Shown here: positions 1 through 64,000 of the stretch, piece by piece
How positions within the stretch are numbered: the first letter of the stretch is position 1
Layout: each line of letters begins with the position of its first letter
The notes under the pieces: generated by a model
The model's database searches: none
Seen by the model: the letters and a program-made list of their open reading frames with translations, nothing else
Told to the model about the DNA's origin: nothing
Assembly (NCBI GenBank): GCA_965153285.1
Contig: OZ229123.1
Direction: 5' to 3' (one strand)
Source of the DNA: Podarcis tiliguerta
Lineage: Eukaryota
Length of the DNA stretch: 64,000 bases
Translations under genes and position numbers: made by a program

Positions 1-1169
1 ACAGGGATGGGGAGCTTGTGGCCTGACAAATATTTCGATGACTACAACTCCCAACATCCCTGACCACTGGCTGTGCTGGATGCAGGGGCTGATGGGAGAT
101 GGAGTCCAGCAGCACCTGGAGAGCCACAGATGTTTCCCACCCCAGACTTACACTTGTGTGATCAAAGCAAAAAAAGAAGTTGAAAGCTGCTTGCTTCCAA
201 CCTGTATTCTGCCCTTCCTGGAGCAGAGCCAAGCAAGCAACAGGAAGGTCACCAAAACCCTGGCCCTTTGCTAGGGGCTTGGGGGGGGGGGGGACAACAA
301 CAATGTGCTATGATACCCTGAAGTCCCCAAAATTCAAGTCACCAGTTTGCAAGGAAACAAGGACTGTCTCAGGGCCAGGAGCTGTGCATGGATGCACACT
401 GCAAAGATCTATTAAGGAGGGAAACCAGGGTTGTCAAAGCACAGCACACACATTGTTTTGTCTGAGATGGAGTGGCAAGAAGGTGGCTGTGCATGAAGCA
501 GTTCAGAACTTCACTACGTCTGTTATTATTATTAATCTGCCCTTCCTTCCCACAGAACACAGGCTGGTGCACAATACGATAAATGCAAGATGGCAAAAAT
601 AATTAAAATATGGGTAATTTGAAACATGGGCTTTTGAACTAACCATCAGGAAAGAAGCCTGTTTTGAATTCCCAATGAGCTGAAAGCCACAGGCAGCACC
701 TCGTCAGATGAACCAGCTCTGCAGGTCTGCCTCTCATGCAAGGAAATCATGTCTGAATCCATTTCCAATGTGGCTTAAAGGGTGCAGCCCACCCCCACTT
801 CAACCAATCAGCCTGCATTTGGCTTCCAAGTTGATTTGGGCAGGATTCGGAGGTTGTCTGCGTCTACTACAGGACCACCTTCACTAGCCTGGAGCCTTAT
901 TATGTTTTGGACTCCAACACCCATCATGGCCATACATGCCTGGGGCTGATGGGAGTTGCAGTCCAAAATACCCAGAAGGCCTAGTCTGGCAAAGGCTGCA
1001 GTGCAGCAGTTCTTCCAGGCCTACCTGCTCCCCCAGCTAAGGTCAGAAGCTAGTCCAAGCACTGCCTCTCCCACCAAGGATCCCTCTGCATTCATTATCC
1101 TCTGCTTTGTGCCTTATATGCTGCCAGCCGGCCTTTAGCCTACTGAGTCCGCCCCCTTGCCCAACTCAC

Positions 1170-3896
1170 CTTGTTGTCTTTGGCTTCCACTTGCTTTGCG
1201 GACTCCTGGATCCTTTTTTGCAGCTCCGCAATGGTGCTCAGGGACTTGTCGCACCTCTCCTTCTGGTCCTTGATCTCCTGCTCAATGCTGAAGTTCCTGG
1301 ACTGCAGGGGCTCCTTCTTGTCCTTGGTGGGCGCCTCCTCCATCCTGGCTTGCTGGGCTGCCTCCAGCTTCCGGCTGAGCTCAGCCAGCTTCTCGGCCAT
1401 GCTGCCCACTTGCCCTTCCAGCTTGCTCTTCACCATCTTGTGCTCTGCCATCCCAACCACCTCTCGGCTCTCCAGCTCCCACAGGGCTTCTTTGGCGCTC
1501 TGGATTTCAGACTGCAGCTTGGCAACCTTCTCTGCCCTCTCCTGGCTCTCTCCCTCCTTCTCTCTTAAGGCGGATTTCGCGGCGGATGCTTCCCTCTCCA
1601 AGCCCTCCTTGATGCGGAGGTGCTCGGCTAGGGGCACAGAGGCGGCCTTGAGATCGGTCATCTCCCGCTGCAGCTCCTGGGATTTCTGCACCTCCTGCTG
1701 GCAGCTGGCCTCCTTGCTGCTCAGCTCCCCTTTCAGCTCTTCGATGGTGCGGCCGAGCTGCCTCTCCAGGGCTTCCACCTGCTCCAGTGGGACATATTGG
1801 GCGTGGAGGCGGCTCTCTGCCTCGCGGGCCTCGGAGCGTTGCCGGGCGCTCTCCTCCTGAAGCCGCTCCTTCTCGCACTGGATCTCGGCAAACTTCTGCT
1901 GCAGCTCGCACAACTGCTTGTTGAGGCCGTCCATCTTGCTGGCAAACATCCGCTCCATTTCGTGTGACTTCTCCGCCAGGACATAGTTCTGCTGCAAGTC
2001 GTTCTGGACGCTCAGGAGCCTGGCCTTCAGCTTCTCGTTCTCCTGGCTGCATTTCTTGCCTTCCTCCTCTCTCTCTCGGCGCTGCTCCCTCTCCTTCTGC
2101 AGCTGGCTCCTCAGTTCTTTCGCCGTCTCCTCGAAGCAGCGCTCCTTCTCTTCGAAACTGGCAAGGGGGGCATATTTGGACTTGATGCATTCCTGGATCA
2201 TGTCCAGCTCCTTCTTCTGGGCCTTGATCTCAGCATGCAACTGGGCCACCTCCTCTTGCTTCGCCTGGTATTTTGCCTGCATTTCAGAACCGTTCTCCTG
2301 CAGCTCCTGAATGTTTTTCTGGAGGGCGGCGACTTTTGCTTCATGCTCCCGTGTGTTTATGTATTCGCCTCCTTGCACTTGGCTTTGCAGCGTTCGCAGC
2401 TTCCTCTTCAGCATCCCGTTCTCATCGCTCACCCTCACAAACTCTTGCTTGACACTTTCCATTTTGTCCTTCAGCTCCAGCAGCTCTTGGCCCGTCCTTT
2501 CAAGAGTGCTGTTCAGCACTGCCTTGACCTCCTCGTGAGTAGCCACCGGCACGTACTGCTCTTCCATGGTCTCTTGAAGAGTAGCATTTTTGGACGCAAA
2601 CTCGGATGCCTTGTCTTGCTGCTCCCTGTACTTTTGGCTGAGCTCGGCGACTTGCCGCTCCAGGCCGGCCGTGGTTAGCTTCAAGGCTCTCATCTCCTTC
2701 TCGTGCTTCTCCCGGGGGATGTAAGCCGCCTGGAGCTGGCCAACCGTCTCCTTCAAGCGGAGGTTTTCCGCCAGCAGCTTCTCCGCCTCTGCGCTGTGCT
2801 TCTGACACTTCTCTCTGCTCTCCGCCAGCTTCTTGTTCAGCTCCCCCACCGTGACGTCGCTCGCCCGCTTCACCTCCTCGCTGATCTTCAAAGGCACGTA
2901 CTGGCTCTTCATCTCGCTCCGGAGGGCCTCCACTTGCTGCTTCAGCAGGCTGTGGCCTGCCTTGGCCTTTTCCGCCTCCGCCTGCCAGGCCTGGCTCTGG
3001 TGCTTCAGCTCCGCCTGCACTCGCTCCAGCTCCCTGGCCTTCTGCTCATACCTGACCTTCAACTGCTTGTGCTCCTCCGGCCTCACATACTGGGCAAACT
3101 GGCCTCTCTGGCCCTCCAGCTCCGCCCTCAGCCCCTGAGCCTCTGTGCGCAGCTTCTGCCGCTCCGCCTCCGCCTCTGCCAACCTGCGCGCCTTCTCCTC
3201 CACTTCGCCGGAGAGCGAGCTCTTCACTTTCTCGAGCTTCTCCGCCAGCTTGGCCGCCGCCTCCTTCAGCTGACCCTCTGCCTCGCAGGCCCTCCTCTCC
3301 CGCTTCTCGTGCTCCACCTTCAACATGCTCAGCTCCCTCTGCAGCTTCTTGTTGTCGTCCACCAGCCTGGCTTCATCCCTGCGGAACTCCTCCACCAACA
3401 GCTCGTTCTGCTTCAGCTGGTTCCTCAGCTTGCCCACCTCAGCCGAGGCCCCCTCGTACTTGGCCTTGGTGTCCTTCAGCTGCTCCTTCAGCTCCTCCAC
3501 CGCCTTGCTGCCGGTGGCCGCCGCCTCGCTTGTCAGGTGGTCCTTCAGGGCCAGGAAGTGCGTCTGCATCTGCTTCACTTTCCCTTCCGAGTCAAACATC
3601 CTCTTCTGCACGTCCTTCAAGGCGTCTTCCAGCTGCTTGATCTGCTGGTCCGACTCCTGCTTTGTTCTCTCACACTCCGCTGCCAGCGCTTTGCACTCTG
3701 CCGCCTTGTGGGAGAGCTCCAGCTGCAGCCTGCTCACCTCCCCTCGGGCCGCATCATAGCAGCTCCTCAGGTTGCCCAGCTCCCGTTTCAGAGCTTCCGC
3801 CTCGGAGGCAGCAGGAGACAGGCTTGGGCTCAGGAGCTCCAGGGGCCTCACCATGGATCTACTCTGGAGGGCAGCTGGCGCTGAGGCAGGGGCCTG
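1170..3896 (-). CDS. UACA: UACA giant coiled-coil exon 16 (2727 nt); the gene continues beyond the left edge
   Basis: ORF 1140..3854 (..KQLEDALKDVQKRMFDSEGKVKQMQTHFLALK..AKDNK); TAGCAG acceptor; GTGAGT donor at 1169-1164. Confidence 0.96.
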
Positions 3897-3997
3897 CTAG
3901 AAAACAAGGAGACGGACTTCTTAAGACTCCAGAGAGGGGCTTCTACCAACAAACACACACACAAACACACACCTCTTTAACTAGCTTTTATGTAGGA

Positions 3998-4129
3998 CAG
4001 CATTTCCCAAACATTGGTCTCCAGCTGTTTTTGGACTACAATTCCCATCATTCATGGCCACTGGTGTTGCGAGCTAGGGATGATGGGAGTTGTAGTCCAA
4101 AAACAGCTGGAAACCCACGTTTGGGAAAC
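3998..4129. mobile_element. Palindromic MITE-like repeat (GGACTACAACTCCCATCA family); degenerate copies also near 1-140, 890-990, 9930-10055, 19400-19535, 32040-32140, 46680-46820, 49730-49840 and 54470-54605
   Basis: Long hairpin CAGCTGTTTTTGGACTACAATTCCCATCA...TGATGGGAGTTGTAGTCCAAAAACAGCTG. Confidence 0.7.
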
Positions 4130-4179
4130 ACGGATGTACGGCATTAGAACTTCCCTACAGCTCAATGGCAGAGTACATG

Positions 4180-5221
4180 TGTAGTAAGTTAGTATATTTC
4201 TGAAAGCCATTCCTTGGTTCAGTAGGGAGTGAAGCCTTGTGGGAAGCCAACAAGCCACAAGGACCCTGGGAAAGGAATCCTGTTGCTTTAACCTGAGACT
4301 AACAGGCTCCAGGATGAGCAGTTTATGGGGGAGAGGAATGAACTGATTTACTGAAGGACCTAACACCTGGGTCCTATGCTATTCCCATTTTCTCACTGAT
4401 GTTATCTCCCTAAGTGCTTACAACTGCATACCATCAAGGAAGGGAGGACACCCCTTGATCTGGCTCTGGGTTCTTAATTGCTCCAGCTGCCAAGTGTTAG
4501 ATGGATTAATCAGCGAGTCAGTCATTGGTGAATTTGAAAATAATCTAAAGTTATGATTGGTCTTGGGGTTCCGTTCCCACGTGTGTATTGGGGATAAGAG
4601 TCCTGAGAAATGAATGGTCAAGTGCGCTTTGCAAATCCGCATTGAGCCCGGCTGGAAGCTACATCTAATTAGCCGACAATCAGAATCCTATTGTGTTGGA
4701 GAATTGCTGTTCTTTTCATCCACGGACTTAAAGACTTTTCCTATCCTAACCTACCAGTAGTGTGATGTAAGTAGCGAGTTAGTTATACTTTACAATGTTC
4801 TTATTTTGGCTTCTGTAACCTTCAAGTGATGTGCCTGCAAGTTTGCATGTGTTCTTATGTTCTTCTTTTTTAAAATAAATTTTTAAGCAAAGAAACTGTT
4901 TTAGTTGTGTGCCTTTCTGGGAATCGGCTAATCCTTGCCTTCCGCTTGGTTACGCCTACCATGTGTAATTCTGCCTGCAGATACCAACTGCAGGGTGCGG
5001 GGAAATTAGTACTAACTTGAGGTGCAGCCTTTCCCCTTGAGGCTGTGACTTGTAGTTCCCCGGGTTAAAGGGGTGGTGGCAGCTACCAGCATATTTTGTC
5101 CTGTCTTGTAAAGAAGTGGCCCCCGCTTGCCTGAGCCCCTCAGGGATCCTGTCTGGCCGGAGAGCTGAGACCAGGTAGTGTGGCCGAGTGCAGAGGGCAG
5201 GTGGAGGGCTACGTTACCACA
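4180..5221 (+). mobile_element. Solo LTR (1042 bp) inserted into a tRNA-derived SINE
   Basis: TGTAGTAA...TTACCACA termini; 5-bp TSD ACATG at 4175-4179 and 5222-5226; internal AATAAA at 4874-4879 (basis for the strand call). Confidence 0.8.
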
Positions 5222-5836
5222 ACATGTGTCTTGTGTACGAAAAGCCCCAGGCCCATTCCCCAACATCTCCAGTTGAAAGGTAAGTAGATCTCAGGTAAGT
5301 GAGCAGAGAGACTGGGGGGGTCACTGCCAGTTGACCGTTAGGGATACGGAGCAGACAGACAATAGGCTCATCCAGGAAGATCCTTAAGGGCCTCCTCTGC
5401 TCCATTAACACATTTTGACTGTGTAATGGATCTGTCACGGATCACAGTAACCGAGTTACTAAGCTGAGGGCAGAAGCTCAATTTATCTTGCTAATGGGGC
5501 AATTGCAACAAGCCTCCTGCTTTCCGCTGATTCCCAGCCAAATAAGTGTGACATCCAAGTAATGGATGAGCCTGTTGCTCATTTCGCTGGCTCTGCCAGA
5601 GGACAGTTGCTGGCCCACACCTTCCATTTCTGTGCAGTACACAGCAAGGCTCCCACAGGAGACGGGACACAGAGCAACTGGACACCATGACGGCATTGTG
5701 GAGCCCCAAGAGACGGCCCAGTGACCAGGTGCACCAATGGCATTTTAACATGCTCAACATCATAGGAAAAGTAGCCACACTGCAGATGCCCACATGGCAT
5801 TCCCAAATGCACAAACGAGCTAACAAATTGGAGTAC

Positions 5837-5889
5837 CTGTGGTTCTGCAGAATATGTAGAACCCTGCTTCAGCAAAACATCTTCTTTCC
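5837..5889 (-). CDS. UACA: UACA exon 15 (KEDVLLKQGSTYSAEPQ)
   Basis: TAG acceptor, GT donor, 53 nt; KED.LLKQG motif. Confidence 0.92.
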
Positions 5890-6663
5890 CTACAGAAAGA
5901 CAAAATAAAGAGCTTGTTCAATCTAACCTGACAAAGTACAAATCTGCTATATGTTTAGAAGGTGGAACCTGCATTATTAAAAGTTAAACAGACAGCTGCT
6001 TCCTGCAAGGCCCTGTAGCCGGGAGCTGAGCAGCTGGGATGTCATAGAAAGCAGGGACACCCCCACTGCTGAGGGTCAAGGGAACCAGGCCTCAGGGCAG
6101 CATCTATAGAAAGGGAATGGAGAGGCAAGAGAATCACAGAGGCTGGAGGATCACAGAGCAGCAGGCTGATTGGGGCCATTCAATACTATAAATACTTCTC
6201 TGGTCCTGAAAGCACAAGATCTAAGGCAAGGTGGGGGATCTCTTTCAGCCCAAGGTCACCTCCCAGCCAGACAAAAGCACTTGAGGAGGAGGCAGAGAAG
6301 TGCCAGGGAGGGGTGTGGCTTGGGTCAAAAAGGTGTGGCCTAAGGAGAGCACTGTGGGCGAGGCAGAGAGGCCTGGACAGCCACATTCGATCCCTAGGTC
6401 TGAGGTTCTCAGTTCCTGCTCTATATTATCATTATTATTAAATTTATGAATGGGACATATGTCCCAAGGTAATTTACACACAGGGCAGCTTACAACATTA
6501 ACAGATATGGTCAGCAAACTTTATAGCCCTGCTGCTTCCGTATGTCCCCAAATTACCCACTTTCACTTGACTGCCACAACTGCAGATAGAAGGGCACAAA
6601 ACTCCACAATGTTAGCGCTCGATTCCCTTTCTAAACAAGGTATCAAGGAACGGTAATACTCAC

Positions 6664-6700
6664 TGTTACCAAAACTGTTTCCAGATCCCCCGTGGTCACC
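6664..6700 (-). CDS. UACA: UACA exon 14 (GDHGGSGNSFGN)
   Basis: CAG acceptor, GTGAGT donor, 37 nt. Confidence 0.9.
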
Positions 6701-6854
6701 CTGAAATCAAAACACACAGACTTTGGTTCAGAGAGATACAGATTAACCGTTCACAAGGGTTCAGGCTTTCAGAATGAAACTATTTTTTTCATAGTCTTAA
6801 TACACAGAGACTATGGGGGGGAATTTTTTTTCATAGTCTTAATCCACAGATAGT

Positions 6855-7206
6855 GGGACGCGGGTGGCGCTGTGGGTTAAACCACAGAGCCTAGGGCTTG
6901 CTGATCAGAAGGTCGGCGGTTCGAATCCCCGCGACGGGGTGAGCTCTTGTTGCTCGGTCCCAGCTCCTGCCCACCTAGCAGTTCGAAAGCACGTCAAAGT
7001 GCAAGTAGATAAATAGGTACTGCTCCGGTGGGAAGGTAAATGGTGTTTCCGTGCGCTGCTCTGGTTCGCCAGAAGCGGCTTAGTCATGCTGGCCACATGA
7101 CCCGGAAGCTGTACGCCGGCTCCCTCGGCCAATAAAGTGAGATGAGCGCCGCAACCCCAGAGTCAGCTACGACTGGACCTAATGGTCAGGGGTCCCTTTA
7201 CCTTTA
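6855..7206 (+). mobile_element. Sauria SINE, full length
   Basis: GGGACGCGGGTGGCGCTGTGG head, GGTTCGAATCC B box, TTTACCTTTA tail; TSD TTAATCCACAGA at 6839-6850 and 7204-7215. Confidence 0.92.
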
Positions 7207-7254
7207 ATCCACAGAGAACTTTCCTGAAATGCATATGATACTTAATACCTTCAC

Positions 7255-7551
7255 AGAATAACAGAATTGTAGAGTTGGAAGGGATCCTGAGGGTCATCTA
7301 GTCCAACCCCCTGTAATGCAGAAATTTCAACTAAAGCATGCATGACTCATGGCCACCCAACTTCTCCTTAAAAAACAATCTTGCTCTATCTTCCACATGA
7401 CAGACCTCCAGATATTTGAAGATAGGCAACATATCCCCTCTCTGTCTTCTCTTCTCCAGGCTAAACATACCCAGCTCCTTCAACCGTTCCTCATAAGGCT
7501 TGGTTTCCAAATCCTCAGTCATCTTGGTCGCCCTCCTCTGCACACCTTCCA
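7255..7551 (-). mobile_element. CR1 LINE 3' fragment with an internal deletion
   Basis: ORF 7331..7543 QRRATKM..YEERLKELGMFSLEKRR is typical of CR1 ORF2. Confidence 0.85.
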
Positions 7552-7686
7552 GAAGGGTCTGTGCAAGAGTGAACTGAGCCCTGTAGCTATAGCCTTGTCA
7601 CCCAATAGCACAACTCCCAGTTCCTGCTAACTTAGTGGAGGGCTGCTTGAAACGGAAACTGGCTTCCCCACCAAAGGGCGACGTAC

Positions 7687-7785
7687 CTCATAGAATCTCA
7701 GCTTTGACTTCAGAGCTTCAAGCATCCGTGAACTTTCTTCCTGCTGCTTCTCCTTTGCTGTCAGCAGCCTCCTGAGCTCATCTTT
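7687..7785 (-). CDS. UACA: UACA exon 13 (KDELRRLLTAKEKQQEESSRMLEALKSKLRFYE)
   Basis: CAG acceptor, GTACGT donor, 99 nt. Confidence 0.93.
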
Positions 7786-8417
7786 CTGAAAGTGAGCAAC
7801 AAATCAACATGGAACATACTGGTAATGTTTAAGCACTAAGAAATATGAATATGGAAATCCTGCAGGACAGAAACATGACACTTTCCAGCCTACCGTAGCT
7901 TACAGAAAAATAGGAAGCTGTTTTATATAGAGTAACATAGGAAAACCATTGGTCCATCTAGCTCAGTGCTGCCTACACTGACCGACAGCAGCTGCTCTCC
8001 TGGATTTCAAGCAGGAGTCTCTCTTGACGCTACCTGGAAATGCTGTCAGAGGTGAACCTGGGATGTTCTGCATCCAAGACAGATGCTCTACCCCTGAGCT
8101 GCAGCCCTTCCCCTGTAGATCTGATCCATGCACACAAGCACATCCTCCTTTCTGGATTCAGCCTGCAAGGAAGGTTAGCCCCCATGACTCTTGCCCTGGC
8201 TTTAGGGAGCGGTGTGAGCAGATCTTGCGGTGGGTACAGTGGATGACAAACACGTTACCAGAACTGACCCCAAAAGCAAAGTTCCCTTCCTTCCTTTTTC
8301 ATTTCAAATCAAATGTTCAGTTGTTGTTTAAGAGAGGTGGAAGAATTTTTCCCCTCAGCTTCAGATTTCTCAACAAATAAGTATAGGGTGGGGAAAAAGA
8401 TAGATTTTTTTCTTTAC

Positions 8418-8450
8418 CTCGCTTTCGAGATCATCTGCAACCATTTGCTC
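8418..8450 (-). CDS. UACA: UACA exon 12 (EQMVADDLESE)
   Basis: CAG acceptor, GTAAAG donor, 33 nt. Confidence 0.92.
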
Positions 8451-8675
8451 CTGCAAAGAACAGAAACAGCCATTGGAATTGTATCTTGATTTATATTGTT
8501 ATATAACATTGTCAGCAGGAAACCTGGCCAACCTCATTCAGTATCCCAGTCTGTAAAATGGGGATAAAGGCAAACAAATGCACCATAAACCCATGAACAC
8601 ACCAGCCCATAAATGCACCAGATCACCCCGGAAGGGCCCTCTGAGCTGCTGTCATTGCAAACTGTGTTCCATTAC

Positions 8676-8783
8676 CTCGTTCAGCTGCAGCTGCAGACCA
8701 TTGATTCTGTCCAATAGAATCCGGTGCTCCTGCTGGATCTCCCTTAGCCTGCCTTTCAAGTCTTCATTCTCTCTTTCTAATTC
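8676..8783 (-). CDS. UACA: UACA exon 11 (ELERENEDLKGRLREIQQEHRILLDRINGLQLQLNE)
   Basis: AG/GT boundaries, 108 nt, coiled-coil start. Confidence 0.95.
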
Positions 8784-10485
8784 CTTAAAACAGGGGACAT
8801 TTTAAAACTGAGATCAGTTATCTCCTGCAGCATTAAAGCAACTGATGGATAAAATTAGGGAAATGGAGCAATTCCAATTTTAATGCACACCTCCCAAATT
8901 CACATACTCCCTAACCAAAAACACAGCTATCCTCCGAAATATACACTTCTCTGCATTCTGTGACACAAGCTTACTTGCAAGATCACCTTACCCCATATAA
9001 ACTCACTCAACCACTTTGATCTGCAGAACCGGCAATGTTACAGGTGCCACCCATTCTGCATTTTTAAAAACTCCATCTTTAAGTGTGGCAGCACCTACAC
9101 GTTGGACCTCCCTGCCTATTGACATCAGCTGTGTGCCTTCACTGTAATCTTTCCGGTGCCTGTTGAAAGCATTTATACACAAGGCCAGGTGTTTGTCTGT
9201 TTTTAGTCTATTGTTATTTGAACTTTCTGAAAGTCTAAAATTTTTCTTAATGCTTCTTACTGATAATTTTATTGATTTAGCTTTTTTACAAACCACTTTT
9301 AAGTTTTGGTTTTTTTTTACAATCAAGTGGTGTATAATTTTTTTAAAGAAAGAAAAGTCTCCGGTCGATCAGTGCATACGGAAAAGTGCATATTAGGGAA
9401 AACAACTTACAAATATGCTTTATATTAAGGTGAATTGCTTGCAAAGATCTGTATATTAAGAGAAACACACATGAACTCTCATGCAGACTTTTAAAAAATT
9501 AATAAACTAATTTGGAAAATGATGCAAACTTAACAAGACAAACTGCTACTGACGGATTTGTCCACCCCTGGATGTGACAAATCAAAGTAAATCCTAACAA
9601 CAACCACTAGTGGGCACCCTTCCTAAATATGGCAGGTGGCCAGTAACAGCCCTCTTTCCTTATCCACATACTTAAGAGGCCATCAGCACTTCAAACCGCT
9701 GCTTATCTCCAGCCTGTCAACAGCTGAAAAACCAGCTCTTAGAGATGCTTAAAGTGTTTTTCCTCTGACTTGGATATGCCAGACACTGAACTGTTCAGCC
9801 CACACACCACAGACAGATCTGCTTAGCTCAAAAACAGGCAGCATTTCTTACACCCAAACAAAAAAAGGGGGAAAGCTATCATGGTAACCAGTAATGGACC
9901 ATGCCAAGCATGTCTTCATATTTCATAGCGCAGCCTTCCCGAACCCAATGCCCTCTATATATTTTGGACTAATTCCCATCATCCCTGGCTGTGCTGGCTC
10001 AGGCTGATGGGAGTTGTAGTCCAAAACAGATTGAGGGAACCAGGTTGGGGAAGGCTAGACTAGCACCACCCAGTTAAAGCTACAAACAACATGAGAAGGG
10101 TAGGAGGAGAAGGAGAAACAAGACAGCACCAAAATGGGTCCTCATCCAGATCTCACATTCTCACTTAATTTTCTCCAAGAGAGCATTTGTACTATGCAAA
10201 CAAGAAGCTAAACAGCCACGTTTTGCTCAGAGTAGACCCACTGAAATGGACCTAAGCTAGCCAGGGCCATAGATTTCAATGAGTCTGCTCTGAATGGGAC
10301 ACCCATGAGGATCCCAGCACAGCTCATTTACATTTACTTGTTCCTATCACCCATTTAACTTTTGTGCCACACCTGTGCAACTTTGAAAAGAACCTGAAAA
10401 GCTGGAATCCCACACTTCTTTCAGCGTTTTCTAAAACCTGCTCGCTTGAGAGCATCCCACACAAAGCACAAACCTCTCCCTTCAC

Positions 10486-10575
10486 CTGTACATTCCGGTG
10501 TTCCTTCTGATGCGTCTTGAAGCTCATGTCCTCTAAGGCATTTGGTTGACTCCATTTTGGCAGCATGTTGGTCAC
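10486..10575 (-). CDS. UACA: UACA exon 10 (VTNMLPKWSQPNALEDMSFKTHQKEHRNVQ)
   Basis: CAG acceptor, GTGAAG donor, 90 nt; K.HQ.EH.N.Q resembles UACA. Confidence 0.85.
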
Positions 10576-10769
10576 CTGTTGTGCAGCATTGAAACACGGA
10601 ATTGTCAGAGGAAGTAAGAGACGCGTATGAACTGTGCTAGCAAAAGCAGCAGAAGTGTAAGAGATCCATCAGTCACATTAATCTCAGAAAGCTATCGAGT
10701 CTTGGAGGCAAACAGCAGCCCAGAAGGTGGCGAAGATGGCAGGCCTTGCTCATTTTGAGGAGGCTGACA

Positions 10770-11130
10770 AACATACCCAGACGCTTACATCTTTTCCTGA
10801 GGCCCTTCTCCAGGTCCTGCCTCTGAAGGAGACTCAGAGGGTGATGACAAAGGAGGGGGCCTTTTCAGTTGTGGCTCCCCATCTGTGGAATGCTCTCCTC
10901 AGCAAGGTCTGCCTGCCACCTTCGTTGACATCTTTTCAGCACCAAGTAAAGACTTATCTTCTTTACCAGGCTTTTAATGGACTAAGAAGAAGTTGTTTTG
11001 CTACTTGTGTGATGCCAAAGCTTTCTCTGGTGGCTATAGGGATTGGTTTGTGCTGTTTTCATGGTGTAATATATTCATATTTATCCTTTAATTGTGATTA
11101 AATCACTTGGAGACCTTCCGGTAACAAGCA
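10770..11130 (+). mobile_element. L2 LINE 3' fragment
   Basis: ORF 10727..11101 AFSVVAPHLWNAL...FQHQVKTYL, L2 ORF2 end. Confidence 0.7.
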
Positions 11131-11305
11131 ACTAACCAGTGAAATCATATTATTATAACTAGCATCATTAGGGATGGATGAGAGGTCAATAAGGCAAGAC
11201 TTTTCCTAGAAAGCAGAAACTCCCCCTGAATAAATATTAAGTAGGCAGGACCTATCTTGGTTATGAACTCGCAACAACACATATGAAAATATGCAGAATC
11301 CTCAC

Positions 11306-11346
11306 CTTGAGATGAGGCTGTCCTTTCTTCATGACTTCATAACTTG
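11306..11346 (-). CDS. UACA: UACA exon 9 (SYEVMKKGQPHLK)
   Basis: poly-T + AG acceptor, GTGAG donor, 41 nt, converts phase 1 to phase 0 as required. Confidence 0.85.
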
Positions 11347-11476
11347 CTAAAAAAAAAAAAGAATAATTTGTTTTCTGTTTAGACATTCCAAGCAGAAGAT
11401 TAGACAAAATGCAACACTCTTTCCAAGGGAGTCCGTTCCACTGTCAAACAGCTCTTACTATCAGAAAGTTCTTCCT

Positions 11477-12385
11477 TTTTTTTTTAAAATAATATTTTTT
11501 ATTTTAACCATCAATAAACAGACAATACAAACAAATACAAACAAATACAGATACAAAAAAGAAAAAAAAAGAAAACACAACACTTACAAACAATACAAAA
11601 TACAGTGTACAAAACAAAGTAAAAGAAAAAATTAAAAGCAATCTTTGTGTCTTTGCATTATTTATCATTAACCTGGGTCTGCGACTTCCCCAGTCCTTCT
11701 CACTCTGTATTCTAGATCTTATATTCTGACAGTAAATTCTTCCCCTCTGTCATATCTTTAGCTCTAATTAATCTTGGTATCTTAACATAATTGCATTTCC
11801 ATATGTCTAGAACATTATTCTTTCTTAATCATTAAGTTTTTATGCCAATATTTCTTTTAAATTCAGCCTGATGTCCTCAAACATTCTTTATCTTATGATG
11901 TTTCTGTAGATATTCTTTAAACTTCCTCCAATCTTTCTCCACCGTCTCTTCTCCCTGGTCTCTGATTCTGCCAGTCATTTCTGCTTGTTCCATGTAGTCG
12001 ATAACCTTCATCTGCCATTCTTCCAGCGTGGGTAATTCTTGCGTCTTCCAATACTGTGCGATGAGTACTCTTGCTGCTGTTGTAGCGTACATAAAAAATG
12101 TCCTGTCCTTTGCCTGAACCTGTTGGTTGACCATACCCAGGAGAAAGGCTTCTTTCTAAATGTGTATTTAAACACCTTTTTCAATTCATTATATATCATC
12201 TCCCAGAAGGACTTAATCCTTGGGCATGTCCACCAAAGGTGGAAAAAAGTACCTTCAGATTCTTTACACTTCCAACATTTATTATCGGGCATATAGTAGA
12301 TTTTTGCTAGCTTGACTGGTGTCATGTACCATCTGTAAATCATTTTCATTATATTTTCTCTTAGGGCATTACATGCCGTAAACTT
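11477..12385 (-). mobile_element. 5'-truncated L1-clade LINE (ORF2 C-terminus with CCHC motif, 3' UTR, polyA)
   Basis: ORFs 12008..12397 and 11877..12134 (frameshifted): CWKC..GTFFHLWWTC, TAARVLIAQYWK; AATAAA at 11503-11498; T-run; 16-bp TSD at 11461-11476 and 12451-12466. Confidence 0.88.
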
Positions 12386-12452
12386 GTCTACGTCCATACT
12401 ACCCGGCCATAAAGTCTACGGCCATACTACCCTGAACACGCCCGATCTCGTC
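12386..12452 (+). pseudogene. 5S rRNA 5'-end fragment(s) inside the L1 insertion
   Basis: GTCTACGGCCATACTACCCTGAACACGCCCGATCTCGTC at 12414-12452 matches about the first 39 nt of vertebrate 5S rRNA; partial duplicate at 12386-12404. Confidence 0.88.
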
Positions 12453-12828
12453 AGAAAGTTCTTCCTAATGTTTGGCCAGAATCTGCTTTCTTGTAATTTC
12501 AATCCATTGGTTCAGGCCCTATCCTTCAGAGCAGCAAAAAACAAGTTTGCCCCAACCTCCATGTGACAGGCTTTCAGATATTTCAACATAGCTACCACAT
12601 GGTGTCACAGTACGATCCCCAACAATGGGTAGCAATCGAGTGCAGACTGTCACAAAGAGAGGTCCCAAAGGCCAGTCTCCAGCCTATCACAAATAAAAAC
12701 TCAAAAGCTGTCCACTCCTGGCTTAACAGCAACTTCTCATGCCTCAAACTGGAACCAGACATGCAAGGAGGTAAATATTCCTCATTTCTTTTTAACCACC
12801 CGCTCAACTCCAAGGATAGGTAACATAC

Positions 12829-13010
12829 CTTTGTTTGATTCCTCCATGGCAGCCTTTATCAGAGCCAAGATTTCAACGCTATCACCAATCCTTGCATAGT
12901 AAGAGCAGTCATGGCCAAGGGCATCCACCAAAGTGACGTCCGCACCATTTTTGAGCAAAACTTCCACAGCATCCTTGCAGCCATATTCACAGCCTAACAT
13001 CAGAGATGTC
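12829..13010 (-). CDS. UACA: UACA exon 8 (TSLMLGCEYGCKDAVEVLLKNGADV...AMEESNK)
   Basis: AG acceptor, GTATGT donor, 182 nt; overlaps ORF 12782..13114. Confidence 0.95.
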
Positions 13011-13223
13011 CTGAGGATGGAAGAAGAAGCCACATGGGAACATGAGGAGTCTTGTGGAGATGGCACATGCAATGGTGGGCTCTGTGGAACAATCACTATG
13101 CTTTTTCTTTTCATCCGCTTGCATTAATATCCCCAACTCTGCAAAACTGCGGGCAAAGGGGCTCCCAATATGCAAACAGGCGCAATAAAACAGTTCACAC
13201 AACAAACCAGGCATGTGGTAATG

Positions 13224-13428
13224 TGTAGTCAGTGTGGCATAATGGTTGGAGACCAGAGTTTGAATCCCCACTCAGCCACAAAGCTCACTGGGTGGCCTTG
13301 GGCCAGAAACCATCTCTTAGCCTAACCAATCTCACAGGGTTGTTGTGAGAATTAAATGGGCAGGTGGAGAACCATGTACACCACCTTGAGCTCCTTAGAA
13401 GAAAAGGTGGTATATGCATGTAATAAAT
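13224..13428 (+). mobile_element. tRNA-headed SINE with MIR/L2-like tail (Squam3-like)
   Basis: GTTTGAATCCCCACTCAGCC...CTCACAGGGTTGTTGTGAG...CCTTGAGCTCCTT shared with several copies in the window. Confidence 0.7.
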
Positions 13429-14070
13429 AGTAGTACAAAATGAAAAATGCACCTGAAAAATTTCCATCAACTCAAAAACTCTCTCACATTCCATTGGTCT
13501 AATACTCCTACAGTAGATCATCCCACAAATGATCACAATCAGATTTTTCTTTTCTTCTTTTTCACAACACGTTTGAGACTTGAGATGCTTTTTTATCTGA
13601 AATGCTATCTGCTATTTATTTACCAGTGGCTTGTTGACAGAGGTATCCTTGTTTAAGCAGCTGTAGTTTGAACAAACCACCATTTTCTACACTGAACCAC
13701 AACGATAAACTATGGTTTGTTCCAACCAGGAATGGAACCTTTAAACCTCTTCCCCCTTGGCCACAGAGGGATGCGGGAAGAGCACAGAAGTCCAAGATTC
13801 ATCCAGGCTCATGTACATAATAATAAACCATGGTTTGCGGTGACATCTGAACCAGGCCAGGTTATCTGTCAATTGTCAAACTGATGATGCTGTATTAGTA
13901 AATAAATAAATGAAGCAGTCAGAATATTGCTATCTTTGAAGAAATTCCACCACTTCGGATCAACACACCCCAAGCTTGTGTCCAACAGCTTCATTGTTTG
14001 AATCCCCAAAGAGTGTTCTTTGGAAAGCATACAGACACATCACCCACGGGGGGCTAAATGGATGCATTAC

Positions 14071-14177
14071 CGGTTCTGTTTGTCTCTTGCATTGACATCA
14101 GCGCCCCTGTCGAGCAGAAGTTGGCATATGGCTGGACGGCACATCTGAGTGGCCAGCACCAGAGGCGTCCTCCCATC
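14071..14177 (-). CDS. UACA: UACA exon 7 (DGRTPLVLATQMCRPAICQLLLDRGADVNARDKQN)
   Basis: AG/GT boundaries, 107 nt; preceded by a 97-nt intron. Confidence 0.95.
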
Positions 14178-14274
14178 CTAGAGAGAAGGGGCAGGAAAAC
14201 ATTACAAAGGAGGGGTAAAATGAACTTGACCAATCCTGGGGAAGAACCCTGAAAGGGGCCTGCATGATACTTAC

Positions 14275-14345
14275 TGCATCTCTGGCATTCACCAAGGCTC
14301 CATGGTCACACAGTAACTGGATGCTGGATGAACAATCTGACATCG
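14275..14345 (-). CDS. UACA: UACA exon 6 (MSDCSSSIQLLCDHGALVNARDA)
   Basis: AG acceptor, GTAAGT donor, 71 nt. Confidence 0.93.
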
Positions 14346-15062
14346 CTTTGGGAGACAGAAGGACATCACATCATTAGTAAATGGGTCACTTCGCTACCGG
14401 TGGGCTATTTATATATTGTCAGATTTCTGTGAAAGGCTGCGCCTTTAAGATCTAGAAGCCACAACCGTTCTAATGACAAATGTCCAACCAGGGAACAGCA
14501 ATTAAAAAGGGCCAATATGCCACTATCTTCCATGCTTTACTCATTGCACCTGAACTCCAGCCCTGCAAGAAAAGCCTGTGTGTTGTTAGTGGCTCACCTA
14601 ACCCAACTACACCTTTATCAGTTGCCTGAGGCACAGAGATAGTGTGGAAGAGAACCTAGTCTCTCCCTAAAAGCTTCTCCTAACTGGTGGTCTGGAAGAG
14701 GAACATCGATCACTGGAGGGGGTAATAGGATTGTTTTTATCGTGCATTTTGTGTTCTCATTTTGAATTTTTATGTTGGGAACAACGCTATGATCTTTGGA
14801 CAAAGGGCAGTATACAACTTTAATAAACAAATATTGAAATAAGAAGTTTGCAGCCAGCCCTTCCCAATCTGCGGGGCGTCCAGATGTGCGTCATATGATG
14901 CTGGAGCTGGTGGGAGTCATAGTCTAAAACATCGAGACAACAAATTGGGAGAGGCTGTCCCAGCCACATGTGGAAATTGAGCAGCTATTCATATGCCTTG
15001 CCAAACACGGTCCTTCTCAAGGCGTTAGGAGAAATTGCTCCAAAGGAAGGAAACTCCCTTAC

Positions 15063-15120
15063 CTGCATCATGAAGAGCAGTGCGACCCTGAAGATCCACA
15101 TTTTCTGTAGGGCAGTTGTA
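15063..15120 (-). CDS. UACA: UACA exon 5 (YNCPTENVDLQGRTALHDA)
   Basis: AG/GT boundaries, 58 nt, G.TALH ankyrin motif. Confidence 0.95.
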
Positions 15121-16335
15121 CTATGGGAACAGCCAAAGACATTTCATCAATACTGTTATTACTATTAATTATTATTATCGTTGTTGCTGTTAAATTTATT
15201 ACCTGCCCTTCACCAGCAGGCCACAGAGCAGGTTACAACCATTTAAAATTCAGCTTTAAAAACAGCTAAAACAAATCACTGTCCCAAGAATATGGAATAG
15301 ACCTGTAATTTATTTATTCTAACATTTATGGTTAAGGGTTCCTAATAGTGGCAGCACTCTCATGATGAAAATATTTCAAGAAACATTTAAATAAGATTCA
15401 GCTCCAGAATGTTAAATGTGCTGTTCAACTTTGCAGATCTATTATTATTATTATTAATTTATTAGGGTTTTTTAAAAAACCAAAATAACTCAAAGGGACT
15501 TACAACAATAAGTAAATCACACATGCATTAAAACCAGCATAAAAGAAAATGGGGGGAATCTAAAATGCATTCATATTTTTAAAATAAAACATCCCATCTA
15601 CTGAAGGAGGCCAGAGATAATTAAAAGAAAGGAGTCAGAACATATAGTGGCTGTGCTGTACTGTAGATATCATACCTAACCTAATAATCTGGGAGGCATA
15701 ACAAAGGAAGCTTCCTTATATAGAGTCAGACCTTGATCCACCCAGCGCAGTATTGCCTACACCAGCTTTCTCCAACTAGCTGCCCTTCTGATGCTTAAGA
15801 TTCCCATCATTCCTATTAACAGGCTGGAGCTGATGGGAGAGACAATGTAAGAACATCTGGCTTTGGGAGCCTAGCCTACGCTGACTGGGAGAGGTTCTCC
15901 AGAGTTTCAGACAGCAGCCTTTTCCCAGGAGATGTCAGGTGATGAACATGGGAGCTTCTGTATGCTGTGAGCTATGGATCCTTCCCCATAAATCTTTATG
16001 AAACAGAAAGCTTCATACACACAGAGGAATTACCTGCTTATATCTATCCTAGCACAAAGACTCTCAGTTTTCTGCTTGTTTCTTCAGATTTCTTCAACAT
16101 CCCAATTTGAAAATAACAAGGTTCAGGGTGATCAAAACCTTATTAGATTTTTGGCCATTCCTGCACCAACATTTGGGTAAAGGTGTCCACACAGGGGCAG
16201 CTATAACGTGATGGGAATATTTCAAGGGACGACACACACAGAGAAAGGAAAAAAGCTTTGCTGTCATGGTTTCCCCTCACCGCCTACCCTGCCTTTTACA
16301 TGCAACACTTAAACAATTTCTCAAACATACAGTAC

Positions 16336-16400
16336 CTGCAACAATTTTTGCAGACAGAGTGCATGTCCATATTTCGCAGCGAGGTGCAGACCGTTCCTTC
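16336..16400 (-). CDS. UACA: UACA exon 4 (RNGLHLAAKYGHALCLQKLLQ), ankyrin repeat
   Basis: AG/GT boundaries, 65 nt, LHLAA..G ankyrin motif. Confidence 0.95.
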
Positions 16401-16519
16401 CTAGGGAGGTCAAAGTGACAAGGAAATGCAGAATGGAATCATGAAGGACATGGCAGAGCTTTCATTCAGTGTCTACCACAGACCCATACACACAGAGATG
16501 GGTTATGTGCTGAACATAA

Positions 16520-16861
16520 AAAGGTAAAGGGACCCCTGACCATTAGGTCCAGTCGTGACCGACTCTGGGGTTGCGGCGCTCATCTCGCTTTATTGGCCGA
16601 CGTACAGCTTCCGGGTCATGTGGCCAGCATGACTAAGCTGCTTCTGGCGAACCAGAGCAGCGCACAGAAACGCTGTTTACCTTCCCGCCAGAACGGTACC
16701 TATTTATCTACTTGCACTTTGACATGCTTTCAAACTGCTATGTTGGCAGGAGCAGGGACCGAGCGACGGGAGCTCACCCCGTTGCGGGGATTCGAACCGC
16801 CAACCTTCTGATTGGCAAGCCCTAGGCTCTATGGTTTAACCCATAGCGCCACCCGCGTCCC
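16520..16861 (-). mobile_element. Sauria SINE, full length
   Basis: Reverse complement closely matches 6855-7206; TSD-like TGCTG(A/C)ACATA at 16508-16518 and 16865-16875. Confidence 0.92.
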
Positions 16862-17260
16862 GCATGCTGCACATAGCTTGAGTTAAAATACTGACCATGA
16901 TGTAATTACTGTACTTTATACATCAATTCATAAGGGATGGAAAGACAATGGAGTATTTTAAGTGAATCTACCTTGAAGAGTGACCCAGCTTAGACCCTTC
17001 CATGATGTCTCAACTTCCCCATGGCTGCCAACAGCAAACCCTCACGACAACCCCAGGGATGTAATCGGCAAAAAGGTGGCTGGGAACCCAACAGGGACAT
17101 TGATACACATCTAAGAAGCTAGTTCACAACAACCCCTTTCCATATTCACTCAGCAAGTTTGAGCAATACATGAAAACATTTGCCCAACATCTTCTACAAT
17201 CTCTCTTTAGAAAGATCTTATCAGAGAGACAACCCTCTTATTTTAAACAAGGACTCATAC

Positions 17261-17349
17261 CTGCTGCATCAGTAGCTACAATGTCAACCCCGTGTACAAG
17301 AATGGCATTCAGACAATCAAGATTCCCTTTGGCAGCTACAACATGGAAC
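17261..17349 (-). CDS. UACA: UACA exon 3 (FHVVAAKGNLDCLNAILVHGVDIVATDAA), ankyrin repeat
   Basis: AG/GT boundaries, 89 nt, frame continuous. Confidence 0.95.
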
Positions 17350-17508
17350 CTAAACAAAGCAAAACAGGAAAATGTCTGTGTAATGTTTACATATACAAGG
17401 TTACAATTAAAATGTTGAAGTGCAATCCAACGCTATAAAAATACAAAAGCAGCGCAGAAAAGCACCTGCAGCAGAGAATAAAAAGAAATGCAACAAATAG
17501 GCTGCTGG

Positions 17509-17600
17509 GAGATAGCTCAGTCTGGAGAGCATGAGACTCTTAATCTCAGGGTTGTGGGGTTCAAGCCCCAGGGTGAGCCAAAGACTCTTGCACTGAATTT
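17509..17600 (+). mobile_element. tRNA-Lys(CTT)-derived SINE head
   Basis: TAGCTCAGTCTGGAGAGCATGAGACTCTTAATCTCAGGGTTGTGGGGTTCAAGCCCC resembles tRNA-Lys(CTT) but has no pairable acceptor stem. Confidence 0.7.
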
Positions 17601-17702
17601 ACTCTTAGCCTAACCTGCCTCACAGGATAAAATGTGGAAGAAGAGAATTATGTACACCACCTTCACCTCACTGGAGGAAAGGTGAGATGCAAATGTAATA
17701 AA

Positions 17703-17753
17703 TTATTATCATTATCATTATCATCATCATCATCATCACCATCACCACCACCG

Positions 17754-17800
<47 letters not shown>
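17703..17800. repeat. Compound microsatellite (ATT/ATC/ACC)n-(TATC)n
   Basis: Read directly. Confidence 0.9.
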
Positions 17801-17801
<1 letters not shown>

Positions 17802-19880
17802 TTTCCACCCTTCATCCTATGATCCCAGGGAGGTTACAACATTAAAACACAACTATAAATATAAATGGGATAAGTAAATGTGAGCTGAAAGGTCTCTTAG
17901 AGCCCTCGGGATCTATTAGCTTCTGGGGGTGAACCAATTTAATAGGACACCACCCTTACAGAGAAGCAAGAGGAGGCCGACAGAAATTTAAACCTTAACA
18001 GGATATGGCCTTACCATGGCAAAAGCCTTCTTTAAACACACACACACACCACAACCAGACCTCCTCATCCTCCTCCTGCCTCATAGAGAAAACCAAACGA
18101 AGCGTCTCCTGCTATGTCCCGAGGGCCAATAACGTGTCGGGGCCATAAAATCCTGAACAGCTCTGGATCTGGCAGCACCAGAAGGAGACTCATCCAAGGG
18201 GTTTCTGGATGTCTTGGTCTCAATGTGCAGTGCAATCCTACACACGTCTAGTCTGAATTAGGACTTTTTGGGATTTAATGGGATTTACTTCTGGGTTAAG
18301 AAAGTAAAGGACTGCAGTTCAAATCTTCCAACAGGAGAACAATCTTTTAGAACAAGCCTTCTAAAATCTTTACCCCAGTTTGTATCTGGGATTTGAATTG
18401 GTTTTATGTATGTACTGTTGTTGTTTTAAAATGTTTGTATTTATAACTGGGTGATTTCTAAACTGTTCTTTTTATTGTTGCAATTTCTTTAACTGTGTTA
18501 ATATACATAACTGTTGTATATATGCTATATTGTAAATTGCTTTGGGATGCCTCACAGAAAGCAATTCATAAAATGAATGAAGAAGAAGAAGAGGAGGAAG
18601 AAGAATGTGCAACAGGTAAAGCCTAATGGAAAGGCAATTTTTGAGCAGCCAAATAGAATGTAGGTTAACCCTGGATTTCTGTTTTTCAGTCTGCTGAGAA
18701 TGCACAAACTCAGAGATTTCTGTAATTCTCAGCAATCCTTACAACAGCCCCGTGAAGCCGGCCATTGTTATCTCCATATTAGAATAAAGGGGCTGAGGTG
18801 CTGGCTTGCTCAACACCAACTAGTGAGCTCATGGCTAAGCTGAGAAGCCACATTTCTGGATGTTGGTTCCAGAGAGTGAGAAGCTGTGCCTGAATGCCTC
18901 TGACCTCTGGCTTTCATCTTGGAAACTCTTGGGGGTATGCAGGCTGTGACCTACAACCACCCAGACAGAGTCACTCACCACAAAGCATCCAATACAAGGC
19001 TCACAGAATAACCCTAGCATTAAATGTCCTCACCGCTTACCGTTTAAGACAGAAAACAGCTTTGTGCAGTAACTTGAGACTGCCATTCAAACCTTCTCCG
19101 GATTGGCTACTGAGAAGCTTCTGAAGTTACCACAAATATCTCCCCTTTTATTATGTGCGCACACAGGAGTTCAGAGAGTGAAACAAAAAGGGACCTGGGA
19201 GTGGGACAGACACCACACAAGTAATACAAACCGCATGGGAAAGACCCAGGCCTTTTATTCTTGTCTGGAGCAAGTTTGGAACCAAACCACAAACACACCC
19301 TGCAACCTAGACAGATTTTTTTGAATCAACCAGGCAGAGACCACCCAATTACTTGCTTCTGGATCTGCTGCATATTACTGTGTCAAGGAAAACAATTCAT
19401 CTCAAGCAGCTTTCATAGTGCCTTCCAGTTGCTGTTGGACTACAGCTCCCATCAGCCCCAGCCAGCATGGCCCAAGACAGGAGGTGGTCAGAGCTGCAGT
19501 CCAGTAACATCTGGAGGGCCCCCAGGTTTCCCCTCCACTAAACCACATGTTTACACAGTTCGGCATGACATCCAAACATGCCCTGTATGTGTGGAAGCAT
19601 AAAATGCTCTTCCGCAGGATGCAGGTCCCAACAGCTTTCTGTTTATTTAAAACATTTCTGTGGCACCTTTCCAAGGCTCAGGGAGGCTTACAGGAAATAA
19701 GCACTAGGCAGATAAGAGCCAACAGAAACAACAGTGCCCCTCTCAAAAATTTGGAAGGGGCCAGGAAGATCAAAGGCAAAAAAGACACATCTAAGCAGCC
19801 CCCCTCCAAGGGGTGGGTGGGCTACAAACTTGGTGGGAGGTGGGCAGAGCAGCTGAGGTAAAACCCCGACTTCTACTCAC

Positions 19881-20014
19881 GCAGATCTTCCTTCCACATC
19901 GAGTTTGGTGGGGTTTACGCCCTTCTTGGCAAGGACAGACGAGATCTTCTCCACGTCGCCCCGTTCGGCAGCTTTCATCAAGCGATCATCGTACTTGTTC
20001 CAGTCTGCTGTCAA
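19881..20014 (-). CDS. UACA: UACA exon 2 (LTADWNKYDDRLMKAAERGDVEKISSVLAKKGVNPTKLDVEGRS)
   Basis: CAG acceptor, GTGAGT donor, 134 nt; start of the ankyrin region. Confidence 0.95.
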
Positions 20015-20719
20015 CTGTTCAAAGAATGCGGGAGAAATGTTTTCAGTGTACAGTGGTGCAAATCCCTCAGAAAGCTGAGCAAAAATGCCTGTTTCCCATA
20101 GAGGATAAAGTGGGGGAGGGGGGGAGAAGTGTTATTCATCTGCCATCCATGTAGCTGGAAGGGAAAATCCCTTAAGAAACGGAAGCCAAGGAAAGCTGCT
20201 TCTGGGCTTTAACAAAACAAAAAACTGAAGGAGCTTGGTTTCACATATTATTGTGTCAGTTTAATACGGAAAGTACTTAAGAAAAATCCAAACACTGAGA
20301 AAACCATGAAGGATTCATGCCTTTTGCAACCCATTATTTACTGGCATGCAATGTTATTCTCAGAAAATAAGATAATAGGATATTTGCAGCACCTTTCTGC
20401 AGTTCAATGTATATTTGAATGTGCTTAGAGATGCAGAAGGTCTCAGCTCAATGAGCAGCTTCACTTAAACAACGATCGGAGGAATGGGTTACCTTAAACA
20501 CAATCAGGCTTGGTGTGGGGAGTGTTTTGGCTTTTCCAAGCCTAATAGCTAGAGGGGAGAGGTGACCTTCTTGCAGACTTCACCTGGGGAGGCAAAGTTA
20601 GCCCTCCAGCCAACCACCCTCACTGCACTCTCTCCAGAAAGATCGCCTCTCCTGCAAACACAGTTAGGCTTCAACAAGGCTTTCTTTTTTGAACTGAATT
20701 TTACATAGCACACACACCA

Positions 20720-20940
20720 AGCCAGTGGTGGTGCAGTGGTTAATGCTGGACCTGGGAGTAGGGGGTTCAAGTCTGCACTCAGCCTTGAAGCTTGCTGGGT
20801 GTCCTTGGGCCAGTCACTCACTCTCAGCCTAGCCTACCTCACAGGGTTGCTGTGAGGATTGAACGAGGAGGGGGAGAACCACATAAGTCACCTTGAGTTC
20901 CAGGGGAGAAAAAGGTGAGATATAAATGCAAAAAATAAAC
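20720..20940 (+). mobile_element. Squam3-like SINE
   Basis: Same family motifs as 13224-13428. Confidence 0.7.
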
Positions 20941-22637
20941 AAACATCCCAGTTACAACTAATTCTATACATATACACATGCACTCACATTTAAAACTCTC
21001 TCATGCAATAAATAGGTTTTTCCCCAAGCCTAATTCTGGTGCAGAGGAAGTTTTCAGAAGAGGGGTCACAGCTGGGGAGAAGACAGTCAATGCTTCCCAG
21101 CTGCAACCCACTTTGAAAATGCCCACCACCAAATGCTATTGCTTCTAAGGGCAGTGTGTGTGTGTGTGTGTGGAGAGAGGTGATAAGGAGGGAGATTTTA
21201 GGTGGTGTGGGGAGGGCCCAGGGCCTTCATTGCACCCAACCTGAGGGCTGGCAATTCACCATCCCTGGTGTAGATAGAAGCTGATAGGAAAAGCATCTTC
21301 CTGCCCAAGATCATGGAGAGTTGCTGCCTGCCACAGCTGACAATGTGCTAGGTCAGAGCTGGGGAAGATCAGTGGCCCTTCAGTTAGTTGCTGGAGTCAT
21401 GAGGGTTGTTGGGGGGATTTAATGAGGAGGAGAACTATGTATACCACCTTGAGCTCCTTGGAGGAAAAATGGGATATAAATACAAATGAATGAATGAATG
21501 AATGAATAGGATAATAAGCCAGACCTCCCACAAAACAGCTTTTTCCTCTATTCCTTTGAATTCTAGCTTCCGGTAGAACTAATTACAGTTCTTCTAAAAC
21601 AGAAGGAGTCTATGATATCATTTGCACACCAGTTTAACCATCAAGAGGCCCTTTCTGTTTCCAGAGCCTCCTTGCTCTGGTTTAATTGCCAGGAGCGTTC
21701 TGTTTGGATTTCCAGTCAGGCCACCTCGGTGCCTTCTCAGAATAGAAACAAGGTTCTCCACCCTACTTGGCATTTCTTGTTTTCAAGATAGACAGAAAGA
21801 AAAAGTACTGAAATCCAAAACACTCTCTCCCCCTACTTCAGCCCACCAACGCCCAAGTCCTCGTTTCTTGCAAAAGGCTTGCATTTCTACTCAAAGGATA
21901 ATGGCTACATTTGAACTGCACAGGAATGTGTTGTTTTTGAGGTTCTCCCACTTCCCATCTCAACTGGGTGTGGGCCTATTTCATGTGTTATTCCTCTCAA
22001 GCTGCAGATTAAATCTCTGCCTGAAATGAAAGCAGTATCTTCCTGCCTATGAATGGCAGCATGTGTGGTTTGCTCTGGAAATGTACAGAAGAAGCCAAAA
22101 CTAATGCCCACTGCAGCTTCCTGGCAGGCACACCTAGACCACAAAAAGAGAAAGTGCAATCCGTAGTGTCATTCAAACGCTGAAAGGCACCTGCTTTTTT
22201 CCAGTCATTTCTACGGAAAGACAACTTGCAAAGTGACCCAAATGAATGTGGAAGCAATAATTTTATTTTATTTTATTTGCCTCCCACTACACAGCAAGCA
22301 ACTGCATTCCAAAGCAGGGTATCATGTTTCTGCCTGTAGTGTCACATGAAACCACAGTAGCACAATTTGGGTATGCACCCCACTAGCTAGCAGGAAATCC
22401 ATTACCAGAGGGAGAAACAGCAGTTGCCATACCAGCAGCAAACGCTAAACTGGTACCAGCAGGGAGAAAATTCTAGCCACTCCCCCCCCCCCCGATGTGC
22501 TAGCTTTCTACATGCAGGAAGCTTCCAAATACATGTTGCCATTCAATGGTCCACCAAGCTACCTTGTTCCATGTACTGTACATATAGACCAGGCTTTGCT
22601 CAACTCATTACCTTGCAAATAAGAAGCTACTTCCAAT

Positions 22638-22752
22638 TAGGGCTGGGCGATATCTGGTTTTCAACATCACAATATATCACCAGCTAAATATCACGATATC
22701 TCGATATATATTGTGATGTTATTTCAATACTGGTATTTATTGCACAGCCCTA
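22638..22752. mobile_element. hAT-type MITE
   Basis: TIR TAGGGCTG...CAGCCCTA; 8-bp TSD (C/T)TTCCAAT at 22630-22637 and 22753-22760. Confidence 0.8.
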
Positions 22753-24381
22753 TTTCCAATGTGCAACAGTAGTTTAAAAAACAACAATATTTAAATCTTT
22801 CACCTCCCAGCAATCAGATTTAAAAACTTGTGCACACAAATATCCCCTTGGTATCAACAGCTTCAGAAAGGCATATTTGAGGGCACAGTGACCCACAAGT
22901 TGGTCTGCATGTCCAGGTATACCTTTCCATCTAGAATTGGGGCCGCAGCAGGACTCCACATTTGCATTTGCTCCAAGTCAGTAGGCAAAAACTGCACAAA
23001 AGCCAATGGACGTCATATTTGATTATCCCACGGCTAATTCTGGCCTGTATGGGATTATAGTGGTATGGGGCGAGCCTGCTTTCATCTCTCAGCCCTTCAG
23101 TCTTCAGCCGCTCCCTTCTAGGGCTCTTCAAAGGAGCAAAGGCAGCACCACTGACCTACTGAACCCTTTCTGGAGTCATCAAAACATCCAGCATCTGAAG
23201 GCCAAACAAGACATTTCAAAAGAAACAAGCATGGAATTAAGGATGCTTATGTTACGCTGATTTTAATGCATGTGATTTGGGGGGTGACGGGGGCATTTGC
23301 AGGGAAGCATCGGCAGATGAGTGGCACTTAAGCTGTTCCCAGGTGGCCAATTCTTGCCTGCAAAACCTCTCCCAGAAAATTCTCAAATACCACCACCACT
23401 GCGACTCTAAAGCCACAACTCAGTTTGGATGGGGAAGAAACAGCCTCACCTGGACCACCTACAGGGAAGAAATGGCAAACACCTGAGGCGCTAAATACCA
23501 CAGGCCCTCCAATACAAGTGCCCCACATTCTCTATTTCAGGATTGGGACCAAGCACTTGCAGCAGAAATCAAGTCCTATTTGACTTTGAAAAAGCCTGAT
23601 AAATCTTTTCAAGGACTCCCAAGCAGGCACATTTCAAAAAGAAGAAAGCAACTGGAAGCACCATTTCAGTCTCTTCACTTTCTATATTCCTGCACATCTG
23701 TGTCATTGACAAACTAGCAGAATTCTCAATGGCAAGCATTTCTACCTAGCATAAAAATATGCTGGGCAGTGCTGGTGCAGAACGCAGAAGTGATGCATCC
23801 CTTTCCAGGAACTGAAATAAATGCTTTTGACCTCTACCCATTCCCTAAGCATACTTGACATTTTTAAGTTTAGGCAATTAATATTTCCTTTCATTGAAAA
23901 CTTAAGAGCCCACAAGTGCTCCAGCATGCTAAGTATATAGAATAACTAGAATGGTTTGGTCAAACATTCCCAGTTACAGTTAAACAGATACGGTAAATAC
24001 ACCAATAGAAGCTCCTCTCAAAGCGAATACCTGGAGGGCTGCAAACAGTGTGTCTGTCACAGATGTAAGCTTCCAAGATGGAATAAAGGTGGGATATAAA
24101 GACAACAGGAATACAATTTAAAGGATTTCAAACATTAGAAGCCCAGCAACTCCTTCTGAACAGAAATCTACCATAAAGAGTGCAGCACCGAGATCATCCA
24201 TCTCTTCAATTCACCTGCTGTACTGCACAAAAAGGCGTAAATTAAGAGAAATTCTCACAAAGAGTTCTAAGCGGAAAGAATACTACAACAAGCAAATGCT
24301 GCAATTCAGGCCACATTGAGAAGGAACAATGCAAGCTGTGGCAAAAAGTTGGAAGCTGCTCTGCCGTAAGACGATACCTAC

Positions 24382-24417
24382 TGTGTTTTTAAGGGCACAG
24401 GAAAACCAGCAACTCAT
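24382..24417 (-). CDS. UACA: UACA alternative first coding exon 1b (MSCWFSCALKNT)
   Basis: ATG at 24417 with an in-frame stop upstream; phase-0 GTAGGT donor; resembles the mammalian UACA alternative N-terminus MMNCWFSCTPKNR (recalled). Confidence 0.85.
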
Positions 24418-27400
24418 TCTAGAGTTCCCGAGTCCTGGCTGCCAAGAGTGAACAGCAAACCCGACATTCAGCTACAGCCAGAGTCCAAGGGGGCTGCCCA
24501 GTGCAACCTGAATTTCTGCTGCCCTTCTGCATTCATCTTGGTCCTTCTTCCCTTAGCTCGGATCCCCTGACATGCTGTCTCCGTCTTCGGGGTCTTCTTC
24601 AGACTTCATCACTCTTGAGAAGACAACTGGGCAGCTTCTAGGGACAGGGCTGTGCCAAGTGGCACCGTCCCTTCCAGCGGGCTGTGCCAACTGCTGCAGC
24701 TGCCCCCGCCTGGCACTGGAGGAGGGGGATGCCCAACACCAACGTGGCTTTTGTTTTCACTCCTCCTGCGCCGTAGCGCCAACTACTGCCTCTGCAGTTC
24801 AGACACAGTAAATATTGCCCCGCTCCAAAATATCCTGTAAACAATATGCAGACAGTCTCACACCAGTCCAGAGCTATTTTTTGATTTGCCCGGTACTTGA
24901 TAGCTGAGCGATCGAAAGAAATAGCTAATAATATATCCAGTGCATGCTCAACCGGTGAGTAATACGTGACGGCCGCTGCCGGCCAGAGAGGCAAGAATGT
25001 GCACAAACTGCTCACACCACGAGCGGGCGACATGTGCTACTGACCCAGGCGCTGCACTCCCTCTAAGAAGCAAATGCAGTATGTTGTGCCCAATTAGCTT
25101 TCAAGTGACACTTTCCAAGGGAAACTAAGCCACTGTAAAATAGGGCATGATCAGTTCTGCCAGGGACCCCTGTCATTAACCAGTACGGGCTCCCAACAGC
25201 TTAAGAGCCGATCGCGGCTTTGTAATCATATGACTGCGACCAGCAGAGAGGAATGCAAGAGTCTATTTTGACAAAAGCATCTCAGATGTTTATTTAGAAG
25301 ACACACGTGCCCCTGCTTTTCTAAAAAAAATTAAATAAATAAAAAGATCTCTCCTTTTACAAGCACGGACCCCATTCTGAAAGCCAAGGAGGTTTCAGTT
25401 TACTTTTGCTGCCAGGCTGTCTCCTTGCTGGCTAGTTGAGAAGCCCCATGGAGGTTTGTCAAACCATCAAATAGACAACACAGTGATTAACAGGGCTAGG
25501 GATGCAGTGCTCCCTTTTCTCCTTTTCAGTTTTAACAAGGAAGGCACACTCTTAAAATGCCATCTTTAGCACAGTTGGATGACACCAGCTTTGAATCTTC
25601 CAGATCAAATGGTCCAAAGGGAGCCCATGAAATATGCGGGGGGGGGGGGGGGAGCCCTCCAGACTATTAAGACAGAGGGACTGAAAATACAATTTGCTGA
25701 GGTGACCCTTCTTAGAAAGTTCTAATGGTGGCTCAGAGGTCGGTTGGTGGTCTACCAGAGGACATTTGTCCATTCAATAGGCAAATTCCAGTTCCTCCTT
25801 CCCCTACACCCCCATAAAAGACTCATGGACAACAACATTCAGCATTTTAAAATAGAAGGATCCCCTCACTCATTCCCAGTCACAAAATGCTTGCCTAAAT
25901 AAGGTCTTGCATTGATACCACTCTGGTGATGCTGAGTGGTTCAAAGCTGGGAGCAGCCATTGACAGCTTCTTTGGTTTAGCTCAGTGCTTGGGCTCAGAT
26001 AAGCTGCACCAAAGAAATAACATTCGAGAGACTGCAGCAGTACTCAGGAGATCTACCAGGTATGGGCAGGTGAGCTAACATTACTGCTCCTTTTTCCTGA
26101 GTGGGTATGTATGCATACTTGATGTCGAAAACACTTGGAGACATAGATGAATTGTTGGCCTTGGATCTGGCGATGCAAGACACAGGCGAACTGTTGGCCT
26201 CAACCAACCTCCATTCCACCCATGCAAAACTGCATTGTTGCAAAGGTTGTTGGTCATTTTCTACAATTGAACTCGCTTCCCTGGCAAGGCAGAAGTGCAT
26301 CCACTTCTCATAACGCTGGAAAGTAGAAGCTGAATTGCTTTCTGCTTCCTGCTTCCACATTAGAGTGAACTTGGAAAACGGTATATTCTAGGAAACCAGC
26401 TGTGCAACCCAGCAGCTTTTCCTCACAAAAACAACATTCCAAGAAAAATGAAACTGAAATTGTTAGCAAAATCTCATATGAACGGGACCTGCAAATCATT
26501 TTGTAAATCCACCACAATTTGGGTTTATAATGTTAAGAAAGTTCAAGGGCAAATTAAACTAGCTTCAAAGATCTTAAAAATAAGTTGTTTACCTGACTTG
26601 CCACAATTTATCTTGCTTCCTTCTGCCTACAGCAGGTGCCAAATGAATTTCACATCCAGGTTCCAATCTGGTGAAAAATATTATACTCCCAAGGAATTGG
26701 TGGGCTCTTTGCCACTTTGGTTCCGTAAACTCATTCCCACTGCCCCTGCTCCTAAATAAATACATGATTAAATATCCCTTCTGGGGTGAAATTACGTACT
26801 CACGTCTTTTCTGCTTTCTTTGAGTGGGTGGTCTGTGTGTGTGTGTGTCTGATAATGATTTTTTGTGATAGTCTCAATGTGGTCTTCATGATATTCACAT
26901 GTTTATTTTTGGAAGTTTTATGGTATTAGCTGTATTAATGACTGTGAATAACATTTAGAAATACGGAACCTCAGCTGTGCAAATGGTTGACCAAATAACC
27001 TCAAACCCGATTCCAGCTGTATGGATTTTTGAATCCTGGGCTGGTGGAAGCAAGATGCTTGGATTGAAAAATGAGGTTGAATCAGGTTCCTGTAGGCCAG
27101 AATAAAGAACACAAGGAATATTTATAGTGAGAGGAGTGAAGAAAGTCTGCAGGATAGATAAACCAGACACAGTGTAATGGGAATAAGGAGTAAAGGAATT
27201 GCTGCAGACCGAGGCAGTGATTTTTTGGGAGGTGGGGGATAAATCATAAGACATGCCTCATCCTGACCAGAATACAGTCCAAGTTGCAAGTCTCCTGCAA
27301 GTTTAAGTTCTTTAACCACTCAAGCCTGAAAAATGTGAAGGAGGTCATTAGTCTTGTTTAAAAAGGCTTTTAACTACCACGTCCAATGGAGCTTGCTCCT

Positions 27401-30115
27401 AAGACAGTTAGTTACTGAAACCACCTCACTCCTGCTGGTGGGTTTATTCTCCTTTTAATGCTTGACAAAGCATTATCTGCTGCTGTTTCTTTTCTGCCAG
27501 TTGTTTTGTTGCTTTTATTACTGTTAGACATTTTCAGCTTCTTTTTGAAGAGAGTGAGATTTAAAGATAATAATAACACAGAAAATCCTAACTACTGACA
27601 ATGCTATACATTTGTACTATATATAAGCAGTGTTAGAAACTCAGGTATACAAGCTAGGTATACCTTAAACTAAGGTCACAGTCGCCACAACGGAATGTCT
27701 ATTCACCAAGGGGTTGGATGATCCTTAGGGTCCCTTCCAATGCTACAAATTTATGATCTTAGAACATGTCATATCACCAACATAGCAGTCAACCTTTCCC
27801 TTTAAGGGAAGTTCTCTTATTCCAAACAGGATTCCTTTCAAGAAAAGGGAAAAGTTGACAGCTATGCACCAAAAGCTAACATGAAACAGATTATAAAGTT
27901 TTGCAGACACCCACAATACATCCAATGCAGCCCCTGTTGTTTAAAAGGGGTAAACCCTTCCTAACTTGTTTGGTTTTTGAGAGCCTACATATTAAAAGAC
28001 TTACAGTACCTTGCAGTAAAGGTAGAAAGAGGCGTTTGTGGTATGTAATGTACCAAGAGCACGGATTACTCCTGCAGATCAGGGTAAAATGAGACAGGAT
28101 GTTCTTAAATTACCAGCGGAAAGGGCATACAGCTGCTGTGAACACAGAGAATTGGAATCACTGGGTGCTACCAGCAATAAAGGCTATTAATAGTTTCTGC
28201 TGCTTCTAAGGAGTTTGAAGTTTTCCAGTTTCTAGATTATCCAAGCAGCGAGGATCAAGGCCACCACTAGACTGGACCCATTTCTTCTTTCATTCTGCAG
28301 AACTCAAGTTTTTGTCAAGTTCTCTTGGAGCTGGCCACAGGCTAATAAATCCTCAGCATTTGCTCTCAACTTGAGAAAAACAGCACCTGCCTTACAAGGC
28401 TTACCAACTGGACTGGTAAGGTGATCTCTCTTGCAGTTAATGACTCATGCCAAATGAGAGATGGTGGTGATCACTGAATGCCAAAAGAAAAGGGTGACAA
28501 CAGAAGTGTAACCTCCGCATACCCAATCAAGTGTAAATTTCTGGCCTGCAGTTAAGGTAATGAGAGGTCTCCCTCTCAGAAAAGCCCCAACACAGATGCA
28601 CCCCAGTCAAAAGGAGCTCCTTGGCGAGGGCTTCTGAAGTCCTCTTATAGTATTTGAAAACTGAAATCTCTTGCTCTATTCCTCTGTCACAATCATTTAT
28701 CTCTGAGCCACATACCCTGAGCACTGTTACAGCTCCAATTCCAATGAAACCTTATATAATCACAGAACTGAAGTGTTGGAAGGGACCCCAAGGGTCATCT
28801 AGCCCAACCCCCTGCAATGCAGGAATCACACAGCTAAACAATCCCTAAGTGATGGCCATTTAACCTCTGTTGAAAAACCTCAAATGAAGAAGCGTCCACC
28901 ACCTTGCGTGTTTCTACGTCACAAAAATCCGCAAAAGTAGTAAGAAGCATAATCTGCCAGCACAATTAAGTCACACTAATGTTTTGATATATTTTTATGG
29001 GATTTTGGCTTAAGTGGTGGTACTTATGCTATGCCACCACATTGTTCCAAGGATTAGACCACACTTCAGAATCAGGTTTTTGCTCACTGCATGTTATTCA
29101 AAACTCTGCAACTGGAATGTATCCTGGCACCAAGTTATTAGCCCATGCACCAGAAATTGCCTAGGGGACAATTCTAATGCTGGAAACTCTAAGTGGAACA
29201 ACTGTAAACAGGAGAATCATGGGACATTCCCCGATTATTCCAGGGATTTCTATGAAAGATACATAGTGTACTTCTTACTCTGTAATTCTCTCTTCCAGTC
29301 ACTCACTGCCCTGTGAATTCCACAACTGATTAAGCTTCTTTTAAACTGAGTTACTTTCAGAGTTCCTGTAAGAGACATCAGACTCCCACAATCCTGGGCC
29401 AAGGAGCCGATAGTCTCTACCAGGTCAGGATGATTAAACAGATAACTGATAAAAGTGGCATTCTGTGGGATCTCAAGTAACTAAAGCGACGGGTGATGCA
29501 GCCGTGTGCTAATCTCTTCAATGACCTCTTGCCCTCAAAGCCCTCTCTTTTCATCAGCTTTGCAAATTTAAGCAAAAATTCAGATTCAATTTTATTAAAC
29601 ATATTACTGTTCTGTCTTCTGATCACACCCAGGCAGCCAGTCTAACAAGACACACATTGTCCAAACACAATAAAATCCTAAATCAGGCTGAGCAACATGA
29701 CCTAGGAATGAGTGGCACATGAGTACTCAAGGGCTTACAATGAAATCTGTCAGGGAACTTATTTTCGGGGTAACATTTAATAAATCATACCCCAAATCTC
29801 CAACATATTTATTATTAAACAGAATGTACATCCTACTTGATACAATGGGAGGGGACTCAAACCTCTAAGCAGTTTACAACCAAATAAAATTAAGCATTTA
29901 AATCATCTATAAAAAAAGTTAAAAATAGGTATTAAAAATATTTAAAAGAGGCTTAAGTTCCATACTAGCTAAAATGATATTAAAACACATGTAACTTCTC
30001 TATTTCTGGAAAGGCTTGCCAAAACAAAAGAGTTTTAAGCAGGCACTGAAGGAATACAATGAAGGCACCTGTCTGATGTCAATATGCAGGGAGGAATATT
30101 ACATGGCCCCTTGCT

Positions 30116-30240
30116 GAAGCTAAGCAGGTCCGGTTCTGGTCAGTTCCTGGATGGGAGACTACTTGGGAACTGCAGGCATACTACCTTGGGTTCTAGGGTG
30201 GATGGAGGGAATAGGATATCAGCATAAGGAAATATATACA
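30116..30240 (+). mobile_element. Degenerate 5S rRNA-derived element (SINE3-like)
   Basis: GAAGCTAAGCAGGTCCGG..TGGATGGGAGACTACTTGGGAA matches the 5S internal control region. Confidence 0.6.
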
Positions 30241-30417
30241 AGGTGCAACCCGAATCAAGAATATTCAAATAATAGTGGGAATTGACTAGAACTAGCCATA
30301 CTGACAAATGCCACTGTTTGTATCAAAGATTGGGAATTCACTGAGATCCGATGGAATGCTTCCATGCATTTTGAAACCCACTATTCCCAAGGTTCTTCAT
30401 TTGGAAATTTGCTAAAT

Positions 30418-30597
30418 TGATTCATTGCATTTCCACCCCATCATCCCTCCAAGGAGCTTAAGCTTCTCTTCCTCCCCATTTTATAATCACAACAGCCCTG
30501 TGAGGAAGGTGAGGTTGCAAGACAGTGAGCTTCACGGATGAGCAGGGATTTGAACCCTTGTCCAACACACTAATCACTGCACCACACTGGTTCTCCA
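30418..30597 (-). mobile_element. Squam3-like SINE, degraded
   Basis: Antisense family motifs (ACAACAGCCCTGTGAGG, GGATTTGAACCC, CACCACACTGGTTCTC). Confidence 0.6.
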
Positions 30598-33500
30598 AAT
30601 GCACTGGCTGTACTTGTTTGTGCATGTCCCTAGCCTGCCTCACATGATGCCAGACTACACACAGAAAGAATTAGCAGCAGGGGGTCCCACACTCATGCAT
30701 TTGGTAACCATGCCTTGCCCCAACTATTCATCCTTAAGCAGCATTTGCTGCCAAAGGGGAACTCAGTATAAAGTGTGTATGTGGGCCATCAAGATCTCTC
30801 CCTCTACCCTCGTTTTTGCCACAGATGCTCATGTGAAATTAGTGGTTGTTTGTTTACACACACACCCTCCCCTTTTTGCTTCTTCCTGCCTCATGGCCCG
30901 GACTTGTAGCACGAGAACAGCAACACTAGTGATTCTCCTGCCAAGACACACAGAGGCACAGGCTTCCAACCACACAGCAGCTTTTATTTTAAAACGGGCT
31001 ACCTGCCAAAGCGAGTGCCTCTGTAGATGGCACCCCACCTTGATGACACTCTGGAAGCCATGCAGAAACACACACAGCACTCAGTCCAGACACATTTCTT
31101 TATCATAAACACAATCAGTCATGATTTCCAGTAGACCCCACCTACTGCTGGTCGTTTGCCTTTCTCATGGGGAAAACATAGGAAGCTGCCATATACTGAG
31201 TCAGACCATTGCTCCATCTAGCTCAGTTTTGTTCACACTGGCTGGCAGCAGCTCTCCAGGGTTTCAGAATGGGGTCTTTCACAGTCCTACCTGGAAAAGC
31301 TGCTGGGGAATGAACCTGGGACCTGCTACACGCAAGGCAGATGGCTCTTCCTCTATGGGTTTTCCTCTGCTATACAGTCTCTCATTACCTCATTTAACAT
31401 AATAAATAGCTTTAATACTATCAAGCGACCAGTGGGGTGCGGTCAGGGGACAAGGCTAGTTCCCTAAATATTCCCCTGGCACCTCCTTCCCAAAGCCTGG
31501 GAAGCTTCTGCCTGGCTTAGGGAGGGAGGTACGATGCTCATGTGTGCAACATCGCTCATGTGCACATTGTCGTCCCAGTCCTCCCATCCCCACAATCGTC
31601 CTTGCAAGCTGACACCTCGGGCCTTAACTGTTCCCCTACAAAAAAAATCACCGCACACCACTGCAAGCAACATATTGGATGCCAACATTGCTCACAAAAA
31701 TAAATATTTTTCTGTGGAGTGTATCTAAGAACAGATTTGCTCTTTAAGTCACAAGTCTGCATACAGTAGCAACAATTCTGAGAATTTGGGGGTAAACTGG
31801 GACAGTGGGGAAGTCATTGGCATAGCAGCAACTGGACACAGTTAGCCAAACTGCTTGGAGTCCCAATACATGGTCCTCAATATGTCAGCATCACTGACAG
31901 TTAAACAGATACTGTGATATTCCATGCTAGTTCTTTTCAGACTAGACTCTCTGAAGTTAATAACTTAGGTTAGGACCTGAATACAACCCATATAGTCCTA
32001 GACTGTGCCGCAAGTGGAGATGAGGGATGAACAATCTATACCAGCCTTCGTGAAGCTGGCTCCCTCCAGATGTTTTGTACAACAGCTGGTGGGAATTGTG
32101 GTTACAAAAGATCTGGAGGGCACCAGCTTGGCAATGCCTGAACTACACCACACCAAGGTGTTTGCAGGGCAGATAAATCCAGAATGGTTTAAGCAAATGA
32201 GTAAATCTTTACAAGTGGACACGGAAGGAGGGGTGGGGAGGAAATGGAAGGGTCACAAGCCAATTGGCCTTGAGGAAAATTTGCTTACACATCTGGAAAA
32301 ATAGGCATCAGATCCTGAGAATGAACTAAAACTCTCCCATGAAGTTTCTTCAAACTCAAGCCTGCCTCACCCAGCATAGACACGTCCCCTTGGAAAAATA
32401 TTTGGGGAACTGCTTTTTTCTTATCATTAAAGCTACATTCACCCTAACTCACGATTTAGCCAAAGGAGGAGAGCATTCCAGAAAGATTAAAACATCACAG
32501 GAAGAGACTGACCTTCCTGTTACATGTGGGAGGGACAGCCTGCTCCTTCTCAATTAGCTGGCAGCTTTCTCAGTTTAATTGCCCAGCTCATAAAGTCTGT
32601 GTTTTGCAAATGTCAGTGTCTTCACCAAAGTGGGGTGGAAGGAATAAGTCTTGTGCCACCTTAATGAATAAGGACAGTCTGCCATCAGTTATGAGATGGC
32701 TTCTCGAGGGTAGAATAAATTCCAAGCAAACACCCACAAAAGCAACAGGAGGAAGCACTTTCACACACTTCATTTCTTCCCACAAGAAAAAGGAGTTTGA
32801 AGCTTATGTTTAGTTTGGAAAGAAACAGGACCCCACTGCCACCTCCATATACAGGCACCCCCCCAATCTTACACACAGTCTGAGGGACAAACAAAATTAA
32901 ATCCAGCTGATGTTTACATGCCATCACTCACACTGGCAAGAGTGCTTTATTTCCGATTATGAAATGGAAAGACAAAATGGAAATATCCCTTTCAAAGGGA
33001 AACCAGCAGAGCTTAGCTGACAGATTTGGAGGTGCCTGTGATTTGCGCAGGCTGGAATACTAATGCAAGCAATCCGACCTAAGAGCCTCACTCAAAAGTA
33101 GGAAAGTTAAGAGAATTTCCACAGTGTGCATGTTTGTAAGAGGTCAGGACTGAAAATCATGCAAGCAAATAGGAATCGTTTTCGCTAGGGCTGTCTTTTA
33201 AACCCACAAACATTACTTAAATTGCATTATTCCCTGCATTGTTTCTGACATTTTACTTCCATTGACATGCACTGAAATTAATTGTGTACATTTCAGCCAT
33301 AGCTGGCAGCAAGATGAATAAGGTAGGTTTTAGTGGAAGCAGACCTGTAGTGGAATAGAAACAGTGCTTATTGGGCCAGTCACTGCCTCTCAGTCTAACG
33401 TACCTCACAGGGTTGTTGAGGACTTGGAGAAAGAACTATGTATGCCACCTTGAGCTCCTTGGAGGAAAAAGGTGGGCTATAAATGCAATTTATTACATTT

Positions 33501-36500
33501 ATTTTTATTATTTTTACTATTTTTATTGTTGTTGTTGTTGCAATGAATGCAGGACAGGATTGAGATGGCTGCCGCCTTACATCCCTATGCAATAGTCAGG
33601 TAAACCTGAATGTAGTGCAAGCGCAGGCCAAAGAATCACGGGCCTAAGCCTGCAGCTATCCACTGAGTGTACAAAACTGCTTTACAGGAAGTCAGGCCTG
33701 TATCATCGTCTCTGGCTAGCAGGGTTCTCAAGTAGAGGAAAGTCACTGCCAACTGTGCTACCTAAGGCAGTTTTTCACTGTGGATCAGCATTCCTTAATC
33801 TGGTGCCCTCCAGGAGCTTTGGATTACAACTCTCCAGCCAGCATGGATACGGGAGTCCTATTCCAAAACATCTGGAGGGCATCAGGCTGCCGTGATGCTG
33901 GGGGGCTGTACCTGGGACTTTCCCTATGCAAAGCAGGTTCTGCTCCACCAGTGAGCAGCACTGGCCCCTCCCCTGCTGGAAGAGCAATGACTTGACAGTG
34001 TATTCTAGAACTGTAGAACAGCAGGTTTTAGATTAACCCTCCACCCTGTAATTAATACAGGCAAGTCTTGACACATTTAACCACTAATAGCATTTCATTC
34101 AAGGCACACATTTTTCTTCTCAGAAGAAGTTGCATAAATGTCCACTCCCTATATATGAAAAACACACAAACACACATCAGTAAACAGTTCAGTAAAGTAT
34201 GCTTCTGAGCAATAGAGCATGCTGAAGTAATTCTGAAGCATGGAAACATGCCGTTGCAACACTCAGTTGAGACTCCCAAGAAGAAATCTACAACTTGGCC
34301 ATAATGATTTCGTTCATTGGCAGATCTCCTCAGTTCTTTTAAGCAAAGCTGAAAATCCAACATTCTCTTCGGCTGCAATCGCTGGATTCTGCAGAGAAGC
34401 TGCCACTGATCTGCCTTCAGTTGGGTTAAGACTCCTGAGTTTGGAACAAGGAGGGTTATGTCCACTATCACTTGTTAGTAAAGTAATAGCTGTGCAATTT
34501 GGCACAGATTATCACTGATCCAGCCAACAGCAATCAAGACCCCACACATATCCGCATAAAATCCATATTCCCTGAGCAGCACAGAGTAGGGAATGGTGGA
34601 GGAACTGGAGGAAGGGGGTGCAGTGGTCTGCATTCCACAGCTAGCTCTTTTGACCTGCAACTCCTGACTGAGTTGCACACTAGAACATGGCCCCTCTCTG
34701 AAATCCACACTCCACCAAATTCTAGGTGGTCCAAAATCCATCTTTAAAACATATGGTTTATTTCTCCTACAGGTAAAAATAGCTTGGAGCAGCTAGAAAG
34801 TGTGCAGCTGCTCCCATCTCTGATGCAAATGGGGCCACAAGTTCCCCTGGGATTGATGCAACATGGTAATGTCCCTTCCTATGAAACTGTATGGAAAGTT
34901 TCCAATTTCATAGGAAATTGGTAGTCCTCTAATGCCATCTTATTTAAAGCAGGAATCAGCATACATTTGTTTTTTTGAAAACTATTGCTATCACACTCAA
35001 GTGGCTTACGTCACAGAAGCAAAACAACAAAAAATAAACACTTTGCTGAGGTTTGTTTTAAGAAAATAAAATAAAAACCAATACCAGGTGTTACAAAGAA
35101 CAACAACAGTGTTACAAAGAGTGTGACAATTGCATGAGGTTTCTGGCCCTTGAAGTAAGCAATTCCTCCTACAACACCACCACCTTAACTGCTACTCTCT
35201 TCCAAGAACTTTTAAACCAGGATGGCAACCAAGGTGCAAACCTATGTAAACCGTTTGCAGGAAAGCTAAGGCTGTCAGCATAGCCAGTATCAGATGCTCA
35301 GCATTCTGTTTGCTCTCAAGAAAAGGGCCACCTTTCCCTTTCATCTGATCACATTAAGGGTCAGCAGAGTCTCCACAAAGCTGTTTGTTGAATGCAAAAT
35401 CTGAACAAAGGAAGGAAGCTGCCCACTGAATGTGCTGATAACCCTGTGCCCCAATTCAAACTCCACTGCCTCCACACACACACACACCTAACTGATCTGG
35501 GGAAATTTAAGAACAGAGCTGTGATCAGCATTACTATAAACTTAATAAATTACATCAAGGGTGAGTAGAAGGCAGATTTGGATCTACTGGTAGATCTCTT
35601 GGGAGACTTGCAATAGATCTACATGGGTTGCTGACTCCAATAGCAATAACAAAGGGACCTTTCCCACCCAAATTAGGCTGCCAAAATGAAGGAAGTGAAT
35701 TAGGAGCAGCATTTTGTGTGTGTGAAAGAAAGGAGCTCAAGTCTGGTACTGAAAAGAAATTTCTATGCTTGGAGCACTCTGTTCTTTTCTTCCAACCATC
35801 TTTTGCACCCAGCTCTGGTTGGGGTTGTAGCAGGCAAGTAGTAAATCTGGCAAAACAAACCTAAACTGCCCATTTCTCAGTTACATTATATTTATATCGT
35901 CATGGAGCAAGCATGCCAGCTAATGTGAAGGCTGCTTTTAAATTCAAGGAGTACAGAATGGGAATCTTTGTTTCAAAAAGAGGAGGTAATAACAGCATTC
36001 CCATAGTTACACACTGGGCCTGGCTTTCTATGACTACAAACACAAATGACCTCGGATTGCCTCAACGTTGCTAATTAATGAGTGATGCAAGCTTATGACC
36101 AGTAATTAATCCAGGCACAGCAGAAATTGCAGCATGCAATAGCCAAAGTCTGATCAATGAAATGGAAAACTCACACAGCGAGAGCCCCTCCTTGCTTCTG
36201 CTGCTGTGTAAAGGCTGTATCAGGCGGGAGGAGTCATGGGTCTCAAAAAGTACTTTTCCACAAGATACAATTCATGGGGCAAAATCCAGTTGTGATTAAA
36301 AAAAAATGCCCAGAAAGAAGATCTACATTTGGAGCAAAGTTCAGCAACTGACAGAAAGGCTAACTTCAGTGTGCAGTCAGATACTGCCAAGTCCGACTGC
36401 AATGAAGAGGCTACATTTCTCTGAGTTGCTGGCATATTCTAGGAGGAAACTGTCCTCCTCAAATTTGTCCTCTGTGTTCCTCATTTCTGGCCTAAACACA

Positions 36501-39500
36501 CAACACTTCATCTTTCACTGTCCTGAGTATATGCAGATTTCAGCAACCATCTCAATGGGCAAAGCTCTGAGTTCTGCCTGCATGAATCTCAACGTCAATC
36601 ATTAGCCCTCATGAAATCAGAGTTACAACCATTTATATAGTTTATGACAGTTCTGAATTTTTCCCCGTCCGCCTTCCTTTTGAGGGGATCCATTTTAGCC
36701 AAAGTAGGCGTAGCAAGCCAACTTGATTCCTTGGTTTGCAGCCTATTCCAAATTCAAAAGTAGGCTGAGAGCAAGAGTTGCTTGACTTGAGATGTTACGA
36801 AATAAGTGAATTACCTTCCTAATGCAACAAAACCCAAGCACTTCCTACACACCTCATCTTCTCACTTTACACATCCCAAATGTGTGTTCTCACACACAAT
36901 GGGCACAACCCTAGCACTATTTCATGTGCAAAACATGCATACACATACAAAAAATGTGCCACAAACGCCTCAAGGAAAACCCTCCTTAAGCGCTCATATT
37001 TTCAACATTTGAATCAAAACAGGAGATAAGTTTGAAGAAAAGAATGCTGAGACAATGTCTAATTTCATGGTACAGGTTGTATGTCTACAGTACTGGCTTG
37101 CATTGGTCTGGATGCCTTTGGCAAGCAGCAATAATTTCCAGACAACAAAGCAAATGAGTTTTTGTAAATAAGAATTTGTTCTTCCAAACAGCTGATACAG
37201 CACTAATGATTGATGTATGTGGTCAGGTAAGCTAATAATGGGCAAAGGAGATTCCACCCATTTGGAGTCTACACTAGCTATGGTTCAGTGGGCATGAATG
37301 TGTCAAAACAGCCTAGACCAACAGGTTCCATAGCAAAATAAGTCTGGCTAAATCTTTAAAAAATGAGCTACCTCTAAAGAACAAGTTTGTGTGTACACAA
37401 GTTCTTTTAATTTATTACCCACTCTTCACCCTAAGGGTTCCTGAGCAGGTTAGAAAGTTCCTCCCTCTAGCATATTTATTGACTCACTCTAAAAGTCACA
37501 AATTTCAACAGCTTGCCAAAAGCCATCCATCACCTTCCCGAAAGGGATTTGGTCAAGGGTGCACAAGTGGCTTTATTTTACTCTGACCATAATCTGATGA
37601 ACATTTAAGGTTCTGCCTCAGTGTAGAGGTTGATATGTTTTATACCTCCTTTTAACTTTGTATGCATATGCATAAGTCTTAATCTAAAAAACATGTTGTC
37701 GGGGGGGGGGGTAGCTTGCTCAGCTCTACTGTTGCTTTCACAATCACAGTCAGCCCAATGTTAAGGTTCCCAATACCACTTTTTCTCCCATATATTAACA
37801 ATCCATAACACCAAGAAGCAAAAACATGTTCTAATTATGAACGCACTTCAGTACGGAGGCAATACACCTTGTTCCATTTTCACACCTTCATTCATTTCCA
37901 TATTATTAATACTTATTATTATTTATTGAAGTTATATACCACCGTATACCCGCAGGTCATATAACACCTTTTGCAAGAGAAATGAATTCATTTCATCAAG
38001 TTTGTGAGAGAGGTTGCTCTATTCCTATTCTATAAGAGCAGCACGGGGAAAGAACTGAGGTTAGACATGGACTTATGTGCCGCCTCATAGCAAGAAAGCA
38101 ACAGAGCTGCAAAGTTCCCCTGTGACATGAGCAGCTCCAAAGCCTCAGCATCAAGCTGTTCCAATGATGGATGGGAGCATCGTTTTCTGGGGATTGGTCA
38201 AAGACTACCAACAATTTGAGAAGATTTTACTGAAGGAGAGACTGACACCAAACACAGCACACTAAAGGTGTGTGACAGCCACCAGCAGCAGCTAATGAAA
38301 AATACTGGAGGGGGGGAGATGCACTCCACAGTTATGGAGCATGAAGGAATAATTATAGATTATCTGTCATGCAATCAAAGCAAAAAAACAACAAAGTCCT
38401 CAAACAAATTATTCAGCGCCTTCCTCTCAGACCCCAACACAACACATAACCTCAATCTCTTCCCATGTGAATTCACCCTGAGGTGCCTCCCTTCCTGGTA
38501 ACAAGAGTGTGGTTTTCCGACATGCCAAATTAAAGATGACTAATTTAGCATGTATCTTGTCAAGTATCTCAGAGTCTTGTCACTGTGATGACAACCAAAG
38601 TCATTAACAGGTACACAACTCTACCGTGAAATTCCAGTACTTGCCCTGAAGTCATCAAGGTTTGCCTCACCTGCCTGCTTACTTCACTTCCCACAGACGT
38701 TAATGTGAAGTAAGAGGCACACAAATGGATTCAGGCCTGTGGATCAGACACATCAGAGGTTCTCAAACAGTGGTCACAGACCACTGGTGAACTGCAAGTT
38801 CCCTTTAGGTGGTCCTGGGAAAAGCTGTGGAACAACTGGATTTCTTCTTCTTCTTTTTTGATGACTAACAAGACCATATAGAGCTGGGACCAGATTACTA
38901 AACAGACTATGGCCCATGATTTTCATACAACAGCACTAGCGCAATATGGGATTTTCATCACTCCACCTCAAGTCTAAATACAGAAGCAGGAAAAATGTTG
39001 CAACTGACAAACCCAACTTCAAATAACTTTTGTTCACAAGAACAGGTACATTCATCACATTAGAAAAGACAATACTATGGTTATTAAGATACTAGTTAAA
39101 CATGTGCTTTGCTTTACAGAACAAAAAAAAGTTTCTTAAGTGGTTTGCTGAAAAAAGTTTGAGAACCAATAAACAACTTAAGTGAACAGGGCCCTTTCCA
39201 ATGTATGTTCAAAGAAAGCATAATTAATCATTTTATGGCTGTTGTCCCAAATCTACATAGTTGGAAGTATGTCTGGCTGGAAGCAATGAAACTTATTTCC
39301 AACCATACGCACTACTGCAACAGTTTGACTTCACCCCCAGGGACACACTCCATTGTCTCTTGAGACAGATGGATGACAACAACACACTTTGGGCTGATAT
39401 ACAATAAATCTTCATCTTTTGTGAAGTCATGTCAAACTTAATTAAGATAATGTTCATCATGCCTGTATCCATATTTTTAAAAAAAGTTCTTAACACATTT

Positions 39501-39999
39501 TCGGGGGGGGGGAATTAAATGCACAAAGTGTTCAACAACTCACTTTGGTGCTTTCAAGGGAAGCAGTTTAACCAAGAAGCCTTTTTAGTTCACTTCAAGA
39601 GCGGCTGAACAGTTTCCCAGATGAACTTATTTTCAAAAACATGGCACGCAGCTTTCCATCTCTTTTGCTCTCACAGAACATTTCCTGGGTGCTCCTATTT
39701 CAGCTTTGCTCAGCAAGTGCAGAGGATCGCTATGCAGGGGAGGCCTTCTCAACTGCACATAAATTCTGCCAGCACCAGCATCAGGAGGAGGGCCAAACTC
39801 ATTCAGCTTTTTATTTGTGTGTGTGTGTGACAACAAATGCAGAGCTTACGTTGCCCTGGAAAGTGCAACCCATGCAACAGTGAGAGGGAGGGAGGGAGGG
39901 AGAGATCTGTGGCAACTGGATTAAGGGCGAAAACTTTCCTACCTCGGGATTTGGATCTCCATCCTCCCCCACAAAAAAAAAAAAAAAAAGAAAAGAAAA

Positions 40000-40860
40000 G
40001 AGGGCGAGCGCGGGGGCTTAGAGAAAAATATGTCAAAACAAGGAAGAGCGTGACTTTGCTGCTGCTCCTATTGTCCCTCCCCCCATTCCGTTTTGTGGGT
40101 CACACATTACCCCATTTCCCTCCCTCTTCCAGACGACCCTCCAACTACCTCCCTCGCTGTATCCCCTGGAAAGACGGGAGCTGCATGCCAGAGTCCTCCC
40201 AAGTTCTCCCCACTTTCCCTTTCCAACCCTCTGCCACCACTTGCCCTGAGGCTGCCCCTCCCCCTCCCTTGGCCTGAGGCTGCCCCTCACTCTCGCCCCC
40301 TCAGCGCCCTCTTCACCTGGCCCTCCCCTCCCAGCCACTCACCCCCCCGAGGCTGCCACCGCCTCCCGCCACCGACACTTCCTGCTTCCTCAGGCGGGAC
40401 TTGAGGCTCTTCATGATGTTACTGCCGCCGCCACCGCTGCCCCTCAGACTTCGGGACGGGACGACGCTCGGCGCCGGCGCCCCTTTCCTCGCCCCGCCCC
40501 TCCACCCACACCCGGCCAATGGGAGACGGCCAGGCCCCCGCTGCAGCCATTGGGGAGGCGGATCCTCGGGGGAAGGGCGGGACTTCCTTGGTCTCCTTCG
40601 GCAAGCGGCTCCCTGAACGAGGACTCCGTACCTGGGGCGGGAGAGGGGCGGGGCTGGCCAGGTGCCTGTGGGGCCACGCCCCCTAGGCGGGGAGGAGGCG
40701 GGAGGCTGGGCAGCTTTAAAAAGGGCCTCGCGGACCCTGCGCTGGAGGAGCGGCAGCTACAGCCGCCCCGGTGGGAGGCACGTTGGGCTGCCCTCCGCGC
40801 GTAGCATAGCGCGGGCGAAATAGGCAGGAATCAGTGGCGCATCGAACGTTCGCATTGCTA
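40000..40860 (-). promoter_or_regulatory. CpG-island promoter of UACA exon 1a
   Basis: Dense CpG and high GC; GC boxes at 40491-40500 and about 40634-40653; CCAAT at 40516-40520 and ATTGG at 40549-40553, just upstream of the ATG. Confidence 0.8.
40343..40414 (-). CDS. UACA: UACA first coding exon 1a (MKSLKSRLRKQEVSVAGGGGSLGG)
   Basis: ATG at 40414 inside a CpG island; matches the MKSLKSRLR N-terminus of UACA/RAI14-family proteins; phase-0 GTGAGT donor at 40342-40337, in frame with exon 2. Confidence 0.92.
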
Positions 40861-42234
40861 AGATCTGATAAAGTTGACAATCTTTTCTTGGACTTTGCTG
40901 TTTTAACTCATGTCCAACTCATTCTACGTGCCTATTTTATAGCTTTTTAAAATCTTTTTGTCTGTTTTATATACATTATAAAATGATAACAAATAAATAA
41001 ATTTGCCAAAAAGACGACCCCCCCCCCACTAACCTTGCTGAAGCTGAGCAGGCCTGGATGTGTGGCCTGCATGGCCACCCTTGCATCCTGAAAGGGCACC
41101 AGCCACAGGCCCATGGGGCAAGGGGGCAAGTGCTATTGATGGCTAAGCCCATCCTGAGCCTTGGCCCATAACTAAGGGGGGCAGTTGCCCCCCAAATCAA
41201 TGTAAATCTAAGGTTCTGCCCCCCCAAAAAAGTTTGCCCCCTCCCCTACAAATTGTTGCTATGCCCATGAGGCTCAGGGGAAATTAAAAGGACGGACTTA
41301 TTCAAACAGCACATGGTTAAACTCTGCAACTCAGTCCCGGAAGTGGCAGTGGGTGGCCACCAATCGAGATGGCTTTTAAAAAGTATTAGACAAATGCATG
41401 GAGGAGAGAGCTGTCGATGGCTACTAGCTGGGAAGCTGTTCTCTGCTGCCAGAATTAGCAGCAGAAATGCTTCAAAATACCGATTGCTGGAAACCACAGG
41501 AGGGGAGAGGGCTCTTGTGGGTTTCTCACAGACATCTGGTTGTCCACTGTGAGGACAGGGATACTAGTCAAGATGGACCACTGGCTTATGCTCTTAAAAG
41601 GATGGGTGGCTGGGTCCTGACCCTACCCCACCCCAAAAAGAGGCTTTTAATGAGGAGGGAGGGAAACAAATATTTTCAGAGTACCCAATGGGAATAATAG
41701 TTTTATGTGGGGAAAAAGAAGATGCAGAAAGATGCAAGCCAGTCCCCTGCTCCAGACAATGACCCTACTTGGATTGCAATAGGACCCATTGCAGTAAGAC
41801 TGCCAGCTGTCTGGAATTGGCATTGATGTAACCCAGCCTGATGCCCTCCAGATGTGTTCGACTACAAGCCAGCATGACGGGGACCATCCGCCTCTTTCCA
41901 AAGGGTCACATGTCATGCGAGTCTGCCTCCTGAAGATGACGCTTTCCACAAGATCTGATGGCCGATCTTATCAGGGTTGTTTACCATGGGAAAAGAAACC
42001 CAATTTTTTTCCACATTGCAGTTAGAAAGGATCCTTCCATGTTGGCTCAGGAAAGAATCTCAATGGAGAAGCTAAATGTCTGGGGGACGGGGAACAGATG
42101 CTGCAGGCAGGAGGAGTTTAGCTCCTAAGAGGCCTCATCAGGTCCCTTCCACCTGGGCACTCTCCCTACCAGGATCTCCACACAGCTGGGGAGCTTCTGA
42201 CAAAGGGGAGGAGTCACAGAGGCAGTGACTCCGT

Positions 42235-42935
42235 GAATCACAGAATTGTAGAATTGGAAGAGGTACCAAGGGTCATCTAGTATAACACTCTAAAACAAAG
42301 GAATCAGAGCTAAATTAAACCTGAGAGATGTCCATTCAACCTCTGTTTAAAACCTTCCAAGGAATGAGCGCCGTGGTCCATTCCATTGTCAAACAGTTCT
42401 TACCATCAAGGAGGTTCTTCCTCCGTCTCTACCGGTGGAGGAAGATTGGAAGAAATTTAAAGGCTATTTACAGAAATATTATAAAATTAATGAATGTTAG
42501 AATGACGTTGGATGGAGGTTAAAGGGTTATTAGTAATAATGTGGTGGAGTACGGAAAATTTGAAGGTTAAAAAGAGGAAGAATTAAAGGTATAATACACT
42601 AAGATAAAGATAAAGATAAGACAGAGGGGAAGGGATTTGCTGATTAAATATTTGAATTGGAATACAGAGAGGGGAGGTGTGGGGAAGTCTGGGAAACAAG
42701 CAAATGTAAGAAATACTATGAAAATGGAATTGTTTTTACTTGTTTTTCTTTCTATTTTTGTATTTTTCTTTTTCTTTTTCTTTTTAATGTGAAAGTCTTA
42801 ATAAAATATTATATATATAAAAAAAACCAAGGAGGTTCTTCCTAATGCTAAGTCAGAATTTTCTTCCTTGTCATTTGAATCTACTGGTACGGGCCCTAGC
42901 CTCTGGAGAAGCAGAAAACAGGCTTGCTCCATCTG
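42235..42935 (-). mobile_element. CR1 LINE 3' fragment, interrupted by the L1 insertion
   Basis: GAATCACAGAAT tail and GGTCATCTAGT motif; homologous to the host at 11420-12600. Confidence 0.75.
42423..42827 (+). mobile_element. 5'-truncated L1-clade LINE (last ORF2 codons, 3' UTR, A-rich tail)
   Basis: Encodes VEEDWKKFKGYLQKYYKINEC*, related to VEKDWRKFKEYLQKHHKIKNV* of the 11.9-kb element; AATAAA near 42800; TSD CAAGGAGGTTCTTCCT at 42407-42422 and 42828-42843. Confidence 0.85.
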
Positions 42936-43595
42936 GTCATGCTGGCTGCTTAGGGAAGGCTGATGCAGAAGAATTAAAGTCACATATGGAGCTGAAATCT
43001 AAAATATGAAGCCATTAGCAAAATGAGAAAGACCCCGGGGAACAGCTTAGATCATAACTGACTTATCAGGGCCCGTCTGTCGCATCTAAGCCTCACGATG
43101 CTTTGCCTTGAGAGCATCCACTTCAGTTGCCGCTAGACTCTGTACACAGGTGGGCCGGTTCTCATTCATACTTCAGCTGTGATTCCTGCGCTGCAGCAGG
43201 TTGAACTAGATGGCCCCTGGGGTCCCATCGACGCTACATTTCTATGATTCTAGCATGTGATTGCAAGCATAGGTCTGTGCAATAGGAGGAGACAATAGGA
43301 GAAGCATAGGTCTGTGCAATAGGAGAATCCGCTGGGATGGGGGGGAGGTTGGAGTTCTTTACAAGATACAAAGCCATTGCTGCAAACCCTCAATGTTCCG
43401 AGATCTCTCAGTGCCACCAAGCAGTTCCTGTTCTGAGCACAGGAATAGCCAGCAGCTCCGTGTCATAAAGGCTGCTAACCATTTATTTGCACAAGCAGAA
43501 GACTGGTGCTAGCAAGAGGTGTCTAGACGAGGTGTATAATGCATGATAAGCCTGGCCCAAAAAACCACGGGAGCACTCACAGAATCTTCTTGCTA

Positions 43596-44345
43596 GAACC
43601 AGTATGGTATAGTGGTTAGAATGTTAGACGAGGATCTGGGAGACCAGAGTTCAAATCCCACTCGGCAATGAAGCTCTCAACTGGGTGACCTTGGGCCCGT
43701 CAACACCTCTCAGCCTAATTTTACAATACAGTGGTACCTTGGGTTACAGATGTTTCAGGTTACAGATGCTTCAGGTTACAGACTCCGCTAACCCAGAGAT
43801 AGTACCTCGGGTTAAGAACTTTGCTTCAGGATGAGAACAAAAATTGTGTGGCAGCAGTGCGGCAGCAGTGGGAGGCCCCATTAACTAAAGTGGTGCTTCA
43901 GGTTAAGAGCAGTTTCAGGTTAAGAATGGACCTCTGGAACGAATTAAGTTCTTAACTCGAGGTACCACTGTATTTCAAAAAGTGAAAATCTGAACACAAA
44001 AGTTGTTGAACTTTTGTTAAAAATTGCCCAAAGTTGTTTAGCCTTTTTTTTTTTGCAAAATCTCAAAAAAGAAGTTTTTGAGCCGTATTTCAGGAAAATC
44101 ACCAAAATCTAGACTTCAGACATTGGCTGCCATACATCTGGATTTTCCTGGACATTTTAGTGATTTCCGCCCAGACACTGCTTCCAACTGCAGTATTCTG
44201 GCTATGTCCAGGAAATTCCGTATGTATGGCAACCCCATCTCAGCCTAACCTACCTCACAGGGTTGTTGTGGGAGTGAAATGAGGAGAACCATGTCTGCCA
44301 CTTTGAGATCCTTGGAGGGAAAAGGTGAGGTATAAATGCAAGAAA
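43596..44345 (+). mobile_element. Squam3-like SINE split by nested DNA transposons
   Basis: Head at 43596-43718 and tail at 44238-44345; TCTCAGCCTAA repeated at both junctions. Confidence 0.7.
43729..43970. mobile_element. Tc1/mariner (Tigger/pogo-like) MITE
   Basis: TIR CAGTGGTACCT...AGGTACCACTG, TA on both sides, internal CAGGTTACAGA repeats. Confidence 0.85.
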
Positions 44346-45649
44346 AAAAGGAAACAATATGATCGTTGCAAAGACAAGGACTAGCAATGGGTTCCTACTC
44401 TCAACTATTCCAACAACTGCAATTCATGCCAAGATGCAGTTTGTCTGTTTTAAAGTGCTGCACACGGGGAGAAAAGCTGTTTGGTTTTTTTGAATACAAG
44501 ATGCTTGGGGAAGACCCCCCACTTTTTTTGCAGATTTATTGCCATATTAAACCTCCCAGGATTTGACAACAAAATCACCGAGGGCCAACCTTGATCAGAG
44601 TGTAGCTTTCTGAAAAGCCCCGCATTCAAGACCCCCAACAGAGCAGCCACAATCTGAAAATAAATCCTCTAATTTTATACCTGCCCCCATGCTAGGAATT
44701 CAGGCCATGCTTGCGGGTGACCTAAAATTATAGGAGGTTACAGACGTGATATTTATCATTTTAAAAGTAGCACTACGCTGGTGGCTGAGATGCCCCATGC
44801 CTCCTCCTCCACCACCCCCCCAACCCCGCCACTGTGGGCTATTTGTAGTTTGGGGCGCATCAAGAACATACCAGACAGCTCTCCCGTCTCCTGCCTCGTT
44901 TGTTTTCCCTCGTCCAATACAAATAAGGCAATTGCACGACACGCTGTAAACTTAACCTGCCGGGTGACACACGGCCACAACAATCCGAGGCATGCTCCTT
45001 TGGGGTCAAAACCTTCCCCCCGTGTTGCCTGAAATCTGCCTTCAAACGGGATGGAAAGCAGCCTGCACCGCTGCTCAAGTTAGAAAGCCAGTGGCATTTG
45101 GAAGGAAAGATTCCAGAGTCCAGAGGAAATGCTTTTACAGTTTGGACATTGAGAAGGCACAACTATGTTCACCCTGGCCCCGCGCCCTCTCTCTCCCCAC
45201 CACCATCAGGACGAATTAGGAGCAAATTGGCCCGTCATAAGCAACAAGAAGTGTGCAAGCCAAGGTTTAGTCACAGGGACACTTATCCAGCTTAGCCTAA
45301 CACACTTCAGCCAGTAATCCATCCTTGCACAGCTCAAGTGTGAATGAGAACCTGAAGAAAAAGTTGGAAGCGAGGGAACCGTCCCCTAGTACTGCCCTTC
45401 CACAAACTGGGGCGCCCCAGGCATTTTGGACTACAATTGCTGGCAGTCCCTCCCAGCATAGCTGTAGGAGGCTGGGGCTGATGGAGATGAAGGGCACCTA
45501 TCTCTATCTCCAACATCAAAGCAATGGCTTTGCTGCTATAGCCCCAAAGCACCAGTTAAGGTGGGGGAGATGACCTTTTAGCAGTAGGGCAACCTCCCCG
45601 CTTGCAACCTTGCACATGCTGCTGTATGGCAAAGCCACATTTGTAACCC

Positions 45650-46350
45650 CTGTAAGAAACCCGCAAGCAGGATTCAGGCATAAGAGCTCCCTCACTTCCT
45701 GCGGTTTCCAGCAACTGGTACTCAAAATCCTTGCTGCTGCCTCCAACTGGCTAGTAGTCACCGATAGCCTTATTCTCCATGCATCTGCCCATTCCTCTTT
45801 TAAAGCCATTGCTGACATCAGCACCTCTTGTGAGAGCAAGTTTAATAACTTTAAGTATGCACTGTGTGAATAAGTCCTTTCTTTTTATCTATCCCAAATC
45901 TCCCAACAGTCAGTCGGCAGAGCGTGAGACTGTTGACCTCGGGGCCATGGAGTCGAGCCCCATATTGCACAAAAGATTCCTGCATTGCAGGAGGTTGGAA
46001 TAGATGATACCTTCCAGTTCTATTATTCTGCTTGCTGATTCAGCATCACTGGATGTCCACGAGTTCTAGTGAGATGAGAGAGGGAGGAAAACCATTCCTC
46101 TATCCACTTTCTCCATGCCATGCATTAGAATATTCTATACTAATTCAATCCCATGCACAATTTTATAAACTTCTATCCTATTATCTCTTACTCGCCTTTT
46201 CTCTCTACACTGAAATGCTGCAACTTTTCTTCATAGGACAGTCGCTCCCTCTGCTTGATCACTTTGGTTGCCCTTTCCTGAACTTTTTCTAACTCTTCAA
46301 TATCCTTTTTGAGGCGAGGCAACCAGAACTGCACACAGTATTCCAAATAC
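45650..46350 (-). mobile_element. CR1-type LINE fragment containing a nested tRNA-Lys-headed SINE (about 45908-46030, + strand)
   Basis: CR1-like antisense motifs (CAGAACTGCACACAGTATTCCAA); inner TCAGTCGGCAGAGCGTGAGACT head with a CR1-type tail. Confidence 0.55.
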
Positions 46351-46868
46351 AGTGCAATAGGATGCTACCCTCAGGGCACTGACCCTTGCTTCAGAACTGG
46401 AATCCAACTAAGGCCACATACTCTCTTGCTCTGCTGCCAACACTCGGCCTTACCTTTTGTGTTGGCCTTAGGAGTGGCCTGCACAGTCGTGGCACGAGGC
46501 CACTGTACAGATTCCTCGCTGATCTCCTCCAGCAGAAAGGGAACTTTAGCAGCAATGTCAGATTGAGGCTCACACTCTTAAGTAGCACAGAACAGCCTTT
46601 GTCAACCTGGTGCCCGCCGGTTTAAACGCAGACTCTGGTTCAGGGCAACTTCTGGCCTCCCCAACGCAGCATCTGAATCAGGTAGGGGCAGAACCCATGG
46701 CCCTCCAGAAGTTGCTGGAGTCCAGTTACCATCAGCCCAGCTGATGCAGCCAATGGACAAAGATAGGAAGGATTAAAATTCCTGCAACATCTAGAGGACC
46801 ACAGGTTCCCCATCCCAGATCTAAGAAGATTTAAGTAGAAATACATGATGAAAGCAAGCCCAGCCTAT

Positions 46869-47052
46869 TGTAAGAGCTGTTTGACAGTGAAACAGACAAC
46901 CTCGGAAGGTGTAAACGCTCCTTCATTGGAGATATCTAAGCAAAGGTTGGGTGGACACCTGTCAGCGATTCTTTAGTCATGATCCTTGCAGTGCCGGGGT
47001 TTAGACTAGACGATCCTTGGGATCCCTTCCAACTCTACATTTTATGATTCCA
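46869..47052 (+). mobile_element. CR1 LINE 3' end
   Basis: GTAAGAGCTGTTTGACAGTG...CCCTTCCAACTCTACATTTATGATTC. Confidence 0.7.
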
Positions 47053-50000
47053 TGACTTGGTCATGCTGGCTGCATCAGCCAAAACAAAACAAACACAGTG
47101 GGGGGGGGGGGAGGATTTTCTTTAAAAAGTCACAACAGGACAGACATTCTTGGCCAACCCCCACCTTTCACTCGTAGTTGAGCCCCTCCAGAAAGCGAAG
47201 TCAAGGCAAAGAGCGAGCTCCGACTCCTATCTCCTTCCACTTCCCCAGCCTGGCCCCCACCCCCCAGTAAAGATTCAACACAAAGGCACAGCGAACAAAG
47301 AACGGCAGCCTCACCCAGAAAGAGGCCATCTTTGAACTCTGGCGGACGTGGAGAAGGAAAGGATGGGCGATGCAGAGCCCTGGGACGGCCAAGACTGTGC
47401 CTTCGGTCCTCCACTGCAGCTTGGTCCGCCGGATCATTGGCTCCAATCAGCCAACAGAGCAAGAGGGGACAAGAGGCGGGCTTTTCAGTATGCAAGCTTT
47501 GCGGGTATCACAGAGGCAGATGGTGCAGGAAGCTGCTCCAACACGCATCACCACCACCACCACCGAGTATGGGAGAAAAGGTCGAGCAAAAAGCGGTGGG
47601 CCATTTGATGTGTTGCAACGGCAAAGGATATGGATAGAGTGAAAAGAAAACAGCCCCGGTGGAGGCAGGAAGCTGAAAATCAGATTGCTAGGAGGGGAAA
47701 AGGAAGGAAAGGGCTGGGACAATGGAACAGCCCTGAAAAAACACAGTACTTTCTCAAACACGTACCAGAAACAGCTAACTGTGGAGCAAGAGATTGGGAC
47801 GCACGTTAGCAAGGAAGGCTGAGGAGCGGCCAGAGAGAACCTGCCCCAAACTTCCTCAAGCTAAGAGAGCAAGAACCTAAGAAGAGCCTGCTGGATCAGG
47901 CCCATGGCCCATCTCGGCCCAGTTCTCACAGATACCTGCAGAAAACCCACAAGTGGGATTTGAGTGCAAGAGTCATCTCCCCTCCTGTGGCTTCCAGGAA
48001 CTGGTATTCAGAAGCATTGTTGCCTCCACTGTAGAAGCAGAGCAGATCCATTGTGGCTAGTAGCCATCCATTGCCCCCCCCCCCGGTCCATGAATTTGAC
48101 TCATCGTCTTTTAAAACCATCACTGTCTCCTGTGAGAGGGAATTCCAGAATTTTGCTATGTGCTGCTGCCCTCCTGCTGTTTCGGACAACTCCCACCAGC
48201 CCCAGCCAGGTTGGGGAGGGCTGAACAAGAGCATGGCTATGCAAGTGGGGCCAGGGAGCAGAGGGCATTGCACCAGATTCAAATCTCCATCCAGTCAAGC
48301 GGCTGACTGGTGGCCTTGGGCAGCAGGGAGCCTGGCTAAAAGGCCATTTCACAGGGTAAAGGCCCCTAGTCCACCTGCAGAGGATTTTGTACCACAAAAG
48401 CCTCCCATAACCCAACGTTTTCATTCCACACTCTAGTGCCATTAGCCTCAACCACCAGAGAGACAGAGACAGGTCCAGGCGACAAGCAATGCCTATTTCA
48501 GGAACATCTGAAGGATACAAATGAGGAATAGGGTTATTTTCGTTCCTGTTATATAGGGCACTGCCAGAGGACAAAGGGCCAGTAAGAGACGGGAGAAAAG
48601 AGGCAACGGATTTCATGGCCATCTCACTCTCCTGGGAAACTGTAATTTATTTATTTAGATAATTTATTTGTTATACCAGGCTCTTCAACCAAAAAGGGTG
48701 GAACCTATCTTTTCTGCTCTGGAAACAGCTCCGCTGAACAGAACTGGATTTCATCCAAAGACCCCTTGCAGGAGTATATTCCATATCCTGGTTCCTGGGA
48801 GCTCAAGGTCATTGTTGTAAGAGGTGACATGACAGAAGTTTATAAAATTATCTATGGTGTGGAGAAAGTGGATAGTGTCCCCCCCACTCTTTCTCTCGTA
48901 GCCTGATCCAGGAGATTGCTCTTATATCCTTTAGGACCTGGACTCTGAAGTCTCCAGTTGCCCAGGACAGTGTGCAGAGAAATAGCTGAGGAACGTTGCA
49001 GCTTGTGCTTGCTGACCTCCAGTTGGTGTTAAGAGGAAGGACTAAGAATGCAAGTTCTGCAGAAAACACACATCCCATTCTCTCTAGCTGCCCTCTATCC
49101 CCAATCCAGCCACCCAAGGTACACCCTGACTGGGTTTACTTTGGGCTCGGAGGACGCTCCATTCCTGAGGCACTGTAAACCACTGTTCAACACATTATGG
49201 GCCACCTACTAGCAGACAATCATGGTTACGAACCTCCACCCACATAGAACCCCTTTTGCAGCCCACTCTTTTGAATTCACCACTCATGGCAAGAACGCTT
49301 AAGCCCAGCTAATGATCTAGATACCCTCCATTATCTACTTGGTCCCGAGAAAACTCCCTTCTCAGGTGACCAAATCTGTAAGAGCTATCCACTTCTAAAC
49401 GACATTGTCCAAGGCCAATCAGGACAAAACCAGTCAATGAAATAAACAACTCTTTGACTTTTAGAAGACATTTGAAGGCAGGCCTGTATAGGGAAGTCTT
49501 AAGGCTTTATGTTTTATTGTGTTTTTAGTATTTTGGCAGGAGCAGCCCAGAATGGCTGGGGCAACCCAGTCAGATGGGTGGCATATAAATAATAAAAATT
49601 TTATTATTATAATTAAGAACACAGATTGTTTCAGTCCTTGTTAGCTTCACTGCCCCCCTCCTCTTCTCACATGGCCTTTCACCTTTTTCAATAAGCCCTT
49701 TCTGCAGCTGCTGCTCATACATTAGGTCAACATTCCCCAACCTTGTGCTCCCCAGATGTTTTGAACTGAAAGCCCCATCAGTCCCAGATAGGCTGGCTTG
49801 CTGTCCAGAACATCTGGAGGGCAGCAGGCTGGAGAAAGCTGTTAGGTGATAACTTGTTTGCTACTTGTGCCCTTGCCACCTCCCAAAATGTAGCCTCGCC
49901 ACCAATATTTGCACATTGCTCTCTCACCACCCTGCTCCCAGATCACCATTTAGGTGATCTTAAGTGCCTCTTTCCCAAACCTGTTTGCTCATGTACAGCC

Positions 50001-50104
50001 CAGTGCATTGCATGGGGCCCTGAGGATCCTTTCCAACTCTACATTTATATGACTCTACTATGCATGGCTGGAATAAAACCACATTTTGTGTATGGTTTTG
50101 CAAG

Positions 50105-50151
50105 CAGCAAAACACACCCGTCTTTTAACAGTTGAAATAGAAAAGTTTATT
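50105..50151 (-). terminator. MORF4L1 polyadenylation signal
   Basis: AATAAA at 50151-50146 (minus strand) followed by GU-rich GGGTGTGTTTTG; implies a 3' UTR of about 750 nt. Confidence 0.7.
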
Positions 50152-50886
50152 TGGGGACCTGTAAACATCCCCTACCAAAAAAAAAAAAAAAACCATTTCA
50201 GAAAACTTGTGAGACACAATGGCAAATCCGTCCTATGTTAGAAGGTGCATTTGAACCCAAGACAAAAGTTAACCCCACAATTCTTCAGCTATGCAGGCAA
50301 AGAACACAGACTTAAACCCACACATTTTTACCCTCCCAACACCAAGAAAGCACATGAACTCCCCCTCCCCACCCTGTCCCTCCCCTCCCAAGCTGCAAGT
50401 AGACATCTGCGTTTGGTCCTCCCCACTTGGTTGGAAGCAAGAGTTTGTTTGCTTGTTTTGAAGGGGTTGGGGGATGGAAGAGGATGACAACACACCATCA
50501 AACCATCATCAGCTTGGTTTCAAGAGGAAAAAAATGGGCCTAAAAGCATGCAGGAGGCTCAAGACTATGAAACGTTTCGTCACATTTCCAGCACCACATT
50601 CCAACACCAAAATCGATCCAATGACACGCTCCGGGAGGCTCTCCCCTTGAAAGAGATCCGTCTGAAGGAAAAGCGACCTTGGGGCGTGGGGGCGGCAACA
50701 GTTCCATCTGAAGACACAAAACACTATTCACTTGACACGGATGTCAGCTGTGCGGAAAGACGTGTGCAAGAGGAGACCGTGAGCAGACGTGGAACCGGGC
50801 AGGTCTGCTGCAGAGACCCAAGGATCCCTTCCAGTGATGCACACACTCATACACACACGCACACACACACCATGAGTGTGAGAAGC

Positions 50887-50971
50887 TTACACAGCTTTCC
50901 GATGATACTCCGGAGGTGCAACTTCATAGTCGCTCGCGCTGAACAGCGTGGAAGAGTTCTTTGCTAGGTAC
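50887..50971 (-). CDS. MORF4L1: MORF4L1 last coding exon (YLAKNSSTLFSASDYEVAPPEYHRKAV*)
   Basis: CAG acceptor, TAA stop at 50889-50887; MRG15 C-terminus. Confidence 0.97.
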
Positions 50972-51313
50972 CTGCAGACGGGGAAGGAAGGGGAAGGAAA
51001 CAGGCTTGAATCTCAGATGGAAGCCAAGAGGTTGGGCTTAGTGATATATATATATAGAGAGAGAGAGTGTTGATAACCCTAAGATGTATGGGCAGTAAAA
51101 GAAAGTGTTGAAAGGGTGCCCCAGCTGACCCACCCAGTCTTTGGAAACCTTATAAGAAGCTGTGCAATAGAGGAGCTTCTAGGACCAAGGTGAAACTGAC
51201 AACTCCCTTGTTATTTTTGTTGTTAGGTGTTATTAATGTAATCTTATTATAGTACTGAAATGTTGTTTTGCATGTTGTTATATTTACTGTTGTGGGAAAG
51301 CGCCATACAAATA

Positions 51314-51746
51314 CCGTATTTTCCCGTGTATAAGACGACGCTTTTTGCTTTAAAAAAAAAGGCAAAAATTGGGTGTCGTCTTATACACGGATAGTGAATG
51401 CAGGGGGGGGACGTGCAATTAACGGCAGCAGCAAGCAGGAGATTGGCAGCAGCGATTGGGCGGGTGATTGGTGACTGTGGCAAGGCCTACTGGCGATTGG
51501 CTGTGGCAACTGGGCAGGCGATTGGCGGTTGTGGCAAGTGGGCGGGTGGGCTGTTGGTGGAGGCGAACGGGCAGGCAATTGGCTGTGGGAAGGTGTGCGA
51601 TTTGCAGTGGCTGTGGGAAGCGATTGGCAGTGGTGGGCAGGCGGGTGAGCAATTGGTGGAAGTGACCTCCCCCCCCCCCAAAAAAAAGCTAAAAAACTTA
51701 ATTTCTTAATTTTGGGTTAAAAAAAAATAGGGGGCATCTTATAAAT
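51314..51746. mobile_element. Tc1/mariner-type MITE with internal GATTGG repeats, right end degraded
   Basis: TA + CCGTATTTTCCCGTGTATAAGACGAC terminus; sub-terminal inverted copy GTCGTCTTATACACGG. Confidence 0.65.
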
Positions 51747-52514
51747 GATGGCAGACGGATGGGTTTGGGGAGAGGATGTTGCAAAAGAGTCAAGCTGTCT
51801 GAAGAAGTGTGAAGGAACCTCCTAACACTGATAGATGTTTCTTTGGCCCTGTTCCTCCTTAGTTCTTGTTGTGGATGTTACTTTTGCTTTGTCCCATAAG
51901 GCCATTGCCTAGTCATCACCCGACTAACGCTCTACACGTGTAAAGCTAAAGTGAGGGAATGCCTCTACATAAGCCTGTTTAATTTATAGGCCTGTGGACT
52001 CCACTTCTGTGTTGTTCTGACCAAGCCATCTCAGACATCACAACTGAGTGTGGTTGATTTAAGAAAATCCACAACAGTGTCCAATCTTGGTCTTATTGTG
52101 TTAGCTCGGCATTGCAAGGAATGTAGAGACAGGCATACAAACCCAGCTCACAGCTCCATCACATGCTTCCCCTCAGCCCCACAAGCCCTCCTCTTGCACT
52201 ATTTTGTAGAACTAGGACAGAAAGCCAGAACACCCCTGGGTCGTGCCTTTAAGCAAGGAGGAAAGGAAAGCTCAACTGCTCACCCAGGCAGACAGAAACC
52301 TCTAAACCTACACAGGTACCGCTTCAAACTAACTCACACAGAAATCTAGCATGTCAGAGAGAAGGATGCTGGCATCACCTCCTCTCCAAAAACGATGTTT
52401 TTTCATATTCAATTATCTCTTTTCCTCCCCACTTGTGGGAGGAAACATTTCCACCTGCCCATATGAAGTGGCAGAGTTATGCTATGACTTTAGACAGAAG
52501 CAGAGCAAATCCTA

Positions 52515-52718
52515 GCCAGTATGTTAATGTGCCAGATTAGGATCTGGGAGACCAGAGTTAAAATCCCCACTCAGCCATGAAGTTCACTGGGTGACCTTGG
52601 GCTGGTCACTTACTCTCAGCCTAACCTACCTCACAGGGTTGTTGTCAGTATAAAATGGGAAGCATGAGAACTATGTAAGCACCATGAGCTCCTTGGAGGG
52701 CAGGTGTGATACAAACAT

Positions 52719-52722
<4 letters not shown>
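52515..52722 (+). mobile_element. Squam3-like SINE with (TAAAC/TAAAT)n tail to about 52777
   Basis: Family motifs as above. Confidence 0.7.
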
Positions 52723-52750
<28 letters not shown>

Positions 52751-53247
52751 TAAATTAAATATTAAATTAAATTAAAATAGAAATTCCCAAATGGCTCACT
52801 GCCTGTTGCAACAAAAACAAGGGGGCTTGTGGCACTCAGAAGGATTTGAATTGGATTCAGAAGCTCTGCAAGGGGGCAGATTGTGTTAGCGGCAAAAGTT
52901 TGTGGCACAGCAGTAGACTAGGTCAGATCACTAGGGTGGATCCATTAAGGGCTTGCTGTATCTATGCCGCCTCTCAAAAGCCTGAAAAAAATGCCACACT
53001 TCTCTAAGGAAATCCATGGAACTAAGAGACCACGGAAGAGGACTTCTAATCCTGTCCCATCATCCATCAACATTTCAGCTTGCCAAGAGATAAAAGCACA
53101 GCTCCTTGTATCACGCTAGAAGGAAGAAGAGCCCTGGAGGTGCCCACAACCCCCATGCAAACATCTTTGCATGAAACACAAACTCTCACAAGGACCAAGG
53201 TGCCTCTCTCAACTCGGCAGATATCAAACGCGATCCATTGTACATAC

Positions 53248-53332
53248 TTTAGAAAATCGTGCAAGTAGTTCAACAGCAAGGCCAGACTCTTCTCGTCCAA
53301 GGGCGTGTAAGCGAGCATGGCTCCGATCCGGA
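53248..53332 (-). CDS. MORF4L1: MORF4L1 exon (RIGAMLAYTPLDEKSLALLLNYLHDFL)
   Basis: CAG acceptor, GTATGT donor, 85 nt. Confidence 0.97.
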
Positions 53333-54633
53333 CTGTTCAGACGGTAATTTAAGGACAAGGGAGAAGACAACGTTAAGGGAAGCATTTGCACAATTCATAA
53401 AATTCACCAGCTCTATTTCCAGTTGAGTTGTCCAGCCATCACATCATACAGGTCATGACTGCAGCTGCCTTTTGAAAGTGACACATTAGTGATCCTAAAG
53501 CAGAGATGAAGTTTCAGGGATGCCTGGAAAGCCTCCTGGGTCAGAAACAAGTGAGGAAGCATTTTGGAACACAGTGAAGAGTAGCACTGAGGGGAACTGA
53601 GGGTTATGAAAGGTCCACTTAGTAGGTGCTGCTAACCCCCAATATAGCCTGGGCAGTTTTGTCTAGCACAGTGGCTGGTACCACCCTCCGGGGGTGGCGA
53701 CATTATCTAGAGGGGTGCTAAGAGGCAAGGGGGTGCTGGAGGTGTAAATGGCTGTCAGGCTTTGAAAAGCTGGTCTCAGTGGATCATGTTCATCCATTTA
53801 GTTGAATTAAACTAAATAGTTTCAATTGGATATTGGAAAATTACACAGTCACTGTTTTAAATTTGTTTGTGTTATCTTCCTTAGTGGGTCTTGCAAACTG
53901 CTATCCTGAGCAATTCTTTTTATAGGGCAGGGGGCACTGGGGGTAAGTTTATGGAACCAAGGGGGCAGCAGCTCCCCAAAGTTTGGTCTAATAGAATGAT
54001 GCACCAGGATGGGGATCTCGCTGAATATTCTGCAACTCATCCTACACTGCCCACAGCACTAGAAATGATTAAAGGAAGCAAAGGTATTTCGTATCTTGGG
54101 GCTGGAGGCTTCCACCCAAAGGAGAGCAATGCAGCCTCATTTATGGGGAAATCACACCACATGCTCACTCACATGAACTTCTGCAGTGATGCCACCCTAC
54201 ACCCTGGGCCTCCAATAGCTCTTTGTGTTCAACTCTCAATTTTCCCCAACATATTTCTTATGTCCGTTATAATTCCCCCCCTGATTCAATAAATTGCTTT
54301 GTGCAGCTTTAAGGTGGGTTCAAAAACAAGATGAATGCTGCACCTGTGAAGGAGCAGGACATGCATACCAGAAAGAGACAGCCTCATTTGTCAGCTAAGA
54401 AGCGGCTTCCACTGTCATTTAAAAGAACAGCCTCCTCATAAAAGTGCTGCAGCCACATTTGTAAAATGTGGCTGCTCCAAACCTTTCAAACTACAGCTCC
54501 CAGAAACCTCAGGCACATGGCTGTGCTCCCATCAGGCCTCAGCATGCTGCCCAGGACTGGTGGGAGTTGCAGTCCAAAGCGACGGTTATCAGGTTGGGAA
54601 AAGCCTTTTGTGTCCCACAAACTATGTACATAC

Positions 54634-54806
54634 CAAAGAGCCGCAGGAGGTGGGGAGCTCCGTACACCTGTGACATCGGTGCATCAGGGTGGTCCGCTAA
54701 GATTTCTGCGTACTGCGGCCTCTCAAATTTATAGAGCAGCTGAGTGCCCAGCATGACGTTGAAGTACTCTTTGATGCCTGCCACAACTTCGTTAACAGCA
54801 TATTCT
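54634..54806 (-). CDS. MORF4L1: MORF4L1 exon ([32 protein letters not shown]...GAPHLLRLF)
   Basis: CAG acceptor, GTATGT donor, 173 nt; within ORF 54539..54820. Confidence 0.97.
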
Positions 54807-56214
54807 CTGGTGCACAGCAAGAAAAATGCAGGGTTAGCAACAGCCAGAAGAAGAATTCGTTATTAATTATTATTAATATTTCATTTATACCCCACCCATC
54901 TCTCCGGACAGCATACAGCATATATAAAAACACAATAAAACATCAAACATTAAAAACTTCCCAATACAGGACTGCCTTCTGATGTCTTCTAAAAGTTGTC
55001 TAGTTCTTTATCTCATTGACATCTGAAGGGAAGGCGTTCCACGGGGGGTGGGGGGTGCAAATGGACATGGCCACCAAACCCTCCTGCTCTGGGAATTCTA
55101 GCTGTCACCTCATTTCCTGCTGACCTCCATCTGTGCACATCTGCAGAGTGTTCTCAGCAGCTGGGAACCTCCAATTCCCACCATCCCTGGCTGTGCTGGC
55201 AGCTGAAGCCTAACAACATCTGGAGGGCCACAGATATTCTCCACCCCCTGGTGTTATCTGCTCTGCTCCCAGGCTGGCCTCTGCATAAGAACATAAGAAA
55301 AGCCTGCTGTTCCCCAGCATCCTGTTCTCACAGTGGCCAACCAGATGCCTGTGGGAACCAAGCTACAGACCTTCGGGCATGGACATCATCCCATCCCCTT
55401 TTGTGCGTATCAGAAGCCTATCTTAGCAATAAGCAGTTTGTGGGGGACATGTGTAAGTGCGTGCATAAAATAATGAGCCTGCAGGCAGGGCTATTGCTTT
55501 TTTTAAAAAAATTAAAGAGCACCTAGAATTTTTTTTGACACTACACAAATAATCTTTTCTCACAGTAGGGGGCTTCAACACCCCTAAGGAAGGTGCCTTG
55601 ATTGTCACAGCCTCCTGGCCTTCACAGCAACCTTGAAACTGGGCAGTCACATTCTGGACTAACTTTTTTGCACAAAGCAGGATTCTGGTGACACTGCGAT
55701 TGGCGTATTACCACGCTTTTGCCATGATTGGGCTATTGCCAGATCAAGGCTGGGTTGGACCCAGTCGCCCTCTTCAGCACGGCAGAGAGAGCTTGTTCGG
55801 ATGGCCTCAGAGCATTACAAATTCAGTTGTGTCCCAGAATGCTCCAGGAAATGTTTCAGGATATTACAGTGGGGGTAAACTCTGTAAAATCCCTTTGTGG
55901 ATAAATGGAGTCAGGCGTTCAATGGGTCAATTGGCCAGGGTCGCTGCCTGGCACCCTCTTCCTCCAGGTTCCCACAAAGCAAGCCCCCAAATACTTTACC
56001 TCAAACAGGGCTGGGGGAAAAGAGAACTACTGAATTAGGTGGTAAGATTACTTGAGGCATGGCTGCAAAAAAACCCCAAACCCTCATGCTGAATTTGAGC
56101 CAACCTTCCTGCAGGACTGGAAGGGGGTATTCAAGATAGAACAAGTGAAAGAAATATAAACACACTAAGCTGCTTTGAACAGCTGTGCAGCACATACATG
56201 TCTCATGCAAATAG

Positions 56215-56425
56215 AGCCAGTGCGGCAAAACAGTTGGGTATCAAACCAGGACCTGAAAGAGCAGGGTTTGAATCCCCCACTCAGACATGAAGCTCACTGC
56301 GTGCCCTTGAGCCAGCCACTAGGTTGTTGTGGGAATTAAATGGTGGTGGGGGGGGGGCAGCAAGTAGAACCATATATACCACCTTAGGCTCCTTGGAAGA
56401 AAAGAGGGTATATAAATGTAATAAA
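56215..56425 (+). mobile_element. Squam3-like SINE
   Basis: Family motifs as above. Confidence 0.6.
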
Positions 56426-56536
56426 CAAAGAGAGTTTGAGGTCAGCCTCCTCATATCAAAGGACCAATACTTTTGGTTAGAAATACTCCACAATGGGCCC
56501 TTCTCATGTGCCCCCACAACCACCACCCCTCCTCAC

Positions 56537-56625
56537 TTGTTATCAGTGTTCCCTCGCGACTTCTTGTAGTTTGCGTAGTCTTCCAAAATGGAGTCAACGT
56601 TTTTCTTGGCAGGAAGGTAGAAGAG
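56537..56625 (-). CDS. MORF4L1: MORF4L1 exon (LFYLPAKKNVDSILEDYANYKKSRGNTDN)
   Basis: TAG acceptor, GTGAG donor, 89 nt. Confidence 0.96.
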
Positions 56626-57202
56626 CTACGGAAGAAAGCGAGAGGCGCCTAAGCCAGAACAAAAAAGACTGGAGACTGGTGCAACTCCATGGAACCTCTT
56701 CTTTCAAATTGGAAGAAACTTGCACCTCCTTTGCAACCACAAGATGGCAAGGCTAAAAGTAGCTAACTAGCCTACAAGGGAAAACCCCACTATGGTTTTT
56801 AGAAGTATAATCTGCGGGAGCCATCAAGGGCCACCAGGTTTTCCACCTGCCTTCGAGCAACCCGCTGCCTGGGACCTCGTAAGGCAAAGATGCTTCTTAC
56901 ATATTCTTGCCTTCTCTTAATATTTCTGTAGGGAATGTTTTTTGCCTTTTTGGAAGGTACACGGATGTGTTTCGTTTGTAATACTGCTGAAACATTTTGA
57001 AATTCTATCAATTGGAGTTCCATTATTGTATTTTTATGTGTCGATTTAGTCTTGGGAGCTTGGGAGTCTTTGGGATTTAGTCTTTTTGGCTGAAAGGCGG
57101 CTTACAAACAAACCATAATATCCCATTACCTAACAACCAACTCAGGTTACTGCAGGTGCTTAAAAATAAGCAGTCCATTTAGTAACACAATTTCAGAGTT
57201 AC

Positions 57203-57304
57203 CTGCTTTTGCCGGGTGATCAAATCCCAGTCATCCACAAGCCACGGTTTCAGCTCCTCGGGTATTTTTACCTTGACTTCAACCCTGTTCATAAAAGTCT
57301 CCTC
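57203..57304 (-). CDS. MORF4L1: MORF4L1 exon ([34 protein letters not shown]), start of the MRG domain
   Basis: CAG acceptor, GT donor, 102 nt; within ORF 57179..57385. Confidence 0.97.
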
Positions 57305-57679
57305 CTGAAGAATAAAAGACACAAGTCCTGCATTCGGATACTGGCACCAAGCAAAGCACATTGGCAAAAGAACAGAAAAGGGCATTTATTTATTATTTTT
57401 TACAGTGTATCAGTGAATTTAACAATATTGCATCTCTGTATTCAGATCCAATGTATAGCAAGATCCAAGGAACTGAGAACAGACCTTGGCACTGTAACGG
57501 CAGGACACAACTATTCAGAAGCTGGCGCAAGGAAGAAAACCTCAGTCGTCTATTGCCAGCCCTATAGAGAAGGCTGCCAAGTGTTTCTTGTGGTTCCATG
57601 AGGACACTTACAAAGTTTCAAGGAGTTGCAAAATATGTTCATTGCCACTCGATACAAGCATTCACATATTCCCACAAGC

Positions 57680-58320
57680 TGCATTTATTATTTGTTTCAT
57701 AAAATTTATACACTTCTTGATCGTAAAAAAAGAAAAGAAACCACGTATCAAAGCAGTTTACAAAAATATAAAACGATCAAGAAGAATTAGCAGCAATAAT
57801 TTAAGACTTTTGAAAAGTTTAAATAACAATTGACCAAAAGCAGATTAAAATTCACACCAGCATTCAATTTATCTGTGTAGGTTTGTCTAAGCAAAAATGT
57901 TTTTAACATGCGTTGAAACAGTACAGTGAAGGCACCAGCCTAGTGTCAAGTGGCAGGGAGTTCCAAAGTGTAAATCCTGCCACACTAAGAGAGTTTTTAC
58001 AAATGTGGAACACATATTATGTGGCACATGTAACAGCAGTTCCACTGATCAAAGCAGTAAATTGGGCGTATATGGTGTACGGAGATATTGCTGGTAAATT
58101 GGTCCCAAGTTGTTAAGGGCTTTGTATACTAATAACAACACCTTGAACTTGGGCTGGTAGTAAATTGGCAACCAATGCAGATCTCTGAGCACAGGTGTAT
58201 ATGCAGACAAGGCCTCACTCATGTCAGCAATCGTGCTGCAGCATTCTGCACTAACTGCAGCTTCCAGATCAAGGGCAAAAGAAATCCCACGCAGAGTGAC
58301 TTGCAGTAATCCAATACTGA
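57680..58320 (-). mobile_element. L2 LINE 3' fragment
   Basis: ORF 58049..58354 TPVLRDLHWLPI..KFKVLLLVYKALNNLGP is the L2 ORF2 C-terminal signature. Confidence 0.8.
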
Positions 58321-58507
58321 AGTAAGGGATTTGAAAAAAAAATATTATTGCCATCTAACCCCCTTCCTTGTGAAGTTGCCCAAAGGCTGAGATGGATCCA
58401 AAACATCTTGGATATTGTTTCTTTTTTTAAGACTAGCAACCTGTGTAATGACTGCAACCCAACAAGGGGAACTCTACCTAGAGTCCCAGACAGTCCAAAA
58501 TACTTAC

Positions 58508-58596
58508 ACTTTCAACAGTGGGATCTACACGAGCCCTTTTCTTCCTGGGAGGCTGAGGGTTTTCATTAGTGCTGCTGCCTTCACCGATTCCAGGAG
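58508..58596 (-). CDS. MORF4L1: MORF4L1 exon (PGIGEGSSTNENPQPPRKKRARVDPTVES), basic NLS-like
   Basis: TAG acceptor, GTAAGT donor, 89 nt. Confidence 0.95.
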
Positions 58597-59570
58597 CTAC
58601 ACAAACAGGCAAGGGAATCACTGTTGTGGTTTTAGCTAAACATTTTACACAGGTGGCAGTTCACACACAACACACACTTGCGGAAGGGGTCTACTGGACA
58701 GAACCAGAAATCAGACACACACACACACTGTACCCCAATGTTGTGGCAGCCCCTTTAAAATAGTCACTGGGATCCCAGATGCAAACCTCATTTTTTAAGT
58801 TGCTCAGCAGTGCTAAGAACTGTTTTGGGGGTAGCTCCAATGTCTTGAGTTAATTGAACTGATTACGAACTTTTTGATTGACTTAAAGATGCATCCAATT
58901 GATTGGGCAATGCTTTTTAAGAAGTGTTACATTAAAACTTTTAATACTAGCAGGCACGAAAAAAGACTTTCCCTCTCTTATGTATGAAGGAAAAACCCTG
59001 CTTCAAGCAAAACCTTTTTAAAAATAAAAAATTAAAAAGTAACTATTGTTTCATTCAGGGCAGGCCATATTCAATAGTCTAGACATGCAGATTTAATCTG
59101 GTAGCTGATCAAAACTCAACTGAGACTTCTAGGGCTGCCACCTGATTAGAGTAGTTTTTATCACCCAATGCAATTAACTGCTTTTTTCTCCTTCCCCTTT
59201 TATTTTTCTTAAGATACCAATATAAAAATTTTCAAGTTCTAGCAGGATGTGCATTATAGTAGGGCTGCCTTTTAATGTTTGTTCGTATTTATGTAGAGTG
59301 GGCAGCTTTGAATAAATTACTGCATCAAAATAACAACAGCAGAGAAAAAATTGCCTCCAAGTAACTAATTGGAAGTACTACTGCTGCTGCTCCCGGATTC
59401 TAGGAGCTAAGATTTTGGAGCCAACACACTGGGAGGGCCATCTTTTCCTTAACCCTTTTTGCTCTTACAAAAGTAAGGTGGGGCCTGGGGAGAAATGTTG
59501 GCAAAACATTGAAAATCTAGAAGAACGTCATGCTAGATAAGAGTGGGCAACTCAAAAGAGGTGCTCTTAC

Positions 59571-59596
59571 TTTTCTGTTTGTTCTTTTTGGTCTTC
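59571..59596 (-). CDS. MORF4L1: MORF4L1 micro-exon (KTKKNKQK)
   Basis: CAG acceptor, GTAAG donor, 26 nt. Confidence 0.93.
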
Positions 59597-60089
59597 CTGC
59601 CAAAGGGAAAAGAGACACTGTTATTGCACATGTAAAGCAAGTATAACGCCAGCACTTTTTTTTAAAAAAAGTTCCTTCTTCTAAGCCCAATCACTTGATC
59701 TGTAAGGGACTGACCAAGCCACAAAGCGCAAGGCCCATTGTTGAAAGGAACGTCATCCACGCAGGACAATTCAAGGTGCTTAGGCCTAATACGGAAAGGA
59801 CAGGCTTTGGCATATGTAGAAGCTGCATTCCCAGCATTTGCTAAAATAAAGGAAGAGCTACGTGCTTTAAATTTTCCGCAAAGCTAGTATCCTTCCCCCG
59901 TGACCAGCCATACCTGCAGCTGCAAAGGCACACCAGAAATGTACACTGCCTTAAAAAAAATAAGGTGTAGAAGCAGCCTCTTTCACCCCACCCTAATAGC
60001 TGGAAGCATGGCAGACCAGCCAACCACCTGTCTTCATGATTTATAAAAAAGCACAGCTACAATTCTCATCGACATCTGAAAAGGTTAGA

Positions 60090-60690
60090 TCACTGCAGTG
60101 TGTTACACATGGGGCTTCCTCTGAAGACGGTTCAGAGACCTCAGATAGCGCAGAATTCAGCAGCTAGGTAGCTCACTGGGGCAAGACAGACTGAGCATAG
60201 AACTACAACCCTGGCCCAACTGCATTGCCTGCCAATTAGTTTCTGAGCCCAGTGTTAGCTTGATCTATGAAGCCTTAAACAGCTCAGGACACAATATCTC
60301 AAGGACCACCTCCACCCATAAGCACCGACCCAGATCTTGTGATCATCATCATCTGAGGCTCTTCTTTGGGTGCCTCCGCCACAAGAGGCCTGGAGGGTGG
60401 CAACAGGAGAACAGGCCTTTTCTGCAGTGTCTCCCTGTTTGTGAAATGCTCTCCCCAGGGAGGCTTGCCTGGCACCTTCATTACATATATTTAGGCACCA
60501 GGCAAGAACATGCCTCTTCTCCCAGGCCTTTCGCTAATTAAACAATCTATGGCCTTTTAAATTTGGGGGGCAGGGAGTCATTCTTTTGTTTGTTATAATA
60601 ACATAATACTACGTTATGTACGTTCATGTTTATATACTGTAAATCCTATGATCCTGGGATGAAGGGCAGTATATAAATTTAATAATAAGT
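60090..60690 (+). mobile_element. L2 LINE 3' fragment
   Basis: Degenerate LAQLHCLPISF / IYEALNSSG motifs and a GAAGGGCAGTATATAAATTTAATAA tail. Confidence 0.65.
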
Positions 60691-60883
60691 GGAATATCCA
60701 TATGCAGCATCTGAAAATCAAATCCACACATCACGAGTGACCGGAGGAAGAACAAAAAGGAGCGATCAACCAAGATGGTGGTGGGGTTTTTTATCATGAA
60801 GAACACCTTCGAGAAAGTCTGATGCATTAAGAACTGCATAAATTGTTATTCTACCAGCTATCTCCAGGGAGGATATTCCATTA

Positions 60884-61114
60884 CAGTGGTACCTCAGTCT
60901 ACGAACAGTCCTGTTAACGATCTATTTGGGCAACGAACTCCGCAAAAACCAGAAGCAGGCGTTCCGGCTAGCGAACTTTGCCTCAGAAGATGAATGGTAG
61001 AAGGGCACCAGCAGCAGGAGGCCTCAGTAGGGAAAGAACGCCTCGGTTTAAGAACGCTTTGGCTTAAGAACGGACTTCCGTACCGAATTAAGTTTGTAGA
61101 CCAAGATACCACTG
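60884..61114. mobile_element. Tc1/mariner (Tigger/pogo-like) MITE
   Basis: TIR CAGTGGTACCTC...GATACCACTG, TA on both sides; related to 43729-43970. Confidence 0.8.
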
Positions 61115-61238
61115 TACTCACATAATATGCCTATACATCATTTTTCAGAGAGAGAGAGAAACTTATAAATCTACACAAAGCAAGGAAATCTGAATTTCAG
61201 GATGAAGATCCTGGCGTGACAATCCATCCTTAACTCAC

Positions 61239-61301
61239 CGCGTCGATATTGCAGGGGTCTCCAAACCGCAAACTGTATGCGCTCCATCTCGTCTGAAAAA
61301 T
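61239..61301 (-). CDS. MORF4L1: MORF4L1 cassette exon (FFRRDGAHTVCGLETPAIST), with a possible 54-nt form from the acceptor at 61292
   Basis: TAG or CAG acceptor, GTGAGT donor, 63 nt, phase 2/2 matching the flanking exons, no stop, CpG-rich. Confidence 0.7.
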
Positions 61302-62019
61302 CTAGGCACAATGGGGGTTGAGTTAAGGAGAGAGTGTCAGACCCGACACATGGAACCTTTAAGAGAATGCACTTCAGTTCAGCTGGAAAAGGCAAGACAG
61401 CTTTTAGAGGAAGTTACAGCCCCATTCAACAAGTGTCTGGAGGGTGGGAAGCCTACCGGGGCTGACATCTTCCTCCTACCTTGAACGCTATTTTGTCATA
61501 TCTGGGCTCTGTTATGTACACTATTCATCCATCCATCCATGGAAGCAACACAAGGCTGAGCCCAGGCTTACACAGATCATTGGTGTTATTTTCTCAGAGG
61601 ACACTCAGAGAAGCCAGCAGGCCCCCCTCCTGAGAAGAACAAGGCTAGTTTTCTTCGAAATCGATGCCAGCTACACATCTCGCCACCTGCTCACTTAAGA
61701 CTGCTCAACAGTAAGGGAAAGAGTGGGCTCAAAAACTCCTGCAATACTGTAGAAGCCATGACTGCCTAAAGAACACCTATTGGACCATTCAAAGCCCAGT
61801 CTCTTGGAAATGGTGGCAAGCTCGTTTCCCATCACAGTTCTTCATTGGAAAGCAGTTTCCTCAGCACTAAAGTTACATTTTCCAAAGCAACATTCCACAT
61901 GTACCAACAGTACAGTTTTAAGCTTTGGAAATATGCTTGCTAAGATCTTCAAGGCCAAAAGATTATGAGGGAAAGCCTTTAAAAGAAAAAAGAATAAAAC
62001 AGACAAAATAGTTTCTTAC

Positions 62020-62100
62020 ACTTCAACATTTTTCTGCTGGAGTCCGGACGTTTTTTTCCCTGGTGCGGCCCCTCTCATCTTTCCTTCTGCATACTGTTCC
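62020..62100 (-). CDS. MORF4L1: MORF4L1 exon (EQYAEGKMRGAAPGKKTSGLQQKNVE)
   Basis: AG acceptor, GTAAG donor, 81 nt. Confidence 0.96.
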
Positions 62101-62901
62101 CTTTGAAAAAAGAGTCATCAAAACAGGACTTAATTAGAGGCATCTCTATGCCTCTATAGCGCAGAAGTATCTCTGCAACAGAAGCCCTGCCTGTCTTGCT
62201 ATTCTTAACTGCCAGTGCAACCAGTTAAAATTTAACATTGGGAATGTCCCTAAGTATTGCACTGAAACTGTGGCATCCTGGTCTGTTCCTCTTGCCCTGA
62301 CAGTGCCCATGCTGCAATTTTTTCCAACAGTGTTATATGTTTATATATACCCACACAGAATGTGAGCTCCATCCAGTACGTAGTTCAGGACAACACAGAA
62401 GGCATTTCATAGTGTATGTTTAAAGCAATTTGGGGGTAAGTAGATTATAGCTCCAAAGAGTTCTCCTGCTTGAGCAATGAGAGAGAAGGGCACCTTCACC
62501 CATACTAGGTGAAGTGAGTTCTACAAAATTCACACACACATAAAATCCATGTAATACTTATTCAGGCTGCAGGGGAGAGACTGTGCTGAACCCTCAAGGG
62601 GCTGTCTTTCCCATTTGTCCTGCCCTCCGCACCCCAGCCTGCAAGGAGAAGCAGCTCCCCAATAATTTACTGCTGCTCTCTCTGCTACCTTTGGGGGCAC
62701 ACCCCTTTCCCTTTTGGCAGAAGCAATAATGTATTCATCTTTTAAAAATGTTTGCTGTTTTAAGTTTGAGTTACACTGCTAGGGCCAAAGGTTCCCCACA
62801 CCTTTCTTACACAAGAATACAGAGACCCATGTAAAAAAAAACCCCAACCACTTATTATACACTGGACTGGCTTAGTTCCTCCATTACTAGGTAATACTCA
62901 C

Positions 62902-62988
62902 TGATTGGCCTTTTGAAGTTCTTTCTGCTTTTGCAGATTGGTGTCCACGTATTTGAGCACTCTGCTTTCTGGAACCCATTCATCCCAG
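62902..62988 (-). CDS. MORF4L1: MORF4L1 exon (WDEWVPESRVLKYVDTNLQKQKELQKAN), chromodomain C-terminal part; upstream exons are outside the window
   Basis: CAG acceptor, GTGAGT donor, 87 nt; near-identical to MRG15. Confidence 0.96.
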
Positions 62989-63415
62989 CTGCAAGGGAAG
63001 GGAAGAGTTTTCAGGGGCTACATAACAAGAAGCCCACTGCCTAGCTGTTAATTCCGTGGCTTCACAGTAAACCAATGAACTTTATTCATTTATTTAAAAA
63101 AATATTTATAGACAGCTATTTATAAAAACTTTGCTTTTCCGACTTGCAGCCCTGCCTAACACAGGGTTACAGGCGCAAGCGTGTGGATTTCTCCTAAGTT
63201 TCGGAATCCAGGTATTCAATCAATTCCTGTAGAAAAAAGAATCATTGTTCTAGATGCTGTTGTTTTCATTAAGAAGACTTTAAAGTTAGCTGAAAACTAC
63301 ATTCCTGGAGAAAGTTTGGGAACGCTTTCTGATAGGGCGACAGGATTATGACCTCATGCTTTACCATCCCCAGCTATGACTGATCAATTTGCAGCTTATT
63401 CTGTGGGGTTTTCTT

Positions 63416-63465
<50 letters not shown>
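63416..63465. repeat. (CT)n(CA)n microsatellite
   Basis: Read directly. Confidence 0.9.
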
Positions 63466-63476
<11 letters not shown>

Positions 63477-64000
63477 CGCTCTGTTGCCACTGATCAGGAC
63501 ACCGAAACCTGCCAGGACTTCCACTGTGACTCTCCTGCCCAATCCGCTGTCACTTATTGCAGGCCACAGAAACCTTGCTTTGGCACAGCAGACCTTTTGA
63601 GACAGGCACAGGCTTTACTCTAGTGGGAGCTTAGAGAGGGAGGACACGTAAGTTATTCCCTTTCCCCACAACAACCTTGGCAGTGTGTGTGGAATGGCTG
63701 AGAATAGATAGCAGCCTTCAGGGAGGACTGTTAGATTGGAGTAAAAAGAGAGGGTGTAGTCGGATGCCTTGATTGTGGCCCACACTGCTAGGAGAGAGCC
63801 ACATGGGAGGAAAGCAAGAGGGTGCCCTGTAATCTGTGGGCAGATCAAGGCTCCTTTTTTGTATCAGCTTAAACCTGGCAGAGAGGGGAGCAGCCTTCAA
63901 CTTAGGAAATTTCAGTTAATATTAATAACTAGTTAAACTTGGGGCACTGATTGAATTTAGACAGTGGTTTCTTTTTATTCCTTTTTCTGCTTTCTGGTAA

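Follow-up and report, generated by a model that had tools for sequence, protein, structure and literature searches.

Two independent L1 insertions at one position of two CR1 copies in a lizard genome, probably reflecting an ordinary L1 target site

The 64,000-nt stretch of Podarcis tiliguerta DNA analyzed here (the window) carries two L1 inserts, each of which interrupts a CR1 copy. The L1 lies on the minus strand in insert 1 (11477-12450; 974 bp) and on the plus strand in insert 2 (42423-42827; 405 bp). The two inserts are the only L1 pieces in the window, and the only two events there with both a poly(A) tail and a target-site duplication (TSD). Herein, n1 denotes the right-hand nick and n2 the left-hand nick at the duplicated target. 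The features are as follows.

11400-11460, minus: CR1 copy 1, 3′-side part, up to left nick n2; aligns with CR1 copies 2 and 3
11461-11476, unstranded: TSD of insert 1, left copy, TCAGAAAGTTCTTCCT; right edge is nick n1 (TTCTTCCT/AATG, plus strand)
11477-11486, minus: poly(A) tail of insert 1, T10 on the plus strand at the left end of the insert; primed from the n1 3′-OH
11487-12385, minus: 5′-truncated L1 of insert 1; ~170 C-terminal ORF2 codons and ~390-nt 3′ UTR
12386-12450, plus: 5S rRNA-derived piece of insert 1, antisense to the L1
12451-12466, unstranded: TSD of insert 1, right copy; 16/16 match to the left copy
12467-12620, minus: CR1 copy 1, 5′-side part, from CR1 alignment and translation
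42235-42406, minus: CR1 copy 2, 3′ end, from the octamer terminus (~42235) to nick n2
42407-42422, unstranded: TSD of insert 2, left copy, CAAGGAGGTTCTTCCT; 16/16 match to the right copy, 16 letters shared at the empty-site joint
42423-42432, minus: inverted L1 segment of insert 2, CCGTCTCTAC, 10 nt, at right-hand nick n1
42433-42818, plus: 5′-truncated L1 of insert 2; last ~22 ORF2 codons, stop at 42498-42500, ~318-nt 3′ UTR
42819-42827, plus: poly(A) tail of insert 2, A8 and one extra C, at the right end of the insert; primed from the n2 3′-OH, minus strand
42828-42843, unstranded: TSD of insert 2, right copy; 16/16 match, other side of the empty-site joint
42844-42950, minus: CR1 copy 2, 5′-side part, from CR1 alignment
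46867-47050, plus: third CR1 copy, the sole other copy in the window that reaches the target; homology stops at most 1 nt from n2

Both inserts show the hallmarks of L1-type elements: a 3′ poly(A) tail, 5′ truncation, and a TSD within 7-20 bp. An earlier note on this DNA had put the TSDs at about 16 bp; both are exact 16-bp repeats, with that of insert 1 given as 15-16 bp because its final T may be part of the poly(T) run. Each insert encodes the C terminus of L1 ORF2 (..DWRKFKEYLQK.. and ..DWKKFKGYLQK..). The ORF2 fragment of insert 1 contains a CX2CX8HX4C knuckle, the form reported for non-mammalian L1, with one frameshift near 12156 and a stop at 11877-11879; it matches zf-RVT, and its best solved-structure match is human L1 ORF2p (residues 1093-1161; E = 1.8e-9). 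The closest protein is a Podarcis muralis EN/RT protein (89% identical), and this relative matches ORF2p at E = 1e-72. Judged by the ORF2 C-terminal Cys-His domain, tail, and TSD, both inserts are L1-type, with a predicted APE endonuclease and poly(A)-primed TPRT. Their 3′ UTRs are collinear and only 72% alike, which indicates two L1 families. In three related species (B, C, and D), contigs almost entirely lack two parts of the insert 2 UTR (42556-42609 and 42772-42825). The conserved ORF2 end has a summed contig depth of, as a rough figure, ~30,000 times single-copy depth; given this abundance, two young L1 copies in a 64-kb window are unremarkable.

The host repeat is identified as CR1 by both its 3′ terminus and its coding sequence. 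The terminus consists of octamer repeats (ATTCTACA ATTCTGTG), at ~42235 in copy 2, where the sequence is ..CAATTCTACAATTCTGTGATTC; the copy at 7250 has ..ATTCTGTTATTCTGTG. Octamers of this ATTCTRTG type are described in the literature for CR1 3′ ends. Contigs that diverge exactly at 42235 number 141-171 in each of four genomes. The CR1 ORF2 C terminus has 1015 homologues in birds and lizards, including Podarcis lilfordi, one of them annotated as RNA-directed DNA polymerase. The target lies in the I-R-K-N-F-L codons of CR1 ORF2, ~185 bp from the CR1 3′ end, where homologues read LNIRKNVLTVR or DIRKNFLT; the translation of CR1 copy 1 over the rebuilt site is ..PNIRKNFLIVRAV.QWNGLP... In both copies, CR1 is oriented along the window minus strand; the L1 of insert 1 runs in the sense direction of its host and that of insert 2 against it. 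Nine CR1 3′ fragments are present in the window, with two complete copies of the site, both occupied by an L1; the pre-insertion window has exactly two occurrences of TTCTTCCTAA, each of them hit. The rebuilt empty sites align over 106/135 positions (79%; E = 5e-22), and the right TSD edges (TTCTTCCT|AATG) of the two share one alignment column, bearing out the proposal that the two inserts occupy homologous nucleotides of two CR1 copies. The left TSD edges match to within 1 nt, as the TSD holds a 1-nt indel.

In species B, C, and D, contigs (one a 946-nt single-copy contig) join 42406 to 42828, with 16 letters common to both sides; in the source species, error-free contigs at single-copy depth (public run) span both insert 2 junctions. 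Insert 2 is therefore young and real, given its empty site in three relatives. The empty site of insert 1 was rebuilt in silico only, and uninterrupted paralogous CR1 sites are present in all four genomes. The two insertions are independent: their TSD letters, L1 families, truncation points, and orientations are all different, and relatives have an empty site orthologous to that of insert 2. It is accordingly very improbable that the pair stems from misassembly, from duplication of a CR1+L1 composite, or from gene conversion between the loci. No point in support of such an artifact was found; the inserts also differ in length, the flanking CR1 copies are just 79% alike, and the insert 2 junctions and empty site are seen in contigs as above. 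That the pair is not a duplicated composite had been proposed earlier on similar grounds.

On the CR1 antisense strand, the target AGAAAG-TTCTTCCT/AA comprises a purine run, an 8-nt pyrimidine run, and AA, so that n1 resembles an L1 endonuclease site. It is 1 of 129 Y8/AA sites among the 835 YYYY/AA sites of the pre-insertion window; a further eight TTCTTCCT sites in the window carry no insert. On the opposite strand, a pyrimidine-rich run ends 15-16 nt from n1, and n2 falls there. The nick that primed poly(A) in insert 1 is a pyrimidine-run/AA site (TTCTTCCT/AATG). The corresponding nick of insert 2 (CCTCCTTG/ATGG) is not YYYY/AA, and the canonical-looking nick is at the 5′ junction of that insert. 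The two staggered nick positions that had been proposed are found here as one pair, used in both inserts. While the first strand is synthesized, the endonuclease of human ORF2p cuts the top strand at discrete positions (PMC7617806). Discrete nicking of this kind would explain one TSD length per target and would make the second 3′ end available as a primer early; the human work used ORF2p in vitro on a designed substrate, whereas the lizard case is known from sequence alone.

Each insert has an inverted cDNA segment that adjoins the 5′ TSD within one TSD pair. In insert 1, positions 12414-12450 correspond to 5S nt 1-37 and adjoin the TSD, with a 2-nt overlap, at n2, and 12386-12413 are a second partial 5S 5′ end; a 49-nt search against the Rfam 5S_rRNA model gives a match to its positions 1-44 (21.2 bits; E = 0.0062). 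In insert 2, CCGTCTCTAC is an inverted copy of the L1 sequence that lies immediately upstream of the start of the direct part. Reverse-complemented, it agrees with insert 1 positions 499-508 at 9/10 letters, and the direct part begins at what corresponds to position 506; the L1 carries AGGAAGA 3 nt downstream of the 10-nt inverted segment. Inverted cDNA next to the 5′ TSD is a feature shared with twin priming, a process reportedly described by Ostertag and Kazazian in 2001. A twin-priming footprint at the nick without the poly(A) tail implies, for each insert, that both 3′ ends primed reverse transcription, and the suggestion that either nick can prime is upheld by these footprints. Antisense 5S(1-45)/L1 chimeras in primates have been ascribed to twin priming (bioRxiv 10.1101/2025.02.02.635956). 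As in those chimeras, the 5S 5′ end of insert 1 (nt 1 to ~37) runs antisense to the L1 and has its nt 1 at the L1 junction. Unlike the known cases, the host is a lizard and the inverted segment of insert 2 is just 10 nt; insert 2 also departs from known twin priming in that its canonical-looking nick, TTCTTCCT/AA, made the inverted piece and the poly(A) tail went to the other nick.

We favor, by a modest preponderance, an account in which two independent and ordinary TPRT events, from two young L1 families, struck the same short CR1 sequence, with the recurrence set by a generic L1 site multiplied by CR1 copy number. Two L1 families would each strike AGAAAG-TTCTTCCT/AA, a sequence present in all CR1 3′ fragments of this type. 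The ORF2p endonuclease would set the second nick at discrete positions for a given target, and with discrete placement the same n1 on homologous sequences yields the same TSD. Insert 1 would have its poly(A) tail from n1 and, from n2, a copy of 5S rRNA made in trans. For insert 2, the flap at n1 (TCTTCCT) would have been used inside the L1 RNA, 3 nt from the complementary AGGAAGA, giving the 10-nt inverted piece; the poly(A) tail would then have gone to n2, flipping the orientation of the element. The order of nicks, the annealing of the flap, and the absence of lineage-specific targeting are what we infer from this arrangement. On the same account the position would be, somewhat more probably than otherwise, no more than a hot position for TE-in-TE insertion, and perhaps just a coincidence, with no CR1-specialized element. 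Several observations sit less easily with it. The TTCTTCCT run ends in CCT, which pairs poorly with poly(A) and so makes no obviously optimal L1 primer; and because the poly(A) nick of insert 2 is not YYYY/AA as in the textbook model, use of the same endonuclease site twice requires a role swap between the nicks. The filling of both complete sites, together with the break of the third CR1 copy at most 1 nt from n2, looks like more than a generic preference would give. Coincidence is also unlikely per window, at ~1e-3 to 1e-2 for a shared n1 and lower when orientation is included.

These odds bear on a reading in which unrelated L1 insertions fell on homologous CR1 nucleotides by pure coincidence, at a rate no higher than at any pyrimidine-run/AA site, which we regard as rather unlikely. 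Given one hit, the odds that the second of two events falls on the other copy of the site are 1/835 (YYYY/AA sites) or 1/129 (Y8/AA sites), which is small per window yet non-negligible across many hundreds of windows; with L1 abundant, nine CR1 3′ fragments in this window, and per-window odds near 1e-3, one such case is possible among 666 windows from this genome. Sharing both nick positions in opposite orientation would, however, be far rarer than sharing one endonuclease site, and the third CR1 copy is interrupted there as well. TE-in-TE hotspots are, moreover, the rule in human rather than the exception: human TEs, including L1-mobilized Alu, have single-position hotspots inside older TEs, which the canonical TTAAAA motif does not always predict (PMC2836564). 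The lizard pair resembles the cases of Levy, Schwartz & Ast 2009 (PMC2836564) in having independent retro-insertions at one consensus position of an older abundant repeat; that study drew on thousands of human events at mostly orientation-biased hotspots, whereas the lizard offers two events in opposite orientations.

The earlier note had gone further and proposed an L1 lineage that targets CR1 as a safe harbor. On a reading of this type, lacertid L1-superfamily elements, possibly Tx1-like, would recognize TTCTTCC(T)/AA or a wider CR1 sequence and make a fixed staggered pair of nicks there, so that CR1 3′ ends would be a preferred landing pad in either orientation; we consider this reading rather unlikely. 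Its candidate kin are possibly the (TTC)n/(TTCC)n-targeting groups. Both complete CR1 sites are filled, by the only two young L1 events of the window, and TTCTTCCTAA is hit at both occurrences; these points are in its favor, as is a shared nick pair used in opposite orientations, which is expected if the site dictates both nicks. The target is also TTC-repeat-like, and some reptile Tx1 families have a known preference for particular transposons or for (TTCC)n/(TTTC)n microsatellites (PMC4494074). Among Tx1-clade target-specific LINEs, Tx1L inserts in Tx1D, Kibi and Koshi in (TC)n/(TTC)n, and crocodilian Tx1 families in Mariner-N4, Harbinger, or (TTCC)n (PMC4494074). The lizard inserts are like these in belonging to the L1 superfamily, with an APE-type endonuclease, and in landing in a specific repeat, here TTC-rich. 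Most copies of Tx1-clade families lie at a defined position, whereas the lizard inserts comprise two families in variable orientation, with 170 C-terminal codons as the evidence for clade in a window that contains no RT or endonuclease domain. To our knowledge, sequence-specific LINEs insert in a single orientation relative to an asymmetric target; this fixed orientation is not seen in the two inserts. A lineage-encoded preference would also have to be common to two L1 families that are 28% apart in the 3′ UTR. The eight empty TTCTTCCT sites in the window and the uninterrupted paralogous CR1 sites in all four genomes count against it, as do the poly(A) tails, variable 5′ truncation, and trans chimera with 5S rRNA, which are relaxed-L1 behavior, and the best structural match to human L1 ORF2p. 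Less probable still is a lacertid L1 ORF2p that would make fixed staggered nicks at the CR1 IRKNFL purine/pyrimidine junction and prime poly(A) from either 3′ end, with CR1 as an orientation-free site for several families; were it true, relaxed L1 elements would perform repeat-directed integration without strand-specific recognition.

An ordinary favored L1 cutting site in an abundant repeat fits better than a CR1-specialized retrotransposon, and the pair is no evidence for a new targeting system. Of the interpretation proposed earlier, the independence of the insertions, the common nick pair, and priming from either 3′ end hold up; a lineage that targets CR1 is not supported, given two L1 families, opposite orientations, and a generic pyrimidine-run/AA site. 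Should an excess at this CR1 position prove true, it would provide a natural target for studying how the L1 endonuclease sets both nicks and how the choice of primer leads to insert orientation, and TE-in-TE hotspots, documented in human, would also shape squamate genomes. The pair itself is a clean textbook case of TPRT, with exact TSDs, an empty site in sister species (insert 2), and twin priming on both L1 RNA and 5S rRNA.

Two L1 insertions occupy a homologous position of two CR1 copies, as the earlier note had described: each is bounded by an exact 16-nt target site duplication (TSD), and the two empty sites, rebuilt by removing the insert and one copy of the repeat, are 79% alike (106/135 aligned identities, E=5e-22). 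The window contains no N, and the boundaries of the duplications are as follows.

Target site duplications of the two inserts
11461-11476 and 12451-12466, TSD of insert 1 (11477-12450, minus strand), 16 nt, exact: TCAGAAAGTTCTTCCT
42407-42422 and 42828-42843, TSD of insert 2 (42423-42827, plus strand), 16 nt, exact: CAAGGAGGTTCTTCCT

The TSD of insert 1 measures 15-16 nt, as its final T is possibly part of the poly(T) run. The right edges of both TSDs, where TTCTTCCT meets AATG, share one alignment column between the empty sites; the left edges fall in a common column within one nucleotide, an offset due to a 1-nt indel inside the TSD. The T10 at the left end of insert 1 places its L1 on the minus strand, and the A8 plus one C at the right end of insert 2 places that L1 on the plus strand. 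A duplicated composite or gene conversion was rejected, as the inserts are unlike in orientation, length, family and TSD letters and the CR1 flanks are 79% alike.

Logan contigs of the source species and three related species, with one run per species, were compared with 41800-43400; in these de Bruijn contigs repeats are collapsed and L1 ends cannot be linked to their flanks, and the species comparison is that of the insert 2 locus only. Both insert 2 junctions are crossed in the source species by error-free contigs of single-copy depth. All three relatives show a joint of 42406 to 42828 at which both sides have 16 letters in common, and one empty-site contig (946 nt, single-copy depth) extends into both flanks. 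Insert 2 is therefore real and arose after the source species had diverged from these relatives, and misassembly was rejected on the same junctions and empty sites. The flanks at this locus diverge by ~3-4% between the source species and the relatives. Parts of the insert 2 3′ UTR are almost missing from the contigs of the relatives, which fits a young L1 family.

Insert 1 retains ~170 C-terminal ORF2 codons with one frameshift and a CX2CX8HX4C knuckle, the spacing described for non-mammalian L1 (PMC5381506); the piece gives a Pfam zf-RVT match and aligns with residues 1093-1161 of human L1 ORF2p in a solved-structure search (E=1.8e-9). Its nearest relatives in a full scan of protein representatives are from Podarcis muralis (89% and 86% identity), the closest of which matches human ORF2p at E=1e-72; related full-length proteins contain APE endonuclease, RT and zinc-binding domains. 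A word-index protein search with either insert's L1 ORF2 piece gave zero candidates, and a related-locus search of metagenome contigs gave no relative. Insert 2 comprises the final ~22 direct ORF2 codons and the 3′ UTR, with 25 codons reading through a 10-nt inverted piece at its start. The 3′ ends of the inserts are collinear and 72% alike, and so represent two related but distinct L1 families rather than one. Searches with Pfam, solved structures and the protein atlas, together with the source names, lead no further than "L1 ORF2p-like, EN+RT+zf-RVT", and the families may be of the L1 clade proper or of the Tx1 clade; no RT or endonuclease domain lies in the window. Summed contig depth at the last L1 ORF2 codons of insert 2 (42448-42501, ..EDWKKFKGYLQ..) is ~30,000x single-copy for the source species, and the three relatives show multiples of similar or greater size; in these lizards a very large number of L1 copies and families share this conserved segment.

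The outer ends of the inserts carry footprints of two nicks, n1 on the plus strand after TTCTTCCT and n2 on the minus strand 16 nt leftward. The poly(A) tail of insert 1 was primed from n1, the context of which (TTCTTCCT/AATG) is an L1-endonuclease-type site. The far end of insert 1 is non-L1: 12414-12450 matches positions 1-44 of the 5S rRNA model on the plus strand (Rfam), a match too short to reach the gathering threshold and detected by a narrow search. The 5S-derived part stops at 12450 (5S nt 1-37) and the last aligned positions extend into the TSD; nt 1 is located at the junction with the L1, and the two bases of overlap with the TSD are nt 38-39. Since the match is on the plus strand, the piece is antisense to the L1 of insert 1, and it would have formed as the 3′-OH at n2 copied 5S rRNA to its 5′ end. 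The junction is of the same class as the antisense 5S/L1 chimeras (5S nt 1-45) that a primate comparative study ascribed to twin priming (bioRxiv 10.1101/2025.02.02.635956). A second partial 5S 5′ end (GTCTACGTCCATACTACCC..) is located at 12386-12413, ahead of the nt 1-37 piece; the two pieces suggest that synthesis from n2 switched to a 5S rRNA template twice in succession.

For insert 2, the poly(A) tail appears to have been primed from n2 (context CCTCCTTG/ATGG), and one extra base was added. The opening 10 nt of this insert (42423-42432, CCGTCTCTAC) are a reverse-complemented form of the L1 stretch that immediately precedes the direct part, and agree with the homologous stretch of insert 1 at 9/10 letters, at the expected position and with a 3-nt overlap. 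This inverted piece represents a small twin-priming product from the 3′-OH at n1; AGGAAGA in the L1 RNA, 3 nt downstream of the piece, is complementary to the target flap TCTTCCT. A snap-back hairpin origin of the 10 nt was rejected, as the expected palindrome is missing. Footprints at opposite nicks in the two inserts thus indicate that both 3′ ends primed reverse transcription in both events. The human ORF2p endonuclease domain nicks the top strand at discrete positions during first-strand synthesis (PMC7617806), which would explain both the early second primer and the equal TSD at homologous targets. The proposal of two staggered cuts with priming from either nick is therefore strengthened by the 5S piece and the 10-nt inverted L1.

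Both inserts lie in CR1, and in both copies the sense strand of this repeat is the minus strand of the window; the L1 of insert 1 runs in the CR1 sense and that of insert 2 against it. The CR1 copy around insert 2 terminates at ~42235 in the octamers ATTCTACA-ATTCTGTG, terminal octamer repeats being a CR1 hallmark, and 141-171 contigs per genome diverge exactly at 42235 in the four genomes. Translation of the ORF2 C terminus of a neighbouring CR1 copy has 1015 homologues in birds and lizards. The target reads ..LNIRKNVLTVR.. and ..DIRKNFLT.. in CR1 ORF2 homologues, so the site corresponds to the I-R-K-N-F-L codons and lies ~185 bp short of the 3′ terminus of CR1. Metagenome contigs scanned for an exact CR1 20-mer gave no match.

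A third CR1 3′ fragment (46867-47050, plus strand) loses homology ≤1 nt from n2, between ..CTCTTACAAT and AGGCTGGG, with no L1, TSD or CR1 continuation nearby; its break may be a chance 5′ truncation or a remnant of a further event at this position. A palindromic MITE-like element (~46680-46815; ..GGGAACCTGTGG..CCATGGGTTC..) adjoins this truncated copy.

Why two L1s came to share one CR1 position can be explained in several ways. The junction of a purine run and a pyrimidine run, AGAAAG-TTCTTCCT/AA, would offer pyrimidine-rich 3′ flaps on both strands ~16 nt apart, and would for that reason be a good generic L1 integration site. CR1 copy number would multiply the frequency of this site, and the flipped orientation of insert 2 would be set by the flap that primed on the poly(A) tail. 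This combination of a generically favoured site, CR1 copy number and an orientation set by the tail-taking flap is the reading towards which we lean. The headline claim of the earlier note, a candidate repeat-targeting retrotransposon with a real, lineage-encoded preference for the CR1 site, is unsupported by present evidence and is best regarded as an unlikely, minority possibility. Two L1 families are involved, not one, and they lie in opposite orientations, whereas the target-specific LINEs known to us, including those of the Tx1 families, have an asymmetric recognition site. Moreover, the window has eight further TTCTTCCT sites that carry no insert, each of the four genomes contains paralogous CR1 sites without an interruption, and the elements otherwise act as relaxed L1s.

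Pure coincidence of two L1 insertions on homologous CR1 nucleotides also seems improbable. The pre-insertion window holds 835 YYYY/AA and 129 Y8/AA sites, so that the odds of the homologous site being hit as well are ~1e-3 to 1e-2, and lower counting the opposite orientation. Inserts 1 and 2 are, furthermore, the sole L1 pieces and the sole poly(A)-plus-TSD events in the window, the site exists there in just two complete copies, both filled, TTCTTCCTAA is found at these two places only, and the homology of the third CR1 copy ends next to n2. For coincidence, and against dedicated targeting, stands the fact that 666 windows of this genome were read, so a 1e-3 event can turn up once. Artefact and other explanations are jointly very improbable, with artefact as a smaller part of that remainder. 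The CR1-site pair is bracketed by two known phenomena: in human, TE-in-TE insertion hotspots at a single consensus position are common, with TTAAAA not always predictive (PMC2836564), and some reptile Tx1 families are known for a preference for certain transposons or for (TTCC)n/(TTTC)n repeats (PMC4494074).

Elsewhere in the window, a CR1 3′ fragment at 7250-7565 has an internal deletion (~7373-7386) that takes out the whole L1 target region, its ORF2 C terminus being otherwise readable. A 135-aa "hypothetical protein, partial" recorded under Streptomyces shenzhenensis (P0086) is 66% identical to this lizard's CR1 ORF2 C terminus and most likely represents vertebrate contamination in a bacterial record. 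Weak tRNA-model matches at 8038-8108 (minus strand, 30.7 bits) and 17513-17570 (plus strand, 29.7 bits), barely over the Rfam gathering score, are probably heads of tRNA-derived SINEs rather than tRNA genes.
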